Source of the DNA: Verrucomicrobiia bacterium
Lineage (GTDB): Bacteria > Verrucomicrobiota > Verrucomicrobiia > Palsa-1439
Assembly: GCA_035541135.1 (NCBI GenBank)
Contig: DATKNW010000041.1
Coordinates: 30,565 to 94,564 of the forward strand
DNA length: 64,000 nt
Direction of reading: 5' to 3'
Shown: one piece after another, positions 1 through 64,000 of the stretch
How the letters are laid out: each line of letters starts with the position of its first letter
Position numbering within the stretch: position 1 is the stretch's first letter
Notes under the pieces: generated by a model
Seen by the model: the letters and a program-made list of their open reading frames with translations, nothing else
Told to the model about the DNA's origin: nothing
Database searches by the model: none
Translations under genes and position numbers: made by a program

Positions 1-1525
1 TTGGCTCGAATCGGAGCGTGTCGTTCTGCAACTCGGCTGGACCAGATACGACAAAGAACTGTACTGGCAGACCGGCGTCTGCTGTCGCGTGAAGTTCCAT
101 GCTCTTTGTCCCAAGGCGCTGATCCGGGATCTTGGGGAAATCAATCGTCTGCGGCTTCCCTTCCTTGTTTATGACGTTGACCCAAAAGTGAATCGGCCGG
201 TCCGCCGAGCGATATTCGTTGTTGCCCGGGTGATATGCCATCCCCCACGGTTCCCACGGCGGTCCTTGCCGAACCACCCCGCCGCGTCCGAGCCACACGC
301 GAAACGTATCCGTTCCCGTCTGTGTGATCGCGCCCGTGCTGACCTTGTACAGAATTGGCCCGGGCGCGTGGCCCACTTCCGCGCCGCCGTAGAGGTTCGT
401 GGGCGAGCGATCGAGAAATGCGGCCTCGACCTTCCACGTCACGCCATCTTCCAAGAATTGCGGATGAATCTCCGCCGTGCCAGCCTTTTCCAGTGGCGCA
501 GGTTGACCGTTGATAATAAAATCGATCACCTGCGGCTTCTTGGAGAGAGGCGCTGCCATGAAGTCATTCACCGTACGGGCAAGCTCCTCGTCAAAGTACC
601 AATACGCCTTCGCCCTGTCTCCTTGCCATTTGTTGTAGGGCACCGCCTTGAAGTTGGCTGTGCCCAGCGATGACGCGTCGACCAGCACACCCGACGCCAC
701 GTCGATGGGCTTGAGGTCAACGGTCTGATTCAGCGCGGCCCCCGCGGGGAGGCGATACTGAACGGCCTTGCGAATAAACATCGCGATGACGCCAGCCGAC
801 ACCCCGTTCCAGTCGTAGTGCCCGTTTCCGAGCTCCGCGCATTCGCCAATGAGACACCGGTCGCTTCTGGCCCGAAGCTTAAGGACCGACGCGCTGTCTT
901 TGCGCCACGTCTCGCCCCAATTCGAACCGCCCACTTCGGCCCACTCGGAAGAAACGTGGAAGATCGGGACGTCGTCGGTTACGTGGCCCGGATACCAGCC
1001 CTTGTACGGCAAGATGGCGAACACGCGTTTCGGGTTCCATTCCGCCATGCCCCAAACGAACGGCGTGGCCGCCGAGTGACCCACCGCCAATAGCGGGGCG
1101 AATTCGATCTCCTGATAACCAGACTCCTTCGCCAGATCGACAAGCACCTGTTGAAGCTGGTCACCCGCGTCTTTCAACGGACCGAACTTGAGGCTGAGCG
1201 GAGGGTCACTCTTGCCAATTGATCCGGGAGAGATCCAAACGATGCCCAGTCCGGAGTCGGTCGCAGCCTGCCGAATTACTGAATCCTGAAACATCGGTTT
1301 CTCCAGCATGTTCTGCAGGCCAACAATCAGACCTCTCACACGTGTGCAATCAGGTGGAAGCCATAAGTACGCCCTCTGCTCGGAATTCGTGCCCACCGGC
1401 ACTGAGTATTGCCATACGACGGCAAATGAGGAAGGAATCGCTGTCGGCAGCAAGATTACAGCCCAAACCAAGTACGCGTATCGGAAAAACGTCGTGCAGG
1501 TTCTCGTAAGAATGGTCTTTGCCAT
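1..1525 (-). CDS. secreted alpha/beta-hydrolase-fold-like protein (C-terminus lies beyond left window edge); paralog of 42903..44573
   Basis: Not in the ORF track because it is truncated by the window edge. Manual minus-strand translation from ATG at 1525..1523 gives an uninterrupted frame to position 1 (MAKTILTRTFFRYAYLVWAVILLPTAIPSSFAVVWQYSVPVGTNSEQRAYLWLPPDCTRVRGLIVGLQNMLEKPMFQDS...EFAPLLAVGHSAATPF...). The N-terminus looks like a signal peptide. It is clearly paralogous to the 556-aa product of 42903..44573 (FLWIPPNCRRVRAVVVGQNNMIEEG..., LEFAPVAPLGHSAMASY). The plus-strand ORFs 89..673, 818..1093 and 1219..1509 are antisense artefacts of this gene. Confidence 0.7.
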   Translation of the reverse strand, partial: MAKTILTRTCTTFFRYAYLVWAVILLPTAIPSSFAVVWQYSVPVGTNSEQRAYLWLPPDCTRVRGLIVGLQNMLEKPMFQDSVIRQAATDSGLGIVWISPGSIGKSDPPLSLKFGPLKDAGDQLQQVLVDLAKESGYQEIEFAPLLAVGHSAATPFVWGMAEWNPKRVFAILPYKGWYPGHVTDDVPIFHVSSEWAEVGGSNWGETWRKDSASVLKLRARSDRCLIGECAELGNGHYDWNGVSAGVIAMFIRKAVQYRLPAGAALNQTVDLKPIDVASGVLVDASSLGTANFKAVPYNKWQGDRAKAYWYFDEELARTVNDFMAAPLSKKPQVIDFIINGQPAPLEKAGTAEIHPQFLEDGVTWKVEAAFLDRSPTNLYGGAEVGHAPGPILYKVSTGAITQTGTDTFRVWLGRGGVVRQGPPWEPWGMAYHPGNNEYRSADRPIHFWVNVINKEGKPQTIDFPKIPDQRLGTKSMELHATADAGLPVQFFVVSGPAELQNDTLRFEP

Positions 1526-1530
1526 TACCG

Positions 1531-3858
1531 TTAAGTCTCCTTTTCCAGGCACAGCACGATGGTTGAGCGCGGCGCGACTTTCAGTGGGGCTCTCAGAACG
1601 ACCCTTTTACCCGAGACCAATTCCTGCGCCTTTCGGACCCCGGCCGGTGGGCTCAGTTCATACGTCTTGTCCTTTGTCATGTTCATGCCAATGAGAAATG
1701 GGCCGTAGCGGAGGGTGTAAAACGATCCCTTGCCCGCGTACACGTTTTCATCGCCGGGACGGAACCGGACACCCTCGGGGATCTTGGCGATGGGGAGTTC
1801 CTCCCCGGCCAACGCCGAGTGAAGGTCGCCGGGGTACCGCAAGCCACCACCGCCGAAACCGAAGTTGACCCAATCGGGCCGCGTGAACGTGAGGCCGCTG
1901 GGTTCGAACTCGGTCTTCTCCCACGAAACCGCGATCCGATCGAATCGCGGAACGATGTAATGAGTGCGGGCGAGAAAGTTGATGGCATTCCGCGCCCGCC
2001 AATACAGCGACGCGTAAAGCATCTCGTCACCATGCTTGAGGGCGACCACGCCGTCTTCCTCGTCCGCCCACACAAAGTCGGGCCGACCCGCGGTCATCGG
2101 TACCCGGTGCGAACTGGGCGGCTGCGCTTTGAGCAGCTCGTACTGGTCGGGAACCTCCAAAAGCTCGGCCGTTACGCGCAGGCTCTTGTCCTTCATGCGG
2201 TCTTCGACCGATTTGAAGAACTGATTGTCCGAGAACATCTGTTGCGCATAGCCAACAGCCTCGGGATCGAGCGTGGCCGCGACCGCGTATAAAGCCGAAC
2301 CATCCCACGACACGCGCTCGCCGTAGGTCACTTCTCCCGGATAATGAGCATCGCGCCAACCGATGATTGTCTCGGCGCGCATCGCTCGGTTGCCATCCGC
2401 ATCGAGCATCGGATATCGGAAGACAGCGCGCGTGTGCGCGATCTTCTCCAACTGGCTCGCTATTGTTTTGTCGCCCGGCTGACCGGGATCGGGTCGTGTG
2501 GCGTCGTAAATCTGCGTCACCCAGTCCAACACTTCGCCGTAGTAGCCGACGAACCCCAGTTCCTTTGTCAGCCCCTTGTCCGTAAGCTGATAGTAGTTGT
2601 CACCCACGGGCTTCGCGGGGCCGTTGTCGGTGTCGCTGCCCAACCACGGCTGCAAGCCGACCGACTCGTAGAGATAATGGCGCACGTCCGGTTCTGTCAG
2701 CGCCTTGGCGGGTTCCAGAACCGCGATGCCACGATTTGCCAGGTATATGTACAAATCGGTGATCATCGATTGGTTGGTGTACAGCCGGCGGTGACGACGG
2801 TGCCAATCACGGCTCGCCTGAAGCATTGCGGAGAACCCGTCACGGCGTTTCACTTTGCCGCCCACACCATCGTTGATGTCCTCATCGAGATGGGGCGTCA
2901 ACGGTCCAATCAGCAGCCGCACCACGTCACCCGATGGTCCAAGCCCAAACCAGTCCGGATTTGGAGTCGCTGGATCCGATTCGGCCAGTCGCGGATTCTG
3001 GCGGTAAGCGACATAGATATGGTCGAGTCCGTCGATCACCTTCTCGATCATGCGCTGATTGTGCCAAGCGGCCGACCACTTCACGTGGTATGCTCTGGCG
3101 AGAAACTGCATTTGCATTTGGGTCAACGGCTTGTCCGCGGCCAACAACCCGTTGATCTCGTGGTTGATTCGGAGTTTCAGTTGATCGAGCACTTCCGGCC
3201 CGGGCTCCTTGCGGACCGGCGGATCGCCCGGAACCTTGCCCTGTTTCTCGTCGGCGGGAGGGACGAAGAAAGCATCCGTGTGAGTATACAGACGGTACAA
3301 GCCACGGGTTGGTTCCGTCATTGGTTTCTGATATTGGGCGAATGCAGTTCCGTATGGCCAGATCCGGCCGATGCTGCGGACCTCAAAATGCAGATTGGTC
3401 CGCCCCTTGGTCATCGACACTGGCAACGGCGACGTGTTGTAGAAGAAACGACCATTGTACCCCGGCGCATCGCTGTCACTGCCGAAATCGAGCAGGTCGA
3501 CGTCGCCGAGGTGACGATAACCAATCTGTTTGCCTTCGCAGAACAGGATCAGGCGGTTCGAGTTGGTGTCCGAGCCCCACAGACGAATTGTCACGTAGGT
3601 CGGCTTGTCCGGGTCGACATTGAGAAGAAACGATATGTGTCCGCCTTCCCAGCTTTCTGTTTTGGATGGGAGAAGCCGACGCGCCGGCTCATCCAAGCCT
3701 CCTTTGATGACATCACAGGCGTCGCACTGCACTTGATGTTGCTGTTCGGAATCGCGGTTGCCGAACACAAGCGTGTCCATGAGTCCGCCAGCTTTCGCGG
3801 AAGGTAATGCCAAAAGAAACACGGAGGTATAGATGAGGAACAGTGGACAGGTCTTCAC
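1531..3858 (-). CDS. secreted putative glycan-degrading enzyme (N-terminal beta-sandwich plus large alpha-helical catalytic-like region); family unresolved
   Basis: 775-aa ORF with a GTG start at 3858 that overlaps the upstream stop codon. Signal peptide MKTCPLFLIYTSVFLLALPSAKA. The first ~650 aa are paralogous to the N-terminal region of 12402..16643 (shared blocks FGN, IRLWG/IKLWGG, QIGYRH, GRFFY, MTKGRTNL, LQPWLGSD). I could not assign a GH or PL family by eye. Confidence 0.6.
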   Translation of the reverse strand: MKTCPLFLIYTSVFLLALPSAKAGGLMDTLVFGNRDSEQQHQVQCDACDVIKGGLDEPARRLLPSKTESWEGGHISFLLNVDPDKPTYVTIRLWGSDTNSNRLILFCEGKQIGYRHLGDVDLLDFGSDSDAPGYNGRFFYNTSPLPVSMTKGRTNLHFEVRSIGRIWPYGTAFAQYQKPMTEPTRGLYRLYTHTDAFFVPPADEKQGKVPGDPPVRKEPGPEVLDQLKLRINHEINGLLAADKPLTQMQMQFLARAYHVKWSAAWHNQRMIEKVIDGLDHIYVAYRQNPRLAESDPATPNPDWFGLGPSGDVVRLLIGPLTPHLDEDINDGVGGKVKRRDGFSAMLQASRDWHRRHRRLYTNQSMITDLYIYLANRGIAVLEPAKALTEPDVRHYLYESVGLQPWLGSDTDNGPAKPVGDNYYQLTDKGLTKELGFVGYYGEVLDWVTQIYDATRPDPGQPGDKTIASQLEKIAHTRAVFRYPMLDADGNRAMRAETIIGWRDAHYPGEVTYGERVSWDGSALYAVAATLDPEAVGYAQQMFSDNQFFKSVEDRMKDKSLRVTAELLEVPDQYELLKAQPPSSHRVPMTAGRPDFVWADEEDGVVALKHGDEMLYASLYWRARNAINFLARTHYIVPRFDRIAVSWEKTEFEPSGLTFTRPDWVNFGFGGGGLRYPGDLHSALAGEELPIAKIPEGVRFRPGDENVYAGKGSFYTLRYGPFLIGMNMTKDKTYELSPPAGVRKAQELVSGKRVVLRAPLKVAPRSTIVLCLEKET

Positions 3859-6800
3859 GGATGATCCTCCGCCGAGTCCTCCGTCCGGACCACGCGACCA
3901 TCCTTGCTCTCGGTGACATCCACCGAGACGTCGTTGCCATCCAAGTCGTGAATGTTGATTTCCTGAATGCGTCCATCGGCCAGTTCCACTCGCAGGCGAT
4001 CCGCGCTGGTGGCTTCGGCAGACCCAATCACCGGCGAGTTCTCGTATGGCTCAATCACCGTAAGCAGTCGGGCTTCAGTCCCGTTGATGCGGATTGCATA
4101 CGCCTTGCGCCGTTGGCTTTCGTCACCGGGCGGATAGTCGCTGCCCAGCGTCGCTTTGAAGCGCGCGGCCCCACGCCCGCTGAGATCAACCCGCACAAAT
4201 GCCGGCTGCTTGCCATCGGCTGGTTGACCCGGCGTCGCCGTCTTGTATTCCGTCCCGACGATCTTGATTGGTCCTCCAAAATAATCCTGCCCGGACTGCT
4301 TGGGCTGTTCCACGTTTACGAACGTGGGGGCGAACTCCGATAGAGGAATCTCTTTGCCGTCGGCCATCACAATTCGCGCATTCGCCCAGAACACCGTCGG
4401 CTTCCGTGACAGCTCGACCTTCGTCTCCAGCTCGAGTTGTTTGACGCCTGCAACCGACACATCAATGTCAGCTTTCCCCAGAATCCATGCGCCAAATCTG
4501 CCCTCGGACAAAACCTTTCCGTCCCCGCGCACCGTGTAGAACAAGCGCTTCTCGACTTCATGATCCTCGGGAACCGTGCCAATCATGATCTCCTGCGATT
4601 TTGGCCAAAGAGTGTGAACATCGAGTTTGAGCACGCCATTCTCGCTGGCCAGCGCGCGGGTGCCTTCGTTGTCGGCGCCCGGCCCCCACCGCATTTCGAA
4701 CCGGCTGACCGCCGGGGCATTCGCCGAGTACCAATCGCAGTCCGTCACAAATTGCGCGCCGCCGACCGGATCGGGATTCCACTGGGCATCATGCCGCAGG
4801 AACTTCTTGCCGGGCGCCTCCAGCCCCCGAAATCCTTTCATCTGAAGCAGACTCTCGAAGACGTGGGGCCGCGTGCCCTTCACATAATCCGCCAGCACCA
4901 CGTAATCATCCGTCACCACCAAAAGGCGGCGCTGAAGGATTGGCTCGGTGAAATCCGTGAGGGTTCCATACTGCGGCGCGTTCGTGGGGATGGGGACATA
5001 GCGGCCCTCGCGCCACGTCTTTTCTTCAAAGGTCTTGACCGGCACGTAATCGTACACCATTCCTCCGTAGGGGGGATTCGACCAGCGAGTAGTTGTCTCG
5101 ACCGCGGCGGCCTGCATCAGCTTTCCGGTGTGAAACAACAGGCGATTGCCCGGAGAGGCTTCCTGCATCTTCCGATCCACGACAACCATGTTGTGGGCGA
5201 TGGACGTCTGCGTGTAGAACTTGTACATGAACGGCTCGTAGCCGTACCACACCATCTCGGGATTGTAGAAGCTGCGCCCGTACCGCATCAGCGAGAGCAG
5301 GTCGGTGCGGTCGAAATGGCCGTGCGCCCAGCCGTGCGTCCCGTAGTGCAACACCGCCTGAATCTGCTCGCGAATCGGCCGGTTCTCGGTCTGCGACCGC
5401 AACATAACCAAACCAACGTTGTCCGCGAAGGCGGAGTTGCGAAACTGCTCTGGCGTTTCCGCCGGCAACTCCGGCACGCCGTAGAGCAGGTCACGTTTTC
5501 CGTCGCCGCGTTTGATAACGGCGGCATAGGCCGGATCGCGAAACAGGAAGTAGGCAATCTCGAACGGCTGTCCCCCCACTTCGGTGCGGTTTCCCGACAC
5601 CCGATTCTCCGTTGAATCGTTCACGCCGAACATGACCCCGCGGTAGTCGAGGAACGGCAACAAACTGTTCCACAAATCCGTGATCTGCCGGTAGGGACGA
5701 TGAATGGGGCCCCAGATCTCGTTGCACATCCCAAAGGGTCGGTCGGTCCCGGCTCCTCCGCGCCCGCCCGAGAGTTCGGACGAGAGCATCACCTTGGGCG
5801 AGTAATTTGCTGGAACCCACATATCTCTGAAGTTGATGCCCCATGGCTGCATGGCCAGCGCCACCTGCGAGAACTCGCTGGCGCACCAGACGTTGTAACT
5901 GATCGAGCACTCATACCACCAACCGTCATCCATCGTTCCCTTGGCCAATTGGTCGACCACCCCGGCGGGTCCGGAAAAAAAGCGCTCGGCCGCTGCCAGG
6001 TCCTGCAGCGCCAGCGCGCAATACAACGCGCCACACATTTCCGAGAGATTCCAATTGTTGATGGGGCCGTTGAGGCTCGCCTGATTGAGGGTCTCCATGA
6101 GCATTCGAAACATCCGTTCAATCTGCTGTCGATCGGACTCGCTCAGCACGTCGGCATCAAGGATCATATCGTAGACCATTGCGACGTGCTGGAAGAAATG
6201 GCCCTCTTGAACCAGGCTCTGATTGCAGGCGCGCAGGGTTTTCGGGTAACCCTCATTTGGATCGGACAATCGCCGCAAAAACTCGGCGGCTTTCTCCGCG
6301 TACTGTTTGTTTCCCGTGAGCTGCCAGGCAATTCCGCACGCCATCAGGTCGTTCTCGTTTGGGGTACGAAACAGAAACGGTCCCATCGTGTCGTCCGGGT
6401 CATTATTCGGCGGTCGGGCAACCTCGGGCACGTTCCATCGTTCCGCCCGCCGCACGTAATCGTCCTGCGCGGCCTTCGCCCAATCGTACTTCCGCGCCTT
6501 TTCGCGAACTTCCCGCCAGCGATCAGCCGTATGGAGAATGTTCGGATGCGGAAGCGCTGCGGCGGTGACGAACGTCAACGTGCCAGCGGCAGACGCGTTT
6601 CCATTGGCGATGGCCTGCAGTACCTGGTTTTCGTGGCCTCCCGCTGGGATGGACGAAGGCACGCTGACACGTACGATGCACGGCTTGCTCTCCCCGGGAG
6701 CCAGCCATAACTCTGACGGCTCCGCCGACGCGGTCATGGCTGTCCAGCCGTAGTGCATGAACGACAATCTCGCTGATTGGGGTTCATCCGTGCAATTGCC

Positions 6801-7469
6801 TACCGTCACTTGGTACTCGACATTTCCCCCCGTCGGCACCGATTTGCCCCGCACTTCGGCCTGGAGCGACACGACGGGCGCCTTGATCAGCCGGACATTC
6901 TTGATTTCGATCCGGCCCGTCTTCTGGTTGCCGGAGAATCGAGCCTTAAGCCGCAGTTCTTTGACAAATCGCAGATACGCCGTTCGCGCCTGTTCGGCGG
7001 CAAAGGCCGACCACGGAAGTGTTACCGAGTGCCAACCCGAGCCGCGCACGACCACGCTCGCCCCAACATCTCCCTGGGTCCGATCCGTCGGACAAATCAG
7101 CGCCTGGAGTTCAACCGGTTGGTCGTCGGAGAGGTGAACCTGCAGTCGCACTCCGTAGAAATCGCGCCAGTCGGCCGTGCTATCGTTCTCGATGCGAAAA
7201 CCATGTTTGTACCAGCCGCGTGGCCCGTCCGGGTAGCGAAAGACCGCTTCACCGGGGACACTCAGGGTCGCAGTCTCATCGTTGGCGGTGAGCCCCAAGC
7301 CGCTCCATCCGCCAAGTTTCGCGTCACCCAACGGCTGCATCAGCGCACCCAGGCATGTGCCTGGAATTGCGATCACAACGCTGATGAAACAGACCCATCC
7401 TCCAAAATTCATTCGTCTCGATATCGAAGTCATGCTAACCAAGCCCAATCCCCACCACATGCGTGACAC
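3855..7469 (-). CDS. heparinase II/III-like polysaccharide lyase with long C-terminal beta-rich extension
   Basis: 1204-aa ORF with an N-terminal signal or anchor (WVCFISVVIAIPGTCLGA). Central region carries the heparinase II/III-type motif block HYGTHGWAHGHFDRTDLLSLMRYGRSFYNPEMVWYGYEPF...SIAHNMVVVD, preceded by an (alpha/alpha)-toroid-like region. Alternative internal start codons exist at 7433 and 7412. Confidence 0.75.
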   Translation of the reverse strand: MSRMWWGLGLVSMTSISRRMNFGGWVCFISVVIAIPGTCLGALMQPLGDAKLGGWSGLGLTANDETATLSVPGEAVFRYPDGPRGWYKHGFRIENDSTADWRDFYGVRLQVHLSDDQPVELQALICPTDRTQGDVGASVVVRGSGWHSVTLPWSAFAAEQARTAYLRFVKELRLKARFSGNQKTGRIEIKNVRLIKAPVVSLQAEVRGKSVPTGGNVEYQVTVGNCTDEPQSARLSFMHYGWTAMTASAEPSELWLAPGESKPCIVRVSVPSSIPAGGHENQVLQAIANGNASAAGTLTFVTAAALPHPNILHTADRWREVREKARKYDWAKAAQDDYVRRAERWNVPEVARPPNNDPDDTMGPFLFRTPNENDLMACGIAWQLTGNKQYAEKAAEFLRRLSDPNEGYPKTLRACNQSLVQEGHFFQHVAMVYDMILDADVLSESDRQQIERMFRMLMETLNQASLNGPINNWNLSEMCGALYCALALQDLAAAERFFSGPAGVVDQLAKGTMDDGWWYECSISYNVWCASEFSQVALAMQPWGINFRDMWVPANYSPKVMLSSELSGGRGGAGTDRPFGMCNEIWGPIHRPYRQITDLWNSLLPFLDYRGVMFGVNDSTENRVSGNRTEVGGQPFEIAYFLFRDPAYAAVIKRGDGKRDLLYGVPELPAETPEQFRNSAFADNVGLVMLRSQTENRPIREQIQAVLHYGTHGWAHGHFDRTDLLSLMRYGRSFYNPEMVWYGYEPFMYKFYTQTSIAHNMVVVDRKMQEASPGNRLLFHTGKLMQAAAVETTTRWSNPPYGGMVYDYVPVKTFEEKTWREGRYVPIPTNAPQYGTLTDFTEPILQRRLLVVTDDYVVLADYVKGTRPHVFESLLQMKGFRGLEAPGKKFLRHDAQWNPDPVGGAQFVTDCDWYSANAPAVSRFEMRWGPGADNEGTRALASENGVLKLDVHTLWPKSQEIMIGTVPEDHEVEKRLFYTVRGDGKVLSEGRFGAWILGKADIDVSVAGVKQLELETKVELSRKPTVFWANARIVMADGKEIPLSEFAPTFVNVEQPKQSGQDYFGGPIKIVGTEYKTATPGQPADGKQPAFVRVDLSGRGAARFKATLGSDYPPGDESQRRKAYAIRINGTEARLLTVIEPYENSPVIGSAEATSADRLRVELADGRIQEINIHDLDGNDVSVDVTESKDGRVVRTEDSAEDHP

Positions 7470-7511
7470 GGCTAGTAATACGTGTCATCGTACAGATCGC
7501 CCCGCGCCTAG

Positions 7512-7940
7512 TTACGGTACCAGGACCCGCACACGATAGTACCTGGACGGTTCGTTGGTCACCCCGCCGCTGTCGACCATGTTGGTGACCACTCCCAGTC
7601 CGTTGCCCCCGCTCAAGATGTTGGTTTGACCGGTGCTGGTGAAGTTGTTCGAATAACTGCCGTCGCCTGCCCCAATCGTGAACTCCAGAACGTTTGTCCG
7701 CGAAGCGATTCCCGGCGACCACGTATTGTCGCCATTGGCACCGAGATAGGTCACCGTCACATTGCTGCCGGCGGATGTGATGCTGATGACGTGCACGTAT
7801 GCCGCCGTGTTGGTAGGATTGAAACCTGCCAGAAATTGGTTGGTGTTGCTCATCCCTTTGCCCAACGGATCGGCATTGGCCGCAGCCTGGGGACAGTTGG
7901 TGCAACCGAAGTATTGCAGTTGCCACGATTGGTAGGCTGT
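7512..7940 (-). repeat. conserved 3'-terminal gene segment encoding the shared C-terminal domain (copy 1 of 4)
   Basis: Encodes AYQSWQLQYFGCTNCPQAAANADPLGKGMSNTNQFLAGFNPTN...SRYYRVRVLVP. By eye it is about 85-90 percent nucleotide-identical to 12402..12830 and clearly related to 23321..23750 and 45689..46100. Confidence 0.8.
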
Positions 7941-10900
7941 CAACACCCCAACGCAATTCGGTTGAGCATTGGTGCTGACCCCGCCGGCCCCACTGACAAC
8001 AAGTGTCACAGTGTAACTGCCCGCGGCGTACACATGGCTCACACTGGTGGCGGTGGTGTTGGTCGTGCTGCCATCCCCGAAATTCCAGAACCGGTTGGAG
8101 ATGATGCCAGTTGAGGCGTCGGTGAACAACACCGTGAGCGGCTCGAACCCGGTGGAGGGACCGACAGAAAAACTCGCGACCGGTGCCGAGGGCGTAAGCC
8201 TGAAGACAGTACCATTGGCACTGGCCCCCGAGCCGGAGCCTTCCGTCGTTCCATAGAAATAGCCGTCGACACCCTGAACCAACAGAGCAGAGGAATTGGC
8301 GCCATCCACGCCGTTGGTAAACAACCACAGCGTCATCAGGCTGCCGTTGGTCGCAATCTGGAATACGGTGCCGTATCCGCCGTCTCCGCCGCTCTCGGTT
8401 GTCCCGTAGAGATTGCCATCGCTCCCCTGGACCAGCCCGGCATAGGGGTTGGCTCCATCGCCGCAACCAACAAACGACCAAAGACTCGTCAGGCTGCCGC
8501 TCGCGCTGATCCGAAATACGGTGCCATAAGCGCTCGATCCCGATCCGGATCCCGAGGTCGTCCCGTAGAAATTCCCATCGCTGCCCTGCACGAGTGGCGC
8601 GTAGGGGGTGGCCCCGTCCACGCCGTTGGTGAACGACCAGAGCGCTGTCAGGCTGCCGCTGGAGCTGATCCGAAATACGGTGCCATAGGCGCTCGATCCC
8701 GAGCCGGACCCCAAAGTCGTCCCGTAGAAATTGCTGTCGCTGCCTTGAACCAACCCGGCATAGGGAAACGCCCCATCACTGCCACCGCTAAACGACCAGA
8801 GGTTTGTCAGGCTGCCGTTCGCAGTGATCCGAAATACAGTGCCATAAGCGCTCGATCCCGAGCCGGACCCGTAGGTCGTCCCATAGAAATTGCTGTCGCT
8901 GCCTTGAACCAGCCCCGCATAGGGGTACGCCCCGTCACTGCCACCGCTAAACGACCAGAGGTTTGTCAGGCTGCCGTTCGCAGTGATCCGAAATACGGTG
9001 CCGTAGCCATTCGCACCACCGCCGCTGACGGTCGTCCCGTAGAAATTGCCGTCGCTGCCTTGAACCAGCCCGGCATAGGGAACCGCCCCGTCGCTCCCGC
9101 CGCTAAACGACCTGAGGTTTGTGAGGCCACCATTGGTTTGGATCGCAGAAAAGATCAGTGAGAAATTGGCCACCAAGCTCTGGTTCGTTGTCGCCGTGAA
9201 GCTGTAACAGGCCGTGGTACTGACCACCTTGCTGTGTTGGTCGGTCCAGTCCACAAAACTGTAGCAGCCGTTCGGGGTCGCGCACACCGTGACGTTGGAG
9301 CCACAGACCACGGTCCCAGTGCCGCTGATCGAACCGCCTGCCAGCGGGGAACTGGTCGCGCTAATGGTGTTTGAGGTCGGTGCAAACCACGCCACCAACG
9401 TCTCGTTGCTCGTCACCGCAATCGTGTAACAGCGCGAGGTACTGACCACATTACTGTTCTGGTCCGTCCAGTTCACAAAGTTATAGCACGCGTTGGCTGT
9501 CGCGCAGACCGTCACGTTCGACCCGCAGGGGATTGTCCCGCCACCGCTGGTCGTGCCGCCCCCAGATGGCTGGCTGATTGTGGTAATCGTGTTGGAAGAA
9601 ACAACACTGAAGTTGGCCACCAAGCTCCGGTTGGTGGTGACGGTAAAGCCATAGTTGGTGGCCATGCTGACCGCCGATCCGTTTTCTGTCCAGTCGACAA
9701 AAGCGTAGCAAGCATTCGGAGTGGCAGTCACTGTCGCCGTGGACCCATTCGTGTAGATGCCGCCCCCACCAGTGGTGCCGCCGACCGAAGGCGATGAACT
9801 CGTGCTAATCGAGTTGGTCAGCCCCGTGGTAATGCAGTTGGCCACCGTGTCTGTACCGGAGCCGCCCGCGCCATTGACGATCTCCGTCACGTTGAAAGCA
9901 CCGGCCGTGTTGTAGGTGTGGACCACGCCGCCTGTGGCCAGATTGGTCGTGCCGCCATCCCCAAAAGACCAGTACCAGTTGGTGATGCTGCCGCTCGACT
10001 TGTCGGTAAACGTCACCGCCAGGGGCGCGACTCCACTGGTCGGCGCTGCCGTGAAACTGGCCACCGGAGCGGCGCTCCAGCCCGGTACACTCACGTTGTC
10101 GAAGGTGGAAACATTCAACGAGTACGTGAGGCGGGAGCAAACCTCAAGGCCCACCAGAATCGTGTTATTGAGTGAGCTGAACGTGGTTGATCCGACCTGC
10201 GTCCACGTCGTCCCGTTGGTGGAAGAGAAACCGATGATCGTGTTTCCCGTGCGCTCCAGACGGTACCACTGGGGCAGCTTTGTTGCGTCCGCACCGAATG
10301 TCCCGGCAGAGCCACCGCCGGTCGAAGAGCGATAACCAAAGAGGTTGGTGGCAACATCCGCTGGTGTTGACCCTACCAGTACTTGCGACGACTGTCGCGT
10401 CATTTCCGCAGCCCGGGAATTATTGTTCGTGGTTTCGCGCATCATCAGACCCACCTGGTCGATGGTTCCTCCCTGAATTTCGCTGCTGAGACGCGCGGTG
10501 AGTGTGCCATTCCCCGTCATATTGAGATAGGTAAAGTGAAATATGTCGCAATTGTACCCGAAGGAAAGGTTAAGTCCTTGTCCCGCGCCTCTGACTGTGA
10601 ACACAGCGTTGGAATAGACGGCGTTGCCGACCGTGCCGACCGCGCCAACATCCTGATCCAACCACGGCGTGGGCAAGGACGGCAGTGTGGTCGTCGACAC
10701 TTGTGCGGAGTTAGTGCTTTCACCAATGCCGTTGGTCGCTGACACGACGTAATAATACAGAGTACCAGCGGCCAAGACGTTATCGGCATAGCTCGCGAAC
10801 GTCTGGACATTGGCGACGTTGGCGTACGACCCGCCGTTGGTAAGGGAGCGTTTGACGTTGTAACTCCTCGCCCCGGAACTGTTTGTCCACGAAAGCCCGA

Positions 10901-12380
10901 TTTGACTGGCAGACAACGCCGTTGCCACAAGATTAGTTGGGGTCGATGGCACCACGTTGGTGGGCATGGCAATGTCCAGACCCGAGCCCATGGTTTCCCC
11001 GGCTCCGTTCACCGCAGAAACGACGTAGTAGTACGTCGTCCCGTTCGATGCCGTTGTGTCGGTGTAGCTGGTGGTCACCACATTCGAGGCGATAGTCGTG
11101 CAGGGCCCACCCCTGGCAGTCGCGCGCTTGACATTGTAGCTCGTCGCCCCAGAACTGGCTGACCAACTCAAGCTGACTTGCGCGTTGCCCGGCGTCGCCG
11201 TCAAGCCGATGGGCGTCAGTGGCAGACCCGACGTGCGCGTCGGCAACGAGAACAGTAACGTGCCGAAGCCGGGATGATCGGTACACTGGTTGATCGTCAT
11301 CGCGTTTTCAGGTCGGATCGTGCTGGCCATGGTCGCCGTCCAGATCGGATTGGTGATCCCCATGCGGTTGTAGTAATGGTTCCACACCATCTCGTAAATG
11401 GGGCGGAAGAAGGTGCTCGCGTATGTCGCGATGCTGCCCTTGGCCGTGCCGTCGCATGCCGTCCACGAACTGAACGGTACATTCGTGACCAGCAGCCATT
11501 TCGCTTGGTATTCAAAGCCCGTGAACACGCGATCAATGCCGTAGCTGTACAAATCCAGCCCCTGCTTCCAAGCAATCTCGGCGTTTTCGGCCAGAAGGCC
11601 AATGCCAAGTTGGGAGTGATCGAGGTCGCGACTGGTTTCGTAGTTCCAGCCCTGCGCCTGAATGTAATTGGTCACAGCGCCGCTGCAATCAACCGCCGGG
11701 CCGTATTTGAACGCGTTCACCGCCGAATCGAACATTGCCTCATTATCAAGAAAGATGCCGAGGGACATAACGAACTCCATGCTGCTGCTGCTCCAGCCCC
11801 CGTCACCGGAAAAATCCTTGCAGATCGGATAGAAAACATTGAGCATCATCGTGCCGAACCGATTGTAATTGGTCCAGCCGGAGCCGGTATAGCGGAGGAT
11901 TTCGGCAGAGTTGATGAGCTTGGTCCCGTCGAGCGCGGCCAACAACCGCACGTCAGTGCCAGTTAGGTTTGTCAACAACCCGGACCAACCATCCAAGATT
12001 TGGATGGCTTTGTTCGCATACGCCTGGTTGCCCGTGATATACCATCGCAGCGCAAGATCATACGCCGCGACGCTGTTTTGATCCAGCGCGGTTCGATTCA
12101 CGTCAGGATTTCGTCCAGCAGTCGCAAAACCGAACGGACCGCTTCCACCGTAGCTGGATTGGGAGAATTCATTGGTGGAGAACACATAATACCCGCTGGC
12201 CCAAGGCTGGGTATTTGACGCCACCATGCTCTTCATGCGGTCCAGATCCGCCTGGCTATGGTAAATCCCGGGATGAATGAAGTCGGCCCGCACGGGCCGA
12301 CTGGCCGCCGTGAGCCAGAGCAACCAGAACACTCCGACGACAACGAAGCGGCTGGTGACGTCGTCTTGCGAAACCCTCAT
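7512..12380 (-). CDS. giant secreted multidomain surface protein with alginate-lyase-like N-domain, FN3, LamG-like, PKD, InlB B-repeats, GloVer repeats and a conserved C-terminal domain
   Basis: 1622-aa ORF with signal peptide ([18 protein letters not shown]). N-domain ([17 protein letters not shown]...) is alginate-lyase-like and paralogous to the N-domain of 45689..48235. FN3 signature [16 protein letters not shown]...[10 protein letters not shown]. LamG-like domain ([15 protein letters not shown]). PKD domain (WYWSFGDGG). InlB B-repeat units ([10 protein letters not shown]). Six GloVer units ([32 protein letters not shown]...GTVFRI). C-terminal ~140 aa is shared with three other genes in the window. 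Confidence 0.8.
   Translation of the reverse strand: [1622 protein letters not shown]
8240..9140. repeat. tandem ~153-156-nt repeat array encoding GloVer (Gloeo_Verruco) peptide repeats inside 7512..12380
   Basis: Successive units such as gtcgtcccgtagaaattgc(t/c)gtcgctgccttgaacca(g/a)ccc(c/g)gcataggg...gatccgaaatacggtgcc are near-identical at nucleotide level. The last units are almost perfect copies. Confidence 0.7.
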
Positions 12381-12401
12381 CGGTTTCAGCTCCCATCGTT
12401 G

Positions 12402-12830
12402 CTACGGTACCAACACCCGCACACGATAATACCTCGAGGGTTCATTGGTCGCCCCGCCGCTGTCCACCATGTTCGTGACCACTCCCAGTCCGCCGCCTCC
12501 GCTCAAGATGTTGGTTTGACCGGTGCTGGCGAAGTTGTTCGAATAGCTGCCGTCGCCCGCGCCGGCGGTGAACTCCAAGACGTTCGTGCGCGAGGCGATT
12601 CCGGGCGACCACGTATTGTCGCCATTGGCACCGAGATAGGTCACCGTTACATTGGTACCGTCCGACGCGACGTCGACAATATACAGATACGCCGCGCCAT
12701 TGGTTGGATTGAACCCAGCCAGGAACTGGTTGGTGTTGCTCATCCCTTTGCCCAACGGATCCGCATTCGGACTCGCCTGAGAACAAGCGGTGCAGCCGAA
12801 ATACTGGAGCTGCCACGATTGAAATGCGCT
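12402..12830 (-). repeat. conserved 3'-terminal gene segment encoding the shared C-terminal domain (copy 2 of 4)
   Basis: Near-identical at nucleotide level to 7512..7940, including the 60-nt perfect block ccacgtattgtcgccattggcaccgagataggtcacc. Confidence 0.8.
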
Positions 12831-15800
12831 CAACGGCGTTGCGCTGACCTGAAAGGAGTTCGTGCTTTCGCCAAACGTATTCGTCGCAGTGACTACATAG
12901 TAATACGTCGTTCCGTCGCTGAGGCCGGTGTTGGTGAACACCACGCTGCTCACGCTGGCAATCGTCGCATACGACCCGCCGTTGATCGGGGAGCTTTTCA
13001 CGTTGTAGCCGGTGGCATTCGTCACCGCGGACCAACTCAAGGCGACCTGTGAATCGCCGGCGGCGGCCGTCAGGTTAGCTGGCGCCGCAGGGGGGGAACC
13101 GGGTGTGGCGCTGACCACGGTGGAATTGGAACTTTCGCCGGCCAGGTCTAGGGCCGAAACCACGTAGTAATACGTTGTCCCGTTGCTCAGACCCGTGTTG
13201 GTAAAGACCAAGCTCGTCGTGTTCGCAGCAATAATCGCATACGTGCCATTGCTGATTGTTGCACTCTTCACATTATAGCCGGTCGCGCCCGAACTGGCGG
13301 ACCAACTCAATGCCACCTGTTGGTTGCCACCAACGGCCGACAAGCCGGTGGGGGCCGCCGGCGCCGACCAACCCGGTGTGACGGTGACGTTATCGAACGT
13401 GGAAACGTCCAGTTGCGCGGTGTTACGCGAGCACACGCCCAACCCGGCGACATACGCGCTGGCCATGCTGAATGTCCCGGTCGTTCCCACCTGTGTCCAT
13501 GTGACGCCGTTGGAGGATATGAAACCGATGAATGAATTCCCGGATCGCTGGAGCTTCAACCACTGCGGCGGCGAGAGCACCGCCGGGCCGTTTGTCCAAT
13601 TCATGCTGCTCCCCGTGACGGTTCGCGTTGCCAAACGGCTGGTGGCGAGCTGCGTGTCGATGATCACCGCCGCCAACGTGGAATTGGCATTGGTCGTCTC
13701 GCGCATTATGATCCCCACTTTGTCCAGCGTGCCGCCATCCTGAATCGTGGCGACGCGGGCGACAATGGTGCAGTTGTTCGTTACGCTCATGTAGGCGAAA
13801 TTCATCGAATCGGCGGTCCCGCCGATGTCCGAGCCGGCGCCTTCGACCTTGAACGTGGTGCCGTCATAGCTGGCGCCGCCGGCCGTGCCGACGCCGTCGA
13901 TGTCCACATCCGACCATGGCGACGGCATCCCGGTGCCTGCGCCTGTCTCCATGGAATTGTAATCGCTCTCCCCGCACGAATTACTGCCCGAAACCACATA
14001 GAAGTAGTAGCCGTTCTGAACCACCGTCGAATCCGTATAGTTGGTGGTGGTGATGCCCGTGGCAATCGTCGTGTACGGTCCACCCGTGGTCGTGGAGCGT
14101 TTGACGGCGTAACTGGTCGATCCCGAGGATGCATTCCAGCTTACGGAAATGTTCGATGCCGTACTGCTGGACACAGCGAGCGAGAGTGGGGGTGTGGGAA
14201 CAGAGCAACTATTCGTCACCGAATCCAGGTACAACACGACGGTGGATTTCGGACCGACGTCGACCGGTGCGGTCATCACGGCTCCCGAGACAAGATCCGT
14301 GGCCGAGGTGAATCCGGATGGAACTTTCAACTGGTAGGTGTTGCTGGCGTCTCGATTGATACCGATGAGGTAGTTGCCGTACCGGCAAGCCCAGAACAAC
14401 GCTTTGCCGCGAAACGGCATATCGCTTGTCGCATAAGGGTCATTCGGTCCCAGCGGCAGCCGCTCACCCATGTAAGCCTGGGCCGGGTTGTCGGGCGGCA
14501 CGTAAAAGTTCTGCTCGGGTTTGTCCACGATATTCGGTCTCACGTAGAATGAGACGCTGGACGGGACCTGCGGAATGTTCTCGACCACGCCGTACAAATC
14601 ATAGTTCGTGGTGCTGTAGTAGAAGCGACCGAGGCCATTGACGCCTGTGCCGGTCTTGGCCTGCCAATATGTCTCCAGCCACAACCGGTTCGAGCCGTGC
14701 TTGACCGCCACAATGCCGTCGTCCTCGTCCGCCCAGGCAAAATCCGGCTGGCCCTCAGTCATCGGCAACCGAATGCCACTGTCGGTCGCGGCTTTTACCC
14801 CCGAATAATCGCTGAAGACGCCCATGACGTAACGGCCGTCGAAGCTGTTCGCCGCCAGACTGCTGCCGCTGTACCATCTGGTATCGTAGACCAGATTGGT
14901 GAAGTACTGATTGTCGTCGTTGATCATCTGTTTGGCATACCCGACCACGTTCGAGTCAAGCGTTGCCGCCGCAGCTTGCATCCCGTGCGACCACCCGGAG
15001 CTGTCGCCATAGGCGGGGAAATCGGCAAACTCGACATCCGACTCGTTGGCACCCCGCCAGGCAAGCAGACCGATGTCTTCCATCCAATGGTAGTAGTTGG
15101 TCACACTCCCGTGAACGAAGGTCCCCATGTTCGGACGGCGGAACGGCGCGCGCGCCTTGGCCATCTTGACTGCCTGGGTTTGGAACACTGAATTACTGGT
15201 CATCCCATAGAAACTGGCGGCAAAATACTGCATCTCGCCATACGAATTCCCCACGTACCCTTGCTCCCGTGACAGGCCCTTGGCCGTGACCTCCGTGTAG
15301 TTGGTGCCATACATTAAGGAGCTGCCGCCACCGGCCAAGTCGCTGCCCAGCCACGGCTGCAAGCCAATCGCTTCCAGAAGGTACCGCTGGGCGTTGGTCT
15401 CAGTGAAAGCATTCGCGTTCCCGAGATCCTCCAGCCCGCGATTGGCCTTGTAGATGTTCGCATTCGCGATCAATCCCTGGTTCGACAGGTACCAACTGTT
15501 CCGGTTGAGCCTCCCGTAATCGCGGCTGGCGACCAACATGGCGCCCCAAGCCTGCCGACGCGTCAGGCTGCCGCCGCCGCTATAATACACCGTCGCATCG
15601 ACGTTCGTGCCAATTTGGGGAAGCAGGAGATGAATGGCCCATCCCAGGGCCCCGAATCGCCCTCCCCAATTCTCGTTCCCACCGCCTGAACTGACGCTGG
15701 TGCTGGGATTGGCATAGTAACCTGACGCGAACGTGTCCAGCGCGGTAATGACCTGGCTCACGAGAGCGGAATTCTGATAGGCGGCGGTTAGATTGGAAAT

Positions 15801-16643
15801 GGAGTAGGCTTCCGCCAGGAGTTCGACGTCCGAACAGATCCAGTTGGTCACCGCTGTGCTCAATCGGCCACTCACATAACTGTTTACACCGGCCGTGAAC
15901 GTGCCCGAAGCCCCCAAGACCTGACTCTCTGTTGGCACCGAGGGCACGGTGGTGGTCGGCGCCACTCCTTGTGTTTCGCCGGTGGGGATCAGCAGCGGGT
16001 CGACGTGCGTGTAGGCCGCATAAATGGCGCGGCTGTTGGTGATCATGGCGAACTGGTAATTGCCACTCGGTGGTCCACCTGATCCGAGTGTATAAATCCG
16101 CCCGGCGGAAACGATTTCGACCGTCAAGTTCGTCCGGCCTTGCGTCATCCACAGCGGCAGAAGCGTGGTCGAATAGAAGAAACGCCCGGGCAACGGCGGG
16201 AAGCAAGCCGCGGCGTTCAGACCGATGTAATCACCCTCGTGTCGATAGCCGATTTGCCAGTTCGTTGTCGAGCCCGCGTGGAACTGGCTATCGGGAACAT
16301 ACAGGTACAGCCTCCCCATGTTGGAGTCCTGCTCGAGGACGCTGCTCGAGTCTTCCCCACCCCAAAGTTTTATCGAGACGTAATTCCGGCGGAACGAATC
16401 CACATTCATCGTGAAGGTCAGGTTGCCGCCATACACGCCGGAAGCGCTGCTGTTGCTGATGCAACGGCGCGCTGTCTGCCCCAACGCTCCGGTCAGCGAA
16501 AACGTGTTGTTGGCGACAAGCGAATGGCCGGCCTCGGAACTCGCGTTGCCAAAAACAATCGTGTCCGATTGTTGCGCCGGACATGGCACCAGCCACGCCC
16601 ATAGGCCACACCCGCACAATGCCATCCTGAGCACCGTCTTCAT
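12402..16643 (-). CDS. giant secreted multidomain surface protein with a putative glycan-degrading N-domain (paralog of 1531..3858), FN3, LamG-like, FN3 x2 and the conserved C-terminal domain
   Basis: ORF 12402..16700. The likely start is ATG at 16643 ([25 protein letters not shown], signal peptide, preceded by agcaagagaagggaacagaggt). N-domain matches 1531..3858. FN3 motifs ([32 protein letters not shown]). LamG-like domain ([15 protein letters not shown]). C-terminal [43 protein letters not shown]...[11 protein letters not shown]. Confidence 0.8.
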   Translation of the reverse strand: [1413 protein letters not shown]

Positions 16644-16677
16644 ACCTCTGTTCCCTTCTCTTGCTTGTGTTCTCACC

Positions 16678-17490
16678 CTAAAACTCTGGTGGCAATTCAT
16701 TGTTCACGTCGGCCTGCCGGATTTGTTCCAGCGCCGTCTCATTCAACGCCTTCGCATAGACGCGCAAATCGTCGATGCTGCCATTGAACGGCCGATGGTA
16801 TTTCGTTTGCATCGTGTTCCCGATCACGTCGGGTCGCTGGCTCCGGTCGCCGCGTTCGCCGAGGGCACCGACGGAAACGTTCCGCGTCTTACACAGCGCC
16901 TTTTGTACCCGGCCGGATTTGCCACCCTGATAAAAACACACCTCACTCGCTGACTTTTTCCAGACAACCGCGAGGAACACCCAGTCGTTCGGTTGCAGCC
17001 ACCCTGCGTATGGTCCGTCGTCCCCGCTTTCGAACCAATACAGCGTGCCTTTGGGGATATCCGTCGCCGCGACGCGGAGTACCCACGTGCCGTTCGTCTT
17101 GGCAATCAGGTACATCGACGCCAGATCGAACAACGACGCATCGAGCGCCTGCCGTTCGCCGGGTTTGTACCAGCAGGTGATTGTCATTTCCTCCAACCCA
17201 CGGACCGGCAACAACACGTTCACCAGGGCTACTGGTCCGGAGGCAGGGTCCACGAAGTTCGGCACTTCTCCGACATAGCACCTGTCCGCAGGCTGTCCCG
17301 AGACGCCCGAGCCGTCTGGGCCGTATTTCGCCCCGTCGCGCAGCAGCACCTGGTCGGCGGACTCGTTGAACCTTTCGGCGAACAACAGAGCGCTGACCTG
17401 TACTTTCACCGCCGCGCGCGCCGTCAGAGTCGTGGCTGAAACCGCGAAGACCGTCACGGCCCTCACAACAAACCATCGCAGCATTTTCAT
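16678..17490 (-). CDS. secreted LamG / concanavalin-A-like lectin domain protein
   Basis: ORF 16678..17697. The likely start is ATG at 17490 (MKMLRWFVVRAVTVFAVSATTLTARA signal peptide). That start overlaps the symporter stop as ATGA. LamG-type C-terminal motif PFNGSIDDLRVYAKALNETALEQI. Confidence 0.7.
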   Translation of the reverse strand: MKMLRWFVVRAVTVFAVSATTLTARAAVKVQVSALLFAERFNESADQVLLRDGAKYGPDGSGVSGQPADRCYVGEVPNFVDPASGPVALVNVLLPVRGLEEMTITCWYKPGERQALDASLFDLASMYLIAKTNGTWVLRVAATDIPKGTLYWFESGDDGPYAGWLQPNDWVFLAVVWKKSASEVCFYQGGKSGRVQKALCKTRNVSVGALGERGDRSQRPDVIGNTMQTKYHRPFNGSIDDLRVYAKALNETALEQIRQADVNNELPPEF

Positions 17491-19298
17491 GAAGTGGATC
17501 CTGCAACTCTGGTCGCTTCCAATGTGCCTGTGGTCGCTTCCACAGAAATAGTGTCTCGCTGTCGACGGCGGGAAATGCCGTACAGGATCGCTCCCACGCC
17601 GAAGATCGTACCGCCGCAAAACACGAAACACATTCGTCCGCGAAGGCTGTTGGGAATCAGTATCAGGAGCAGAATGAACGCACCGTACACCATGCACAGC
17701 CCGCCGAGCAGTCTGTAAATCGAAGTCTGCACACCTTCCTCGCCGTGTTTGTCCACGGGCGTGCGCAGGTTTCTAAAGAACATTTCGACGGAGTCTTTGT
17801 ATTCCTGGGGACTCGACTTGTAAAACAAGCTGGCGAAAAAATACCATCCAGTGCCGATGACCACGGTTCCGAAAGTGGTCGTCGCCAGCATCAGATAGGT
17901 TTTTTCGTCGGCGGACAAAGCCGTCTTCCAACCCATAAAATGCTGAAACATCTCCGGTTTGATGAACTGGCCAAGCAGAAACGAAGCCACGCCACCGATC
18001 AGCACCGTGCTCCATGCTGACCAACCGGGTGTGCGTTTATAGAACATGCCGAAAATCAACGGCAGCGCGATGGGCATGAGCAGGTTGGCGGCGAATTGGT
18101 TCAGCAAATCAAACAAACCGACCGTCCGGAACTTGTTCACCAGAAGCGCGACGATGATGATGATCACGCCGAACGCGAGCGTGCACAATTTGCCGGTGAC
18201 GAGCAGATGCTTTTCTGACGCATTGGATTTGAACAACGGTTTGTAAAGGCTGCGAACGAAAATACCGACGCCTTTGTTCAAACCCGCGTCCATGTTCGTC
18301 ACGCTTGCACCCAGCATGGCGCACAGCAGCAAACCCAGCAGCCCTTGCGGCATCACGTCCATCGATACCGCCACGAACGCCGCCTCGTGCGGTTGCCTCA
18401 ACAACGGGTATTCCGCCGCCAGATTTGGGTGCAGGATCGTCGCCGCCATCGACGGGATGAACCAGATGAACGGCCCGATGAACGAGCCGATCAAAGGAAT
18501 CAGCACCATCCGTCGCGCGTCCTTGTCACTACGCGCCATCAGATACATGGTGGAGTTCTCGATGTTGTTCGTGTCGGAAAACTTGAACCAGATCATCACC
18601 ACCGCCCACATGGCGATAAGTGGCATCCGGGCCAGCTCTGTCCAATCAAAGTGCGCGCTCGGAACTTTCTCGATCAGTCCGCTCAACCCGCCAACATCCG
18701 GTCGCACCAGCACCAACACCGCCGTCACAATCGCGATCGTCAGCATGAGAAACATCTGCACAAAATCGCTCGCCAGTACCGCCCAGGCGCCGCCCGCAAA
18801 TGCCACCAGAGTCACCACGATTCCCAACACGATCAGCACGGTGTTCATGTCCACATGAAATACCGACGCCATGAATACCCCGATGGCGTTCAGACCGGCA
18901 CCCGCGAAAAACAATCGCACCGGAACCATTACCCAGGTGTAGAATTGCTCCGAGAACGGCCCGTAACGCAGCCGCACCGCTTCGATCCACGTGATCACGC
19001 GCATTCGGCGGAAGCGCACACACGTGGCGATCATCAGGATTGCCAGCGCGATAACCGAAGCCCAATACACCACCAGCACCAATGTGCCCGTCTCATACAC
19101 CTTGCCCGCCGCACCCGTGAACGTCCACGCGCTGAAAGTCGCAATCCACGCTGACGTTCCAGTGATCCACCACGGCATCGCCCCGCCACACCGGAAATAA
19201 TCCGACGTGTCCTTGCTTAATCGGCGGAAGATCACTCCGATGGCCAGGATGAACACGAGGTAAAACCCGATGATAAAATAATCGTAACGGGAGATCAT
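17487..19298 (-). CDS. sodium:solute symporter (SSS/SLC5 family) transporter
   Basis: 603 aa with 13-14 predicted TM helices. N-terminus MISRYDYFIIGFYLVFILAIGVIFRRLSKDTSDYFRCGGAMPWWITGTSAWIATFSAWTF is typical of the SSS family. Confidence 0.85.
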   Translation of the reverse strand: MISRYDYFIIGFYLVFILAIGVIFRRLSKDTSDYFRCGGAMPWWITGTSAWIATFSAWTFTGAAGKVYETGTLVLVVYWASVIALAILMIATCVRFRRMRVITWIEAVRLRYGPFSEQFYTWVMVPVRLFFAGAGLNAIGVFMASVFHVDMNTVLIVLGIVVTLVAFAGGAWAVLASDFVQMFLMLTIAIVTAVLVLVRPDVGGLSGLIEKVPSAHFDWTELARMPLIAMWAVVMIWFKFSDTNNIENSTMYLMARSDKDARRMVLIPLIGSFIGPFIWFIPSMAATILHPNLAAEYPLLRQPHEAAFVAVSMDVMPQGLLGLLLCAMLGASVTNMDAGLNKGVGIFVRSLYKPLFKSNASEKHLLVTGKLCTLAFGVIIIIVALLVNKFRTVGLFDLLNQFAANLLMPIALPLIFGMFYKRTPGWSAWSTVLIGGVASFLLGQFIKPEMFQHFMGWKTALSADEKTYLMLATTTFGTVVIGTGWYFFASLFYKSSPQEYKDSVEMFFRNLRTPVDKHGEEGVQTSIYRLLGGLCMVYGAFILLLILIPNSLRGRMCFVFCGGTIFGVGAILYGISRRRQRDTISVEATTGTLEATRVAGSTS

Positions 19299-19323
19299 CG
19301 ACTCATGCCTGATATTGCCATCC

Positions 19324-19956
19324 CTAGGGTGTTAAAGCCGCGGCTGTTTCGGGGGTGACCACCTGATAATTGAAATCGAACCACTCGCGCGGCGTTTTTG
19401 GATTCGCCGGGGCGTCGGGCGCACGTGTCGTGCGAGGGATGATGGCCAGATCAACAATTCTCGCCTCCATGAGCCGTTTGATTTCCTGATCATGATCGCC
19501 GTTCGACGCAACGACTACCAGTCTGGAGTTTCCTTTGGACACCCGGTCGGCCTTCATGGCGGGTACTCCAATGAGCGACACCACGGCATCCACGTCGGGA
19601 TGGCTCTCCAAGATCCGCGCATACACATCCCCCGGCAGGGACAACTGCGAGTCATCCGTCAATGGAACCAACTCGGTGCCCACCACGGTGAGTTTTCCCG
19701 CCCGTCTGACCGATTGTCCGAAGATCTGCCGGAGTTTCATCGTTTGTTCGCACATGGCGCAATCTGCCGCCGCGACCACAACAATTCTGCCGTGATTCCC
19801 CAACAACTTCCCGGTCTGCTCGACCGCCGCGTCCCCGACTCCCTGCACCATCGAGTCCCCGACCGTGATCGGCTGTCGCTGCGTCTGCACCATCATCACA
19901 ATCGCCACCGCAAGCATCAGGCCCACAACCACCCCGATCAATTTCTGGTTACTCAT
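19324..19956 (-). CDS. membrane-anchored periplasmic CxxC protein, thioredoxin-fold-like (inferred); paralog of 21331..21936
   Basis: 210 aa. N-terminal TM (LIGVVVGLMLAVAIVMMV). Beta-strand-CxxC-helix pattern RIVVVAAADCAMCEQTMKLRQIF. A later V-P loop (SLIGVPA) could be the cis-Pro loop. It is encoded directly downstream of a pseudopilin gene. Confidence 0.6.
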   Translation of the reverse strand: MSNQKLIGVVVGLMLAVAIVMMVQTQRQPITVGDSMVQGVGDAAVEQTGKLLGNHGRIVVVAAADCAMCEQTMKLRQIFGQSVRRAGKLTVVGTELVPLTDDSQLSLPGDVYARILESHPDVDAVVSLIGVPAMKADRVSKGNSRLVVVASNGDHDQEIKRLMEARIVDLAIIPRTTRAPDAPANPKTPREWFDFNYQVVTPETAAALTP

Positions 19957-20022
19957 AATCTAGTCCATGCCGCGGGTTTCTGTCGGGTCAAATGTTGAAA
20001 GATGGTCAACCTGATCCGGTCA

Positions 20023-20748
20023 TCAATCACCCGGGGTGATTGTCCACATTCCTTTGGGGCTGATGAGCGTGCCGCTGCCGATCGTCTGGATCGGCCTCAA
20101 TGCCTCCACGTGGCCATCCGCAAACAGATAGTTCGATATCGACTTGTTCATATGCAACTCGCCATTCCCCGAGGCCTGGTACCGATACGCTGGGGACGCG
20201 AGTTCCGTGCATTGACCGCCGCTCTGCCAATTATTGAACTGGCTGCGTTCCGTGATGTAGATGGTTCCTGAAGGATCCGGGACATCCGAGCTGAGCTTCT
20301 TGAATTGGGTGAAGAACCCGGTCGGGCCACCATATACAGGAGCCCACTCGGACATGATTGAGTACGACCGGCGCTTTGCGCCACTGGTACAGCCCGAGTT
20401 GGAAATATCGAGGCGCAGCGTGTCTGAAGGGCACGTAAACACGCCACGTCCTCTCGGCGCCGCCATCTTGCTGATTTTTTCCGACCCCATGTATCCTGAT
20501 AGGTATTCGTCAAAAGTGACGGCACAACTATTATAGTTGTACGAGGTGGGCAGGTAATCGTTCCAGTCGTTCGCGTACATGTAGGCCGCCACGCCCATCT
20601 GCTTCAGATTGCTCGCACACGCCGCCATCCGTCCCTTCTCTCGCGCCTGACCCAGCGCTGGTAAGAGCATCGCCGCCAGAATCCCGATGATGGCAATGAC
20701 GACCAGCAATTCGATCAACGTAAACCCTTGCTTACCCCTTCTCGTCAT
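20023..20748 (-). CDS. prepilin-type N-terminal cleavage/methylation domain protein with H-X9-DG (DUF1559) C-terminal domain (pseudopilin-like)
   Basis: ORF 20023..21006. The likely start is ATG at 20748 ([32 protein letters not shown]). C-terminal [12 protein letters not shown] is the H-X9-DG motif. The mature part has five Cys. Confidence 0.8.
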
Positions 20749-21149
20749 TCTCCCGTTGATTCCCTGCCGCACGACCATCCAGCCCGATGTCCCTTCGCTC
20801 TTGGCCCCGTGGACCGTGGGTTTGTTGCTCCGAGCCAGCCAACAATCCGCATACGAGAAATGGTCAAACTGTGATCTTCGCAAGTTCATCACGTTGAAAA
20901 AAGTGTTGGTTTCGTCGGCGCTCAGACCTGATTCAGCGTGCGGCTTTGCTCGTTCGTCCGGTTTATCCCAATAGCTCTGGCGTACGGGTGGCGCAATGCT
21001 TGACAATCCACATCTGGCGCACAGGAATAGTCAGCGAGTACAATCCCTTTTTGCATGGCGACCGTCGTCCAGTTCGGAGGCAAGCATTTCCAACTTACTG
21101 CTGAAACAGAGCTTATCCATCCCGAAGTGTCAGCACAAGGCCGACTCCT

Positions 21150-21163
21150 TGCATACTGATGCA
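21150..21163. promoter_or_regulatory. palindromic motif TGCATACTGATGCA (candidate operator), about 400 bp upstream of pseudopilin 20023..20748
   Basis: Perfect inverted repeat TGCAT-N4-ATGCA. The same motif, or a 1-2 mismatch variant, lies at 22886, 30789, 32020 and 48608, always in intergenic promoter regions of this locus. Confidence 0.35.
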
Positions 21164-21330
21164 CCCATCGCGCATCCCCAGACTCAAATCAAGTCGGCAT
21201 CCTATCATTCAGTATCGGCAAGAACCCTTGCACCCTGGATCGCGCCTGATCGTCACGCACTTCTGCTTCACCACCATGGCACCGGTGTGATCGCTTCGAG
21301 GAAGGACAACCATCACCGCAACACGATTTC

Positions 21331-21936
21331 TCAGGGCGTGACCAACTGATAGTTCGATTGGAACCATTCGGCTGGCGTCGTCGGGTTTTGCGGGGCGCCG
21401 GGCGGGCGCGTCGTCAAGGGTACAATGGCGGCATCCACCAGTCGATGATCCAACATGTCACGTGCCTCCTTGTCGTGATCGCCGTCGGTAACAATCGCCA
21501 GCACCTTGACAGCCCGATTGGCAACAGGTTCGGTTCCCGGCGCGGGAAAACCCATCAGGGACACAATGACACCCGCATCCGCGTGATCTCGCAATACTTG
21601 AGCATACACGTCTGCCGACAGGTGAATCTGACTCTCGCTGATAATATTAACGGTTACGGTTGCCACCGTATGCACCCCCTTCTGGCGGGCAATCTCTCGA
21701 AAGGCAGCTTTCAGCTTTTTCGTTTGATTGCAAGCTTCGCAATCCGAAGGTTGAACGACGACAACGCTTGCCCGGTTCGCCGCCAGCTTCCCGACTTCCT
21801 GCACAGCGGCTTCACCCACCCCTTGCATCAATTTGTCAGCAAATGACATCGGCGGTTCATGCCATTTTACGAGCAACAACATCGACCCCAGAATCGCGAT
21901 GGCCGCTACGAAGCCCATGGCCACTTGCTTGTTCAT
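21331..21936 (-). CDS. membrane-anchored periplasmic CxxC protein, thioredoxin-fold-like (inferred); paralog of 19324..19956
   Basis: 201 aa. N-terminal TM (MGFVAAIAILGSMLLLV). CxxC block SVVVVQPSDCEACNQTKKLKAAF. Collinear with 19324..19956 throughout, including ...DGDHD...IVDLAIIP...PAEWF.NYQ.VTP. Confidence 0.6.
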   Translation of the reverse strand: MNKQVAMGFVAAIAILGSMLLLVKWHEPPMSFADKLMQGVGEAAVQEVGKLAANRASVVVVQPSDCEACNQTKKLKAAFREIARQKGVHTVATVTVNIISESQIHLSADVYAQVLRDHADAGVIVSLMGFPAPGTEPVANRAVKVLAIVTDGDHDKEARDMLDHRLVDAAIVPLTTRPPGAPQNPTTPAEWFQSNYQLVTP

Positions 21937-21998
21937 GCTCTCCTTGCTTGTCGAGGCTGAATTTGGTCGCCGAGGTCAGAGCTCATGTTAGATCGGCC

Positions 21999-22772
21999 TC
22001 ACTTCTTGCTTGGGTTGACGACCCACAATCCCTTTGGAGCGGCCAAGGTGCCGGAACCGATCGTCGCCAGTGCTGGCAAGGCCTCGACATGACCATCACA
22101 AAACAGGAAGTTGTTCAATCCCAAGTGGCGGTTTGCCAGGCCGTTGCAACTGTTGATCTCCGCCCCCGACCAGTCGCCCTGATAGCAGGGACCCGAAGTC
22201 TGGTCACGCTCCGTAATCAGGATCGTGCTGCTGGGTTGTGGGATATCGCCTATTTTATAATTGTACTGACCATACCCATTGAACACATTGGCTCCAATGG
22301 GGTCATCCAAAGAAAATGTCTTGCTGGCCGTACCCACGCTATTGATCGCATAGGACCTCGGCAACTTATTGATACCGACTGACCCGCAAACACACAAGGC
22401 GCCATTCTTTGTGGGGCTCTTGTCGCTTGGGCATACGAGCGTCGGGCGTCGACTGGTGTACAATCCGCCACTACTGGTGACGCCCGTGTTGCCTTGTGCG
22501 ACACCCAAATAGGTGGCCACCCAGCGGTCCCACGCCCAGCATGAGCCGACTTGAACGCTCAGACGGTCATTCCAATCCCCCGCATATAGAAACTCGGCAA
22601 CCCCGATCTGTTTTAGATTGGAGACACAGAGAGCACTCTTGCCTTTTTCCCTCGCCTTCGCCAGAGCCGGCAACAACATCGAGGCCAAGATGCCGATAAT
22701 CGCGATGACCACCAGCAGCTCGATCAATGTGAACCCATCTCCGAGCAAAATCCGGACAAAGTTCCTCTTCAT
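21999..22772 (-). CDS. prepilin-type N-terminal cleavage/methylation domain protein with H-X9-DG (DUF1559) C-terminal domain (pseudopilin-like)
   Basis: ORF 21999..22874. The likely start is ATG at 22772 ([37 protein letters not shown]). C-terminal [12 protein letters not shown]. Eight Cys. Confidence 0.8.
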
Positions 22773-22885
22773 GGGCGATTCCTGTCTGTTAGCATAAAGC
22801 TGCTCACAAGCTCCGTCTTCACTTCCTACATCCACTACCGGCCATATACTACGCCAACGCGGCTGCTGCGCCAATAATAACGCCG

Positions 22886-22899
22886 TGCATACTGATACA
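22886..22899. promoter_or_regulatory. palindromic motif variant TGCATACTGATACA, 114 bp upstream of pseudopilin 21999..22772
   Basis: One mismatch to TGCATACTGATGCA. Intergenic. Confidence 0.3.
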
Positions 22900-23320
22900 T
22901 GACTACTCCCGCTTACGCGCTGAGTTTTACGCAGATATGTCCACGCCGCCAGTTATCACGATGCCATCGTGAACAGCGCATGAGCTTCTGATAAAGCGAT
23001 CCGTCTTCGGGTGCCGGCGAGATTGAATGTGTGGCGCTCCACACTCAGCGAATACAGGTTTACGACACGAGTCACGACATCGCCTAAACAACCCCATCGC
23101 GACTGCTGCCGAGTGCGCGATTGTCGAATCCGGTCCATGCGCCCACCAGTCTTGAAGCACCAACACGGCACACGATTGTCCTCTCAGCAGCTACAGGCTG
23201 AGAGGATCAGAAATGTGGAGAGCGCAGCCGCCGTATTTCACCGAGTCGTGAACGAGGCATTCGTTGTTACCTGTTATGCCTGTTACCGCACGGCTGCGCT
23301 CTGTCATTGGGCTACCGCCG

Positions 23321-23750
23321 TTACGGGAGCAGCACGCGGACACGATAGAACCGTGAGGGTTTGTTCGTCGCGCCGCCGCTGTCCACCATGTTGGTGACCG
23401 CTCCCAGCCCGGTTCCGCCACTGAGGATATTGGTCTGACCAGTGCTCACGAAATTGTTCGTGTAGCTGCCGTTGGCCGTGCCTGTCGTAAACTCCAATAC
23501 GTTCGTGCGCGACGCGACACCCGGTGACCAGGTACTGTCACCGCTGGCGCCCAGATAAGTCACCTTGACGTCCGCGGTGTTCGTCTTGGCGACGCTGATG
23601 ATATGCAGATTCGCCGTGCTGTTGGTCGGGTTGAAACCCGCCAGGAACTCATTGGTGTTGTTCATGCCATCGCCGTCCGGATCAGCCGTACCGGCCGCGC
23701 TCGCGCCGCCGCCAGGGAAGTAGTGGGCCTTCCACGCGGTGTATGAATCC
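23321..23750 (-). repeat. conserved 3'-terminal gene segment encoding the shared C-terminal domain (copy 3 of 4)
   Basis: About 75 percent nucleotide identity to copies 1 and 2 by eye. The protein is collinear through the TSP3-like DPDGDGM..N.EFLAGFNPTN block and the terminal FYRVRVL.P. Confidence 0.7.
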
Positions 23751-26700
23751 GTCACTCCGGTGACGTGCAGGATCACCGACCCGGCGACGCTCGTATCAAT
23801 CGTGTACGTCAAGCTGGGGTTCGGCTTCGTCCCCACGAGCAGACCGTTGTTTACCAACGTCCCCGTGTACGTGATCAGCGTGTAGTCGCCAATGCCAAAC
23901 CCGCCGGCATCGGAGAGGTTAACGATTCCGCCCAACGTGAGGTTACCATGGCCTTCCAGTCGATCACAGGTGCCCGGACTGCCCAAGTCCCAGGCCATGA
24001 TTGACAGATTCCCTAATACGACGTCATTGCTGGCGACGATCGTACCAATCGAAAAGCCCGGCGAGAGCGCGCCGTTCACCGTCAGCGTGCCGATAATCGA
24101 ACCGACGCCGCGCAGTGTGGCGTTGTTGTTGATGACCAGACCATCATTAAACGCGTGGAAACCGGTCCCGCCCGCGGCCAATTCCAAGCTTGCCGCATCA
24201 ACGCCATCGCCCACCGTCAACGTCCCGCTACCGGCGTCGACCGTCGTGCCGCCCGTGTTGAGCGTGCCCGCGTTAAACACAATGGGGTTCCCCGCGATCG
24301 CGCGCATGCCGCCGGCTGCCACCTTGCCACCGGTGATAGCCAGGATGTTGTTCGTCGTTGCCGCGCCGTTCGGGCCAACCCACAAGAAACCGACGTTGGT
24401 GACGATGCCGCCGGAGCTGACCTGGAGCACGTCATTCGTGCAGGCCTGATCGCCGATGGCCACGTTCGTTGCACCGCCAGCGTCCCACGTCGCGCCATTG
24501 CCCGCGACTACCATGGTGTTGCTGGTTCCACCACCGCGGCCAACTTCCCAGTAGGAGTTGATCGCGCTGGTAACTGACGGCGCGCCGGTAAACAACTTGC
24601 CGCCGTTTGTGACGATCAGGACGTTCCCCACAGCCTCCGGGCCGTTGCCCCAAATGATTTCGCCGGCGTTGGTGACAATGCCGCCGCTGTTGATGATCAT
24701 GGTGCCATTGACGCCAGGGGACTGCAGGCGAGCGTCGCCCAAATTCACCGTTGCGCCAGCCAACACCCATACCGTGTTATTGGTGGCGTCACCGACGCCC
24801 GTTGCGCCGTAGCCAATTGTGAAGGCGCCGTTGGTCCCGGCATTCCCATTGATACCCATATTCAGCACCGCGTTGGTGATGACCATATTGCAGAACGTAC
24901 TTCCGACACGTCCGCCGACATCCACGTTGCCACCGAAAGTATTTGGTGAAGAAATGCCGACACCGCCGGAGTTGGGACCGTCATCAAACGTTCCTACGAC
25001 GACCGAGGCGGGCGCTCCCGCGCTGCCGATCTGCAAGAGGTTGCTGTAGCAACCACTGCCTGCACCGACCATGAGTTCGTGGGCGACAACCAAGCTGGCG
25101 CCATTGTTGACAATCAACGAGCAATTCGTGTTGGCCCCGTTATCGGCAATATACACCGAATTGACATTCGTGACGGCTGCGCCCGCGGCAATCGTTACAG
25201 TTTCGCCCTGACAGGTGCCGCCGGGCCCCTGGCCAGGCCGCAGGAAACCGCCGCCGCAATCGACCACGGTGTTGGGATCAGTGATTAGTGCCATGTTATT
25301 GGCGTTGAGGCTGTCCCCGCCGCCGCCAGGGCTACCGTTGCCGACGTGGAGGGTCACACAGAACAACGTGCTGCCGCCCGCGACAACCAACGAGCCATTC
25401 GTTGTCGCACCGCTCTGGCCGACCACCACTTCGCCCATGCAGAACACCTTGGCACCATTGGTAATGATCAGTTGCTCATTGAGGCTCGGCACGTTGTCCC
25501 CGATAAAGATCCGGGCCACGTTGGTCAGCACGCCGCCGCTGGTCACCACCATCATGTCGTTCGTGTTAGCCGCCACAGCGGTGCTGCCACTCGAGAAAAA
25601 GCCAACTTCAAAATCATTGGATCCGAGATCCCACACCGAGCCACTACCGGTGAGCGTCCCGATGTTGTAAGCGTCCCCGGTGCCCCAGCCAATACCGCTG
25701 CCCTGACCGGAGCCGGTATTGGGATTCGTGAGGTACACCTGGCTGCCATTGGTAATGATCAGTGTGTTGTTATTCGCGCCAGCGCCACAGCGACCCGCTA
25801 TCAGTTTGCCCGCGTAGACAACGACCGGCGCGCCATTGCTGCCGACCTGGAACAGGTTGTTACTGCTGATCGCGCCCGCGCCAATGCCGATGTCTCCATC
25901 GACGAACAACTGGGCGCCATTGTTAAGAATCAGGCTGTTGTTGGCACCCGGTCCGTTGTCGCCCGCATAGATTCGCGCGACGTTTGTGACGATCGCACCA
26001 TCCTTGATCAGCAGCGTGTTATTTGTTGCGCAGCCAGAGGGCAGCCCCGCCCCAAAACCGACTCTCAAATCATTGGAGCCAAGGTCCCACGTTGTGCCAG
26101 CGCCCGTGACGATACCCAGATTGTTGAGCGCGCCGCCACCGTTGGCGAATCCGATGCCCGACTGATCTGATACCGCGCCACTACCCGTCGTGTACACCGC
26201 GCTGCCGTTCGTGATGATCAGCGTGTTCAGGCCGGCACTCGGCCCGAGGCCGACCTGGATCGGACCGGTCCCGATCGTAACAGGGGCACCGGCGCCGCCA
26301 ACCTGAAACAGGTTGTTGGACGCACCCTGACCCGAGCCGACCCCAATCATACGGTATGTAAAAAGCTGGCCGCCGTTGTTGACGACGACGTTGTTGCTGT
26401 AACCAGGGCCATTGTCGGCAATGAACAATCGGTTCACATTGGTCACCGCGCCGCCCGATGTAATCAGCAGCGTATTGCTGCGGGTATTGCCCGCCGTTAT
26501 CAACCCGAATCCGACGCGCAGATCGTTGGAGCCAAGATCCCATATGGAACCATTGCCGGTAACAACCCCGACATTGTTGGATGAGAAGCTGCCGGTTCCG
26601 ATGCCCGCCACGCCGGTGGCCAGAAGCCCACCGTTGGTGACCAGCAACTGACAGGACGACCCGCCATACCCAACCGTAAGTGTGCCAAAGTTGGGGACGT

Positions 26701-27271
26701 TGGAAAACACGCCGCTGCCGCTGATCGTCAGCGTACCAAGACCAACATTGGATCCGAGATTGGTGCCGAGCACCGCGCATGTCGTCGCCACCGTCCCATT
26801 CGTCAGGAAATAACTCCCACGACTACCGAAGCCCAACACAAACGCCGGGGTGTTGGTCGCCGTGGCAGTAATATAATTGGTGGCCACGAGCGTCCCGCTG
26901 GCCTGATACACGGTCACCGGGGCTGAGGACGCGGGAGGGTAGCCAATGATGAACGCAGGCGCGCCTGACGTTGGTGCCAGTGTCCAAGTCTGAGCCCGGA
27001 TATCCAGGGTCACAGTCCCGCCGTTCTTAAACCAGTTGCTCGAGAGAACCGCTGGCGCGGACGGAAAACTAACCGTATAGGCCGTGTTGTTGGTAAAAAA
27101 AGTGCCGTCCCCGGTTGCCGGAGCGACCCCGGTGCTCCAGTTACCGCCGTCGTTGAAGTTCCCGCTATTGACGTTCGTCCATGTCAACACGTTGGCTCGC
27201 GCCACCACGGCCCCGCCAACAATCACGGCCGTCACCAACAAAACTCCCCGCCACAAAGCTGATCTATTCAT
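23321..27271 (-). CDS. giant secreted beta-strand-repeat protein (autotransporter-associated beta-strand-repeat-like passenger) ending in the conserved C-terminal domain
   Basis: ORF 23321..27448. The likely start is ATG at 27271 (MNRSALWRGVLLVTAVIVGGAVVARA, preceded by ggagcggtaaggatc). N-terminal LTWTNVNSGNFNDGGNW module. Many ~75-aa repeats of the type GSGSVWDLGSNDLRVGF...NTLLITSGGAVTNV..L.IADNGPG.NNSL..NNGGQLF. C-terminus SYTAWKAHYFPGGGASAAGTADPDGDGMNNTNEFLAGFNPTN...SRFYRVRVLLP. Confidence 0.75.
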   Translation of the reverse strand: MNRSALWRGVLLVTAVIVGGAVVARANVLTWTNVNSGNFNDGGNWSTGVAPATGDGTFFTNNTAYTVSFPSAPAVLSSNWFKNGGTVTLDIRAQTWTLAPTSGAPAFIIGYPPASSAPVTVYQASGTLVATNYITATATNTPAFVLGFGSRGSYFLTNGTVATTCAVLGTNLGSNVGLGTLTISGSGVFSNVPNFGTLTVGYGGSSCQLLVTNGGLLATGVAGIGTGSFSSNNVGVVTGNGSIWDLGSNDLRVGFGLITAGNTRSNTLLITSGGAVTNVNRLFIADNGPGYSNNVVVNNGGQLFTYRMIGVGSGQGASNNLFQVGGAGAPVTIGTGPIQVGLGPSAGLNTLIITNGSAVYTTGSGAVSDQSGIGFANGGGALNNLGIVTGAGTTWDLGSNDLRVGFGAGLPSGCATNNTLLIKDGAIVTNVARIYAGDNGPGANNSLILNNGAQLFVDGDIGIGAGAISSNNLFQVGSNGAPVVVYAGKLIAGRCGAGANNNTLIITNGSQVYLTNPNTGSGQGSGIGWGTGDAYNIGTLTGSGSVWDLGSNDFEVGFFSSGSTAVAANTNDMMVVTSGGVLTNVARIFIGDNVPSLNEQLIITNGAKVFCMGEVVVGQSGATTNGSLVVAGGSTLFCVTLHVGNGSPGGGGDSLNANNMALITDPNTVVDCGGGFLRPGQGPGGTCQGETVTIAAGAAVTNVNSVYIADNGANTNCSLIVNNGASLVVAHELMVGAGSGCYSNLLQIGSAGAPASVVVGTFDDGPNSGGVGISSPNTFGGNVDVGGRVGSTFCNMVITNAVLNMGINGNAGTNGAFTIGYGATGVGDATNNTVWVLAGATVNLGDARLQSPGVNGTMIINSGGIVTNAGEIIWGNGPEAVGNVLIVTNGGKLFTGAPSVTSAINSYWEVGRGGGTSNTMVVAGNGATWDAGGATNVAIGDQACTNDVLQVSSGGIVTNVGFLWVGPNGAATTNNILAITGGKVAAGGMRAIAGNPIVFNAGTLNTGGTTVDAGSGTLTVGDGVDAASLELAAGGTGFHAFNDGLVINNNATLRGVGSIIGTLTVNGALSPGFSIGTIVASNDVVLGNLSIMAWDLGSPGTCDRLEGHGNLTLGGIVNLSDAGGFGIGDYTLITYTGTLVNNGLLVGTKPNPSLTYTIDTSVAGSVILHVTGVTDSYTAWKAHYFPGGGASAAGTADPDGDGMNNTNEFLAGFNPTNSTANLHIISVAKTNTADVKVTYLGASGDSTWSPGVASRTNVLEFTTGTANGSYTNNFVSTGQTNILSGGTGLGAVTNMVDSGGATNKPSRFYRVRVLLP

Positions 27272-27451
27272 GATCCTTACCGCTCCCAACTCAGTTGTTG
27301 TAGTTGTTTCAGAAATCTGTCGTCCCACCTCATCGCCCAGCCCTCGGAGCCACTCCGGTACACAGCCTGCCTGCTTCCCGCCTGTTCCACAGCACCATTG
27401 CTGCCAGCCGGCCGTCAACACGGCCGGCTGGCAGCCAACCAAACACAATGC

Positions 27452-30400
27452 TCAGGCAGACCGGCGACTCCGCCGCAGCAGCGCGATCATCAGGGTCACG
27501 CCTACGCCCATGAGAGCCATCGTCGACGGCTCCGGAATCACGATCGCAATGTCATCCAGTCCCTGATAGTTGTAGTCGACCGAGTATCCGGCCGGCACGC
27601 CCACTACGTTCCCGAATGTCCCGCTCAACGTACCGTAGTCGGCAATCACGTAGGCCGATTCATCCAAGGAAACCGCATTCACGCTGAGGGTCCCGCTGAG
27701 GGTCAACAGACCGGTGACATTCACCACGTCTTCAGTCTCGCTGCCCATGCCGAACACGTTGCACTGGTAGGTGCCACCGAGCGTCATACTGCCGTTGTCG
27801 GTCAATATGCCAACCTGCGAGTTAAGCGAGGGCGACAGGGTCCCGTTCTCCGTCACATTGCCCGCGCCGCCGTTGACATTGAGAGTCCCACTGCCACGCA
27901 GTATCTGCCCGCCATTAACCGTCACGCTGTTGACGTTGGCGATGCCGTTGGCCATCTCCAAGGCGTTATTGCCGCCGCCGCCGACCACAATCGCGCCATT
28001 CTGAACCACGCCGCCATTGGCCAGCCGCAGCACGTTGTTGGTGGTCGCGCCAAACGTGCCGCCAACCGTCAGCGTGTGTCCGCCGATGTCCCAGACAGAG
28101 CCTGCACCATCAACCGTTACGTTGTTGTTGTTCGCGCTGTTGCCGCGTCCGATCTCCCAGTACGTGCCGGCAGCCGAGCCGTTGGACAATTGACCGCCGT
28201 TGGTAACGATGAGGGAATTTCCAGATCCTCCGTTGCCCCAGATGGTCTCGCCAACGTTGGCAACCGTGCCCTGATTGATCACCAGGCTTCCCCCGAATCC
28301 GGACGCTTGGAGGCGATTCGTGATGTTGGCAACATTGCCGACCGTCCAGGTGCCGCCGGCCAGCACGCTCACACTGCTATTGGTCGACGTAGCATTACCG
28401 CCAACATTGATGTTTCCAGAGGCTTCTATTACCGCCGCGTTGGTGACAATTATGTAGTTGTTCAGCGTGCTCGCGCTGTTCCCGATCGTGATACCGTTAC
28501 CTGCGGTAAGAGTGCTCGCCGCACCCGCGCCGCCCACCAAGGCGTAGCTGTTGCTGGCGCCGGTCGCCTGACCAACATTGAAGACGCCGTTGTCGAAGAA
28601 CTGGCCGCCGTTGTTGATGATGATGCCGTTACCGCTTGATGTCCCGGAGTCCGTGATATACATGGCGCTCACGTTCGTCACCACGCCGCCGGCGGTAACT
28701 GTCAGGCTGGCGCCAAACGTGGCCGTCCCGCCGGTAAAATTCGCATACGCCTCATGCAACGCCTGGTTGCCCAGATTCCACATGGAACCAGACCCGGTGA
28801 CCAGCATCGTGGCATTGGTCGACCCGCCGCCGCCGATGTAGCTGTTGCCCGAGCTGAACACCTGGCCGCCGCTATTGATGGTCATGTATGGGTTTACGTC
28901 ACCGACGTGCTGGCCGACCGCGATCGCACTGCCACTGCTCAGGAAGAGTTTACCGCCATTGCTAACGATGACCCCGTCATTATATCCGGGGTTGTTATCG
29001 GCAATGTACACAGTACCCGCGTTGGTGACCACCCCGCCGGAGGTTACCGTCAAGGTGTTGCCGTAGTTGGTGGCGCCAACGCCGATATTGAGAGCCGTGT
29101 TGCCCATATTCCAAACCGATCCGGTGTCCGTGACCAGGGCAAAGTTGTTGCTTGTAGCAGTCGAGGAGCCGACGGCCAAGCCGCCACTGGAAATGAACCC
29201 GCCGCCGCTAACGATCACCCCGTTCTTAGTGCCGCCGGTGCCCGAAGCAATGCTGACCGTGCCAGCGTTGAACCAAATCTGACCGCCGTTGGTGACGATC
29301 AACAGGTTGCCGTATCCGGCTCCGTTGTCAGAGATAAATGCCCTCTGGACGTTGGTCATGACACCACCGCCAGTAACCACAAAGGTGTTGTTGCTGTTGG
29401 GCGATCCGCTTCCACCTGCACCCGATCGCAAGGTCCCATTGCCCATGTTCCACAGGGTGCCCGAGGTAACCGTCGCAACGTTGCCGACCGCGAAGCTGGC
29501 GGAACCGACGGCCACATTTCCTCCGCCGGTAAAGATGTTGATGTTGGTGACGATCATCTGGTTGTTGTGAGAATTCATGCCGCTGCCAACAATGATGTTG
29601 GCACTGCCGGCATTCGCGTTGGTGATAAAGCTGGCCGCTCCCGCGCCGCCCGCGTAGAAGATATTGCCGTTGGCGCCGGAGCCTGACCCCACGTAAACGC
29701 CCGATGCAATCGTGGAATTGTTGGCAAAAACCAGCCTGCCGCCATCGTTAATGGCCAAGCTGTTGTTCACGCCGGCGCTGTTGTCCGCGATGAATACCCG
29801 AAGGACGTTGGAAACCGCTCCGCCCGAAGTAACGAGGAGCGAGTTGTTACTCTGGCTGCTCCCGCCAAACCCAGCGGCAATCCGCATGTCCACAGCCTGG
29901 TTATTCCACACCGATCCGCTGCCGGTCACTACCGCGGAGTTGTTGGAAGCGCCGCCGCCGTAACCAACGTACGAATACCCGGTAACCAGTTTGCCGCCGT
30001 TGGTGACGATCACCTGGTTGCCCGCGCTGCCGTTGCCCACCGTGAACGCGCCGTATGAGCTGGCGACGTTGGTGAAGTACGAGTTGGCGCCGCTGATGGT
30101 CAGCGCGCCCTGGCCGGTGCTGGCGTTACCCAAGGTGGTAGCTGCTGTCAGCACCGAGCCGTTGGTCAAGACGTAGCTCCCTTGGCCCGCGTCACCAACA
30201 ATGAAGTTGTTTGTGGGCACCCCGCCGTAAGTGGTATTGGCAATGACCGCGCCACCGTCCTGATAGACCGTCGCGACGCTGCCGGCCGTCTGCCCGACGT
30301 CAATCGCGCCGTAGTTGCTACCAAGCACCCATGTGTTAGTCCCTGCCTCCAGCGTCACAGTGCCGCCATTAAACCCAGCGGAGTTAACTTCCGCACCTAC

Positions 30401-30649
30401 GCCAGTACTGAAGTACACCGAATAGTTCATGTAATTGGTGAACGCCAAACTATCCAACTGCGGCGCATCCGAGCCGGGATACACGATGTCCCCAAAGCCC
30501 AGGCCGTCATCCCAATTCGCCGGATCCAGATAGTTGCCGCTGCCCAGATTTGTCCACGTCAAACTCTGTTGCGCTTGCACGGTCCTGCTCACCATCATGA
30601 CCGCCGCAAACATGACCAAAATCCACATCAAGACACTCGACTTCCTCAT
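27452..30649 (-). CDS. PEP-CTERM sorting-domain surface protein with autotransporter-associated beta-strand-like repeats
   Basis: 1065 aa. Signal peptide MRKSSVLMWILVMFAAVMMVSRTVQA. Same N-terminal module as 23321..27271 (LTWTNLGSGNYLDPANW). Repeats ...NNSLLVTSGGAVSNVLRVFIADNSAGVNNSL.INDGGRL.... C-terminus IVIPEPSTMALMGVGVTLMIALLRRSRRSA is the PEP motif, TM helix and Arg-rich tail. Confidence 0.8.
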   Translation of the reverse strand: MRKSSVLMWILVMFAAVMMVSRTVQAQQSLTWTNLGSGNYLDPANWDDGLGFGDIVYPGSDAPQLDSLAFTNYMNYSVYFSTGVGAEVNSAGFNGGTVTLEAGTNTWVLGSNYGAIDVGQTAGSVATVYQDGGAVIANTTYGGVPTNNFIVGDAGQGSYVLTNGSVLTAATTLGNASTGQGALTISGANSYFTNVASSYGAFTVGNGSAGNQVIVTNGGKLVTGYSYVGYGGGASNNSAVVTGSGSVWNNQAVDMRIAAGFGGSSQSNNSLLVTSGGAVSNVLRVFIADNSAGVNNSLAINDGGRLVFANNSTIASGVYVGSGSGANGNIFYAGGAGAASFITNANAGSANIIVGSGMNSHNNQMIVTNINIFTGGGNVAVGSASFAVGNVATVTSGTLWNMGNGTLRSGAGGSGSPNSNNTFVVTGGGVMTNVQRAFISDNGAGYGNLLIVTNGGQIWFNAGTVSIASGTGGTKNGVIVSGGGFISSGGLAVGSSTATSNNFALVTDTGSVWNMGNTALNIGVGATNYGNTLTVTSGGVVTNAGTVYIADNNPGYNDGVIVSNGGKLFLSSGSAIAVGQHVGDVNPYMTINSGGQVFSSGNSYIGGGGSTNATMLVTGSGSMWNLGNQALHEAYANFTGGTATFGASLTVTAGGVVTNVSAMYITDSGTSSGNGIIINNGGQFFDNGVFNVGQATGASNSYALVGGAGAASTLTAGNGITIGNSASTLNNYIIVTNAAVIEASGNINVGGNATSTNSSVSVLAGGTWTVGNVANITNRLQASGFGGSLVINQGTVANVGETIWGNGGSGNSLIVTNGGQLSNGSAAGTYWEIGRGNSANNNNVTVDGAGSVWDIGGHTLTVGGTFGATTNNVLRLANGGVVQNGAIVVGGGGNNALEMANGIANVNSVTVNGGQILRGSGTLNVNGGAGNVTENGTLSPSLNSQVGILTDNGSMTLGGTYQCNVFGMGSETEDVVNVTGLLTLSGTLSVNAVSLDESAYVIADYGTLSGTFGNVVGVPAGYSVDYNYQGLDDIAIVIPEPSTMALMGVGVTLMIALLRRSRRSA

Positions 30650-30788
30650 TGTCGTGATCCCTTCATTTTTGGTAGGTCCACTCGCTTATCCCGTCCCACT
30701 TGTCACAAATGCTTTCTCTCGCTAGCACTTTCTCTCGCTGCGTCACCCATCTTATTTGGCGCGGCAAATAGCAGCAAGATCAACGTGA

Positions 30789-30802
30789 TGCATACTGATG
30801 CA
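30789..30802. promoter_or_regulatory. palindromic motif ATGCATACTGATGCAT (16-bp form) in the divergent region between the PEP-CTERM gene and the LacI gene
   Basis: Extended 16-bp form (30788..30803) is two self-palindromic ATGCAT hexamers separated by ACTG. It lies ~140 bp upstream of 27452..30649 and ~25-60 bp upstream of the LacI start. Confidence 0.4.
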
Positions 30803-30825
30803 TTTGGCTTCCATTTCCGCTCCGC

Positions 30826-31905
30826 TTGGCGTATTCTGCTCTCGTTTTTGACAGAGTACGTATGGAACAGACGCCTCCAAAGCCGCGTATTAGTTTGCAC
30901 GATATTGCCCGGCGACTGAACGTAAGTCAGCCGACCGTCTCGCGCGCGTTGAAAGACGATCCCCGCATTTCCATCGCCACGCGTGAACGGGTGCAACGCG
31001 TCGCCCGCGAGATGGGGTACCAGCCCGATCCGATGCTCACGGCACTCGCCCATTACCGCCGCGGAAAAACTCAAACGCCCGTCAGTTCTGCGCTTGCCTG
31101 GATCAACCGCTGGACAAAACCGGAGCAACTCCGTCGACACCAGGAATTCGAGTTATACTGGAAAGGCGCGACGCAAGAAGCTGAACGTTGCGGGTATCGG
31201 CTTGAGGAGTTTGTCTGCGATGAGCGCTTGCCACTGCCCAGGCTGGAGAAAATTCTTCTGACCCGCAATATCCGTGGCATTCTGATTCCGCCGCATCTTT
31301 CCTGCCCCGACTGGGGCGATTTTGATTGGGCCCAGTTTTGCGTAGTCCGATTCGGTCATTCCATCGACACACCTCGCGCCCACCTGGTCACCAGCGACCA
31401 ACTGACCGACAGTTTGATGGCCTTTCAGCACATCCTGAAAATGGGATACCGGCGGATCGGCTTTGTAGCCGCCGACCAACCGCATATCCGATTCAAGGCC
31501 GGCTATTTATTTGCCCAGTTAACTCTCGATCTGAAACAACGGCTTCCGTTGCTGGATTTGACAGACCCCAACTCCGAGGAGGGCAAGCGGCGACTAGCCT
31601 CGTGGTTGAAGCAGGTCCAGCCAGACGCGATTCTTACGGATGTCGCCCCTTTGCGAGATATGCTCTCCAAACTTCGTTGGCGCGTGCCCGAGGACGTTGG
31701 ACTGGCCGCCCTGAGCGTGCTGGATGGAAACGCCGACGCCGGAATTTATCAGAATTCAGCCGAGATTGGGCGGGCGGCGGTGCAATTGGTCATTTCGTTG
31801 ATCCACCACAATGAACGCGGCGTTCCCGAGGTTTGCCGCGAACTACTTGTCGAAGGTCAATGGGTCGATGGTCAAACGCTGCCAACACGTAATGGCAAAC
31901 GCTGA
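30826..31905 (+). CDS. LacI family transcriptional regulator
   Basis: N-terminal HTH ISLHDIARRLNVSQPTVSRALKDDPRISIATRERVQRVAREMGYQPD followed by a periplasmic-binding-protein-like sugar-sensor domain. Alternative start ATG at 30862 (MEQTPPKP). Confidence 0.85.
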   Translation: MAYSALVFDRVRMEQTPPKPRISLHDIARRLNVSQPTVSRALKDDPRISIATRERVQRVAREMGYQPDPMLTALAHYRRGKTQTPVSSALAWINRWTKPEQLRRHQEFELYWKGATQEAERCGYRLEEFVCDERLPLPRLEKILLTRNIRGILIPPHLSCPDWGDFDWAQFCVVRFGHSIDTPRAHLVTSDQLTDSLMAFQHILKMGYRRIGFVAADQPHIRFKAGYLFAQLTLDLKQRLPLLDLTDPNSEEGKRRLASWLKQVQPDAILTDVAPLRDMLSKLRWRVPEDVGLAALSVLDGNADAGIYQNSAEIGRAAVQLVISLIHHNERGVPEVCRELLVEGQWVDGQTLPTRNGKR

Positions 31906-32019
31906 TGCACCGATCGCAGCTTATACGCAACCACTTACACGATATTATGGCGCCATATATACAGGTGACTTCGACAAACTCGTTGGCCACGTCGCATAAC
32001 TTGAGCGCGGCCCTGATGG

Positions 32020-32033
32020 TTATACTGATGCAT
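32020..32033. promoter_or_regulatory. degenerate copy of the palindromic motif (GTTATACTGATGCA) upstream of the heparinase/GH operon
   Basis: Right arm and spacer are conserved and the left arm is degenerate. The site is ~315 bp upstream of ATG 32349. The downstream region is locally AT-richer (tattatgcgtactccatcatgaatcc). Confidence 0.25.
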
Positions 32034-32348
32034 ACACATCACAAGAGTATTATGCGTACTCCATCATGAATCCTCATAACGCGCCAATATACGAGATACG
32101 TGCTCGCAGCCTTGTCACAGCGTTCACGCCCCTTCCAATAAGGATTGGAGAGGAGAACTCGCTACTGGTTGATGGCGCAATTAGAAGAAGGACTGATCGC
32201 CCGTGATCTCGTTACACCAACGACTAACAACCGCCGCGCAACCAGACCGGGAACGTTCTGAGTCGAAAAGAATTGACGTTACTGCGAACATCCTGTTTTC
32301 TACGAGCAGTTGTTTGACGGTGCGAGCGCATTTCTACGTCACATAACC

Positions 32349-34547
32349 ATGAATTCTTACAGTTCATTCTTCACTTGGATCAACACTGATAGGCCGGGCC
32401 TCGAACATGTGAGGGCAAAGGCGGACGCCAGGCAATTTGAGGAGGCGGCCGAGGCGCTACTGGCCTATTATCGGACGCGGAAAGGCGTCAATTACTACAA
32501 CGGTTGGGACAGGCGCGAGTTGAATTCCCAGTATGACACCACCCAGGCCGACCAAATTTGCCAAAATCACATACTGGGCCAGAAACTGCCGCAGGACATT
32601 GATTGGCAGGCGGACCCGCACCACGACCCTGAATGGAAGTATTGCCTTCACCGACACGAGTACTTAACCGAATTAGGCCGTGCATATTGGTACACCGGCA
32701 ACGAGAAGTACACCCTGGCGTTCAAGCGGCTTCTCACCGACTGGATCAAGAAGAATCCGATGCCGGACCTGGAATGGATGCTGAACGTGCCGAGCGAAAC
32801 GAGCCGGATGCACTTCATGAGGATGGGCAACTGGAGGCCGCTGACACTTGGCATCCGCATGTACACCTCGTTTGTCCCGTGTTTTTATCACTTCCTGCAC
32901 TCCCCCAACTTCACACCGGATTTTCTCGTTCAGATGCTCACCTCGATGGTGGAACACGCCCGGCATACGCGACTGTATTACACGCGGCATAAGAGCTACT
33001 TCAACGTGTCACCCAACTGGGGATTGATGGAGTCGAACGGCCTCGCCCACATGGGCATCTTGTTCCCGGAATTCAAGGAGTCGACGGACTGGCAGGTCGA
33101 GGCGATGTCGCGGTTTGAGGAACAGGCGCGGATGCAGGTGCTTCCCGACGGGATGCAAGTCGAGCGCGCCTCGGGCTATCATCTGGTCTGCACGTTCTGC
33201 TTTCTGCAGATTCTTGACCTGGCCCTGCGCAACAACATCCGCGTAAGCGACACGTACAAGAAGGTCGCCGAGTCGATGATTGACTGGGTCATGAGTGTGA
33301 TGAAACCGCACGGCGTCTACCCGATGTTGAAAGACGGCGACGAAAGCGATGTCTTCGGCGTGCGCGCGTCGTATGGGTTGTGGGAGGACATTAACAACCT
33401 GAACATGCTCGAAGACGCCAACGATCTGCGCTGGGTGCTCAAGACCGGCGCGCGCTTGTTCGACCGACCGGACATGTTGTCCGTGGCAACACATGGCAAG
33501 TCCGGGCACAAACCCAAGATCGGTTCCGTCGCCCTGCGCGAATCCGGCTTCTATACGATGCGGACTGGTTGGGAGCACGACGACCTTTATTCGATATTCA
33601 CCTGCGGGGAATTGGGCGTAATGGACCAAAGCTGCGTGCACGGCAACGCCGATGCGCTAAGCCTCGACCTATCCGGTTTTGGGGAGACGTTGCTCATCGA
33701 CCCGGGCCGGTATATGTACGAAGGTCCGTACCGGATTTGGTTTAAATCCACCAAAGCCCATAACACGATCGTCGTGGACGGCCAGGATTCTTCGGAGCTT
33801 GCCGACGGATGGATGTTCAAGACCAAGGCGAACAGTACGCTGAACTGCTGGGCCGCGACGGATCAGTTTGACTATGTGGATGGCTGGCATGACGGCTACC
33901 AACGACTGAAAGACCCGGTCACGCACCGTCGCCGCATCGTGTTCATCAAACCCTGTTTCTGGCTCGTCCTCGATGAACTAACGGCCGGCGCGCCCCACTT
34001 GTACGACCAGTATTTTCATTTCGGCGCTGACGCCGAACTCACCCAGGGTGACAATCTCTCCTTCACGGGCCGGTACAAAAACGGGGCGGGTATCATGATC
34101 AGCCCGTTGATCAGCAACGGGCTCAAGGTGGAGACCTATCGCGGCAGCACTGATCCGATCCAAGGCTGGGTTTCGTACGATTACGGAGTCAAGCGGCCGG
34201 CCCACGCGCTGAAGTTTTCCAAATCGGACAACCAGACGACGTATTTCGCAACGCTCCTGGTGCCGTTCAAGAATCGACCAAGGGCATACCAGGCAGAGGT
34301 TCTCAACGAGAAGGCATACCGCATAACTGATGATGCCGGCTCGCATTTGATTCTATTCTCAGACGGCTCCGAAACCAAGCAGGGTGACTTTGAATTTGAC
34401 GGTGAAGTGTTATGTGCACGGTTCGACAATCGCGGCAGATTGACAACTTGTTCTGGAGCGCACACTTCACTTATCAACTATAAGGGGAAACGATTACTGG
34501 ATTCCGTCGGGCGCATGAAAATAGATGCGGGCAACGTGATGTCTTAA
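32349..34547 (+). CDS. heparinase II/III-like protein (polysaccharide lyase-like), no signal peptide
   Basis: ORF 32310 uses TTG and the first ATG is at 32349. Heparinase II/III N- and C-domain blocks: DPEWKYCLHRHEYLTELGRAYWYTGNEKY; NWGLMESNGLAHMGILFPEF; CVHGNADALSLDLSGFGETLLIDPGRYMY; KAHNTIVVDGQDS. Confidence 0.8.
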   Translation: MNSYSSFFTWINTDRPGLEHVRAKADARQFEEAAEALLAYYRTRKGVNYYNGWDRRELNSQYDTTQADQICQNHILGQKLPQDIDWQADPHHDPEWKYCLHRHEYLTELGRAYWYTGNEKYTLAFKRLLTDWIKKNPMPDLEWMLNVPSETSRMHFMRMGNWRPLTLGIRMYTSFVPCFYHFLHSPNFTPDFLVQMLTSMVEHARHTRLYYTRHKSYFNVSPNWGLMESNGLAHMGILFPEFKESTDWQVEAMSRFEEQARMQVLPDGMQVERASGYHLVCTFCFLQILDLALRNNIRVSDTYKKVAESMIDWVMSVMKPHGVYPMLKDGDESDVFGVRASYGLWEDINNLNMLEDANDLRWVLKTGARLFDRPDMLSVATHGKSGHKPKIGSVALRESGFYTMRTGWEHDDLYSIFTCGELGVMDQSCVHGNADALSLDLSGFGETLLIDPGRYMYEGPYRIWFKSTKAHNTIVVDGQDSSELADGWMFKTKANSTLNCWAATDQFDYVDGWHDGYQRLKDPVTHRRRIVFIKPCFWLVLDELTAGAPHLYDQYFHFGADAELTQGDNLSFTGRYKNGAGIMISPLISNGLKVETYRGSTDPIQGWVSYDYGVKRPAHALKFSKSDNQTTYFATLLVPFKNRPRAYQAEVLNEKAYRITDDAGSHLILFSDGSETKQGDFEFDGEVLCARFDNRGRLTTCSGAHTSLINYKGKRLLDSVGRMKIDAGNVMS

Positions 34548-34640
34548 CGACGGTGAGTTTTTCGCAGCTTGAGGACCTCAGCCCACTTTCCAACATTTCA
34601 CCACTCATTACAACGAAACGGTTCAGGGGAACACCAGCGT

Positions 34641-36488
34641 ATGTATAACACCAACACAAACGATAAGCAGCGGGACAAATTCATCAACGGGATCATTTCC
34701 ACAATGTCGCTCGACCAGAAAGTTGGTCAGTGCTTTACGATCCATTGGGGCGGGTCGATGGTTACTCCGTACCTACTGGAGGCGATCGAGCGGCTCCACA
34801 TCGGGGGCATCCGCGTGACGCCATTCGGTCAGAACTCGAGGCGCGGCAAGCACTATCACCAAGATCTTAGTTACGACTACACCTTTTCCACAGGTTACAC
34901 ACCAATCAAGCAGAACTTGTTCATTCCTGGGTCAGAGGTGTATGTCTCACCCGAGGATTACGCGGAACGGCTGAATCAATTACAGGCAGTAGCCTGCAAA
35001 CGCAAGCCGGGGATTCCCTTGCACGTGTCTATCGATCAGGAAGGCGACATTAGCCGTGACTACTGCATGGGCGGGATCAACTTATTCCCTTCAGCCATGG
35101 GACTAACCGCCACTGGCGATCCGAAGCTAGTCTACGAGGCCTGCAAGGCGGTCGCCACACAACTCAGTGCCATTGGCGCCACGAATATCCACTCGCCCGT
35201 GCTGGACGTGAACCTGAATCCAAACAATCCCGAGATTAACATCCGAGCGTACGGTGATGATGCCGAGGTTGTCGCGGAATATGCACTGGCTTCCATTCGA
35301 GGATACATGGACGGAGGATTGGTTCCGACGGCCAAACATTTCCCGGGACGGGGCAATTCCGACGTCGATGCGCACTACGCGTTGCCGGAGGTTCCCGGCA
35401 ACTGGGAACGACTGGAGAGGGTGGAGCTGTTTCCCTATCGCCGTTTAATTGAGAACGGGCTTCCCAGCATTATGCTGGCGCATACAGCGGTGCCTGCAGC
35501 CGATCCGAGCATGGAGATTTCGACTGTGTCGCGTAAGATCGTGACCGGACTACTGCGCGAACGGCTGGGATTCAACGGTGTTATTACGACGGACTCCATT
35601 ACCATGGGTGCGTTGATGAAGAAGTACGGGGTTGCCAAATCCTGCGCGCTGGCGATCAAGGCAGGCTGCGACCTCGTGCTGAACAAGACCGAGGACGAGT
35701 TCCGCGACCAGGCATTCTGCGAGTTGAAGCGGTTTGTCGAAGACGGAGAAGTAACGGAGGAACAATTGGACGTAGCGGTGCGACGCATCCTGACGATGAA
35801 GTACAATCTGGGGCTACTCCAGCGCCATGGCCAGGTCGATGCAGCGGCAGCCAGCAAGCCGATTCGGGACAAATACATTATCACCACTGCGCGCAAGGTC
35901 GCGGAGAAATGCGTGACCGTCTTGCGCGACGAAGAGAAACTGCTTCCCCTCGAGCCGGGCCAGACCGTGATGGTGATTGAGCAACAGGTGCTCGACGGGT
36001 ATGCCGGATTTGACGTGCACTGCCACAAGAAGATGTTCAACGCCGTCATGTATGAACAGTCGAAAAACATCATCGGCTTGGACACGAAGTTTAAGGCTTC
36101 CAAGGAAGACGAAGAGTTCCTGATGCAATATATCGATCAAGCGGATGTGATCGTCGCCACCAATTATTACTGGCGACTCTGTCCGGCCAACAACACGGAT
36201 CTCATCAGGCAACTGATTGCCAAAGGCAAAAAGGTGATCGTTGTGACCAACTGTCCTTACGAGATGGGGGTCCCGGCGGAAGCCAAGACCGTGATCTGCA
36301 ATTATTCGGTAACTCCCGAAAGCCTTCGGGCGGCGGCCCGGGTCATCTATGGGAAACTCAAGCCGCAGGGCAAGTGGATGTTGAAACATTACGCCAAACC
36401 CGTCCGGTCCAAGGGAGAAACTTCGTTCAAGCTGATGGGGGGCATCACGGCGTCAGGCGAGAACGAGATCACGCAGGTTGTGTTTTAG
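34641..36488 (+). CDS. glycoside hydrolase family 3 protein (NagZ / beta-glucosidase-like), apparently cytoplasmic
   Basis: First ATG at 34641 (ORF 34569 begins with TTG), preceded by aggggaa. GH3 blocks: PLHVSIDQEGD; KHFPGRGNSDVDAHYALPEV; GFNGVITTDSITMGAL; GCDLVL. No signal peptide. Confidence 0.8.
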   Translation: MYNTNTNDKQRDKFINGIISTMSLDQKVGQCFTIHWGGSMVTPYLLEAIERLHIGGIRVTPFGQNSRRGKHYHQDLSYDYTFSTGYTPIKQNLFIPGSEVYVSPEDYAERLNQLQAVACKRKPGIPLHVSIDQEGDISRDYCMGGINLFPSAMGLTATGDPKLVYEACKAVATQLSAIGATNIHSPVLDVNLNPNNPEINIRAYGDDAEVVAEYALASIRGYMDGGLVPTAKHFPGRGNSDVDAHYALPEVPGNWERLERVELFPYRRLIENGLPSIMLAHTAVPAADPSMEISTVSRKIVTGLLRERLGFNGVITTDSITMGALMKKYGVAKSCALAIKAGCDLVLNKTEDEFRDQAFCELKRFVEDGEVTEEQLDVAVRRILTMKYNLGLLQRHGQVDAAAASKPIRDKYIITTARKVAEKCVTVLRDEEKLLPLEPGQTVMVIEQQVLDGYAGFDVHCHKKMFNAVMYEQSKNIIGLDTKFKASKEDEEFLMQYIDQADVIVATNYYWRLCPANNTDLIRQLIAKGKKVIVVTNCPYEMGVPAEAKTVICNYSVTPESLRAAARVIYGKLKPQGKWMLKHYAKPVRSKGETSFKLMGGITASGENEITQVVF

Positions 36489-36545
36489 TGGGAAACACGG
36501 AGATTGTGGCGGCGTGTCGCGATTACCAGTGGTGTGAGCTCGGCC

Positions 36546-38453
36546 ATGGACCAGAAGCCAAAGAGTGACGATACATTTCAGGCCAGAGTCGTCTCGCCAG
36601 ACGGTCACCTGAAAATGACGTTCCTGCACCGGGTTGATGGGGAAAGGCTTCCGCGGATGTTCTACCAGATCGACTTTCAGGAGCGGCCTGTCATTCTTGA
36701 ATCCGAACTCGATATCCGTTTGGACAACCATCTGTCCGAGTTGGCTCTGGGATTGAAACCGGACACGCGAGAACGATGGTGTGAGAACCTGATCATAAAG
36801 GAAGTCCGGGAAACCAGCAATGACTCGGTCTGGCAACCACCATACGGAGAAAAGAGCCGGATATGCGACAACTATCGCCAGACCACGATCCATCTGGTCA
36901 AGGACGACAACCCGACCTACGAACTGCATCTGATCATACGGGCCTACAATGAAGGCATCGCGTTCCGGTACTTCTTCCCCGAGGATCCTAAGGCGGTGTA
37001 TTATCAGATCACGGCCGAGAACACGCAATTCACGCTGCCTCCGGGCACGCAGGCGTACTTCACGAACTGGGCGCAAGGGGCGTACACGTGTCTGCCCTTG
37101 AAGGATTGGCCAGATCGGAGCGAGCGACCTCTCACGCTCCAACTGAAGAACGGGCTGTATGTCTGCCTGGCCGAGGCGGAGATGGTGGATTACGCGCGCA
37201 CCCATTTCGCGCTGAGCCGCGAGAAGCCCGACACCATCGTCACGTCCCTGTACAGCGGGGTGGATCTGATCACGCCGTTCGGTACGCCGTGGCGTGTGGT
37301 GATGGTGGCCGAAAAACCGGGAGACCTGATCGAAAACAATCACATCATCCTGAATCTGAATCCTCCCTGCGCCATCGACGACACGAGCTGGATCAAGCCC
37401 GGCAAGGTCATTCGTGACATGACCGTCTCAACACGGGGCGCCAAAGCGTGTGTCGATTTTGCCGTGAAACACAAGCTTCAATATGTCGAGATCGATTGGG
37501 GATGGTACGGCGTAGAGCGAATCTTCGCTTCGGACGCGCGCAAAGTGGACGTGGATCCCCGGTTGAATCCCAATCGCGACCTCGACCTCCCCGAGGTGAT
37601 TCGATATGCCAAGGCCAACGATATCGGAATTATCGTTTATGTGAATCAGCGCGCGTTGCTCCGGCAAATCGACGAAATCCTCCCTCTCTATCAGAAATGG
37701 GGACTTGCCGGCGTGAAGTTTGGCTTCGTGCAGGTGGGTTCACATCGTTGGACCACGTGGCTGCATGAGGCGGTCAAGAAAGCCGCCGCGCACCGCCTCC
37801 TTGTTGACGTTCACGACGAATACCGGCCGACCGGTTTCAGCCGGACGTATCCGAATTTGCTGACGCAGGAGGGCATTCGTGGGAACGAAGAAATGCCCGA
37901 CGCCACTCACAACACGACGCTGCCGTTCACGCGCTACATCGCCGGAGCCGCCGACTATACGATCTGTTATTACAAGCAGAAAGAGTTGAGCGATTTTCAT
38001 GGCAAACTGATCAAGACGACCTCAGCGCACCAGTTGGCTCTGGCAGTCGTCTATTATAGTCCTCTCCAATTTCTGTTCTGGTACGATAAGCCGTCGGACT
38101 GCCAGGATGAGCCGGAGATCGAGTTCTTCGAGCAAGTCCCGGCCGTTTGGGACGAGACCAGAGTTCTCGCGGGCGAGGTTGGGCAATACATCGCCACCGC
38201 CCGTCGCAGCGGCGAAGACTGGTTCGTGGGTATCATCACTAACAATGATGCACGCGAATTGAAGATTCCGTTAGGGTTCCTGCCGTCGAGAACAAAATAC
38301 ATTGCCACCATTTATTCCGACGATCCCTCGATCAATACGCGGACACATGTGAGCGTTAGGGACATCGAACTACACGCCTCACAAACGATTGACGCGAAGT
38401 TGTTGCCCTCCGGCGGAATGGCCATCTTATTGAAACCCAGGATCGCAACCTAA
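36546..38453 (+). CDS. glycoside hydrolase family 97 protein (alpha-glucosidase / alpha-galactosidase family), no signal peptide
   Basis: First ATG at 36546 (ORF 36504 begins with TTG). GH97-type N-domain SPDGHLKMTF...FYQIDFQERPVILESELDIRL. Hallmark TPWRVVMVA. Catalytic-domain blocks YVEIDWGWYG, GVKFGFV, TQEGIRGNE. Confidence 0.75.
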   Translation: MDQKPKSDDTFQARVVSPDGHLKMTFLHRVDGERLPRMFYQIDFQERPVILESELDIRLDNHLSELALGLKPDTRERWCENLIIKEVRETSNDSVWQPPYGEKSRICDNYRQTTIHLVKDDNPTYELHLIIRAYNEGIAFRYFFPEDPKAVYYQITAENTQFTLPPGTQAYFTNWAQGAYTCLPLKDWPDRSERPLTLQLKNGLYVCLAEAEMVDYARTHFALSREKPDTIVTSLYSGVDLITPFGTPWRVVMVAEKPGDLIENNHIILNLNPPCAIDDTSWIKPGKVIRDMTVSTRGAKACVDFAVKHKLQYVEIDWGWYGVERIFASDARKVDVDPRLNPNRDLDLPEVIRYAKANDIGIIVYVNQRALLRQIDEILPLYQKWGLAGVKFGFVQVGSHRWTTWLHEAVKKAAAHRLLVDVHDEYRPTGFSRTYPNLLTQEGIRGNEEMPDATHNTTLPFTRYIAGAADYTICYYKQKELSDFHGKLIKTTSAHQLALAVVYYSPLQFLFWYDKPSDCQDEPEIEFFEQVPAVWDETRVLAGEVGQYIATARRSGEDWFVGIITNNDARELKIPLGFLPSRTKYIATIYSDDPSINTRTHVSVRDIELHASQTIDAKLLPSGGMAILLKPRIAT

Positions 38454-39374
38454 ATGGGGAATCCTCTCACCGCAGCCATGACAATCCCAAGACATGATAG
38501 TTCTCTCGATTTCAAGCCCAAGCACAAATGGTTTCTCGGGTTCGACTCTGACGGGACGGTATTCAACTCGATGGAAATCAAACAGAAGCGCATTTTTCTG
38601 CCCCTCGCGGTAGAGCTGTTTGGTCTCCAAGCGGTTGCGAAGGAGTTTCACGAGATCGGGGAATCCATCAACCTGTACTCGGAAACCCGCGGGATTAATC
38701 GCTTCCAAGCGATGGCAAGGGCGCTTAATTCTCTGCAACGGCACCCGCAGGTGCGCGCCAAAGGAATCCGACTTCCCGATTTCTCAGCGCTGCAGGATTT
38801 CGTGCGTTCCGGTCGCGCGCTTACGACCGCTTCGCTGGCAGATTACAATCGCGAGAAATCAGATCCCTTCCTCGCAAAGGTAATCGCCTGGAGCACGCGC
38901 AGTGATGATCAGTACGCGCAAATTACAAAAGAGGAAGGCAACCCTCCTTATCCGCAGATTCGACCGGTGTTGGAGCGCGCGGCCGGTAATGCCGACCTCA
39001 TGATTGTTTCCGGCACGCCGCGTCGGGCGTTGCTACAGGATTGGGGGGACACAAATCTGTTGCCCTTCATCAACTTCATCGGATGCCAGGAGATGGGAAG
39101 CAAAACGGATCAATTGCGATTCGCGGTGAATGGCAACTACGAACCGCACCGGACGTTGATGATCGGCGATGCTCCCGGTGATCTCAAGGCGGCACAAGCG
39201 AACCACGTGATGTTTTACCCAATCATGCCCGGCCAGGAAGCGCAGTCTTGGGCTCGTTTTCTGGATGAAGGGTTCGACAGGTTTCTCAGCGAGCGGTACG
39301 CTGGCGATTACGAGCGACAACTGGTCGACGAGTTTGTCAGCCGGTTACGAATGGGCCACCCGAAGGAAGCCTAG
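38454..39374 (+). CDS. HAD-superfamily hydrolase (putative sugar phosphatase)
   Basis: ATG immediately follows the GH97 stop (taaATG). HAD motif I in FLGFDSDGTVF and motif IV in LMIGDAPGDLKAA. Confidence 0.65.
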   Translation: MGNPLTAAMTIPRHDSSLDFKPKHKWFLGFDSDGTVFNSMEIKQKRIFLPLAVELFGLQAVAKEFHEIGESINLYSETRGINRFQAMARALNSLQRHPQVRAKGIRLPDFSALQDFVRSGRALTTASLADYNREKSDPFLAKVIAWSTRSDDQYAQITKEEGNPPYPQIRPVLERAAGNADLMIVSGTPRRALLQDWGDTNLLPFINFIGCQEMGSKTDQLRFAVNGNYEPHRTLMIGDAPGDLKAAQANHVMFYPIMPGQEAQSWARFLDEGFDRFLSERYAGDYERQLVDEFVSRLRMGHPKEA

Positions 39375-39436
39375 GAGACCCTCGGCGTGAAAGCCGGGAA
39401 GGAGCACTACGCACGTTGCATCAGTGGTGTGGTACA

Positions 39437-41794
39437 ATGGCTCTCTCAATCGTCATATGCCGGCATCTTGAATCCGAAGCGCAAGTGAAACCCGACACGA
39501 ATACGCGCCTGACAGCAACTCCGTTTGCACTTTCTCAGGTTTGTCTGCAGGACGGGCCTTTCAAGGAACGCGAAGATGTCAATGCACGGTTTCTTCTGAC
39601 GGTCGACACAGACCGTTTGCTGGCCCGGTTCCGCCAGGAGGCCGGGCTTGCTCCCAAGGCGGAGCCGTACAGAGGATGGGAATCCAAGGAGCTCGGAGGC
39701 CATAGCCTTGGGCATTACCTCTCAGCTCTGTCTCTGCTTTACGCGTCGACGGGCAGTTCGCACGCGCTGGAACGCATTCGGTATATCATCGATGAACTCG
39801 ATGCCTGCCAGACCGCAAACGGTGGCGGCTACGTATTGTCCGTTCCTAGAAGGGTTTTTGAAGATCTTCGGCAGGGCAAAATCAAGGCCTCTGGGGCAAA
39901 CCTGAATGACTGCTGGGCACCGAACTATACACTCCACAAAATGTTGGCCGGCCTTCGCGACGCTTATCGTCTCGCAGGCAACAACAAGGCGCTCGAAGTG
40001 GAACGGAAGTTCGTGGACTGGCTGGCGGACGTCTTGTCCGGGCTCACGGAGGCCCAAATCCAGGAGATGCTCAAGGCGGAACACGGTGGGATGAACGAAG
40101 TGTTGGCCGATCTCGCGGCGGACGCCGGCGACGCGCGTTATCTGCGCATAGCGGAGAGAGAGTTCCATCACAAGGCCGTTCTCGACCCGCTCGCCAACGG
40201 CGAAGACAACCTGAACGGTCTTCACGGCAACACGCAGATTCCAAAAGTCATTGGCCTCGCCCGCGAGTACGAGATGACATCCAACCCGAAATGCCGCGTT
40301 GCAGTGGAGACATTCTGGGACAGCGTGGTGAACCGGCGCTCATTCGCCATGGGCGGGCACGGCGAAAGCGAATACTTTTTCCCACCGGAGCAATTTCCCG
40401 AGAAGCTGACGCCGTACACGGCCGAGACTTGCAACACCTACAACATGATCAAGCTCACGGGGCATTTGTTTTCGTGGGAACCGAAGGCGGCCCACATGGA
40501 TTTTGTGGAGCGCGCGTTGATCAACCACGTGCTCGCCAACATCGGACACCGGCCCGGCGAGTTTGGCTACTTCCTCAGCCTGGCCTCCGTCGGAGTCAAA
40601 GCGTTTTCGCCGCCGTTCGACGCGTGGTGGTGCTGCGTAGGGACGGGCATGGAAAACCCGGCCCGATATGGGGAGATGGTGTATTTCCACGGGCCGGACA
40701 CGCTGTGGGTGAACCTCTTTATGGGCAGCACGCTCGCGTGGGCGGAAAAAGGCGTGAGTTTCAGGCAGGAGACGCGTTTTCCTGAAGAGGATTCGGTGCG
40801 TCTCGTATTCACGTGCAAAAGGCCGGTGCCGTTCGCGCTGAAAATCCGTCACCCCTATTGGTGCGAACACCCGAAGGTGAAAATCAATGGCAAAGCGATG
40901 ACCGTGAAGTCTACGCCGTCTTCATACATGACATTCGAGCGCACTTGGAAGAGCGGCGACACAATACAATTGCGCCTGCCCATGGCGTTGCGTTTGGAGT
41001 TTTTGCCACATTCTGATGACAGGATTGTTGCCGTGATGTATGGACCGATCGTGCTGGCGGGCATCGTTCCCGTCGAACCGGGCGTTTCCAATCCGGCAAC
41101 GCAACGTTTTGCGGATCACCTCGCCGCGAAGAGAAAGTTCGACGCGTTTGCTCCTGTTTTCGTCGGCGCCAGCGCTGCCGACGTGGTGGCGCATCTGCGG
41201 CCGACGGGCGGAACGTTTGCCGAGTTCCGCAGCGAAGGAGTCGTCAAGCTCGCGGACCTCACGTTCGAGCCTCTCTATCGGGTCTACGAGGAACCTTATG
41301 CCGTCCAGTTTCCGTTGATGACGGCAGCGGAATGGGACCGTCGGGAAGTCGAGCTTCGCGCGGAGCAGGAGCAGCGGGCCCGATGGGAAGCCAACACGCT
41401 CGACACGGTCACGCCGGGTTTCCAGCAGTCCGAGATCGAGCACGGAATGCAGTCGGAAAACAGCACGACCGGGGATTTTCTTAATCGGAAGTGGCGGGAG
41501 GCGCACAATGGTTGGTTTTCCTATGAGATGGCCGTCGATCCCGCCGCGCCCAACGTCCTCGTTGCCACGTATTGGGGCGGCGAATGGCAATCCCACAACT
41601 TTGACATTCTGATCGATGGGCAGAAGATCGGCGCCCAGAAATTGCGCGCAAACAGCCCCGGAGATTTCTTCGAGGAGACTTATCCCATCCCGCTCGTCCT
41701 AACGAAGGGCAAATCGAACGTCACCATCCGGTTTCAAGCGCATGCGAACGACACGGCGGGCAGCGTTTACGGATTGCGCACGAGGCGGGACTAA
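39437..41794 (+). CDS. GH127 / DUF1680 family protein (beta-L-arabinofuranosidase-like)
   Basis: First ATG at 39437 (ORF 39416 begins with TTG). DUF1680/GH127 blocks: RFLLTVDTDRLLARFRQEAGL, YRGWESKELGGHSLGHYLSA, ETCNTYNMIKL, WWCCVGTGMEN. No obvious signal peptide. Confidence 0.75.
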   Translation: MALSIVICRHLESEAQVKPDTNTRLTATPFALSQVCLQDGPFKEREDVNARFLLTVDTDRLLARFRQEAGLAPKAEPYRGWESKELGGHSLGHYLSALSLLYASTGSSHALERIRYIIDELDACQTANGGGYVLSVPRRVFEDLRQGKIKASGANLNDCWAPNYTLHKMLAGLRDAYRLAGNNKALEVERKFVDWLADVLSGLTEAQIQEMLKAEHGGMNEVLADLAADAGDARYLRIAEREFHHKAVLDPLANGEDNLNGLHGNTQIPKVIGLAREYEMTSNPKCRVAVETFWDSVVNRRSFAMGGHGESEYFFPPEQFPEKLTPYTAETCNTYNMIKLTGHLFSWEPKAAHMDFVERALINHVLANIGHRPGEFGYFLSLASVGVKAFSPPFDAWWCCVGTGMENPARYGEMVYFHGPDTLWVNLFMGSTLAWAEKGVSFRQETRFPEEDSVRLVFTCKRPVPFALKIRHPYWCEHPKVKINGKAMTVKSTPSSYMTFERTWKSGDTIQLRLPMALRLEFLPHSDDRIVAVMYGPIVLAGIVPVEPGVSNPATQRFADHLAAKRKFDAFAPVFVGASAADVVAHLRPTGGTFAEFRSEGVVKLADLTFEPLYRVYEEPYAVQFPLMTAAEWDRREVELRAEQEQRARWEANTLDTVTPGFQQSEIEHGMQSENSTTGDFLNRKWREAHNGWFSYEMAVDPAAPNVLVATYWGGEWQSHNFDILIDGQKIGAQKLRANSPGDFFEETYPIPLVLTKGKSNVTIRFQAHANDTAGSVYGLRTRRD

Positions 41795-41844
41795 TAGGCG
41801 CTGCTGTCCGACCGCTGCAACGAATTGACACTGCCGGACGGGTC

Positions 41845-42702
41845 TCACTGTTTCGTGTCTGCTTTCTGCGATTCCTTGTCCAGCCGAATAACAGGAAACC
41901 CATCTCGGCCCAGTTCTTCACCGTATACTCCAGTGCGACGCATCGGTGTGAAACAGTTTTCCTTTTCCTTCTTGAGCAACAACAGATAAAGATCTTCAGG
42001 CTTGGGCTGAAAATCGAGACTGAACGAGCATGGCCGGCTGGTGTCCCAATTGTCTGGCGGCGGCCGTTCGTAATAGCGGAACACAAACCTCTTTGTCCCG
42101 TTCTCTCCTTTCAGCACGCTCTTGACGACGAACTCCGTTTCATACCCGGCAAGATATTGGGGTGGTGAACAATCCGCCTTGCCGTGGTAGAGCTCGGACC
42201 ACGTTTTCGTGTCCACGTACCTCCTCTCTGAAAGGGGCCTGGCGATTGCAGCCAAGTCGATTTGATCGGCGGGCAAAACGCCGCAATAGCCAGGATCGGC
42301 CTGGCCGTTAATCGGGGCGAAGCGACCGTCAGGCTCTTTCGTCAAGAACAGCAAATAAGCCTCCTTTTTGGCTGGATCAAACGAAACAAGCCATGGACCA
42401 CTTCGATAAAGTAGTGAGGGATCGCGTTGCCGGTAGTGGTGGAGCACAAAATTCGTAATCGACTGGCTGCCTTTCAACAGTGTCTGGACACGAAATTCCG
42501 TTTCCAACCCCACGACGTCGACTGCAGGGGCAATGTTCGCAAGCACTGTGCATTCCGAGGTGTCTTTGGTCGAAAGGGGTTGAGCAATGACGACAAGGTC
42601 TGCCTGATCGAACCTCTTTTGGTAGCTCATGGTTTGCACGAACCGTGCGTGAGCCACAAGGGCAAAACTATGGATCAGTAGCACTACAGGAATTGTCTTC
42701 AT
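41845..42702 (-). CDS. secreted hypothetical protein made of two tandem ~130-aa homologous halves
   Basis: Signal peptide MKTIPVVLLIHSFALVAHA. The halves align on (E/D)LVVIAQPLS...TEF(R/V)V(Q/K)(T/S)(L/V)LKG...F(V/V)..YY(R/E)..P... and on ...EAYLLFL(T/K)KE.... No family recognised. Confidence 0.6.
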   Translation of the reverse strand: MKTIPVVLLIHSFALVAHARFVQTMSYQKRFDQADLVVIAQPLSTKDTSECTVLANIAPAVDVVGLETEFRVQTLLKGSQSITNFVLHHYRQRDPSLLYRSGPWLVSFDPAKKEAYLLFLTKEPDGRFAPINGQADPGYCGVLPADQIDLAAIARPLSERRYVDTKTWSELYHGKADCSPPQYLAGYETEFVVKSVLKGENGTKRFVFRYYERPPPDNWDTSRPCSFSLDFQPKPEDLYLLLLKKEKENCFTPMRRTGVYGEELGRDGFPVIRLDKESQKADTKQ

Positions 42703-42902
42703 AGGTACATTTGCTCATGCCCCTTTACCGCGTTCCGAAGCGTACGGCCAATCCAAAAGCTCTCGTCTAAACCAGTGCTCCCATATCCACCAGTGTCAAT
42801 ACGGGTCGTGATTTTCCGGGTTAAACTGATAACCAAGCCGAAACTCGATGGTTCCCGCCAATCGTCTCACGACTAGCATTGCCGCACAAGCGGCTTGCTT
42901 GA

Positions 42903-44573
42903 TTACTGCTTAATGATGAATTGCCGCACCACCGGGGTGGCGGATTGCAGCTTTGGCTCGACGGTGCGGCCCCATTGCCACGCCACAATCGTAATCGTCA
43001 ACGGGAATTTTGCACGGGGGGGAATCTTGGTAAGCGTGAGCGTATCACCATCCACTTCCGCAGGGCCTTCGCGAACGTAGAAGTACACCGGCACGTTCGC
43101 ATCGGATGTGGCATTCAACTTCAGTGTCTTTAGGCCGAGTTTCTGATCGGGGATTGGCGGAAAAGTGATCTGTTGCGCGGCGCCCTCCAGATTGCGCGGC
43201 GGCAGGCGCAACACAGCTTGTTGGACTGCGCTCTTGTATTTCGCATCACCGGGATGACTTGCCAGCAACCAGATGTCGCCCATGCGCCGGTCCGCCGGAA
43301 TACTCGCGCGGTTGAAGCGGACCGCAAATTTGTCCGCGGCCAACTGAACCACGGGACCGCTGATTCGCGAAAGCACGACCGGGCCACCACCGGAGGCGTG
43401 GCCGATTGCCACGCCGTTCGTCAACCCGGTCCACTTCGCCGGATTGGTGCCGGCAGGTACTGTGTCGAGGAACGCGCCCGTCAACGTGAACGTGAGGCTG
43501 TCGTCGAGCCGCGGCAATTTCAGACGGATTTGTTCGTGTGTGTTAGGTGTTTGATCTACGATCTTCCCGTCCTGAACGAAGCCGACGAGTTGCGGCGCTT
43601 TGCCACGCTGAGGATTAAACTTCTCCGTGGCGCGCGCCATCTCACCGTCGAAACACCAAAACGCTTCCCTGACATCGCCCGTGTAGGAGCCAAACGGCGC
43701 GGCGACCGCGCGCGGCCCTTCCTCTTTGCGCCAGCGATCCACCAGCCAACCTTTCCGTGGATCCACGGGGACCAACGCTGGCGGACGGTCTGAGGGCGCG
43801 TCCGCCGGCAGACGTTGCTCGCAGGCCTTGCGCAGAAACATCGCCAGAAAGCGCACCAGCTCATCGGAGTAGTCAAAATGCCCATGCCCAACGTCGGCCA
43901 GCATTGCCACCGGCGTATCCGGATGCTTGGCACGAAATTCCATCGCGGGCGTGAGGCGATCTTCCCACCATTCGTATTCGCCCATGACCATCAGGCCCGG
44001 CACGCCCTCGATGCCCCGACTTCCCCAGTCCAGATTTGGACGGCCATTGCCGGTGAGACGGGTGAGAGGCGCATCACCGTGCACGGACAGGATCGCGAGC
44101 GTGCGGGCCTGGTTCCAAGCGGCAAAATTCCACGGGTAACTCGCCATGGCTGAGTGTCCCAACGGCGCGACCGGCGCAAACTCAAGTTCGTCATATCCCG
44201 ATTTGCGCGCCAAGGTCTTCAACATATCGTTGAAGCGTTCGGTGGCCACGTCATTGGTGGCGGCGTTTTGGAAGTAGTCCAGCATCGGCGCAATGAAGAT
44301 TTCGGCAACACCGAGTTCCGCAAGAGTCTGTCGGAAATCGGGATGTTCCAGAATCCCCTCTTCGATCATGTTGTTCTGTCCGACGACAACGGCTCGCACC
44401 CGCCGGCAATTCGGCGGAATCCACAGGAAGGCCATGGGATGCTCGGTCGAATTTGGCAACGTGATGGAATCGATCGGAACCGACCACTGCCATTCAGCCG
44501 CACGAGCCCGAGACGCGAATGCACCGAAAACAAATGCGCTGAGCAGAGCTAATGCATATGCGATGCGGTTCAT
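42903..44573 (-). CDS. secreted alpha/beta-hydrolase-fold-like protein; paralog of the truncated gene at 1..1525
   Basis: 556 aa. Signal peptide MNRIAYALALLSAFVFGAFASRARA. Collinear with the 1..1525 product (WIPPNCRRVRAVVVGQNNMIEEG; LEFAPVAPLGHSAMASYPWNFAAWN; VMGEYEWWEDR; DVGHGHFDYSDELVRFLAMFLRKA). Confidence 0.65.
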   Translation of the reverse strand: MNRIAYALALLSAFVFGAFASRARAAEWQWSVPIDSITLPNSTEHPMAFLWIPPNCRRVRAVVVGQNNMIEEGILEHPDFRQTLAELGVAEIFIAPMLDYFQNAATNDVATERFNDMLKTLARKSGYDELEFAPVAPLGHSAMASYPWNFAAWNQARTLAILSVHGDAPLTRLTGNGRPNLDWGSRGIEGVPGLMVMGEYEWWEDRLTPAMEFRAKHPDTPVAMLADVGHGHFDYSDELVRFLAMFLRKACEQRLPADAPSDRPPALVPVDPRKGWLVDRWRKEEGPRAVAAPFGSYTGDVREAFWCFDGEMARATEKFNPQRGKAPQLVGFVQDGKIVDQTPNTHEQIRLKLPRLDDSLTFTLTGAFLDTVPAGTNPAKWTGLTNGVAIGHASGGGPVVLSRISGPVVQLAADKFAVRFNRASIPADRRMGDIWLLASHPGDAKYKSAVQQAVLRLPPRNLEGAAQQITFPPIPDQKLGLKTLKLNATSDANVPVYFYVREGPAEVDGDTLTLTKIPPRAKFPLTITIVAWQWGRTVEPKLQSATPVVRQFIIKQ

Positions 44574-44582
44574 CTGTGGCGT

Positions 44583-45692
44583 TCACGTAAGTCTGGCCGC
44601 AGCCTCCGCGGTGATCTGCCATTTCAACGGTTTACCGGCCACGAAGCGGCGCAGTTCCTCGACCATGCAGCGACCCATTCGGCCGCATTCGGCTCCCAGG
44701 GAGCCGGCGATGTGGGGAGTCAGCACAACGTTGGGCAGCGTGAGCAGCGGCGAATCAAGCGCCGGCGGCTCGGGATCCGTCACGTCCAAGACCGCCGTCA
44801 GATCGCGCCGTTGACGGAGTACGTCGATCATCTCCTGTTCTCGTATGATCGCTCCTCGAGCCGTGTTAATCAGGGTCCCGCCGCGTTTCATTGAGGCAAT
44901 ATGTCGCCCAGTGACAAGGCCCCGCGTTCCCGTCAGCTTCGGGGTATGAATCGAGACGACGTCCGCGAGCTTGAAAACATCGGGCAGCGAGCACCGTTCG
45001 ACGCGGAGTTGTCTGGCCTCGTCCGCCGTCAGAAATGGACAGTAGACGATTCGACGGATGTCAAATGGGGCAAGGAGTTCCAGGACCTTTCGAGCGACCA
45101 CGCCGACGGAAACCAAACCCACCGTGCTCCGGTATCCGCCGGGCACGGAGCGCGTGTGGTCTGCCCACCCCTCCCCTTTACGGGTGGCGACGGCATAGCT
45201 CCAGAAACGTTTGAGACTGAGAAGGATGACTCCCAGTGTGTATTCGGCAACCGGGACCGCGTTGGCCGCCGACGCGCTGGTGATAATGATGTTACGCTCC
45301 CAAAACGCAGCGCTGGTAATGGGGCGAATTGAGCCGGCCCCGTAAAACACAGCCTGTAGTCTTGGAGACGCCTGCAAAAACGCCTTGTCCATTACCGGCG
45401 CCCCCCAACCAGAAAAGATGACGTCGGCGGGGGCCAGGAGCCAGGGTTTGCGGGCGATGGATTCCCGTGTCTGGAGTGGGGCAACGATATCGACCAACTC
45501 GGCGATCTCGCGTTGTTCTTCCGCACCATAAACCAACTCGAACGCGCCTTTGTCCAGGATGTACAACCCCTTCAGCCGCTTCCCGTCACGCCCGGCCCCG
45601 CGGAAAAACTTCGGGCCTTTGCCACCGAGTGGACGCACCGCCACGCCGCGCACTGTGTGATGTAATTGATTCGCCCGAGCCGCCTTCATCAT
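44583..45692 (-). CDS. D-isomer-specific 2-hydroxyacid dehydrogenase family protein (NAD-binding)
   Basis: Blocks GLVSVGVVARKV (GxGxxG-like), VVSIHTPKLTGTRGLV, VLTPHIAGS. The start ATGATG overlaps the stop of the upstream gene as ATGATGA. Confidence 0.8.
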   Translation of the reverse strand: MMKAARANQLHHTVRGVAVRPLGGKGPKFFRGAGRDGKRLKGLYILDKGAFELVYGAEEQREIAELVDIVAPLQTRESIARKPWLLAPADVIFSGWGAPVMDKAFLQASPRLQAVFYGAGSIRPITSAAFWERNIIITSASAANAVPVAEYTLGVILLSLKRFWSYAVATRKGEGWADHTRSVPGGYRSTVGLVSVGVVARKVLELLAPFDIRRIVYCPFLTADEARQLRVERCSLPDVFKLADVVSIHTPKLTGTRGLVTGRHIASMKRGGTLINTARGAIIREQEMIDVLRQRRDLTAVLDVTDPEPPALDSPLLTLPNVVLTPHIAGSLGAECGRMGRCMVEELRRFVAGKPLKWQITAEAAARLT

Positions 45693-46100
45693 GGCACCAG
45701 TCGAATGCGATAGAACCGGGATGGGGCATTGGTGGCCCCACCGGGATCCGTATAGTTCGTGACCGCCCCGCCCGCGATGGGAAGGACTGTCAGGGAGTTG
45801 ACAATGTCGACGAAGTTATTGCTGTATCCACCGCTGGCGTCGCCGCCACTGACCTGCACCATGTTGGTGCGCACGCCAGCCGTCGTCCAAGCAACCACAA
45901 CATCGCTGGTCTCCCGCGCCACGGACAGGATCCGGAACACCGATGCCGGGTTGGTCGGGTCCAACCCTGCCAAAAACTGATTGGTGTTGCTCATGCCCTT
46001 GCCAAGCGGATCCGCATTGGCCGCAGCCTGTGGGCAATTGGTGCAATTGAAGTGTTGCATCTGCCATTGCTGGAAGATCGACAGGACATATGCGCTGGCC
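45689..46100 (-). repeat. conserved 3'-terminal gene segment encoding the shared C-terminal domain (copy 4 of 4, most diverged)
   Basis: Retains the block ctgattggtgttgctcatgcccttgccaagcggatccgcattggccgcagcctgtgggca, near-identical to copies 1 and 2. Elsewhere it is more diverged. Confidence 0.65.
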
Positions 46101-48235
46101 GCGCCGGAATTCGCGCTCTCGCCACCGGCATTGACCGCCGACACCACATAGTAGTATGTCGTGCCATCGACGACGGTGGTATCGGTGTACGCGGTCGCCA
46201 CCACGTTCGATGCGATGGTGGTATAGGGCCCGCCGGCAACGGTCGAACGCTTCGCGTTGTAGCCGGTTGCTCCGGATGAGGCGTTCCATTTCAAGCTCAC
46301 CTGCGAATTGGAGGCAGTTGCTGTAAGACCCGTGGGCGCCGACGGTGGACTGGCCGTCTGACCCCAGAATTCGACATCCGCCACATTGCAATAGCCACTG
46401 GCGGGACCGAGATACCGCACGTAGCGGTAGCTGTTGGTGTTGGTAATCGCCTGCACCGTCAAGCTCCCATCGGTCGGAGTAACGCTGATTGTAAACAGAG
46501 TCACCGGCGTCGTGAAGGTGGCGTTGGTCGCAGCCTGGAAGACTCCCCCCACCATGCGCGACGCGTACGTGCTCCTTGGGCAATACTTGATCTGCGTGAT
46601 GGGGTACGCATTGCTCAAGTCCAGCCCGGCCCAATCCCCGCTGGCATCCGGTCCGTCAAAGAAATTGTTGAGGCTGCCGTCAAACACGTTCGTGATCGTA
46701 TTGCCGCCATTGGCGTACGATCCCGACGTGCCAATGAGGGTGCTGCTCAGTTTCGCGACATTGGTTGCAGTCACGCTGGCTTCGGACGAATTGGTTGTTT
46801 CACCGCTGGATGACAGCGCCGAGACCACGTAGTAGTAGGTGGTGTCATTGATCAATCCGCTGTCCGTATAAATCGTGCTGGTTGTATTCGACACAACGAT
46901 CGAGTATGGCCCGCCACTAACGGTGGCGCGCTTGAGGTTGTAGCCGGTGGCACCGGCCGAACCCCACCATTGCAGGACGACCGATAATCCGTTGTTGACC
47001 ACGTTTGTTGCCGTCAGCCCGCCGGGAGCGACAACTGATGAGAGGGGGTTCAGCGAATGTGTCAACGTGGTATAGCCCAGTTGGTCATACCCGCCGCTGT
47101 TGGGGCCGTAATTGCCGCCGCCACCTTCCGGCCGCACCATGGCCGCGTATTGCGACGTGTACGGCGCGGCGACGCCTTTGAGATTAACCCAGTGGTTGTA
47201 CCACAGGTCCCAGGTCGGACGGATGTCCCCGAGACTGTTCGTGGAAATCACGGTTTGAATCACCGGGTCGCACGTGTCGTAGCAGACATACGGCACCGGG
47301 TTTGTGAGGTTATATTTGGCGAAATACTCGACCAACATCAACGGTTTGTTGTTTTCATACCCAAACAGATCCAGTCCCTGATTCCAGGCAATCTGGCAGA
47401 ACGCGCCGAGCAACGCGACGTCGAGGCCCGAATGCCCCTGATCGCGCCCTTCCTCCTGACCCTGCCCAACATATCCTGGATGGATATAATCAACGGTCCG
47501 ATCAATGTTTCCGTTTCCGATCCCGCTTTCGAAATAGGTGATGGCTTCGTTGAATTTATTGCTGTCATCACACACAATGCCAATCGCCAGCATCGAGGTC
47601 ATGTTGCACAAATCCCAGTTGGCCCAATAATGAGTGGTGCAGGCATTGTTGTGATTGACGAGAAAATTGTGGTTCAGCGGGTAGAACACATTCGTCATCA
47701 TTTTTTGGAACTGGGCAAAGTTCAGCGGTTGCCAGCCGCTGTAGTTGCGCATCAGTTCTCCGGCACAGGCAAATTCATATCCGTAGAGCCCCGAAGCCAG
47801 ATACTCGTTAGAATCACCGGAAACATTTGTCAGGGTGGAGGACCAGGCATTCATGATCTGCACCGACTTGTTGGCATAATTGGTGTCGCCGCTGCCGTAG
47901 TACCGCAACGCGCACTGATAAGCCGCCGCGATATCGTACATCAAGTCCGGATAGTTCCCACCCGTAGACGTGCGGGTAATGATCGCCTGTGGATCCGGCG
48001 TGTAGTTGGTCTGCGCGTGAGAATTCGCAATTAGGATATTCCAACTATCGATCCAGGGATGATTCCCCGCAGCCACATTGGTGGCCATGCGGTTGAGATC
48101 GGCGGCCGTCTCCAAAGCGCCGGGATGCACGAACTGGCCGCGTGCGGGCAGGATCGCCACCGTCAGTAGGAACAGAAACGCTATTGGCAAGATCCCTTGA
48201 ATTCCGTTCTTCAAAGAAGTTGGCTCTCGTTTCAT
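45689..48235 (-). CDS. secreted multidomain protein with alginate-lyase-like toroid N-domain, FN3, F5/8 type C (discoidin/CBM32-like) domain, FN3 and the conserved C-terminal domain
   Basis: ORF 45689..48364. The likely start is ATG at 48235 (MKREPTSLKNGIQGILPIAFLFLLTVAILPARG). N-domain QFVHPGALETAADLNRM...NHNNACTTHYWANWD...RDQGHSGLDV is paralogous to the N-domain of 7512..12380. FN3 motif LQWWGSAGATGYNLKR...TYYYVVSAL. Discoidin block NVFDGSLNNFFDG...YRYVRYL...VADVEFWG. C-terminus SIFQQWQMQHFNCTNCPQAAANADPLGKGMSNTNQFLAGLDPTN...SRFYRIRLVP. Confidence 0.8.
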   Translation of the reverse strand: MKREPTSLKNGIQGILPIAFLFLLTVAILPARGQFVHPGALETAADLNRMATNVAAGNHPWIDSWNILIANSHAQTNYTPDPQAIITRTSTGGNYPDLMYDIAAAYQCALRYYGSGDTNYANKSVQIMNAWSSTLTNVSGDSNEYLASGLYGYEFACAGELMRNYSGWQPLNFAQFQKMMTNVFYPLNHNFLVNHNNACTTHYWANWDLCNMTSMLAIGIVCDDSNKFNEAITYFESGIGNGNIDRTVDYIHPGYVGQGQEEGRDQGHSGLDVALLGAFCQIAWNQGLDLFGYENNKPLMLVEYFAKYNLTNPVPYVCYDTCDPVIQTVISTNSLGDIRPTWDLWYNHWVNLKGVAAPYTSQYAAMVRPEGGGGNYGPNSGGYDQLGYTTLTHSLNPLSSVVAPGGLTATNVVNNGLSVVLQWWGSAGATGYNLKRATVSGGPYSIVVSNTTSTIYTDSGLINDTTYYYVVSALSSSGETTNSSEASVTATNVAKLSSTLIGTSGSYANGGNTITNVFDGSLNNFFDGPDASGDWAGLDLSNAYPITQIKYCPRSTYASRMVGGVFQAATNATFTTPVTLFTISVTPTDGSLTVQAITNTNSYRYVRYLGPASGYCNVADVEFWGQTASPPSAPTGLTATASNSQVSLKWNASSGATGYNAKRSTVAGGPYTTIASNVVATAYTDTTVVDGTTYYYVVSAVNAGGESANSGAASAYVLSIFQQWQMQHFNCTNCPQAAANADPLGKGMSNTNQFLAGLDPTNPASVFRILSVARETSDVVVAWTTAGVRTNMVQVSGGDASGGYSNNFVDIVNSLTVLPIAGGAVTNYTDPGGATNAPSRFYRIRLVP

Positions 48236-48607
48236 GGCAGCACTCGGGTGGGATGGGATTTGGACGGACTGTCCGTGCCGCCGCCGGAATCCGTGTAGCA
48301 TGTGACCGCGCCGCCCGCGCCTTGGTCGAACCAACAACTCTCGTCGAGCGCAGGGCTCACCCACCCTTTGGCCATGCCAAGACCCGCGCGCACACGGCGC
48401 CCCGCATGGTTATGAATGAAGGCTCGCACGGTAATCATCGAGGCGAGTGCAACTTGCGACAACATATTGGCAGCCCAAAACCTTCCTCGAACGCTTCGCA
48501 CAGGCCGCCGTGGCCCTATCGAAAGCCCGAGAGCCAGCCAGCGTTGCATCCTTGATTGTACGAGACACATTGTAGATTCCACCGGAAAGAGAAACAAGGC
48601 GAAGCCA

Positions 48608-48623
48608 ATGCATACAGGTGCAT
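48608..48623. promoter_or_regulatory. variant of the palindromic motif (ATGCATACAGGTGCAT) in the divergent region between 45689..48235 and 48965..49840
   Basis: Two mismatches to ATGCATACTGATGCAT. Lies in a 729-bp intergenic region. Confidence 0.25.
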
Positions 48624-48964
48624 TATGGCATTTTTCACAATGACGACTGCGCGGATTCTGTCCCATCGGGCCTTGCCAGCAGGCCGCTTTCCCCGGCCTG
48701 TTTGCAAGCGATTCATTTCACAGTGATCCACCGAACGCCCATTTACTCGCCTCGCAACGCAAGAGGAGAACGCGCACCAGTATACATGCCGCTCTTGTTG
48801 CGCTTGAAACACGCGCCGAATAATTTCCGCCGTTAGCGCGACGACAATTCATCGTATCGGCGCCATAAAGAGGGAGGGCCTGTATGACTTGAACTTATCC
48901 GTTGCATAAGGTGACAGATGGAAACAGGAAACCAACAGGATAGTAACCATACCGGAACTGGAAT

Positions 48965-49840
48965 ATGAATTCTCACACTCTAAAGTATATCGTGGTGTTT
49001 GGACTTAGTGTACTCGTTGGCACCGCGGCCCGTGCCCTGACGGTGAATGTCGCTGTCAACGGCGATATTCAAGGCGCGATCAACGAGGTTGCGGCGGCGG
49101 GCGGGGGGACGGTAAACGTCGGGAGCGGCACCGCAACGCTGCAAACGGAACTCGTGATGGCAAACAGTGTGACGCTCAACGGCGCTGGAAATCCCGCGAC
49201 GACGTGGGATCTGGCCAGCGGCGCCGCTGGTGGCGTGAAATCTCCGAGTAGCGCGTGGAGCAACATCGCACTGACAAACTTCAAAATCTATGGCGCCGGG
49301 ACATCAGTCGCCCAGGAAGGATGCAACATCGGAGGAGTCGGGAGCAGTAACAATGGCGGGAAGATGAGCAACATCCAAGTGCTCAACACGGGCTACGGCG
49401 CCGGGCTTATGGCCTGCAATAATGGCAGCGTGAGCTCCTGCAACTTCCACAACAGCGGCATGAGCAACCTCTACCACGGTTTCTATTTCGGTGGCGGATC
49501 GGCGACCGTGATCTCCGGCAACCAAATGAACAATTCGCCGATGGGATCGGGATTGCACGTGAACAACTGGGCGACGATCAACAGCGGTTCGGACAACAAC
49601 AATACGACCAGCAATAACGGGCAGAACGGCCACAGTTTTACGGCATCGACGAGTGATCCGTTCACCAATTGGACAATCAACAGTTGCACAGCCAATAGTA
49701 ATGGCTATGCCTACACCACCGGAAGCGAGTACGGTTTCTACCTCGGAGCCGGTTCCGGCACGATTGAGAATTGCACGGCCAGTGGGAATCGCACAGCCAA
49801 CTACTACACGGGTGCCTTCAAGCAAATCAACAACCATTAA
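48965..49840 (+). CDS. secreted right-handed parallel beta-helix repeat protein, Asn/Gly/Ser-rich
   Basis: Signal peptide MNSHTLKYIVVFGLSVLVGTAARA. Block NVAVNGDIQGAINEVAAAGGGTVNVGSGTA is typical of pectin-lyase-fold proteins. Repeated ..N.G.. turns run through the rest of the protein. Confidence 0.7.
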   Translation: MNSHTLKYIVVFGLSVLVGTAARALTVNVAVNGDIQGAINEVAAAGGGTVNVGSGTATLQTELVMANSVTLNGAGNPATTWDLASGAAGGVKSPSSAWSNIALTNFKIYGAGTSVAQEGCNIGGVGSSNNGGKMSNIQVLNTGYGAGLMACNNGSVSSCNFHNSGMSNLYHGFYFGGGSATVISGNQMNNSPMGSGLHVNNWATINSGSDNNNTTSNNGQNGHSFTASTSDPFTNWTINSCTANSNGYAYTTGSEYGFYLGAGSGTIENCTASGNRTANYYTGAFKQINNH

Positions 49841-49861
49841 GCAGGGTCTCGCGTAACCCCG

Positions 49862-51121
49862 GTGGAACCCGGGGCAGCATCGCCCGGGTTCCACTCTCGT
49901 TTGCAGCAAAGTCTCCACGGCGATCACGTGACGCAGAAGCGTTCCTCGATCTGGCGGTATTCCATCAGTCTGGTTTTGATGTCCACCGCATTTGTTGCGG
50001 GACGTTTCACAGCGCGGGGGCGGCCTGACCAAATCCGGGAGACGGCCACTCCTGCGGAATTCACAAGGTCAGCGGCGGACGAATTGGATGCCAACAGGGC
50101 GGCATTAGTGGGGATCGGCTCGGATGGAGATTATCTGGAGGGATTGAAAGCAATCGGCGAGCGGCCGGAGAGTGAGGCCAGTTACGATGACGCGTTGAAA
50201 TTCCTCCTGAAATGGGTGGGCGTCGATCCTCTGTCCGCGTTGGAGTACGTCCGTGCTCACTACGATCCGAGACATCGGAACGCGTTTCTTTCCAGCTTGC
50301 TGGCGGCGTGGGCCGGCAAAGATGCGGCAGCGGCTTGGGCCTGGACGACACAGAATCTGCCTGGCGATCATACCCAGTACGATGCGGTGCTTTCGACCAT
50401 CGGCAGGAGCGATCCCGAAACCGCCTGGCGGTACGCCACCGAAGCCGCCGATAAAGAAGGGCGGCCCCATGACCAGTCCGTTTATGTCAGCGCGCTCCGG
50501 GGAATTATCTACGCCGGCCAGTACGAGCAGGCCGCTGGTTTGATTGCGAATCTGTCGCTGGGGCCGGGCGAAGAAACGTACGACATGACCGGCTTCTTGG
50601 CGGGCGAATGGGCCCGTTACGATCCGGCAAAAGCGCTCGCATGGGCGACACAGCTTCCGGGCGATGGCAGCCTGTCCCGTCAACAGGCGTTGGTCAACCT
50701 GGGAATATCCTGGGCGCGGAGCGACCCGCAAGCGGTGGCTGACTTTGCGCTGCAACTGCCGCCGGGTGTTACCAGACTGAACCTGCTATCAACGGCGCTT
50801 GATTCATGGATCACCGATCATCCAGATCAAGTCGCCACCTGGCTCAACCAGAATCAGCCCAACGGGTTCGATCCTGATTTCAACCTGGTGTTGATGTCAC
50901 TTGCCTCATCGTCCAAGATCGTTGACGCCAATCATAACTTGGCGATTTGCTGGGCCAACGCCATCGATGACGATGTTGCCCGGATTCAGGCACTGAATCG
51001 AATCATGACCCGTTGGATGGCGACAGACGCCATGTCTGCGGAAAGCTACCTTGATACTACCGCGGACTTGTCTCCACAGGACATTGCGCAACTTCGCAGG
51101 AATCTCAACATCAGCCATTAG
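49862..51121 (+). CDS. membrane-anchored alpha-helical repeat protein (hypothetical); paralog of 51166..52383
   Basis: N-terminal TM (IWRYSISLVLMSTAFVAGRF). Repeated ~35-aa helical units with conserved W/A positions (AAAAWAWTTQNLPGD, PETAWRYATEAADK, PAKALAWATQLPGDG, PDQVATWLNQNQPNG). Confidence 0.6.
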   Translation: MEPGAASPGFHSRLQQSLHGDHVTQKRSSIWRYSISLVLMSTAFVAGRFTARGRPDQIRETATPAEFTRSAADELDANRAALVGIGSDGDYLEGLKAIGERPESEASYDDALKFLLKWVGVDPLSALEYVRAHYDPRHRNAFLSSLLAAWAGKDAAAAWAWTTQNLPGDHTQYDAVLSTIGRSDPETAWRYATEAADKEGRPHDQSVYVSALRGIIYAGQYEQAAGLIANLSLGPGEETYDMTGFLAGEWARYDPAKALAWATQLPGDGSLSRQQALVNLGISWARSDPQAVADFALQLPPGVTRLNLLSTALDSWITDHPDQVATWLNQNQPNGFDPDFNLVLMSLASSSKIVDANHNLAICWANAIDDDVARIQALNRIMTRWMATDAMSAESYLDTTADLSPQDIAQLRRNLNISH

Positions 51122-51165
51122 GTGGCACGTTACGCTATTCGAGATAAAACAGGGGTGAACATCAC

Positions 51166-52383
51166 GTGTCCGTAGCAATGAAACATGCGGCGATCAACGC
51201 GCTTTTGGTTGTCCTGTCGTTCGGAGCCGGCCATCTGATGGCTCCGCCAAAAGCTCGAAATGATAGCCACAGCGACGCGCTGTTAACGGCGGGAAGATCC
51301 AGCGATCAAACGGTAATGAACGCGACAATGCGGGCAGCCCCTGGCAGTCCGACAAATTCAAACGCGCCACTACTGTCGAAAAATGACACCTCAAGAACGG
51401 ACGAGATCAAGAGTTTGCTATACGGACTCGGTGACGAACTGGCCAGTGAACAGGCTTATGACAAACTGATGCAGCGGTTACTGGCTCTGGCGGCGGTAGA
51501 TCCGCATGGAGCCGTTGATTATGCGGTGCATCATCTCAAGCCGCCATTTCAAGAGGTGGCGCTGACAAAGGTCCTCGGAGTCTGGGCGGGAAACGATTCG
51601 CAATCAGCATGGGATTGGGTGAAGACCAACAAGGCGGACGACTCGTTGCTTGTCGGCACCGTGCTGAACGAGGTGGGGAAAACGCAACCGGACACCGCCT
51701 GGCGATTTGCCACGGAGCTTGGGAGCACGATGCCCCAAGAGGCCGCGGGCCTGTATGTCAGCGTCATCAACGGAATGTTGTACGCCGGCAGGTACGAAGA
51801 TGCCACGCGGCTGTTGGATAGCGCCGTTCTGCCGAAAAATGTGCGGGAATCAGAATATGGTCTCGCTGGTTTTCTGGCCGGTCAATGGGCCGAGTATCAG
51901 CCTAATCGGGCGGCTGCATGGGTTCTTACGTTGCCGGAAGGCGGCTCGGCGCGCAGACAAGCGCTGGCCGCTCTCGGTCAGTCGTGGGCCGTTGTTGACC
52001 CGGAGGGGGCAGCCAATTTCGCAGCTGAACTTCCGCCGGGCCCCGAACGTGTTTCCATGATGGCATCGGCTGTCGATGCGTGGTTTGCCAAGGATCCCAA
52101 ACAGGTTGATACGTGGATTGCAATGCTGCCTCAAGGAGCCGATTACGACCAGTTCGCAGCAGCCATTGCTGTGGCGCCGCGGATTATTAACAGCGATCCC
52201 GAAGCCTCGGTGCAGTGGGCCATGGCGATTTCCGACGACGAACTGCGAATGCAGAGCCTGAGCAAGGTCTTTGTCCAATGGTTCCAACAAGCTGATGTCG
52301 ATGCCATGGCCTATCTGACACAGATGCCGCCAGCCATTCAAAGCGAACTCCGTAAGCGAGTAGGGATTGTCAACGGGCCGTGA
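51166..52383 (+). CDS. membrane-anchored alpha-helical repeat protein (hypothetical); paralog of 49862..51121
   Basis: N-terminal TM (AAINALLVVLSFGAGHLMA). Collinear with 49862..51121 (DELASEQAYDKLMQRLLALAAVDPHGAVDY...; SQSAWDWVKTN; PDTAWRFATELG; RAAAWVLTLPEGG; PKQVDTWIAMLPQG). Confidence 0.6.
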   Translation: MSVAMKHAAINALLVVLSFGAGHLMAPPKARNDSHSDALLTAGRSSDQTVMNATMRAAPGSPTNSNAPLLSKNDTSRTDEIKSLLYGLGDELASEQAYDKLMQRLLALAAVDPHGAVDYAVHHLKPPFQEVALTKVLGVWAGNDSQSAWDWVKTNKADDSLLVGTVLNEVGKTQPDTAWRFATELGSTMPQEAAGLYVSVINGMLYAGRYEDATRLLDSAVLPKNVRESEYGLAGFLAGQWAEYQPNRAAAWVLTLPEGGSARRQALAALGQSWAVVDPEGAANFAAELPPGPERVSMMASAVDAWFAKDPKQVDTWIAMLPQGADYDQFAAAIAVAPRIINSDPEASVQWAMAISDDELRMQSLSKVFVQWFQQADVDAMAYLTQMPPAIQSELRKRVGIVNGP

Positions 52384-52573
52384 TCCGAATGCGAACATCG
52401 CGCCGTGACAAGGACCGCTCTCGCTAGCAGTCTGTTAGGCTGCGCTGCTCTGTTGAAATCCTCACAAATTGGCTGATGGTTGCTCGGGGTGGGAACCGAT
52501 GAAAGACCAGTCGTTGTTGGGGCTGCGCGATTCTATTCGATCAAGGAAGGCGGTTCGCCAACTGGCGAATCAC

Positions 52574-53797
52574 CTACGTGGCGGCTTGGTGACTACGCAT
52601 CGGCACCACGTTCGCAGCTTGTTTCGGAGAAATGTTCCACCACACCATGGCGTCCTGGGGAGTGACCAACTCTCGGTAGTGTCGAAAGATCATGGCTGGG
52701 GTGTTACCCATTTCTAACGCGACTTTGGCCGCATCCTGACACTGAGCCAACCGGTAGGTCGCGTAGGAATGTCGCAGGCCGTTCTTCGGCCAACGAACGC
52801 CGATTTCTCTTGCCAAAACAGACGCCTTGCGCCCAATGCGAGACCAGAGGCAGACTGGTCCGGTTTGTGCCCGATATGGAGCAAGCCACGCTTCAAGGTT
52901 GGGCTGAATCGGCACGAGACGGCGCTGTGCGGTCTTGGCCTTCTTTGCCTTCACCTCCACGAACCCTTGATCAAATCGAACATCTTCCCACTCCAGCCGA
53001 AGAAGCTCAGCATGCCGCAGGCCTGTGAAGGCCCCGATTGCCAAGAAAGGCACGAGGTTGCCATCCGCTTTGGCGATCAACCTAGCGAGGTCGGCGGGAC
53101 GGAAAATCTCGATCTCGGTGCCGTTGTCCTTTGCCCGCGGTAGCATGTCGGCTTCGGTGGCCCGATCACGCAACAGATAACCACGCTGGCGGGCAAAGCG
53201 CCAGAGTGTTACCACCAAGCCCCGGTAGTTGTTTCGCGAGCGCAAGGAGCCGGGCAGAGACCGCAGCCAATTCTCAAGCTGACCTTGCGTGACCTGTCCC
53301 ATTGGACCCGAGAAGGCAGCAGCGATGTGCGGTAGCCGCGTGTTCAGGTCTTTGAGGTAGGCCGCACTCACTCCGTCCTGTCGCTTCGCTTCCAGCAACT
53401 CATCGGCGACTTGCTTAACCGTCTTGGCAGGCAGCGCCGTGGGATGATGCCGAAGATAGAAATCTACCGCCTCATTCAGGGATGCCTTTTGGAGTTTGGT
53501 TCTGGCCTTCGCATACGCCTCGACAGCGTCATGGAGCGTCACGCCGAAAGGGTTGAGCACTTCGAGAGAGCGCGCATAGGAATCGCGGTCGGCACCGGTA
53601 AGCATGATGCCCAATGCTTTCTGCCCGTGAATCGCAGTCGCGACTTCCTTGGCGCGGTCAGCGGCTTCATCGCGTGTGGACCGTGATTCTCGCCGACGGC
53701 GCCCGTCTTGGTAATAGCTGATGCACCAGCGACCGCTGGAAAGAGCGTAGACAGGGACCTTGACGGAACCAACGCTGACAAGGAAAGAGCGTTTCAT
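52574..53797 (-). CDS. tyrosine-type site-specific recombinase / phage-type integrase
   Basis: ORF 52574..53812. The likely start is ATG at 53797 (MKRSFLV). Catalytic-domain blocks AFTGLRHAELLRLEWEDV, NGLRHSYATYRL, IFRHYRE (R..H..R..Y). Confidence 0.85.
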   Translation of the reverse strand: MKRSFLVSVGSVKVPVYALSSGRWCISYYQDGRRRRESRSTRDEAADRAKEVATAIHGQKALGIMLTGADRDSYARSLEVLNPFGVTLHDAVEAYAKARTKLQKASLNEAVDFYLRHHPTALPAKTVKQVADELLEAKRQDGVSAAYLKDLNTRLPHIAAAFSGPMGQVTQGQLENWLRSLPGSLRSRNNYRGLVVTLWRFARQRGYLLRDRATEADMLPRAKDNGTEIEIFRPADLARLIAKADGNLVPFLAIGAFTGLRHAELLRLEWEDVRFDQGFVEVKAKKAKTAQRRLVPIQPNLEAWLAPYRAQTGPVCLWSRIGRKASVLAREIGVRWPKNGLRHSYATYRLAQCQDAAKVALEMGNTPAMIFRHYRELVTPQDAMVWWNISPKQAANVVPMRSHQAAT

Positions 53798-53873
53798 AAC
53801 GATGCAGAGCATACCAAATTTGTCACGGATTTGTCACGAGAAAACCGAGGAGTACAGACCTACAGCGGAAAAG

Positions 53874-53947
53874 TGGAGCGGGCGATGGGAATCGAACCCA
53901 CCTCACCAGCTTGGAAGGCTGGCGCATTACCACTATGCTACGCCCGC
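53874..53947 (-). tRNA. tRNA-Gly (anticodon UCC), CCA encoded
   Basis: Minus-strand sequence GCGGGCGTAGCATAGTGGTAATGCGCCAGCCTTCCAAGCTGGTGAGGTGGGTTCGATTCCCATCGCCCGCTCCA folds by hand into a cloverleaf. Acceptor stem is 7 bp (GCGGGCG/CGCCCGC). D-stem GCAT/ATGC. Anticodon stem CCAGC/GCTGG with loop CTTCCAA (anticodon TCC). T-arm GTGGG-TTCGATT-CCCAT. Discriminator U, then CCA. Confidence 0.85.
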
Positions 53948-54018
53948 GTCCGAGCGCCGTCAGCAGTCCGGCGGTTGCGCCGTCAAACTATCCCACCCCA
54001 CCCCGACCGTCAAGCTCG

Positions 54019-55338
54019 CTACGCGACACGGCACGGCGCCATGACCGCATCGGGCATCCCGTGAAGGATCTTCTTGTCGGCCGGGCAAACGGTCGCGAGG
54101 ATGCCGCCCAGTTTCGCGTCGTCACCCGTCACGAAGTAGTACGGACACAGCCGCGTGCGCGCACTGAACTGGCGAAGCTCGTTGGCTTCAAAATCGACGT
54201 ACTGGGCCTCGAACAGTTTTGATTTCTCAAACCGCTGGAGAATGAACGGGTGCGCCGCGAAATCTTTGAGGGCAAGTTCGATGGCTTCGGCCCATTCGTC
54301 CGCCGGCAGATCATGCCCCACATACACGCCGCGGCTACCCCATGCGCGGTCGCTGAAGCCGGAGATCTTCAGGACCAGCTCGCGCTGTTTTTGGGAGAAC
54401 CTCGCCATCTCGCGCCAATCGTGGATGCCCAACTCGGGAATCACCGCGTGCGGCGGCAGCGGGGTTGGATCGACGATCCATGTGTAGGGAAAGACCTCGC
54501 GTAGCGCGGCCAGGGTTTTGTCGCCGAGTTGCTCGCGCCAGAACGCGTGGAGCTGTTCCATCCACAGGAATGCAAACAGCATTTTCTCTTCGAGCTGTGG
54601 TTTGAATGGCGGGGTGACGTGCACGTTGCCCTGCGCGGCGGCATCCATGAGTGCCCGCGCATTCGCGATGTTCGGCAGATCGAACAGTTCAAAGAAACGG
54701 TAGACGATGGCGGCCTTGTCGAGGCTCGTTAATTCCTCCGGGCGGACAATGCGGAAGCCGAGTTGCCGGCCAAGCCATTCCATCTCGGGGCGATATGTTG
54801 CCGCCTCATCGGATACTGCGATAATTGCGAGCGGGTCGTCGGTTTTCGACTCGGCGTGCAGGATCGCACTGAATCCTTCCATCATACCATGGGCGCCACC
54901 GACGATCTGGTCACCCAACTCGGCGTAGGTCTTCCCGAGCCAGCCGGTCAGGCCGATGCCGCCGGGAATGGAATCGAGCTCGGCGATGAAGAAGTGATCG
55001 TTGGTCAGAATCACGTCGGGACGGATCACGCGCGGGACATGCGCCTTGAAGCGGTTGAGCCGGGAGAACTCGATCAGCTCTTTCGGTTTGCCCGCATCGA
55101 GATACTGCGCGATCCATGCGGGCAGCTTGCCTTCGACGCTGTGACGGTACATCACATTGCAGGCGCGATAAAACGCCAGCAGCTGCGGCCCGAGCGCTTC
55201 GAGGCGGGCGACGATCTCGGCGGAAAGCGGGAACGCCTCGGGGGAAATCCGCCACGTCAGCCCGGCAAACAGGCCGGCGGCGGGCAACTGGTCGCGGACA
55301 TACCGGGCGCGCTCGGCGGCGGATTGCGAATCGCTCAT
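54019..55338 (-). CDS. hypothetical enzyme, circularly-permuted ATP-grasp-like (low-confidence family call)
   Basis: ORF 54019..55368 with ATG at 55338 (MSDSQSAAER). The E-x-N/D-x-x-P-G-like element (AELDSIPGG) normally sits near the C-terminus in ATP-grasp enzymes. Here it is in the N-terminal third, as in circularly permuted ATP-grasp proteins. No other family evidence. The gene lies 8 nt downstream of the acyl-CoA synthetase gene on the same strand. Confidence 0.4.
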   Translation of the reverse strand: MSDSQSAAERARYVRDQLPAAGLFAGLTWRISPEAFPLSAEIVARLEALGPQLLAFYRACNVMYRHSVEGKLPAWIAQYLDAGKPKELIEFSRLNRFKAHVPRVIRPDVILTNDHFFIAELDSIPGGIGLTGWLGKTYAELGDQIVGGAHGMMEGFSAILHAESKTDDPLAIIAVSDEAATYRPEMEWLGRQLGFRIVRPEELTSLDKAAIVYRFFELFDLPNIANARALMDAAAQGNVHVTPPFKPQLEEKMLFAFLWMEQLHAFWREQLGDKTLAALREVFPYTWIVDPTPLPPHAVIPELGIHDWREMARFSQKQRELVLKISGFSDRAWGSRGVYVGHDLPADEWAEAIELALKDFAAHPFILQRFEKSKLFEAQYVDFEANELRQFSARTRLCPYYFVTGDDAKLGGILATVCPADKKILHGMPDAVMAPCRVA

Positions 55339-55345
55339 GACGCAC

Positions 55346-56869
55346 TCAGAGCTGCCCGCGCAACTCAACCCGACGGATTTTGCCGCTGGTGGTTTTCGGC
55401 AACGCTTTCACGAACTCGATTTCACGCGGGTATTTGTAGGGCGCCGTAACGAGTTTGCAGTGTTCCTGCAGTTCGACCTTGAGACTGTCGCTGGCGGCGT
55501 AGCCGCTGCGGAGCACGACAAACGCCTTGACGATCTGCCCGCGAATGGCATCGGGTTTGCCGACCACGCCGGATTCCAGCACGGCGGGATGTTCCAGAAG
55601 CGTGCTCTCGACCTCGAACGGTCCGATGCGATACGCGGCGCTTTTGATCACGTCGTCGGCGCGTCCGACAAACCAGTAGTAGCCAGCGGCGTCGCGCCGG
55701 GCGACGTCGCCCGTCAAATACCAGTCGCCGCGGAAACGTTGCGTGGTCAGGTCGGGATTCCGCCAATACTCGCGGAACAGCCCCAGCGGCCGTCGCGGGC
55801 GATAACGCACGGCGATTTCGCCTTCGGTGCCGACTGGCACCTCCTGCAGGTCCGCGTCCAGGAGAGCGATTTCAAAACCCGGGACCGGCTGGCCCATCGA
55901 GCCGGGGCGCACGTCGCAGCCACGGGACCGGATGTTGGCGATCAACACGACCGTTTCGGTTTGACCGTAACCTTCGTAGATGGTCATCCCGGTCGCCTCC
56001 CGCCAGGCCGTGATGACCTCGGGGTTGAGGGGTTCGCCCGCGCTGACGCAATGCCGCAAATGTTTGAGGCGACATTGGCTCAGGTCTTCCCGAACGATGA
56101 GACGCAGAGCGGTTGGCGGCGCGCACCACGTGGTAATGGGATAGCTCGCCAAGGTCCGCAGCGCACACGAAGCACTGAATTTGCGCCGCGCGTCCATGGC
56201 GAACACCGTGGCGCCGGCCAGCCAGGGGCCGAAGAAGCACGACCAGGCGGCCTTCCCCCACCCCGTATCGGTAATGCACCAATGGAGGTCACCCGGTTTC
56301 AAATCGAGCCACAGTTGGCCCGTGACCCGGTGGGCCAGGCCATAACTGGCCTGCGTGTGCAACACCATCTTCGGTTGGCCGGTGGTGGCGCTGGTGAAAT
56401 AGATGATGCCGGGATCATCGGCGCGAGTCGGTTCGCCGGTGAATTTCGGCAAGGCGTCGCGCAGCCCGGCCTTGAAGCTCGTCCAGCCGGCCCGTGGCGA
56501 GCCTACCAAAATCCGTTTGCCGCGGAACCAATCCAGCTTGCTGATTCCACCGTCGTCGGTGATCGCGGCGCGGACGCCCGCCGCCTCGATGCGGTAGCGG
56601 ACATCACGGGTCGTCAACATCGTGGCGCTGGGAATAGGAACCGCGCCCAGACGGATCAGGCCCAGCAACGTGATCCACCATTCCGGGACGCGCGGCAGCA
56701 TCACCAGCACCGGATCGCCCGGTCCAATGCCGCAGTCGCGAAAGAAGTTGGCGGCGCGATGCGCGTCGGCCACGATGTCGGCGACGGTGATTTTGCGTTG
56801 GTGCCGACGGTTTTGGTCCACCCACCACAGCGCCAACGCCTCCGGGGTCCGCCGCGCCCATTCCTCCAT
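55346..56869 (-). CDS. AMP-dependent acyl-CoA synthetase / ligase
   Basis: ORF 55346..57241 has an Arg-rich implausible N-terminus. The likely start is ATG at 56869 (MEEWARRTPEALALWW). AMP-binding motifs YFTSATTGQPK, YGQTE, GDWYLTGD, PKTTSGKIRR. Confidence 0.85.
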   Translation of the reverse strand: MEEWARRTPEALALWWVDQNRRHQRKITVADIVADAHRAANFFRDCGIGPGDPVLVMLPRVPEWWITLLGLIRLGAVPIPSATMLTTRDVRYRIEAAGVRAAITDDGGISKLDWFRGKRILVGSPRAGWTSFKAGLRDALPKFTGEPTRADDPGIIYFTSATTGQPKMVLHTQASYGLAHRVTGQLWLDLKPGDLHWCITDTGWGKAAWSCFFGPWLAGATVFAMDARRKFSASCALRTLASYPITTWCAPPTALRLIVREDLSQCRLKHLRHCVSAGEPLNPEVITAWREATGMTIYEGYGQTETVVLIANIRSRGCDVRPGSMGQPVPGFEIALLDADLQEVPVGTEGEIAVRYRPRRPLGLFREYWRNPDLTTQRFRGDWYLTGDVARRDAAGYYWFVGRADDVIKSAAYRIGPFEVESTLLEHPAVLESGVVGKPDAIRGQIVKAFVVLRSGYAASDSLKVELQEHCKLVTAPYKYPREIEFVKALPKTTSGKIRRVELRGQL

Positions 56870-56910
56870 CACGGTCGCGACGAAATTGAACTCCTTCGGT
56901 GCCGTGCGGT

Positions 56911-58155
56911 TCACTCGCGCACCTGGCCATCTCCCACCACGACGAATTTGTAGCTGGTCAACTCCTCGAGCCCCATCGGCCCGCGGGCGTGAATCTTGTC
57001 CGTGGAAATGCCGATCTCGGCGCCGAACCCGTACTGGCCGCCGTCGGCCAGTCGCGTGCTGGCGTTCCAGAACACGCTGGAGCTGTCGACTTCGCGCAGG
57101 AATTTGTCGGCAGTGGCTTTGTTGGCCGTGACGATGGCATCGCTGTGGGCCGAGCCGTATTTCGTGATGTGAGCGATGGCGGCGTCCACGCCGTTGACCA
57201 CGCGCACGGCGAGAATAAGATCGAGATACTCGGCGTACCAATCATCTTCGATCGCTGGCTTGGCGCTCGACACCAACTGACGGGTGCGTTCGTCGCCACG
57301 CAGTTCGACCTTTTTGTCGGTGAGCGCCTTCCCGATCCGGGGCAGAAACTTGTCGGCGATTTTTTCGTCGATGAGCAGCGTCTCGATGGCGTTGCAAACG
57401 CCGGGCCGCTGGCACTTGGCGTTGATGACGATTTTCTCGGCCATGTCGAAGTCGGCCTCGCGGTCGACGTACACGTGGCAGACGCCCTTGTAGTGTTTGA
57501 TGACGGGAATGCGCGACTTTTCGGCGACGGCGCGAATCAGCCCTTCCCCGCCGCGCGGGATGCAGAGATTGATCAGGTCATCGAGCTTGAGCAGCTCGTC
57601 GATGGCGGCGCGGTCGGTGGTCGGCACGACCGTGATGCTGTTCGGGGGCACCCCGGGCACGGTCATCGCTTCGGCAATGGCGAGATTGCTGTGGATCGCT
57701 TCCGAACCGCCGCGCAGGATGACGGCGTTGCCGGTCTTGAAACACAGGCAGGCGGCATCGGCGGTGACGTTGGGCCGCGACTCGTAAATGATCAGGATCA
57801 CGCCGATGGGCACGCGCACTTTGCGGATGCGGATGCTGTTGGGGCGGGTCCACTCGCTGATCGTGGTGCCGACGGGGTCGGGTAAGTCCGCGACTTCGCG
57901 GACGCCGCGGGCCATTTCGGATACTCGTTTCTCCGTGAGCGTGAGCCGATCGAGCATCGCCGAGGACAACCCGGATTTCCCGGCCGCATCGAGATCTTTG
58001 GCATTGGCCGATTTGATCGTGGCGGCGGATTTCTCGATCCCGTCGGCCATGGCGCGGAGCAGGGCGTTCTTCTGGTTCGCGTCGAGTTTGGCCAGCGCGC
58101 GCGAGGCGTCGCGCGAGCGTTCGGCCAATGACCGCATTTGTTGTTTCAGGTCCAT
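56911..58155 (-). CDS. proA: glutamate-5-semialdehyde dehydrogenase (gamma-glutamyl phosphate reductase)
   Basis: 414 aa collinear with the ProA family (KNALLRAMADGIE...; VPIGVILIIYESRPNVT; CNAIETLLI; HSDAIVT). Confidence 0.9.
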   Translation of the reverse strand: MDLKQQMRSLAERSRDASRALAKLDANQKNALLRAMADGIEKSAATIKSANAKDLDAAGKSGLSSAMLDRLTLTEKRVSEMARGVREVADLPDPVGTTISEWTRPNSIRIRKVRVPIGVILIIYESRPNVTADAACLCFKTGNAVILRGGSEAIHSNLAIAEAMTVPGVPPNSITVVPTTDRAAIDELLKLDDLINLCIPRGGEGLIRAVAEKSRIPVIKHYKGVCHVYVDREADFDMAEKIVINAKCQRPGVCNAIETLLIDEKIADKFLPRIGKALTDKKVELRGDERTRQLVSSAKPAIEDDWYAEYLDLILAVRVVNGVDAAIAHITKYGSAHSDAIVTANKATADKFLREVDSSSVFWNASTRLADGGQYGFGAEIGISTDKIHARGPMGLEELTSYKFVVVGDGQVRE

Positions 58156-59217
58156 TTAGAGAATCACCATGTCGTCACGGTGGATGACCACACCCGTGGC
58201 GGACTTGATTTGGATGCCGGCAACCTTGGTCAGGCCGCGCGCGAATTCAATTTGATCCTTGTCGCGGATGCTGACGACGTCGCCTTCCTCGAACTTCCCT
58301 TCCGAGCCGATGATCCCTTTGGCCAGCAGGCTTTTACCGTTGGAGCACAGCGCCGCTTTTGCCCCGTCGTCGACGGTCAGCACGCCCGCGGGGCGCTGAA
58401 AAAACGCGATCCAGCGTTTGCGGCTGGCCAGCTTGTCGGCGTGCGGGAGAAAGATCGTGCCCACATCTTCGGCGGCGAGAATATCACCAAGGACATTGGC
58501 GCGCTCGCCGTTGGCGATGACGAGCGGGATGCCAACGCGCGTGACGATCTTCGCGGCGTCGATTTTGGATTTCATGCCGCCGACGCTCGTGGCGCGGTTC
58601 GTGCCGCCGGCGAGCAACTCGATTTCGCGCGTGATTTCGGGAACGGCAGGGACGACGTGTCCATCCCGTTCCAGCAATCCATCGACGTGCGACAGGATGA
58701 CCAGCAAATCGGCGTCGACGAGCGTGGCCGCGAGCGCACCGAGCCGGTCGTTATCGCCGAATTTGATCTCGTCGACCGAGACGGTGTCGTTTTCGTTGAT
58801 GATCGGGACTACGCCGCGCGCGAGAAGCGTGGCCAGCGTGTTGTGCGCGTTCAGGTGGCGCGTCCGGTCTTTCAGGTCGTCGTGGGTCAGCAGGATTTGC
58901 GCGACGGTAATCGCGGATTGACTAAACAATTCGTCGTAGACGGCCATCAATTTGCTCTGGCCGATGGCGGCGGCGGCCTGGAGTTCGTCGAGGCGTTTCG
59001 GCCGCTGTTTCAGGCCGAGCTCAGCCATGCCTGCGCCAATGGCACCGGAGGAGACGACGATGATCTGTTTTTTCTGTCCGTGCAGCGCGGCGATCTGGGC
59101 GACCAGCGCTTCGATCTGACGCAGGGCAAGATGGTTTTGCGCATCGGTCAACAAGCCCGTGCCGAGCTTGATAACGACGCGGTTGACCTTGGCGAGGATT
59201 TCGTGGCGCAGTTTCAC
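58156..59217 (-). CDS. proB: glutamate 5-kinase with C-terminal PUA domain
   Basis: ORF 58156..59391 has an implausible Cys-rich N-terminal extension. The likely start is GTG at 59217 (VKLRHEILAKVNRVVIKLGTGLL). ProB kinase blocks VVSSGAIGAG and PIINENDTV, plus a PUA domain. The stop abuts the proA start (TAAATG). Confidence 0.8.
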   Translation of the reverse strand: MKLRHEILAKVNRVVIKLGTGLLTDAQNHLALRQIEALVAQIAALHGQKKQIIVVSSGAIGAGMAELGLKQRPKRLDELQAAAAIGQSKLMAVYDELFSQSAITVAQILLTHDDLKDRTRHLNAHNTLATLLARGVVPIINENDTVSVDEIKFGDNDRLGALAATLVDADLLVILSHVDGLLERDGHVVPAVPEITREIELLAGGTNRATSVGGMKSKIDAAKIVTRVGIPLVIANGERANVLGDILAAEDVGTIFLPHADKLASRKRWIAFFQRPAGVLTVDDGAKAALCSNGKSLLAKGIIGSEGKFEEGDVVSIRDKDQIEFARGLTKVAGIQIKSATGVVIHRDDMVIL

Positions 59218-59298
59218 GTAAACGGAAGAGATTACCAAAACGGCGCGGGTGTGTCGAGAAGGGAGGTTATGGCAGCTTGAGCAGCAAGGACTTGCAAA

Positions 59299-59378
59299 CT
59301 TGATATCGCAAATTGCGATATCAAAAGCAGGGCGAGGCGGGCACCGGTACCAGCCAGGGGTGTTTACCGAGCACGGGT
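59299..59378 (+). pseudogene. degenerate fragment of an ORF6N-domain gene, including a 25-bp perfect palindrome
   Basis: TTGATATCGCAAATTGCGATATCAA plus aagcagggcgaggcgggcaccggtaccagccaggggtgtttaccgagcacgggtag. This parallels 59632..59710 inside the intact gene (TTGAGGTCGCAAATTGCGACCTCAA plus agaaggggcgaggcgggcgtcggtaccagccgtatgttttcaccgagcacgggg). The fragment reads GRGGHRYQPGVFTEHG then a stop. Confidence 0.45.
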
Positions 59379-59383
59379 AGCAC

Positions 59384-60013
59384 TTGTCCAAGAAGCGGCA
59401 GCTCGCTAGACTGCGGGGTCAAATGAGCGACGACAAGGCGATTGTGCCCGTCGAACGAATCGAGCGGTTGATCTATCTGATTCGCGGACAGAAAGTGATG
59501 CTCGATTCTGACCTAGCGGAAATATATGGGGTCACGACGAAACGATTGAACGAACAGGTCGCGCGAAATGTGGAACGCTTCCCGCTTGATTTTGCATTTC
59601 AGCTTACGCGGCAAGAGGTTACACATTTGAGGTCGCAAATTGCGACCTCAAAGAAGGGGCGAGGCGGGCGTCGGTACCAGCCGTATGTTTTCACCGAGCA
59701 CGGGGCGATCATGCTGGCCAGTGTGCTCAACAGCCCGGTGGCGGTGCGGGCCAGCGTCCGGGTCGTGCGGGCGTTCGTGCGGCTGCGGGAGATGTTGGCA
59801 TCGAATCGGGAACTCGCGCAGAAGCTGGCCGAATTGGAAACGAAGTTCGAAGGCCACGACGACGCGATCCGCAGTTTGTTTGAAGCCATCCGCCAACTTC
59901 TCGCAACGCCGGAGCCGAAGCGCCGCAAGATCGGGTTCCATGTCAGGGAGAAGCGGGCGCGGTACGCTGTGCGTGGTGGCGGCGGCAGGAATTCGCAGCG
60001 GCGGCGGATGTAA
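59384..60013 (+). CDS. ORF6N (KilA-N-like) domain protein
   Basis: Block IERLIYLIRGQKVMLDSDLAEIYGVTTKRLNEQVARNVERFPLDFAFQLTRQE...TSKKGRGGRRYQPYVFTEHGAIMLASVLNS is typical of ORF6N-domain proteins. The C-terminal half is helical and charged (KLAELETKFEGHDDAIRSLFEAIRQLL). Confidence 0.75.
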   Translation: MSKKRQLARLRGQMSDDKAIVPVERIERLIYLIRGQKVMLDSDLAEIYGVTTKRLNEQVARNVERFPLDFAFQLTRQEVTHLRSQIATSKKGRGGRRYQPYVFTEHGAIMLASVLNSPVAVRASVRVVRAFVRLREMLASNRELAQKLAELETKFEGHDDAIRSLFEAIRQLLATPEPKRRKIGFHVREKRARYAVRGGGGRNSQRRRM

Positions 60014-60042
60014 TGGGTCAGAGTGGCAAGGAGACGCGACCA

Positions 60043-60396
60043 ATGATCATTCATGATCTAACGGACAACGAGGGACGCGTATTCGCCTTTGAAATAGAGG
60101 ACTTTCAGTTTGGCAGAGAGAGCGTTTGCAGGTTGGTTCAGTCCATTCCGGGCGCACACGTTCTTCGATCACCGAAGAGGTATTTGTCCTGGTTTCGAGA
60201 AGACGTGTTTTGTGAGTTTGAACTACATGGTAAGAGCTTTCGGGCGTGGGAGCCGTTCGGAGATAACAATCGCTATTGGATTGGTCCAGAGCCACCAAAG
60301 TGGTGCGAGGAGATCGGATTAGTTCGTGAAGCCTTCTTGAAGCAGTCACCGGAACCCCGGAAGGGGATCGTCGCGTTGCTGTTTTCGAAGTGGTGA
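60043..60396 (+). CDS. hypothetical small protein, probably co-translated with the ORF6N gene
   Basis: ORF 60013..60396 overlaps the ORF6N stop (TAATG). The internal ATG at 60043 is preceded by AAGGAG with 9-nt spacing (ggcaaggagacgcgaccaATG). Product MIIHDLTDNEGRVFAFEIEDFQFGRE... (117 aa, Trp/Phe-rich, no recognised family). Confidence 0.5.
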   Translation: MIIHDLTDNEGRVFAFEIEDFQFGRESVCRLVQSIPGAHVLRSPKRYLSWFREDVFCEFELHGKSFRAWEPFGDNNRYWIGPEPPKWCEEIGLVREAFLKQSPEPRKGIVALLFSKW

Positions 60397-61133
60397 TGTG
60401 TCAACTGATCGCAGCGGAGACTTCAGCTTTGATCAAGACGGGGCTCATTTGAATCTCTTCGGCCCGCCGGTCCAGGTTCTCGCTTCAATTACCCGTAAAT
60501 GAGACAAGCCCTCGAAGCTGTTGTCGCTATTATTTTCCGTGTTTCGGGGTAAAGTTGGCCCGGTATGCGGAGTCGGCACGGCATGGAAGATGGTCGATGG
60601 GAGATGCCCCCGAGGGAGAAGGGGGAAAGTGGACTGGAGACCTATCGGTCCGATAGTGCGCGCGGTCGGGAGACCTGCGCACAACATACTTGGGATCGGG
60701 CAAGGTCGGAACGGCAAAGCGCCGACCCGTCGACCCCGCTCAGGACGAGCGAGTCGGCGCACTCCAAAAAGGTCGACACGATGGCATTGCCCCCCTCCCC
60801 CCTATTTCTGCGAAACGAAGCCAACGCTTTTCGGGGAACGTTGCTTGTGCATGCCACAGTCGGACAAGGGGTTACGGAAACCAAAAACGCGAAAAACGCG
60901 TTGGCTTCGTTTGGCTTCGTTTTGGGGTCCCGAGTGCCCGTTAGAGGTGTTCTGATGAGGGGTTGTGAGCCGAGATTGGCGATGGTGTGGCGTGCTACGG
61001 ACTGCTTCGGAAAGTACGTTGACAGAGGGGGTGAGTTTGATAGAGTGCCCATGGCGTTACCCCCGTTGATTTGGGAAGTTGGCTCCTGCCTCTCGACAGG
61101 CAGTACAAACTCACAAAGAGGAAGTTTAAGAAC

Positions 61134-63911
61134 ATGGCTACGAAATTGAAATCGAAGAGTTCAGGCAAGAAGTCGTCGAAGTACGTCTATTTCTTCGGCG
61201 GTGGCAAGGCGGATGGCAACGGCGGGCAGAAGCCGTTGCTCGGAGGCAAGGGCGCGAACCTGCATGAGATGACACGGATCGGGCTGCCGGTGCCGCCGGG
61301 ATTCACGATCACGACGGAAGTCTGCACGTACTACTACGCGAACAAGAAGTCCTATCCGAAGGTGTTGACCGAGCAGGTGAACGTGGCGCTGGCGAAACTC
61401 GAAGCGGTCACGGGCAAGAAATTCGGCGACCGTCAGAACCCGCTGCTGGTGTCGGTGCGCTCGGGGGCGCGGGAGTCGATGCCCGGGATGATGGACACGA
61501 TTTTGAATCTCGGACTGAACGACGAGACGGTGGAAGTGCTCGCCAAGAAATCGGGTAACGCGCGTTGGGCGTGGGATTGTTATCGCCGCTTCGTGCAGAT
61601 GTACGGCGACGTCGTCATGGGCGTGCAGAAGCAGGGCAAGGACGACCACGAGCCGTTTGACGAGGTGATGGACCATCTCAAGGAAGAAGCCGGCGTCAAA
61701 GAGGACACGGAACTGAGCGCCAAGGAATTGCGCGTCCTCGTCGACCGGTTCAAGGACCTGATCCAGAAGCGCACGGGCAAAGACTTCCCGCAGGACCCGG
61801 TGAAACAGCTCTGGGGCGCGGTGGGCGCGGTGTTCGGTTCGTGGATGAACGATCGGGCGATCGTGTATCGCCGCAAATACCATATCCCGCACGACTGGGG
61901 CACGGCGGTCAGCGTCCAGACGATGGTGTTTGGCAATCTCGGCGACACGAGCGCGACGGGCGTGGCGTTCACGCGCGACCCGGCGTCGGGCGAGAAAGTG
62001 TTTTATGGCGAATATCTGATCAACGCGCAGGGCGAAGACGTCGTCGCGGGCACGCGGACGCCGCAGCCGATTGCGAAGCTTAAATTGGAAATGCCCAAGG
62101 CGCACGCCGAACTCGTCAACGTCTGCAAGACGCTGGAGAGCCGGTTCAAGGACATGCAGGATTTCGAGTTCACCGTCGAAGACAACAAGCTGTACATGCT
62201 CCAGACGCGCAACGGCAAGCGCACGGGCCTGGCCGCGGTGCGCATCGCCGTCGAGATGGTCGAGGAGAAGGTCATCGACTGGAAGGAAGCGGTCGGCCGC
62301 GTGCCGGCGGATTCCCTGACGCAGGTGCTCGCGCCGATTTTCGACCGCAAAGACCGCGACGCTGCCGTGAAGGGCGGACGATTCCTTTGCAAGGGTCTCC
62401 CGGCGGGTCCCGGCGCGGCTTCGGGCCGGGTGGTGTTCAACGCGGAAGACGCGGTGGCGCGCGCCCACAAGGGTGAACGCGTGTTGCTGTGCCGCGTGGA
62501 GACGAGTCCCGAAGATTTGCGCGGGATGATCGCCGCGGACGGCATTCTCACGGCGCGCGGTGGCGTCTCGTCGCATGCGGCGCTCGTGGCGCGTCAGATG
62601 GGCAAGATCTGCGTGTGCGGCGCGTCGGACATCGTGGTCGATTACACGGCGCGCGTCATGCAGGTGGCGGGCCGCACGATCAAGGAAGGCGATTTCATTT
62701 CGATCGACGGCACGCTGGGCGAAGTGTACGAGGGCGAGCTCAAGACCGCGCCCAGCGAAGTCGTGCAGGTATTGGTCGCCAAGTCGCTCGATCCGAAGCA
62801 GGCGCCGACGTTTCAGCGGTTCGAGAAGTTGATGAAGTGGGCGGACAAGATTCGCCGGCTCGGCATCCGCACCAACGCGGACCAGCCCGACCAGGCGGCC
62901 AACGCGATTGCGTTCGGCGCGACGGGGATCGGTCTGTGCCGCACCGAGCACATGTTCTTCGAAGGCGACCGGATCTACGCGATGCGCGAGATGATCATCG
63001 CCGAGACGAAGGAAGCGCGTGAGGAAGCGCTGAAGAAATTGTTGCCGCTGCAGCGGGATGACTTTGCCGGCATCTTCCGCGCCATGAAGGGTTACCCGGT
63101 GACCATCCGCACGCTCGATCCGCCGTTGCACGAGTTCCTGCCGCACGACGACGAGACGCAACGCGAGACGGCGCACAAGCTGGGCATCAGCCCGGAGAAA
63201 GTGGCGGCGCGCGTGGCGGCCTTGCACGAAGCGAACCCGATGCTCGGACATCGCGGATGCCGGTTGGGGATCACCTATCCCGAGATCACCGAGATGCAGA
63301 CGCGGGCGATCATCGAGGCGGCGATCCAGGTGCGCAAGGAAGGCATTCCCGTCAAGCCCGAGATCATGATCGTGCTGGTCGGGTTCCCGAAGGAACTGCA
63401 GAACCAGTTGGAAATTGTCAATGCCACGGCCAAGAAGGTCATGGAAGAGAAGAAGACCCGGATTGACTACCTGGTCGGCACCATGATCGAGATTCCGCGG
63501 GGTGCGTTGTGCGCCGACGAGATTGCGAAGGACGCGCACTTCTTCAGCTTCGGCACGAACGATCTCACGCAGACCACGCTGGGCATGAGCCGCGACGACA
63601 GCGGCTCGTTCCTGCCGCATTATCAGGAGCTGGAAATCGTCAAGCGCAACCCGTTTGAGGCGATTGACCAGGCGGGCGTCGGCCAGCTGATGCAGATCGC
63701 CATCGAGAAGGGCCGCAAGACGCGTCCCGACATCAAGCTCGGCATCTGCGGCGAGCACGGCGGCGAGCCGACGTCGGTGGAGTTCTGCCATCGGATCGGG
63801 CTGACGTATGTGAGCTGCAGTCCGTTCCGAGTGCCCGTGGCAAGACTTGCCGCGGCGCAGGCGGCGCTGAAGGACCAAAAAGCCGGCGGTAAAGGGCGCG
63901 AGATCAGCTAA
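61134..63911 (+). CDS. ppdK: pyruvate, phosphate dikinase
   Basis: ATG at 61134 preceded by agaggaag (ORF 61071 starts earlier). Hallmark N-terminus [46 protein letters not shown]. Also the central phospho-His domain and the C-terminal PEP-utilising TIM-barrel blocks (GGRTSHAA-equivalent [15 protein letters not shown]; NDLTQ). Confidence 0.95.
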
Positions 63912-64000
63912 ATCGCCCAAAAACAGCGAAAATTGCACAGGGCCGGGTCGGTGACCCGGCCCTGTTCATTTTGGCGCAGGTGTTGCTTTGAACCAAAAGC

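Follow-up and report, generated by a model that had tools for sequence, protein, structure and literature searches.

Two LacI-family proteins are among the closest described precedents for the arrangement considered here. At ackA/pta, the CcpA dimer occupies cre sites whose centres fall at about -56.5 and -55.5, a short way upstream of the -35 element, and the OE site of GalR lies at -60.5 relative to galP1, equivalent to -55.5 relative to galP2. Both proteins act through contact with RNA polymerase, with the outcome set by helical phase. The sites described below also lie just upstream of -35, near -53.5 as judged from promoters predicted by consensus. The CcpA and GalR operators, however, are CG-centred palindromes without polarity, single cases within global regulons, whereas here the arrangement is polar and extends through a subfamily.

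Polar sites whose orientation is coupled to their distance from -35 have functional analogues in the MarA/SoxS/Rob boxes and in LysR-type divergent promoters. In the latter the regulator gene is also divergent, with the same site over or near its own promoter, as here. Both belong to unrelated protein families, and MarA-type proteins bind asymmetric sites as monomers, while here a presumably symmetric dimer would bind a site that is nearly symmetric but has an asymmetric core.

CytR of E. coli acts upstream of the core promoter by anti-activation, without occlusion (PMC3454398). Its recognition helix (STATVSRAL) resembles the one encoded here (SQPTVSRAL), its DNA-binding domain is among the best matches, its half-sites are TGCAA/TTGCA(TT) as compared with TGCAT, and its operators also lack a central CG. 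But CytR requires flanking CRP sites and tolerates half-site spacings of 0 to about 3 helical turns; no such variable spacing was found here, where the half-sites lie 4 bp apart in all sites. The two effector domains share nothing more than the family fold.

The catalogue of LacI-family regulators in RegPrecise does not include Verrucomicrobia. In it, even palindromes account for 96% of motifs, 72% of the transcription factors regulate their own genes, 75% of known sites fall within -140 to -30, and a central pair other than CG is found for 49 of 1303 factors (Ravcheev et al. 2014, PMC4052901). Site position is used in work on the family to predict the sign of regulation. The sites considered here resemble those in the catalogue in being 16-bp even inverted repeats, one upstream of a LacI-family gene and further copies before sugar-utilisation operons, with arms specified by the recognition helix and autoregulation probable. 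They differ in having A-Y-T-G rather than CG at the centre, in being polar and locked 11 nt from -35, and in that three of them lie 320-400 nt from the start codon.

The candidate operator sites

The window, by which I mean the entire 64-kb stretch of DNA analysed, is the part of the genome that was searched for the motif. A first-pass annotation had listed five copies, and all five strings are present, each read on the plus strand. Four stand at the coordinates it gave; the other, placed at 32020-32033, is actually at 32019-32032. It called the motif a palindrome, a term that fits only the arms. These form an inverted repeat of 6-4-6 design, and the ACTG between them lacks self-complementarity. 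The candidate sites are:

21149-21164, minus strand: candidate operator O-C, TTGCATACTGATGCAC; the 14-mer at 21150-21163, TGCATACTGATGCA, is exact
22885-22900, minus strand: candidate operator O-E, GTGCATACTGATACAT; the 14-mer at 22886-22899, TGCATACTGATACA, has one mismatch
30788-30803, minus strand: candidate operator O-G/lacI, ATGCATACTGATGCAT, with perfect 6-nt arms
48608-48623, minus strand: candidate operator O-Q, ATGCATACAGGTGCAT, two mismatches in the 14-mer
48773-48786 (48772-48787 by PWM), plus strand: sixth candidate operator O-R, absent from the first-pass annotation, CGCACCAGTATACA; the minus strand reads TGTATACTGGTGCG, three mismatches
32018-32033, plus strand: half-site plus core, GGTTATACTGATGCAT; 32019-32032 is GTTATACTGATGCA
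32680-32695, plus strand: weak candidate auxiliary site, GTGCATATTGGTACAC, inside the heparinase-like coding sequence and compatible with chance

A PWM scan of the window contributed the two that had not been listed, 48772-48787 (minus strand, intergenic) and 32680-32695 (in a coding sequence). I accept O-R as an operator because its module geometry is identical to that of other sites (see below). My own gene map of the window agrees that the five original sites are all intergenic and upstream of transcription units, namely two pseudopilin pairs, the PEP-CTERM/LacI divergent region, the heparinase-GH operon, and the divergent region between the lyase and unknown-protein genes. A partial match at 44548 does lie inside a coding sequence, as claimed, and is trivial.

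The sites are not random. With up to 3 mismatches, there are 11 matches in the window, as against 4.24 +/- 1.95 in dinucleotide shuffles, none of 100 reaching 11. The 11-mer ATACTGATGCA occurs exactly three times, where hand arithmetic leads one to expect about 0.03. The looser pattern ATGCAT-N4-ATGCAT at 3 mismatches is not enriched in the window (13 vs 24), so much of the signal is carried by the conserved core. Since the window is 92.6% coding and 7.4% non-coding, five sites would all be intergenic by chance with a probability of about 0.074^5 = 2e-6.

A directional operator-promoter module

Five of the six sites share a rigid, directional module: operator, 11 nt, TTGnnn, 17 nt, TAnnnT. A search of the window for the composite module returned exactly five matches, all with the 11-nt gap and the 17-nt spacer. 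Shuffled sequence gave 0.13 at up to 5 mismatches and none at up to 3. In all five the non-palindromic core presents its CAGT-like side (CAGT or CTGT) to the promoter. The copies have the positions of operator, TTG and TA...T in common, while their spacers are unrelated in sequence. Relative to the sigma-70-like promoters predicted in all five, the operator centre lies at about -53.5 and a dimer would cover about -60 to -47. This fixed-distance, polar module is the new point, and its geometry is unusual for the LacI family. The promoters and their start sites (TSSs) are predictions from the sigma-70 consensus, and a stricter promoter scan of the window did not call any of the five:

21110-21138, minus strand: predicted promoter P(C), -35 TTGTGC, 17 nt, -10 TAAGCT, TSS near 21103
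22846-22874, minus strand: predicted promoter P(E), -35 TTGGCG, 17 nt, -10 TAGTAT, TSS near 22839
30749-30777, minus strand: predicted promoter P(G), -35 TTGCTG (30777-30772), 17 nt, -10 TAAGAT (30754-30749), TSS near 30742
48569-48597, minus strand: predicted promoter P(Q), -35 TTGTTT, 17 nt, -10 TACAAT, TSS near 48562
48798-48826, plus strand: predicted promoter P(R), -35 TTGCGC, 17 nt, -10 TAATTT, TSS near 48833

P(C), with a leader of 355 nt, would drive pseudopilin C (20748-20023), protein B (19956-19324) and an SSF transporter, and its transcription probably extends through the lyase-like giants to about 1531. P(E) would drive pseudopilin E (22772-21999) and a 201-aa membrane-anchored protein, D (21936-21331). 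From O-G/lacI the module reads along the minus strand toward the gene of a PEP-CTERM protein (30649-27452), which P(G) would drive together with a repeat protein gene extending to 23321 (1375 aa as the listed ORF, about 1316 aa from the called start). P(Q) would drive an alginate-lyase-like/fn3 protein (48235-45689), a 2-hydroxyacid dehydrogenase and ORFs to about 41845, and P(R) three ORFs (48965-52383) that have no Pfam match. Three of the predicted leaders are long, about 290-355 nt, which counts against the explanation I favor.

The site at 32019 stands apart. Its match is limited to the right arm and core, its core faces the wrong way, and no -35/-10 module accompanies it, although TATTAT occurs 15 nt downstream on the plus strand. 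It lies 317 nt before the ATG (32349) of the heparinase-like gene, whose operon (heparinase-GH3-GH97-HAD-GH127) fits the model poorly. Here the half-site may be a weak roadblock or a site that overlaps the promoter.

The probable regulator

One gene of the locus encodes a plausible partner for these sites:

30862-31905, plus strand: 347-aa regulator of the LacI family; recognition helix SQPTVSRAL; putative hinge YQPDPMLTALAH, of unusual motif; effector domain divergent

The protein begins with a LacI-type HTH (PF00356; Pfam LacI, E = 4.3e-14, ORF residues 23-68), and this DNA-binding domain matches those of CytR, GntR, Cra, GalS and others. The effector domain resembles periplasmic binding proteins (Peripla_BP_3, E = 9e-10, above the cut-off and a partial match), and the full-length protein aligns with PDB 4o5a (E = 9e-13). 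It reached no named NCBIfam equivalog. Aligned to the canonical hinge Y-x-P-N-x-x-A-x-x-L-A, it keeps the Leu at the lever position but has N replaced by D, A by L, and an extra P-M; the resulting motif, PDPML-x-AL, is invariant across the regulator's subfamily.

As had been noted, two of the five original sites flank this gene, one 59 nt upstream of its ATG and the other 114 nt after its stop. The autoregulation that the first-pass annotation drew from this is plausible from the position of the upstream site, but homologues do not keep a constant geometry on the lacI side. The same annotation considered the regulator uncertain in the absence of a central CG. The central pair is indeed C-T, within ACTG, but comparison with related proteins removes the objection, because the A-Y-T-G core is a trait of the entire Verrucomicrobial subfamily, in which the arms co-vary with the recognition helix.

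Arms and recognition helix across the subfamily

The comparison covered about 80 Verrucomicrobial LacI-type homologues with their upstream regions, 82 in the count of palindromes. Palindromes with perfect 6-nt arms and a spacer of 4 occur in 18 of the 82 regions, vs 4.2 in shuffles, and even spacers are enriched while odd spacers are not. The upstream palindromes are of the 6-4-6 design seen in the window, with core A-Y-T-G (NYWG) and no central CG.

The arms track residues 1-2 of the recognition helix: ATGCAT with QP, GGTCAT with QS, CGCAC with HT, GTCAC with HS, (G/C)TTAC with HV, CTGAC with RS, GTTAA with KA and TGCAT with QP/QA. At the arm position adjoining the core, 16 of 16 H-type sites have C/G and 4 of 4 Q-type sites have T/A. 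Two independent Q-type homologues from unrelated samples have TGCAT arms (L084, TGCATATTGATGCA; L205, TGCATCCTGATGCA). Overall, such arms are found in 3 of 6 Q-type as against 1 of 81 other homologues, with a Fisher p of 7e-4 that is optimistic in view of the kinship of the homologues. One QP homologue, L083, has no site within the 136 nt of upstream sequence that could be read. A QA homologue, L206, has a different palindrome, CCATCCA-N2-3-TGGATGG, so the two-residue code is incomplete.

The module, too, is found outside the window. Operator-11-TTG recurs in L084, L003, L009, L012, L062, L030/31, L081 and L205. The sister clade (HT) has 14 sites with an AYTK/CART core. At 12 of them TTG stands at +11 on whichever side the core orientation dictates, and no site has it on the opposite side; 40 chance GC-rich matches have it on neither. 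The targets in these loci are of like kinds: PEP-CTERM, DUF1559 pseudopilin, PATR-repeat giants, GH51, GH2 and GH88.

A model for regulation of the locus

I propose that the LacI-family protein encoded at 30862-31905 has this motif as its operator, an identification that is very probable. That this regulator acts by contact from upstream, whichever the sign, is a larger claim but still a likely one. A dimer would bind the 16-bp site through its two inverted 6-bp arms, separated by the non-palindromic 4-bp A-Y-T-G core that takes the place of the central CG. Residues 1-2 of the recognition helix would read the arms, QP corresponding to ATGCAT in this case. The dimer would then sit just upstream of five predicted sigma-70-type promoters. 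From these would be transcribed both pseudopilin operons and the operons for the PEP-CTERM/giant-repeat proteins, the lyase and the unknown proteins, together about 50 kb of glycan-degradation genes in this soil Verrucomicrobium. Leaving the core promoter uncovered, the bound protein would contact RNA polymerase, or bend DNA toward it, at alpha-CTD or sigma region 4. It is the constant polarity of the core and the invariant spacing that point to stereospecific contact with polymerase rather than simple occlusion.

As to the sign, I lean toward ligand-dependent stimulation, at about an even chance, and the lean is weakened because local LacI-family regulators are overwhelmingly repressors. Contact repression or anti-activation falls somewhat short of that but is a serious alternative. 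The O-G/lacI site probably feeds back on lacI as well, given its distance from the lacI ATG.

The model might be extended, tentatively and with some doubt, to the entire Verrucomicrobial subfamily, with its thousands of members. Its proteins would then be activators working through a polar operator-promoter cassette, with arms that follow a readable two-residue code. The asymmetric core would orient the dimer, which from about -53.5 would switch on sigma-70 promoters of glycan-degradation genes and of genes for surface and secretion functions, namely those of PEP-CTERM proteins, DUF1559 pseudopilins and giant repeat proteins.

Alternative explanations

It is conceivable, though unlikely, that the regulator and operator are as proposed but that the protein is an ordinary repressor, released by inducer, that blocks polymerase or the contacts of alpha-CTD with UP elements, spacing and polarity being merely inherited. 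LacI-family factors of the local type are mostly repressors (PMC4052901), and in other clades (L023, L027, L047, L081, L031) the operator lies 24-45 nt from the regulator's ATG, as befits classical autorepression. The half-site at 32019 and the intragenic candidate at 32680 suit a roadblock, and repression at all sites would give the locus one coherent logic. But none of about 20 target modules overlaps -35/-10 or the TSS, and the 11-nt distance and core polarity are kept in two clades. Inheritance alone would not suffice to explain this, because distance and polarity are maintained while the spacer sequences are unrelated.

I consider it quite improbable that the protein binding the palindrome is a different regulator, with its gene elsewhere in the genome, and that the closeness of the motif to lacI is a coincidence. 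The core without the CG typical of the family would suit such a protein, and a view of 64 kb of the genome leaves room for it. Against this, arm variants of the same design in the same place track the recognition helix over the roughly 80 loci compared, the TGCAT arms are concentrated in Q-type homologues, and in the glycan locus no transcription-factor or other DNA-binding regulator gene was found besides lacI.

Very remote is the idea that the repeat does its work in RNA, where it would be a hairpin, a terminator or a stability element. Its arms could pair into a 6-bp stem closed by a loop of 4 nt, and the site at 21150 is 168 nt downstream of gene D, but folding energy is no better than that of shuffles at 4 of 6 sites (z +0.1 to +1.4), and the best structure at 21150 leaves the palindrome unpaired as such. 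The sites have no U-tract, lie upstream of the predicted TSSs and matched nothing in an Rfam search. An intrinsic terminator or structured RNA was rejected for want of a stable stem with U-tract and of a covariance-model match.

Just as remote is chance similarity, or functionless remnants of a duplicated segment: 48609 (2 mismatches) and 48773 (3 mismatches) are not significant taken singly, but shuffles never reach the observed count or, at up to 3 mismatches, produce the composite module, the operator sites all fall within the non-coding 7.4%, and flanks are dissimilar except at functional positions. A repetitive extragenic element or MITE was likewise rejected, there being no extended shared flanks and the spacers being unrelated.

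Implications

Verrucomicrobia are major degraders of polysaccharides in soil and water, and almost nothing is known of how their degradation loci are regulated. This locus now has a candidate operator, a likely regulator and five predicted promoters with start sites. It also offers a rule connecting recognition helix to operator arms, by which the regulons of thousands of uncultured genomes might be read. The enigmatic DUF1559 pseudopilins and the PEP-CTERM proteins would share one sugar-type regulator with lyases and glycosidases, and this points to a role for them in glycan capture or enzyme export. If activation proves true, it would broaden the understanding of LacI, a textbook family of repressors. 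If the reading for the subfamily proves true, then LacI-family activators would be the rule there rather than the exception, and the regulons of uncultured Verrucomicrobia would be predictable from sequence alone.

Palindromic sites in a glycan locus

The five motif strings listed in the first-pass annotation, variants of ATGCAT-ACTG-ATGCAT, are all present in the window. One of them needs amending: the site at 32019-32032 had been placed one nucleotide off, and only its right arm and core match. All five lie between genes, as had been claimed, on a map (ORFs with Pfam support) that makes 92.6% of the window coding.

Motif sites in the window
21150-21163, exact 14-mer
22886-22899, one mismatch
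30788-30803, 16-mer, both 6-nt arms perfect
32019-32032, right arm and core only
48608-48623, two mismatches

Genes of the locus
1531-16700, minus, lyase-like giants
minus, Laminin_G_3 protein
minus, SSF transporter
start 20748, minus, pseudopilin C (N_methyl and DUF1559), then ~200-aa membrane-anchored protein B
start 22772, minus, pseudopilin E (N_methyl and DUF1559), then ~200-aa membrane-anchored protein D
1375-aa repeat protein
start 30649, 1065-aa PEP-CTERM protein
ATG 30862, plus, LacI-family protein
plus, after the LacI-family gene, heparinase II/III-like, GH3, GH97, HAD and GH127 proteins
minus, two unknowns and a 2-hydroxyacid dehydrogenase
start about 48235, minus, alginate-lyase-like/fn3 protein
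48965-52383, plus, three unknowns
52574-53812, minus, phage-type integrase, directly adjoining the tRNA gene
53874-53947, minus, tRNA-Gly(TCC)

With up to three mismatches allowed, the 14-mer occurs 11 times in the window, against 4.24 +/- 1.95 in dinucleotide shuffles, and none of 100 shuffles reached that count. The arms without the core show no enrichment in the window, so ACTG itself contributes to the signal.

The locus, which belongs to a Verrucomicrobium and is also present in a Logan assembly of SRR8879131, has the LacI gene as its sole regulator gene. The pairs C-B and E-D (19324-22772, minus) are paralogous, each with its own operator and predicted promoter, and B and D, each with an N-terminal membrane anchor, match nothing in Pfam or NCBIfam. 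Downstream of the divergent promoter, the genes of two giant proteins (23321-30649) hold many degenerate repeats of ~150-450 nt, families D1-D15. Just past the PEP-CTERM stop (27452) and before the next gene's called start (about 27271), a GC-rich stem, perfect over 16 bp, with GTTG as its loop and no U-tract (27400-27435, minus) looks like an intercistronic stem-loop, perhaps with a role in transcript stability or partial termination. The integrase and tRNA-Gly at 52.6-53.9 kb, on the right edge of the locus, may mark the boundary of a genomic island; the window shows no att-like copy of the tRNA end.

The LacI-family protein as probable cognate regulator

If the LacI-family protein recognizes an even palindrome centred on four core base pairs, then inverted repeats upstream of its homologues should be enriched at even spacers only. 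The protein has ~2400 homologues in all. Upstream DNA from 80 homologue-bearing loci (36-63% identity, named Verrucomicrobiae or Verrucomicrobiota) bears the expectation out. Perfect repeats with 6-nt arms occur in 13, 18, 12 and 10 regions at spacers of 2, 4, 6 and 8 nt, and in 2-8 regions at odd spacers, as against about 4 in shuffles in either case. Read toward the regulator gene, the cores are ACTG, ATTG, TCAG, CCAG, CCTG or ACTT, never their complements. The arms vary among paralogues, tracking the first two residues of the recognition helix (SQPTVSRAL in the window protein).

First two helix residues, sites, and homologue-bearing loci (L numbers)
QP, ATGCAT-ACTG-ATGCAT, window
QS, GGTCAT-ACTG-ATGACC, L077
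HT, CGCAC-AYTK-GTGCG, L002, L003, L004, L007, L009, L011, L012, L062, L066
HS, AGTCAC-...-GTGACT, L017, L032
HV, (G/C)TTAC-AYTG-GTAA, L020, L023, L027, L033
RS, CTGAC-YCAG-GTCAG, L030, L031, L037
KA, GTTAA-CCAG-TTAAC, L021

Immediately beside the core, the base is C/G in all sites of H-type proteins (first helix residue H) and T/A in all those of Q-type proteins, and the arm positions that follow track the second residue: GC with T or P, GA with S, AA with V. Two loci from unrelated samples carry the window arms: L084, whose QP protein is 61% identical, has TGCATATTGATGCA 51 nt before the ATG, and L205 (NQATVSRAL) carries TGCATCCTGATGCA in the divergent region it shares with a GH88 gene. TGCAT-N4-ATGCA stands upstream of three of the six Q-type genes on which this test rests and of one of 81 others (Fisher p = 7e-4), and that lone non-Q match contains a mismatch and has an unrelated core. 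L083 is an exception, with no site in its 136 nt of upstream sequence, and L082 offers only 47 nt. A profile search with the Q-type homologues found no further Q-type members, and searching proteins with only the DNA-binding domain returned three short fragments. A match in Haloferula (TGCATACTGATGCG, L078:13604) lies inside an ORF and was set aside as chance.

The QA-type L206 is a second exception, its palindromes differing from the window motif. Four tandem repeats of ~38 nt (L206 1-221) lie upstream of its LacI homologue, each with TTTCCAA and the palindrome CCATCCA-N2-3-TGGATGG with a centre that varies between 2 and 3 nt; the operator array as a whole departs from the 6-4-6 rule.

It might be supposed that another regulator binds the motif, and the earlier annotation doubted the regulator on seeing no central CG. 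The CG is indeed missing, but this is a trait of the whole subfamily, so the doubt falls away. The subfamily's putative hinge motif is likewise invariant and unusual, PDPML-x-AL instead of the canonical PN-x-x-A-x-x-L. A survey of the LacI family, with Verrucomicrobia outside its coverage, gives a central CG for 1173 of 1303 factors and another pair for 49 (PMC4052901). A different regulator is disfavoured by arms that are paralogue-specific; sigma-54 and CRP-type readings were rejected because neither spacing nor arms fit and the arms track the LacI paralogue.

Judged by its even palindrome, the adjoining regulator gene and the co-variation of helix and arms, the element is very probably a LacI/GalR-type operator, one in the known minority state that lacks the central CG. 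Among named NCBIfam equivalogs, none fits the protein. Its most similar characterized relative is CytR, in DNA-binding domain, in TGCA-type half-sites without central CG, and in acting on promoters from upstream of their core (PMC3454398). CytR differs in requiring CRP and tolerating variable spacing.

A polar module of putative operator and promoter

When the flanks are aligned, CAA(G/T) precedes the 14-mer at a distance of exactly 14 nt. This holds for four window sites, for L084 and L205, and for many paralogue sites. Read on the opposite strand, the arrangement becomes operator, 11 nt, TTGnnn, 17 nt, TAnnnT. A composite scan of both strands of the window finds exactly five such modules, with hexamers confirmed directly in the sequence.

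Operator-promoter modules (-35, -10, predicted start, strand, gene)
21150, TTGTGC, TAAGCT, 21103, minus, pseudopilin C
22886, TTGGCG, TAGTAT, 22839, minus, pseudopilin E
30789, TTGCTG, TAAGAT, 30742, minus, PEP-CTERM gene
48609, TTGTTT, TACAAT, 48562, minus, lyase gene
48773-48786, TTGCGC, TAATTT, 48833, plus, ORFs from 48965

The last operator is a weak match to the motif, with the geometry of the other four in the opposite direction. The operator is predicted to lie at about -60 to -47, centred near -53.5, and in all five modules the asymmetric core takes a CAGT-like form, CAGT or CTGT, when read toward the promoter. Among the HT sites, TTG stands at +11 on the side that the core dictates in 12 of 14 and on the opposite side in none; in forty GC-rich chance matches whose cores differ, it is absent from both sides. 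In metagenome contigs, CAA-N11-TGCATAYTGATGCA occurs at no fewer than 120 loci from unrelated habitats, and among the matches listed none encodes a homologue of any window protein.

These promoters are predicted from the general sigma-70 consensus; a literature search found no verrucomicrobial promoter study. A stricter scan (at least 9 of 12 consensus matches) calls none of them, and they are retained because the positions and spacing of TTG and TA...T recur in all five modules.

The idea that the motif is an RNA hairpin is rejected: most sites fold no better than shuffles, the U-tract is absent, and Rfam finds only a tRNA in the window. Chance, or a relic of duplication, is excluded by the unmatched 14-mer count, the intergenic position of all five sites, the near absence of composite modules from shuffles (0.13 at up to five mismatches, 0 at up to three), and spacers unrelated in sequence, so that the common geometry reflects constraint and not recent duplication.

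The site at 32019 is oriented like the others and has no TTG at +11. Sister loci have a proper module downstream of their regulator gene, directed into the next operon (L009:4482, L066:11151). Neither inspection by eye nor the composite scan revealed a convincing heparinase-operon promoter in 31906-32348. TATTAT follows the 32019 site by 15 nt, so this site would overlap a -35 position; alternatively, the operon might be transcribed through from lacI, with the site as a roadblock. Both readings are uncertain.

Within the predicted PEP-CTERM promoter, a perfect 6-6-6 inverted repeat, TATTTG-GCGCGG-CAAATA (30753-30770), takes up the spacer and reaches the -10; it could be the site of a second regulator, and no further copies were noticed. 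The predicted leaders of pseudopilin C (about 355 nt, 20749-21103) and the lyase (about 327 nt, 48236-48562) are long, have no Rfam match or obvious ORF, and may hold a 5' regulatory RNA of unrecognised type.

Proposed mechanism

I propose that a dimer of the LacI-family protein would bind the 16-mer and, from about -53.5, communicate with RNA polymerase. The protein lacks a C-terminal extension of the kind that forms the tetramerisation helix of LacI (alignment with 4o5a ends at residue 323 of 347). Across about 20 modules, no operator runs into the core promoter, and distance and orientation are constant, a pattern typical of polymerase-contacting factors and not of steric repressors. Phase-dependent CcpA at ackA/pta, GalR at OE and the polar MarA/SoxS boxes are of the contacting kind. 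Weighing against polymerase contact are the family prior, local LacI-type factors being repressors, and the simplicity of an all-repressive logic, which would also take in the half-site at 32019. Stimulation has about an even chance of being the sign of regulation, contact repression or anti-activation is a serious contender, and anything else is improbable.

Feedback on lacI is likely; homologues share no common geometry on the lacI side. On that side of several operators TTGG(C/T)(G/A)-TAnnnT recurs at variable distance (window 30826-30837; right flanks of L012:3327 and 9928, L007:9947, L009:2837), and it may represent the -10 region, extended upstream, of the promoter from which the regulator itself is transcribed.

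Targets of the homologous regulators in L009, L003, L007 and L012 also include pseudopilin and PEP-CTERM genes, and those in L012, L020 and L081 encode PATR repeats of the autotransporter type. It seems, then, that big, repeat-rich surface proteins are regular cargo of these LacI-type regulons. Judging from the gene content, the effector may be an unsaturated uronate or an oligosaccharide that the lyases of the locus set free.

The palindrome noticed in the first-pass annotation is thus confirmed, and its interpretation as an operator is supported and extended by a family of sites, by co-variation of helix and arms, and by a rigid polar module. The regulator-operator pair is itself ordinary in type. 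To my knowledge, a polar core without CG throughout a subfamily, a fixed coupling of operator to promoter, and a readable recognition code in this unstudied phylum have not previously been described.

Follow-up and report, generated by a model that had tools for sequence, protein, structure and literature searches.

A tyrosine integrase module at tRNA-Gly(UCC) abutting a beta-helix/alpha-solenoid cassette of a probable glycan-locus origin in a Verrucomicrobiia bacterium

Two unrelated units, an integration module and a cassette of a glycan locus, appear to abut at ~52.4-52.6 kb of a 64,000-nucleotide stretch of Verrucomicrobiia DNA (GCA_035541135.1 DATKNW010000041.1:30565-94564; hereafter the window), and the island to which the module would belong cannot be delimited. 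We put the probability of this reading at about 0.6. The module comprises a tyrosine integrase gene and its leader beside the gene for tRNA-Gly(UCC), and the cassette three plus-strand genes, g1, g2 and g3 (Table 1). A preliminary description of this DNA had joined them as a tRNA-targeting element with its candidate cargo; the integration module stands, and the assignment of the three genes as cargo is not supported, since the cassette occurs elsewhere without an integrase. An integrase beside a tRNA is not sufficient to name its neighbours cargo, and it was the comparative context which reversed the call here.

Table 1. Coordinates of the features discussed, counted from the first nucleotide of the window
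Feature	Position	Strand	Basis
LacI-family regulator of glycan locus	30826..31905	+	Pfam, tblastn
Divergent promoter region, alginate-lyase-like gene to g1	48236..48964		Motif search
g1, secreted right-handed parallel beta-helix protein	48965..49840	+	AF2, Foldseek
g2, membrane-anchored alpha-solenoid protein	49862..51121	+	AF2, Foldseek
g3, membrane-anchored alpha-solenoid protein, g2 paralog	51166..52383	+	Identity to g2, orthologs
Convergent intergenic spacer, g3 stop to integrase stop	52384..52573		blastn end points, tail similarity
Tyrosine integrase, 407 aa, intact	52574..53797	-	Pfam, PHROG, PDB XerA alignment
tRNA-integrase leader	53798..53873	-	Layout comparison of six loci, promoter scan
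tRNA-Gly(UCC), CCA encoded	53874..53947	-	ARAGORN + Rfam RF00005

The tRNA-Gly(UCC) gene and its integrase

The sole tRNA gene of the window was called by ARAGORN as tRNA-Gly(tcc) on the minus strand and scored 71.8 bits with Rfam RF00005 (gathering score 29), in agreement with the tRNA of the preliminary description. Its 74-nt sequence is unchanged in most related Verrucomicrobiia MAGs, identical intact copies including those of the loci designated L002, L004-L006, L008, L009, L019, L021, L027, L029 and L034. In peat and soil Verrucomicrobiia the gene adjoins proBA. Its 3' flank varies among the relatives compared, the only stretches in common being the integrase module (L009/L027/L046) and an ORF6N-ppdK block (L004/L006). 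In at least six related MAGs an integrative, relaxase-carrying element interrupts the identical tRNA-Gly, cutting it after position 41/42. Other elements target the same tRNA in related MAGs, which marks tRNA-Gly(UCC) as a multi-element hot spot for integration among Verrucomicrobiia of peat and soil. This site next to proBA is the first of two modest leads from the analysis.

The integrase ORF spans 52574..53812 on the minus strand. It matched Pfam PF00589 at 29.5 bits (cut-off 27.1) and PHROG phrog_1 'integrase' with an E value of 1e-26 over residues 25-357. Every homolog begins MKRSF, which upholds the start at 53797 beside the tRNA 3' end proposed earlier and leaves 76 nt between the CCA end of the tRNA and the integrase ATG. 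The protein is full length, as in its homologs. Residues R261, K288, R342 and Y374 are invariant (22 homologs; PDB XerA alignment), and both catalytic-site His positions are Asn (N339, N365) across the lineage; the protein is predicted to carry the tyrosine-recombinase catalytic set, with His to Asn replacements at two positions.

Homologs of the integrase number more than 2000, with close ones (81-89% amino acid identity) in other Verrucomicrobiae. Those of L009, L027 and L046/48/49 lie directly after an identical tRNA-Gly(UCC), and that of L045 has the same position but after tmRNA. The remaining neighbours change with the sub-lineage: LamG giants; ECF sigma and glycosyltransferase genes; an RCC1 protein; or stress genes and PEPCK. 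The integrase phylogeny is discordant with that of the flanking core gene hyp449: between L009 and L027 the integrase dS is 0.44 versus 1.26 for hyp449, and between the window and L027 it is 2.5 versus 0.93. The integrase dN/dS values of 0.03-0.11, equally low in the neighbouring core gene, indicate strong purifying selection, which argues against a dead remnant. The tRNA and its ordinary tDNA-flanking integrase make up a genuine integration module, and the site at which they lie is a true hot spot.

From the tRNA the leader runs through CCA/CTTTT and a short hairpin to two GTGACAA repeats (53820-53827 and 53831-53838, 11 nt apart), with which a promoter-like GTGACA-18-TATGCT (53837..53808) overlaps in the promoter scan. 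This layout is kept in the window, L009, L027, L045, L046 and L050, behind tRNA-Gly or tmRNA alike. Five of the six loci have no second GTGACAA pair spaced by up to 40 nt; L050 carries a mutated first copy, GTGACAG. The integrase may use these repeats as arm-type or operator sites.

The search for island boundaries

Synteny with integrase-bearing relatives breaks off in the convergent spacer. About 60 nt of it beside the integrase stop are common to the window, L045 and L050, and DNA homology of the window to the integrase-bearing relatives ends at 52599-52603 (blastn), near the stop codon. A lone inverted CGTGACAA in the spacer (52404-52411) is not conserved in the other loci.

No copies of the tRNA 3' end, either exact or with up to three mismatches, occur in 1..53873. 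The best direct repeats returned by blastn-short (word size 7) were of 11-12 nt with E > 0.5, and an ungapped 30-mer search of 1..53873 reached 19/30, which equals the shuffle maximum. Nor was a displaced tDNA fragment of the same orientation found in these 53.8 kb left of the tRNA. The absence of a direct repeat, first noted by eye, therefore holds over the whole window in exact, mismatch, blastn-short and 30-mer searches. The preliminary description would have given up its element had the att repeat been missing and the integrase present in all relatives; the repeat is indeed missing, and the integrase is at the site in only two of the 11 relatives with sufficient 3' flank. Among the large ORFs between 1531 and 53812, all of which were scanned with Pfam, there were no excisionase, phage, conjugation or transposase genes, and the translations of ORFs of at least 30 aa in 48200-48970, inspected by eye, included no obvious excisionase candidate. 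The k-mer comparison that had been suggested brought out no anomaly: the composition is uniform, with tetranucleotide z values of -0.3 to -0.7.

We suggest that the module (52515-53873 plus the tRNA) would be the tDNA-proximal integration module of a Verrucomicrobial genomic-island family. By analogy with other tDNA-targeting integrases, its enzyme would recombine two sites, attP on a circular element and attB across the 3' end of the tRNA. Since neither an att site at a far end nor an excisionase or mobility gene turned up in the window, we read the module as one end that survives of an island, the far boundary of which would have been lost or rearranged. Such an island is probably not excisable at present.

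A different reading of the same ~1.4 kb (tDNA end, leader and integrase) is that of a solitary, persistent unit. It might be a minimal mobile module, that is, a cargo-less lineage that hops between sites at tRNA-Gly(UCC) and at tmRNA in different Verrucomicrobiae, or else a host-retained recombinase serving the hot spot, for example in the capture or excision in trans of integrase-less elements. This ~1.4 kb is the only DNA shared by six contexts, its integrase is still under purifying selection at saturated dS, its phylogeny is discordant and its distribution patchy, and no locus of any integrase homolog has an att repeat within 4-11 kb. Nevertheless, the unit is not bounded by flanking repeats, the spacer and the tails past the integrase stop resemble tDNA at background level only, no second GTGACAA cluster was found, and L009 and L046 have 2.4 kb of genes downstream of the integrase in common. 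Lone integrases are a common result of island decay and would explain the same data. We consider a solitary unit distinctly improbable and retain the surviving end of an island.

The g1-g2-g3 cassette and the neighbouring polysaccharide-degradation locus

The 291-aa product of g1 carries a signal peptide, and Asn, Gly and Ser make up 41% of its residues. Its AlphaFold2 model is a right-handed beta-helix (pLDDT 90.8), for which Foldseek returned AlgE4 (2pyg), 8ja4, the alginate lyase 6kfn, Pel9A (1ru4) and RbmB (9ozl) with a probability of 1.0 and TMq values of up to 0.66 (alginate epimerase/lyase 8ja4). While g1 itself has no match in Pfam, PF13229 included, seven of the 19 members of its family match PF13229. 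The modelled fold is of the polysaccharide lyase/epimerase-like class; since 291 aa is shorter than the fold-related enzymes, g1 could be a binding protein instead of an enzyme.

The g2 and g3 proteins are paralogs with 37% identity. In the AlphaFold2 model of g2 (pLDDT 83.6), a disordered linker connects an N-terminal TM helix to an alpha-solenoid, which is built of helical hairpins of ~35 residues rich in W..DP..A..W. The protein has no Pfam match, and Foldseek found generic PPR/TPR-like solenoids only; the g2 superfamily is large, with 24,036 representatives at E<=1e-3. Orthologs of g3 (44-54%) are present in L037, L041, L044, L053, L054 and L060. The secreted beta-helix and paralogous anchored helical-repeat proteins of the preliminary description are supported. 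Both g2 and g3 would be inner-membrane-anchored alpha-solenoids facing outward.

The ordered cassette occurs in eight other, unrelated contexts (L037-40, L041-43, L044, L053, L054, L060, L061 and L062), in which order and orthologous pairing are kept at 44-57% identity and none of which has an integrase or tRNA beside it. Of nine contexts of the cassette or of g1 that were compared, seven have LacI nearby. It is adjacent to the cassette in six of the eight (L037, L041, L044, L053, L060, L062) and in L059 lies 4.6 kb upstream of g1. LacI is adjacent also in L052, where g1 lies at the contig end. The cassette's neighbours elsewhere are GH3, GH43, GH88, apiosidase or TonB receptor genes, with glycoside hydrolases in most contexts, and in the window those of g1 are alginate-lyase-like, heparinase II/III and GH genes. 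L059 and L041 also possess genes of the window's left flank, namely 2-Hacid_dh (55%) and the alginate-lyase/DUF1349 giants (~50%). Across these loci g1-g3 keep their linkage to LacI and to CAZyme genes.

To the LacI genes near the cassette elsewhere, the best match in the window (41-48% identity) is the regulator of Table 1, which sits 17 kb from the cassette. A candidate operator, ATGCATACAGGTGCAT, lies in the g1 promoter region at 48608-48623, with a weaker copy at 48772-48787; its 16-mer pattern recurs without mismatch at 30788-30803, which is upstream of LacI, and two copies at 21149 and 22885 have two mismatches. Written as the palindrome ATGCATAC-NG-RTGCAT, the motif is matched in full at 30788 and at 48608. 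Only 7.2% of the window is intergenic, and each of the five best sites lies in such DNA. In the other cassette loci this palindrome is absent, making it window-specific. The cassette is probably co-regulated by the LacI repressor of the locus, for which the palindrome is a candidate operator.

These data bear on whether g1-g3 form, with the integrase, a small tRNA-Gly island of ~5 kb with a short or degraded att near 48.2-48.9 kb. In favour, the integrase adjoins the tRNA 3' end with the three genes directly beside it, g1-g3 are missing from all loci fetched via the flanking core gene, and a very short att core might go undetected. Against it, no repeat exceeds the shuffle level of 19/30, homologous integrases have other neighbours, the loci fetched via the integrase also lack g1-g3, the eight other contexts of the cassette are free of integrase and tRNA and carry LacI and GH genes, the motif of the g1 promoter is also at the LacI promoter of the locus, and the composition is not anomalous. 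We regard a small island as very unlikely indeed. As cargo of the integrase g1-g3 are disfavoured: homology ends near the integrase stop, the cassette elsewhere is integrase-free, and the window has no att repeat.

A large island is a rather unlikely alternative. It would exceed 54 kb, or be a degraded ICE, with the whole polysaccharide-degradation locus as cargo and attR left of the window. The left 53.8 kb of the window were found beside this tRNA in no relative compared, these being of other species with mostly different flanks; the glycan locus with g1 in L059 borders conjugation-type genes; and carbohydrate-utilisation loci travel on ICEs in Bacteroidota. Opposed to this are the Pfam result, which for the large ORFs of the 53.8 kb is devoid of conjugation, phage, excisionase and transposase genes, and the uniform tetranucleotide composition. 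Furthermore, the linkage of cassette, LacI, 2-Hacid_dh and alginate-lyase giant is ancient (~50% aa, across families) and integrase-free, and in relatives ordinary genes such as PEPCK follow within a few kb after the integrase.

Most likely, then, g1-g2-g3 are a cassette of the neighbouring polysaccharide-degradation locus and would not have come with the integrase. The earlier statement that the three genes have no role in the glycan locus is at odds with the fold of g1, the LacI/GH linkage and the shared palindrome. Going by fold and genomic context, the most likely role of g2 and g3 would be as a membrane-tethered scaffold for the beta-helix of g1, in the processing or sensing of a uronate-type glycan. 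The second lead is this conserved, Pfam-less cassette of a beta-helix and two alpha-solenoid paralogs, travelling with LacI and glycoside hydrolases. It may be a lineage-specific component by which polysaccharides are captured or sensed; the phylum is to our knowledge without SusC/D-type systems. L059 alone among the other cassette loci has g1 bordering directly on a mobile element (ArdC, T4CP-like, Replic_Relax), which leaves room for cassette-bearing loci on mobile DNA.

Comparison with known systems

We know of no counterpart to the two alpha-solenoid anchors in described systems. The beta-helix epimerases and lyases (AlgE4, 8ja4, 6kfn, Pel9A, RbmB) share with g1 the fold and secretion, whereas sequence identity is 9-17% and g1 is shorter. 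Like LacI-controlled polysaccharide utilisation clusters, the cassette loci combine LacI with GH3, GH43, GH88, apiosidase or TonB receptor genes, and the window has its palindrome at the LacI promoter; the differences are the distance of the window LacI and that regulation here is predicted.

Islander catalogues tDNA-integrated genomic islands, defined by a displaced tDNA fragment (PMC4383910). By its criteria the other end is a tDNA fragment of the same orientation 2-200 kb away, of which 1..53873 was covered here. The window resembles these islands in its tyrosine integrase right beside an intact tRNA, in a lineage found also at tmRNA, and in the multi-element hot spot; it differs in having no displaced tDNA fragment (53.8 kb) and no phage or conjugation module, and in end points that cannot be mapped. 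In a minority of Islander islands (159 of 3919) the att site is centred on the anticodon and the fragment left behind is the 5' part of the tDNA (PMC4383910). The relaxase-carrying elements splitting tRNA-Gly in related MAGs are of this kind; they are not in the window and bear only on the hot-spot status of the tRNA.

The nearest named relatives of the integrase, also from a Verrucomicrobial host, are those of the Akkermansia muciniphila phages Chantilly, Chambord and Moulinsart (GenBank ON453894-6), where an annotated integrase lies near the genome end. The resemblance is limited to 25-27% identity over 59-84% of the protein, and the window lacks phage genes. Distant relatives (27-43%) were also detected on 55 IMG/VR viral contigs, many close to the contig end, and one of these adjoins a tRNA-Thr.

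Context and conservation of the tRNA-Gly/integrase pair

The tRNA-Gly(UCC) gene and the tyrosine integrase beside it are a genuine, well-conserved integration module at an insertion hot spot, and no island boundaries can be delimited for the integrase of the window. ARAGORN, Rfam, Pfam, PHROG and ORF calls agree with the preliminary description of the tRNA, the integrase and the three genes to its left: g1, specifying a secreted beta-helix protein, and g2 and g3, specifying membrane-anchored alpha-solenoid paralogs. The integrase barely exceeds the Pfam PF00589 cut-off (29.5 against 27.1 bits), matches phrog_1 ("integrase") over most of its length (1e-26) and gives weak matches to XerA, XerC and XerD. 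Across 22 aligned homologs R261, K288, R342 and Y374 are invariant, and an invariant Asn stands in place of each of the two catalytic-site histidines. An alternative in-frame ATG at 53812, upstream of the start, is not kept in the homologs.

Features of the window and of loci from other genomes (prefixed L)
Feature	Position	Strand	Remarks
Palindromic motif	21149-21164, 22885-22900, 30788-30803, 48608-48623, 48772-48787		ATGCATAC-NG-RTGCAT
g1	48965-49840	+	signal peptide; 41% N+G+S
g2	49862-51121	+	
g3	51166-52383	+	37% identical to g2
Inverted leader repeat	52404-52411	+	CGTGACAA; 190-nt spacer past integrase stop
Tyrosine integrase	52574-53797	-	407 aa; start 76 nt past encoded CCA of tRNA, same strand
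tRNA-Gly(UCC)	53874-53947	-	ARAGORN, sole tRNA of window; Rfam 71.8 bits
hyp449	54019-55368	-	449 aa; no Pfam/NCBIfam match
Acyl-CoA synthetase	55346-57241	-	between proA and hyp449
ORF6N-hyp194-ppdK block	58156-63911		inverted, beyond proB
ORF6N/KilAC-type anti-repressor-like gene	59384-60013	+	Pfam 6.7e-35; PHROG anti-repressor 4e-24
ORF6N-hyp194-ppdK block	L004:11424-15000, L006:11399-16800		directly past tRNA
tRNA cut after position 41/42	L007:11541-11581, L012:11453-, L015:15597-, L017:11426-, L018:11431-, L032:11434-		homologous to window 53907-53947
tRNA cut after position 37	L003:11431-11480		
tRNA fragment (positions 17-41)	L005:12014-12015		490 nt past intact tRNA, after 'NN' scaffold gap
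Second tyrosine integrase and cluster	L046:1-9924		5' side of intact tRNA-Gly
g1 with truncated cassette	L059:10001-20846		Chthoniobacteraceae MAG

The window derives from a Verrucomicrobiae MAG. To the right of the tRNA lie the core gene hyp449, an acyl-CoA synthetase, proA, proB, the ORF6N anti-repressor-like gene and ppdK. A scan with hyp449 across 185,579 species genomes gave 35 Verrucomicrobiia loci. They keep the order proB-proA-(acyl-CoA synthetase)-hyp449-tRNA-Gly, and most of them have an identical 74-nt tRNA. The place of hyp449 between proA and the tRNA is kept across the Verrucomicrobiia at 55-88% identity. The acyl-CoA synthetase is a presence/absence polymorphism within this otherwise conserved synteny, being present in the window, L002-L005, L012, L018 and L031 and absent from L006-L009, L011, L017, L027 and others. 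The ORF6N gene, a phage-type regulator in the housekeeping neighbourhood between proB and ppdK, is 74-87% conserved in many relatives.

In the relatives compared the 3' flank of the tRNA varies; nothing is shared there but the integrase module (L009, L027, L046) and the ORF6N-ppdK block (L004, L006). The latter block stands directly past the tRNA in L004 and L006 and inverted, beyond proB, in the window and most relatives, which implies that the proB-tRNA segment was inverted, one of the breakpoints lying at the 3' end of the tRNA. Eleven loci keep the tRNA intact and have sufficient flank; among these, an ortholog of the integrase (86-87% amino acid identity) is present in L009 and L027 only. 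In both, the DNA homologous to the window spans hyp449, the tRNA and the integrase and ends at 52599-52603, at the integrase 3' end. The patchy occurrence fits an integrative element, and the end of the shared DNA speaks against the genes beyond it being cargo.

A protein search returned more than 2000 integrase homologs. Among the closest, that of L045 (89%) starts 77 nt past a tmRNA gene, those of L046, L048 and L049 (87%) lie past an identical tRNA-Gly, and those of L050 and L051 (83%) follow only a remnant, ...CACCACCA|CTTTT, with CoiA, a T4CP-like gene and SMODS upstream in a tandem-array-like arrangement. What lies downstream varies and resembles flexible chromosomal content: L009 and L046 have LamG/PKD giants (2.4 kb common to both), L027 an ECF sigma factor and glycosyltransferases, L045 an RCC1/TSP3 protein, and L050 YflT, HSP20, BON and PEPCK. 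In IMG/VR, 55 viral contigs carry distant relatives (27-43%), many of them close to the contig end and one adjoining a tRNA-Thr; close relatives were not found there, and the nearest named ones are Akkermansia phage integrases (25-27%).

The window integrase and its closest homolog loci share a leader made up of CCA-(C/T)(T/A)TTT, a hairpin and two GTGACAA repeats, 11 nt apart and ca. 20 nt ahead of the integrase ATG. These repeats, which overlap a promoter-like GTGACA-18-TATGCT, are the sole GTGACAA pair within 40 nt in five of six loci, the first copy being mutated in L050. A second arm-like GTGACAA cluster marking the far end of an element was not found. The inverted exact copy of the leader repeat beyond the integrase stop is single, is not kept in other loci and is probably due to chance.

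Among six integrases dN/dS is 0.03-0.11, with dS largely saturated, and it is equally low for hyp449; the gene is therefore maintained and not decaying. Rough, saturated dS values for integrase and hyp449 are 0.44 vs 1.26 (L009-L027) and 2.5 vs 0.93 (window-L027). Taken with the patchy distribution and the use of two target genes, this discordance indicates that the integrase has moved horizontally. A solitary integrase that has persisted for long is an improbable account of the locus.

Search for an att-bounded island

There is no att-bounded island in the window. The failure of the preliminary description to find by eye a direct repeat of the tRNA 3' end holds window-wide by exact, mismatch, blastn-short and 30-mer scans: no copy with three or fewer mismatches occurs anywhere in the window, blastn-short at word size 7, the Islander setting (PMC4383910), gave only chance matches of 11-12 nt, and the best ungapped 30-mer (19/30) is at the level of shuffled sequence. 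Nor was an att repeat found within 4-11 kb downstream in the homolog loci L009, L027, L045, L046 and L050. A degenerate tDNA fragment suspected by eye just past the integrase stop was discarded after gapped local alignment gave nothing, 0.2-0.94 of locus-wide background windows scoring as high or higher. Composition, suggested in the preliminary description as a check on the island, carries no distinct signal, the GC, GC3 and tetranucleotide values of 48-54 kb being unremarkable against the rest of the locus (z -0.3 to -0.7).

The Logan contig SRR8879131_323111, which matches the window exactly, stops within the tRNA at 53900. This end was rejected as an att signal; many community members have the identical tRNA, and some (L006, L027) also the first few flank bases past it (CTTTT), which would account for a break of the k-mer graph at that point.

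We favour, with a probability of about 0.6, the reading that the integrase is the tDNA-proximal end of an island, the distal part of which was lost or rearranged, and that it abuts a resident cassette of the glycan locus. Excisionase, transposase, phage and conjugation genes were searched for in the 53.8 kb left of the tRNA and none were found; a larger island of >54 kb, with the glycan locus itself as its load, seems unlikely to us.

Insertions into the tRNA-Gly gene of relatives

In six relatives (L007, L012, L015, L017, L018, L032) the same tRNA-Gly(UCC) gene is interrupted past position 41/42 (3' side of the anticodon stem), and a conserved end sequence follows the cut in each. In L018 there come next an HTH_17 (Xis-like) gene and one for a 913-aa TrwC relaxase/helicase; L005 has an ORF of equal length at the equivalent position. 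The insert belongs to the rare "5' tDNA fragment" type of ICE/IME, matching in configuration the 5'-fragment, anticodon-centred islands that make up a minority (159/3919) of those in Islander (PMC4383910). Between MAGs the inserts are 90-93% identical, against ca. 79-82% for the core flanks in comparisons involving L007; the tRNA-splitting elements have therefore been recently mobile.

In L003 the tRNA is cut earlier by unrelated AT-rich DNA, a third kind of insertion at this gene. The contigs L020, L031 and L036 stop inside the tRNA, in two cases near position 41. The apparent tandem in L005 may be a scaffolding artefact joining occupied and unoccupied variants. The second integrase of L046, 29% identical to that of the window, is preceded by DUF6088, AAA_14 and type I R-M genes (an RM/defence cluster) and a serine recombinase. 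This 5'-side cluster may represent the other (right) junction of a tRNA-splitting element; no genes common to the two were found.

The g1-g2-g3 cassette and a candidate operator

To the left of g1 lies a polysaccharide-degradation locus encoding an alginate-lyase-domain/fn3 protein, 2-hydroxyacid dehydrogenase, GH127, HAD hydrolase, GH97, GH3, heparinase II/III, a LacI regulator, giant alginate-lyase/PKD/DUF1349 proteins, an SSF transporter, and DUF1559/prepilin-like and PEP-CTERM proteins. None of g1, g2 and g3 matches Pfam, NCBIfam or PHROGs. A first metagenome scan with g3 alone returned nothing; with a g1 alignment as query the scan succeeded. A g2/g3 profile search and a g1 search gave close orthologs in the Verrucomicrobiota only, and on their contigs the ordered cassette recurs, its g2 and g3 each matching their own counterpart at 44-57% identity.

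The cassette occurs in eight independent contexts, namely LacI, cassette, GH3, AraA, aldolase, SSF and aldose epimerase (L037-40); GH43, LacI, cassette and apiosidase (L041-43); OEP ... Chlam_PMP beta-helix, cassette and LacI (L044, L053, L060); the cassette alone on a 3.4-kb contig (L054); cassette, GH88 and an fn3 giant (L061); and LacI, cassette, an 821-aa protein and a TonB receptor (L062). No tRNA or integrase adjoins it in the eight other contexts, most of which are LacI- or GH-linked, and the claim that the three genes are integrase cargo is not borne out. The LacI genes close to the cassette share 41-48% identity with that at 30826 in the window, and L041 and L059 carry homologs of its alginate-lyase giants and 2-Hacid_dh. 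Judged by these sequence contexts, g1-g2-g3 are most likely not cargo, and the originally proposed 5-kb island of integrase plus cassette is very improbable.

AlphaFold2 predicts g1 confidently as a right-handed beta-helix (pLDDT 90.8), its best PDB matches being the AlgE4 mannuronan epimerase, alginate epimerase/lyase 8ja4 (TMq 0.66), alginate lyase 6kfn, Pel9A, RbmB, chondroitinase B and tailspikes; distant relatives match PF13229, NosD and pectate-lyase models. For g2 a TM helix, a disordered linker and an alpha-solenoid are predicted (pLDDT 83.6), with only generic PPR/TPR-like structural matches. A word-indexed search had suggested a tiny family of 18 proteins; this was overturned by full HMMER, by which the W..DP..A..W helical-repeat superfamily of g2/g3 comprises 24,036 cluster representatives (50% clustering) at E<=1e-3 and 4,129 at E<=1e-30. 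Many members are multi-repeat proteins of 600-1600 aa, and ten that were scanned had no significant Pfam match. It is the close cassette orthologs of g2/g3 that are few; the repeat fold is not rare.

The divergent promoter region (730 bp) between g1 and an alginate-lyase-like gene (AlgLy) holds ATGCATACAGGTGCAT at 48608, matched by ATGCATACTGATGCAT at 30788, 22 nt upstream of LacI, with near-copies at 48772, 21149 and 22885. These five best palindrome sites are all intergenic (intergenic DNA is 7.2% of the window) and fall in the promoter regions of two DUF1559/prepilin-like genes, LacI and the AlgLy/g1 pair. The palindrome is a candidate operator that, on sequence grounds, may define a regulon across the glycan locus; it is absent from the other cassette loci with their 41-48% identical LacI proteins. 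From fold and context only, we suggest that the membrane-tethered alpha-solenoid pair would work with the secreted, lyase/epimerase-like beta-helix under LacI control. In L059 g1 stands beside 2-Hacid_dh, LacI and GH43, and in place of g2/g3 are ArdC, MazE, a DDE transposase, a T4CP-like gene and Replic_Relax, the cassette there being truncated by a mobile element.

Follow-up and report, generated by a model that had tools for sequence, protein, structure and literature searches.

The ORF6N-domain gene that lies between proB and the pyruvate phosphate dikinase gene (ppdK, from ~61134) raises the question of why a perfect palindrome should be embedded in its reading frame and should recur just upstream of it. 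The first-pass annotation of this DNA placed the upstream copy in an autoregulatory role and joined the gene to a small downstream ORF as its partner. Here both proposals are set against related loci and against palindrome sites from metagenomes, and the origin and possible function of the palindrome are weighed. The window denotes the whole 64-kb stretch of DNA analysed; the features of the locus are collected in Table 1.

Table 1. Features of the ORF6N locus, in positions of the window
Feature	Position	Strand	Remarks
proB (glutamate 5-kinase)	58156..59217	-	AA_kinase and PUA domains (Pfam); divergent neighbour upstream of the ORF6N gene
ORF6N relic (pseudogene fragment)	59271..59380	+	corresponds to ~ residues 59-94; ends in TAG (59378-59380)
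Upstream perfect palindrome	59300..59324		inside relic; TTGATATCGCAA-A-TTGCGATATCAA
Putative ORF6N promoter	59384..59412	+	-35 TTGTCC (59384-59389), 17-nt spacer, -10 TAGACT (59407-59412)
ORF6N-domain gene, 196 aa	59423..60013	+	winged-helix N-domain, long helix 105-142, disordered basic tail
Internal perfect palindrome	59626..59652		inside ORF6N gene; 13-nt arms, 1-nt centre; encodes L69-K77
Most conserved coding stretch	59653..59704	+	KGRGGRRYQPYVFTEHG; directly 3' of internal palindrome; mosaic allele breakpoints cluster there
Cargo ORF, 117 aa, without family match	60043..60396	+	Shine-Dalgarno AAGGAG (60028-60033)

Results

The ORF6N protein and its genomic setting

The protein matches Pfam ORF6N (PF10543) over residues 17-101 with 119.9 bits against a cut-off of 27.8 (E 6e-35), in agreement with the NCBI annotation, and one search returned at least 8000 relatives at E ≤1e-10. 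In its AF2 model, a winged-helix domain is joined by a 38-residue helix (105-142) and by a basic tail that is disordered; the codons of the internal palindrome cover the end of helix 63-73 and the first residues of a low-confidence KKGRGGRR loop. A PDB sequence search with the protein found no relative, and its best structural matches are the winged-helix DNA-binding domains of pSK1 Par, MerR-family regulators and RacA. These proteins multimerise via a coiled coil and bind inverted or repeated sites, which in the case of pSK1 Par are repeats adjoining its own gene. Three PDC-S05 models of PADLOC are matched (E 4.6e-58, 1.6e-53 and 3.5e-36), and PHROGs labels relatives as anti-repressors. The Pfam, PADLOC and PHROG matches support the earlier assignment to a DNA-binding, anti-repressor-like family that is a candidate for defence.

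What defines a PDC candidate is its embedding in a BREX, DISARM or type I R-M operon (10.1101/2024.01.29.577857), and a Treponema homologue matches this definition, being embedded between hsdM and hsdS of a type I R-M operon. One PDC-S05 representative is reported to have protected E. coli ~1000-fold against T7 and T5 (10.1101/2024.09.26.614923); this protective member is described with a RhuM domain, whereas the protein of the window is of the ORF6N type and is a candidate only. PDC-S05 was also among the 12 most abundant types of defence system in a cold-seep survey. Orthologous ORF6N loci include TIR_2, PD-(D/E)XK or FRG cargo, 33 of 80 ORF6N relatives lie within the atp operon, and no defence system was seen between proB and ppdK around the gene of the window. 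The synteny with proB, whose likely start codon is the GTG at 59217, is kept in loci L002, L005 and L235-L238. An integrative element with an integrase was rejected for the window and most loci, where no integrase or recombinase adjoins the ORF6N gene; plasmid or ICE contexts in Bacteroides and Sulfuricurvum are the exceptions. A weak ORF6N-HMM match elsewhere in the window (51133-51282, E 0.24) was also rejected, since it has neither a palindrome nor similarity by eye.

Two palindromes at one locus

The upstream sequence TTGATATCGCAAATTGCGATATCAA is a perfect palindrome with 12-nt arms around a 1-nt centre. Within the gene, the perfect 25-mer TTGAGGTCGCAAATTGCGACCTCAA lies at 59627-59651, 5 nt away from the 59632-59656 of the first-pass annotation, and its symmetry extends to 13-nt arms, the full palindrome being TTTGAGGTCGCAA-A-TTGCGACCTCAAA. 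Other particulars reported earlier were reproduced: the internal copy encodes LRSQIATSK, both copies hold the core TCGCAAATTGCGA, and their arms differ by complementary changes, ATA/TAT in one and GGT/ACC in the other. The two are not due to chance, because 50 shuffles of the window yielded not one palindrome with a 1-nt centre and arms of 12 nt or longer, and the whole 64 kb hold only two palindromes of this family, both at the ORF6N locus.

When folded as ssDNA, as had been suggested as a check, each palindrome reaches -10 to -14 kcal/mol (z -5 to -8), and each arm pair gives a stable hairpin from either strand. Neither strand carries a T run at the palindromes, and the terminator scan made no call of an intrinsic terminator there. 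The consensus scan for promoters and terminators found no promoter and a single, unrelated, weak terminator-like site inside the small ORF, while the Rfam 15 covariance models gave no match at E ≤1 between 59150 and 60500.

Conservation and covariation across the family

The palindrome occupies the same codons (69-77) in ~90% of ~250 ORF6N genes, among them genes of Verrucomicrobia, Acidobacteria, Nitrospirae, Legionella, Treponema, Bacteroides, Butyrivibrio and viral contigs. In a set of 80 genomic loci gathered by protein similarity alone (56-88% identity), which spans Verrucomicrobiota, Acidobacteriota, Nitrospirota, Elusimicrobiota, Deltaproteobacteria and others, 75 of the 84 gene copies have it at identical codons, each arm measuring 8 nt or more beyond a 3-nt centre. 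The arms are up to 20 nt long, extending outward to 17-20 nt in some lineages, and their sequences vary widely (GGTCGC, ATATCGC, AAGTCGC, ATGTCGC, GATCAC, GGTCAC and GGTTGC), with four different arm types among orthologous genes whose proteins are 82-88% identical. More distant ORF6N genes (38-57% identity, with various C-terminal domains) from Legionella, Treponema, Sulfuricurvum, plasmids of Bacteroides and Butyrivibrio, and viral contigs also retain the palindrome at an unchanged offset; the encoded amino acids differ in some of them, and the arms include GTCGAA/TTCGAC and GGTACAA/TTGTACC. The central base is A or T interchangeably. About 10-15% of the sites are imperfect, with single mismatches that make them intermediate between two common arm types.

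The two arms change in concert. Among 78 distinct sequences, 13 of 16 arm pairs have two-sided changes (139 cells), with hardly any one-sided ones; the observed covariation values were reached in none of 500 shuffles, and pairing falls from 84% to 29-40% when the partner is slid by 1-3 nt. Several covarying pairs join a synonymous with a non-synonymous position (TCG/GCG, Ser/Ala; TCA/GTG, Ser/Val; TTG/GCA, Leu/Ala) and are therefore beyond what protein-level selection can produce. Codon usage at the palindrome is also extreme compared to the rest of the same genes, and rare codons are used. The earlier proposal that selection acts on the nucleotides and not on the peptide is borne out by the covariation across the family, the codon skew and these mixed pairs. 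What that proposal chiefly omitted is the breadth of the phenomenon, the internal palindrome being, on these comparisons, characteristic of the entire ORF6N family.

A trend of covariation between the recognition helix and the half-site was also noted. Phylogeny confounds this trend, and site types are mixed among the extragenic copies of one locus, so that the trend is not used as proof.

Constraint on DNA and association with ORF6N genes

An unbiased scan of metagenomes used a motif that was free at positions ±4, ±7 and ±8 and did not touch ±13. Among 100 distinct in-gene sites, Watson-Crick pairing at ±4, ±7, ±8 and ±13 amounts to 97, 87, 84 and 93%, respectively, and the mispairs on the sense strand comprise 8 G·T and 16 A·C. 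Because a G·U signature is absent, the constraint acts on the DNA. The sites are closely tied to the gene: 123 of the 136 hits lie in or beside an ORF6N gene, 101 of them inside and 22 outside at a distance of 2-1377 nt, with 20 of the latter within 240 nt and mostly on the 5' side. The other 13 are on contigs without a detectable ORF6N gene, many at contig edges. With this distribution, and with two copies in 64 kb, the element does not behave as a dispersed repeat of the REP/BIME, RPE or MITE-like kind. Exact matches to the motif outside ORF6N genes in viral contigs proved to be ordinary terminators (GAGGTCGC...GCGACCTC with a T run); the TTGA/TCAA ends are missing from them, and they have no relation to the element.

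Tandem in-frame units, two or more, are common within ORF6N genes, and all spacings are multiples of 3. The gene of locus L113 carries seven units, each with its own arms, and ~100 added residues of LRSQxxTxx repeats. Upstream copies occur in 22 of 48 stand-alone loci, compared to none of the 33 with the gene sandwiched between atpA and atpG. The upstream copy of orthologous acidobacterial loci fills exactly the interval from a -10-like TATGAT to a conserved in-frame ATG, and some of these orthologues keep only a stem of it; at some loci two palindrome copies are placed 27 nt apart. Non-coding copies keep the blocks TTGA at ±9 to ±12 and CAAWTTG at the centre.

The upstream relic

The upstream fragment is a pseudo-copy of the middle segment of the gene, as first described, but it is now seen to extend over ~110 nt and to end 43 nt before the ATG. 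It is 76% identical over 105 nt to positions 59600-59704 of the gene and matches positions 42-79 of Pfam ORF6N (E 9e-5) and 51-87 of the family HMM (E 1.5e-9), with a tblastn E of 2e-9. The GRGG..RYQP..FTEHG-like frame reported to follow its palindrome and to end in a stop codon is indeed present, closed by TAG. Both copies had been said to start with a perfect 25-bp palindrome; they are perfect, but the homology between relic and gene begins ~30 nt 5' of the palindrome, and therefore the copies do not start with it. A tandem duplication was rejected as the origin of the relic, as the 327-nt spacing matches no duplicated unit.

In 7 of 10 orthologous proB-ORF6N loci the relic is eroded or absent. 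These are L235-L239, with proteins 82-87% identical, and L001 and L004, in which a TPR gene takes its place. A perfect upstream palindrome is found only in the window, in L002 (arms GGTCGC) and in L005 (arms ATATCGC), the copy of L003 being imperfect; upstream of the gene in L005 there is a stack of three different palindromes, two of them further degenerate ones, together with a displaced C-terminal fragment. A promoter-like CTTGTC(G/C)-N17-TA(G/C)ACT, ~10-12 nt 5' of the ATG, is kept in L002, L005 and L235-L239, where its flanks differ. The putative promoter of the window, which scores below the threshold of the consensus scan and was identified by its conserved position, lies downstream of the relic. 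Since the relic is lost in most orthologues and the conserved promoter lies downstream of it, the relic is dispensable: it is a remnant of the ORF6N coding sequence that is decaying, and no essential operator at this locus. The same two observations speak against the upstream copy as the important autoregulatory partner that it had been taken for. An operator is expected as a dyad overlapping the gene's own promoter or transcription start; the placement in acidobacterial loci fits this, whereas the site of the window is ~60 nt upstream of the -35 element. The internal palindrome is far from any promoter.

The small downstream ORF

Translation of the small ORF had been thought to be coupled to that of the ORF6N gene through an ATG at 60013 that overlaps the ORF6N stop codon. 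Such coupling is unlikely, because all 47 aligned homologues begin at the internal ATG at 60043. The 114 homologues are all unannotated, the 117-aa protein has no family match in Pfam, PADLOC, PHROG or NCBIfam, and a fold search with its confident structure model gave no informative match. Its GC content is 50.6% compared to 58.5% for the window.

The pairing of the two genes, for which a check of other genomes had been suggested, does not recur: the small ORF is beside none of the 80 related ORF6N loci, and no ORF6N gene occurs in the contexts of its homologues. These homologues lie among arrays of small ORFs, behind a DUF6531 protein, or in the vicinity of AbiE and PIN-DUF433 genes. The slot 3' of the ORF6N gene holds something different in each orthologue, namely PD-(D/E)XK, DUF6869, DUF4136, FRG, TIR_2, or unknown genes together with IS1595. 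No conserved adjacent pair in the manner of type II toxin-antitoxin or toxin-immunity genes was seen across the genomes examined. The small ORF is variable cargo and no conserved partner of ORF6N; it is possibly an orphan immunity-like gene.

Discussion

The palindrome, its conservation throughout the family, its covariation, its DNA-level signature, its arrays and its association with ORF6N are established, and they require a DNA-level constraint that is tied to ORF6N genes. We tentatively favour, with somewhat less than even confidence, the reading in which the palindrome is the dyad site of a dimeric winged-helix/coiled-coil ORF6N protein, with optional extra copies near promoters; we infer that ORF6N is the binder and that expression is controlled by the binding. 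A self-binding site is favoured because the palindrome accompanies the DNA-binding domain whatever the host or the C-terminal domain, because it multiplies in arrays, because promoter-proximal placement recurs, and because the TTGA and CAAWTTG blocks persist in non-coding copies. In this reading the 25-27-bp palindrome is a cis element, at the level of DNA, that forms part of the ORF6N domain family; it is written in frame into a tolerant part of the domain-coding sequence, where a helix ends and a Gly/Arg loop starts, and would be bound by a winged-helix domain that precedes a long dimerising helix. Gene and site would travel as one self-contained unit, an arrangement that would suit a gene often embedded in foreign operons and moving between phyla. 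In genes with a promoter of their own, extra sites beside the promoter may act as operators, and the upstream copy of the window would be such an extra site, derived from ORF6N coding sequence, situated upstream of the promoter and being lost in relatives. The strict symmetry at variable positions, which are probably unread by the protein, needs an additional cause; this could be selection for a hairpin or cruciform function, or homogenisation by template switching between the close arms.

Other explanations cover parts of the same evidence. It is rather unlikely that the palindrome is a recombination hotspot, at which an extruded hairpin or cruciform would lead to breakage and repair and thereby to the exchange of N- and C-terminal halves or short patches between alleles, to local duplications and to ectopic insertions such as the relic. 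Signs of recombination are nevertheless present: 11 of the 20 mosaic pairs that are significant (~four independent events) have their breakpoint 30-50 nt 3' of the centre of the palindrome, as in L004, whose N-half is 36-38% and C-half 11-16% divergent; fragments in L003 (q48-76), L021 (q69-109) and L058 (q70-181) start or end at the palindrome; and the four arm types among close orthologues, the tandem in-frame duplications and the stack of L005 with its displaced fragment fit as well. Yet the breakpoints fall within the most conserved stretch of the ORF6N coding sequence, where homologous crossovers are expected anyway, the gene is linked to no recombinase or nuclease, and a hotspot explains neither ~90% retention at 40% protein identity nor the fixed placement by -10 elements. 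Quasipalindromes are documented hotspots of template switching, whereby one arm of a close inverted repeat templates the other and an imperfect palindrome becomes perfect (PMC7202029). A functionless palindrome that perpetuates itself in this manner, its arms evolving in concert and the protein tolerating the changes, would account for the strictly Watson-Crick pairing, the near absence of one-sided intermediates, the single mismatches between common arm types in imperfect sites, the outward extension of the arms and the dispensability of the upstream copy in the window. We consider it unlikely, given the retention across phyla and phages at 38-57% protein identity, the otherwise rare codons at every arm position, the in-frame arrays of 2-7 units adding up to ~100 residues, the conserved blocks of the non-coding copies, and the recurrent placement between the -10 element and the start codon or at a 27-nt tandem spacing. 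Moreover, the quasipalindrome hotspots represent a mutational process at isolated sites (PMC7202029), whereas the ORF6N palindrome is conserved throughout a family, forms arrays and keeps fixed positions.

A hairpin in the mRNA that stabilises its 5' end, switches translation initiation or serves as an RNase III/processing site, also within the polycistronic atp transcript, would agree with the fact that internal copies are always transcribed. The acidobacterial upstream copy, running from TATGAT to the start codon, would make a 5'-terminal hairpin that sequesters GAGG, and decayed orthologues retain the stem while their loops are altered. Such a role is nonetheless quite improbable: the counts of G·T and A·C mispairs on the sense strand (8 and 16) hold no wobble signature, one-sided changes are nearly absent, the central A/T flips freely and is thus strand-neutral, the upstream copy of the window precedes the conserved promoter, some extragenic copies are situated 3' of genes, and Rfam gave no match. 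Least probable by far is the module proposed in the first-pass annotation, in which an ORF6N regulator and a coupled small immunity- or antitoxin-like protein are autoregulated through the upstream palindrome. The two genes do lie on one strand, 29 nt apart, the Shine-Dalgarno sequence is a good one, and the contexts of the small-ORF homologues make an immunity-like role plausible. On the other hand, the comparative data (the missing association in either direction, the other cargo at orthologous loci, the conserved start codon distinct from the overlapping ATG, the loss of the relic in most relatives and the lower GC of the small ORF) largely refute it.

The ORF6N gene family is already known, as are cis sites inside the gene of their own binding protein. 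The strongest parS site of B. subtilis lies within the spo0J coding sequence, and, like parS in parB/spo0J, the ORF6N site is a perfect palindrome inside the gene of what is putatively its own dimeric DNA-binder, with further copies elsewhere. However, parS hardly varies and its sites are spread around the origin region, whereas the ORF6N arms vary freely yet remain symmetric, the copies are confined to the gene and its flanks, the arrays keep the reading frame and the protein has a fold with no relation to that of ParB. A ParB-parS or plasmid centromere module is not indicated either, with no ParA or ParB nearby and a chromosomal single-copy gene between housekeeping genes; the link to pSK1 Par is a structural resemblance of the DNA-binding domain only. 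The iterons of the phage lambda ori form an array of dyad sites inside gene O, bound by the N-terminal domain of the encoded protein. They resemble the ORF6N palindromes as an in-frame array in a tolerant, linker-coding part of the same gene, with a copy number that varies among relatives, yet ORF6N genes are single chromosomal genes, even inside the atp operon, without an AT-rich unwinding region, and, unlike at lambda ori, no evidence of replication initiation was found at their palindromes. Palindromic DNA may also lie in frame within genes in the case of the Rickettsia palindromic elements (RPE), and REP/BIME sequences form extragenic arrays; these elements are dispersed over many unrelated genes or intergenic regions, whereas the ORF6N palindrome is essentially restricted to ORF6N genes and their flanks.

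Literature searches on ORF6N, on the motif strings and on perfect palindromes combined with anti-repressors turned up no account of it. The novelty lies in a palindrome that is in frame, covaries and forms arrays and whose conservation spans the entire family; the searchable literature holds no description of one. A single match to the motif was found in print, a doubtful one-spacer "CRISPR" entry in a table of a genome description.

Conclusions

The ORF6N palindrome provides a clear example of overlapping codes, in which the amino acids are partly dictated by the structure of the DNA. It accounts for the rare codons and the odd repeats of ORF6N genes, repeats which CRISPR finders could plausibly misread, and it is relevant to the annotation of relic fragments that adjoin these genes. 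As a nucleotide element found throughout the family, it offers a mutable handle on the control or action of the abundant ORF6N/PDC-S05 genes. It is possible, if doubtful, that the family constitutes a self-contained module of a protein plus its own DNA site, capable of self-recognition independently of a promoter, and that the self-site is integral to the control or triggering of the PDC-S05 candidate anti-phage genes. The cognate palindrome, or in some members an in-frame array of up to seven, would thereby form part of the sequence that codes for the DNA-binding domain. If this holds true, the site would give a gene that embeds itself in type I R-M and atp operons and moves between phyla the means to recognise itself whatever promoter it is placed under.

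ORF6N genes within operons

In 33 of the 80 loci collected by similarity to the ORF6N protein of the window, from Chthoniobacterales / Ca. Udaeobacter MAGs, the gene lies within the F1Fo ATP synthase operon in the order atpA-ORF6N-atpG, its start overlapping the atpA stop and its end lying 0-5 nt ahead of the atpG start (L008, L010-L017, L019, L020, L022-L029, L032, L034-L038, L040, L041, L043, L045, L047, L051, L059, L064). These genes keep the internal palindrome, in at least six arm types. Another ORF6N gene, on Treponema saccharophilum pTS1 (L214), separates hsdM from hsdS in a type I R-M system. It is followed by a Fic gene and carries the palindrome variant GTCGAAAATTTCGAC.

A conserved palindrome and a probable start codon

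In acidobacterial loci upstream of a HhH-GPD glycosylase gene, the arrangement TATGAT, palindrome, ATGAA is conserved about 60 nt 5' of the annotated start (L055, L061, L063, L065, L070, L072, L075, L077). The true start codon there is probably the ATG immediately following the palindrome, whereby the protein gains MK(K/T)R..ATLL(K/R).

Repeated palindromes and gene fragments

Palindromes may also be multiplied. In L113, the coding sequence for a protein of roughly 400 aa with the ORF6N domain holds seven palindromic units, all in frame and set at intervals of 45-54 nt. Every unit is symmetric in itself, the arms differ from unit to unit, and the encoded repeats are LRSQxxTxx. At L073, two tandem palindromes directly precede the ORF6N gene, about 20 nt past the 3' end of a tRNA-like gene (called by eye), and no integrase is visible at this site. 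The repeat of a one-spacer "CRISPR" of Emergencia timonensis contains TCACAAATTGTGA (CRISPR prediction table, PMC10213047), and where palindromes of ORF6N genes stand in tandem, they could plausibly be mistaken for a CRISPR array.

L005, one of the orthologous proB-ORF6N loci, has a stack of three palindromes upstream of its ORF6N gene. All three differ, the last being similar to the allele of the orthologous L004, and a displaced C-terminal ORF6N fragment (q131-196 of the window protein) follows the DUF6869 cargo gene. Together, the stack and the fragment suggest that partial allele replacement has occurred here repeatedly.

The window also holds strong GC-rich inverted repeats unrelated to the ORF6N palindrome; one of them, with 13-nt arms right after the ppdK stop, is probably a terminator stem.

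Coordinates of the features described
Feature	Source	Position
Inverted repeat, 16-nt arms, 4-nt loop	window	27400-27435
Inverted repeat	window	63937-63965
Inverted repeat	window	12281-12302
ORF6N-ppdK slot	window	60014-61000
TPR-repeat gene	L001	about 700-2939
TPR-repeat gene	L004	about 700-2940
Stacked palindromes and displaced fragment	L005	2809-2950; 4051-4251
ORF6N gene in atp operon (example)	L014	2947-3567
Tandem palindromes	L073	1790-1890
ORF6N with palindromic units	L113	28-1233 (minus strand)
ORF6N in R-M system	L214	2501-3397

Variable flanks of the orthologous loci

In two relatives (L001 and L004), a TPR-repeat protein gene of about 2.3 kb lies between proB and ORF6N, replacing the relic region. 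On the other side, between ORF6N and ppdK, the window and the equivalent places of L001-L005 and L235-L239 have a hypervariable slot, its cargo differing with each orthologous genome: the 117-aa ORF (window), PD-(D/E)XK, DUF6869, DUF4136, FRG, TIR_2, and unknown genes with IS1595. The slot looks like a hotspot for small defence or immunity cargo, with ORF6N as its anchor.
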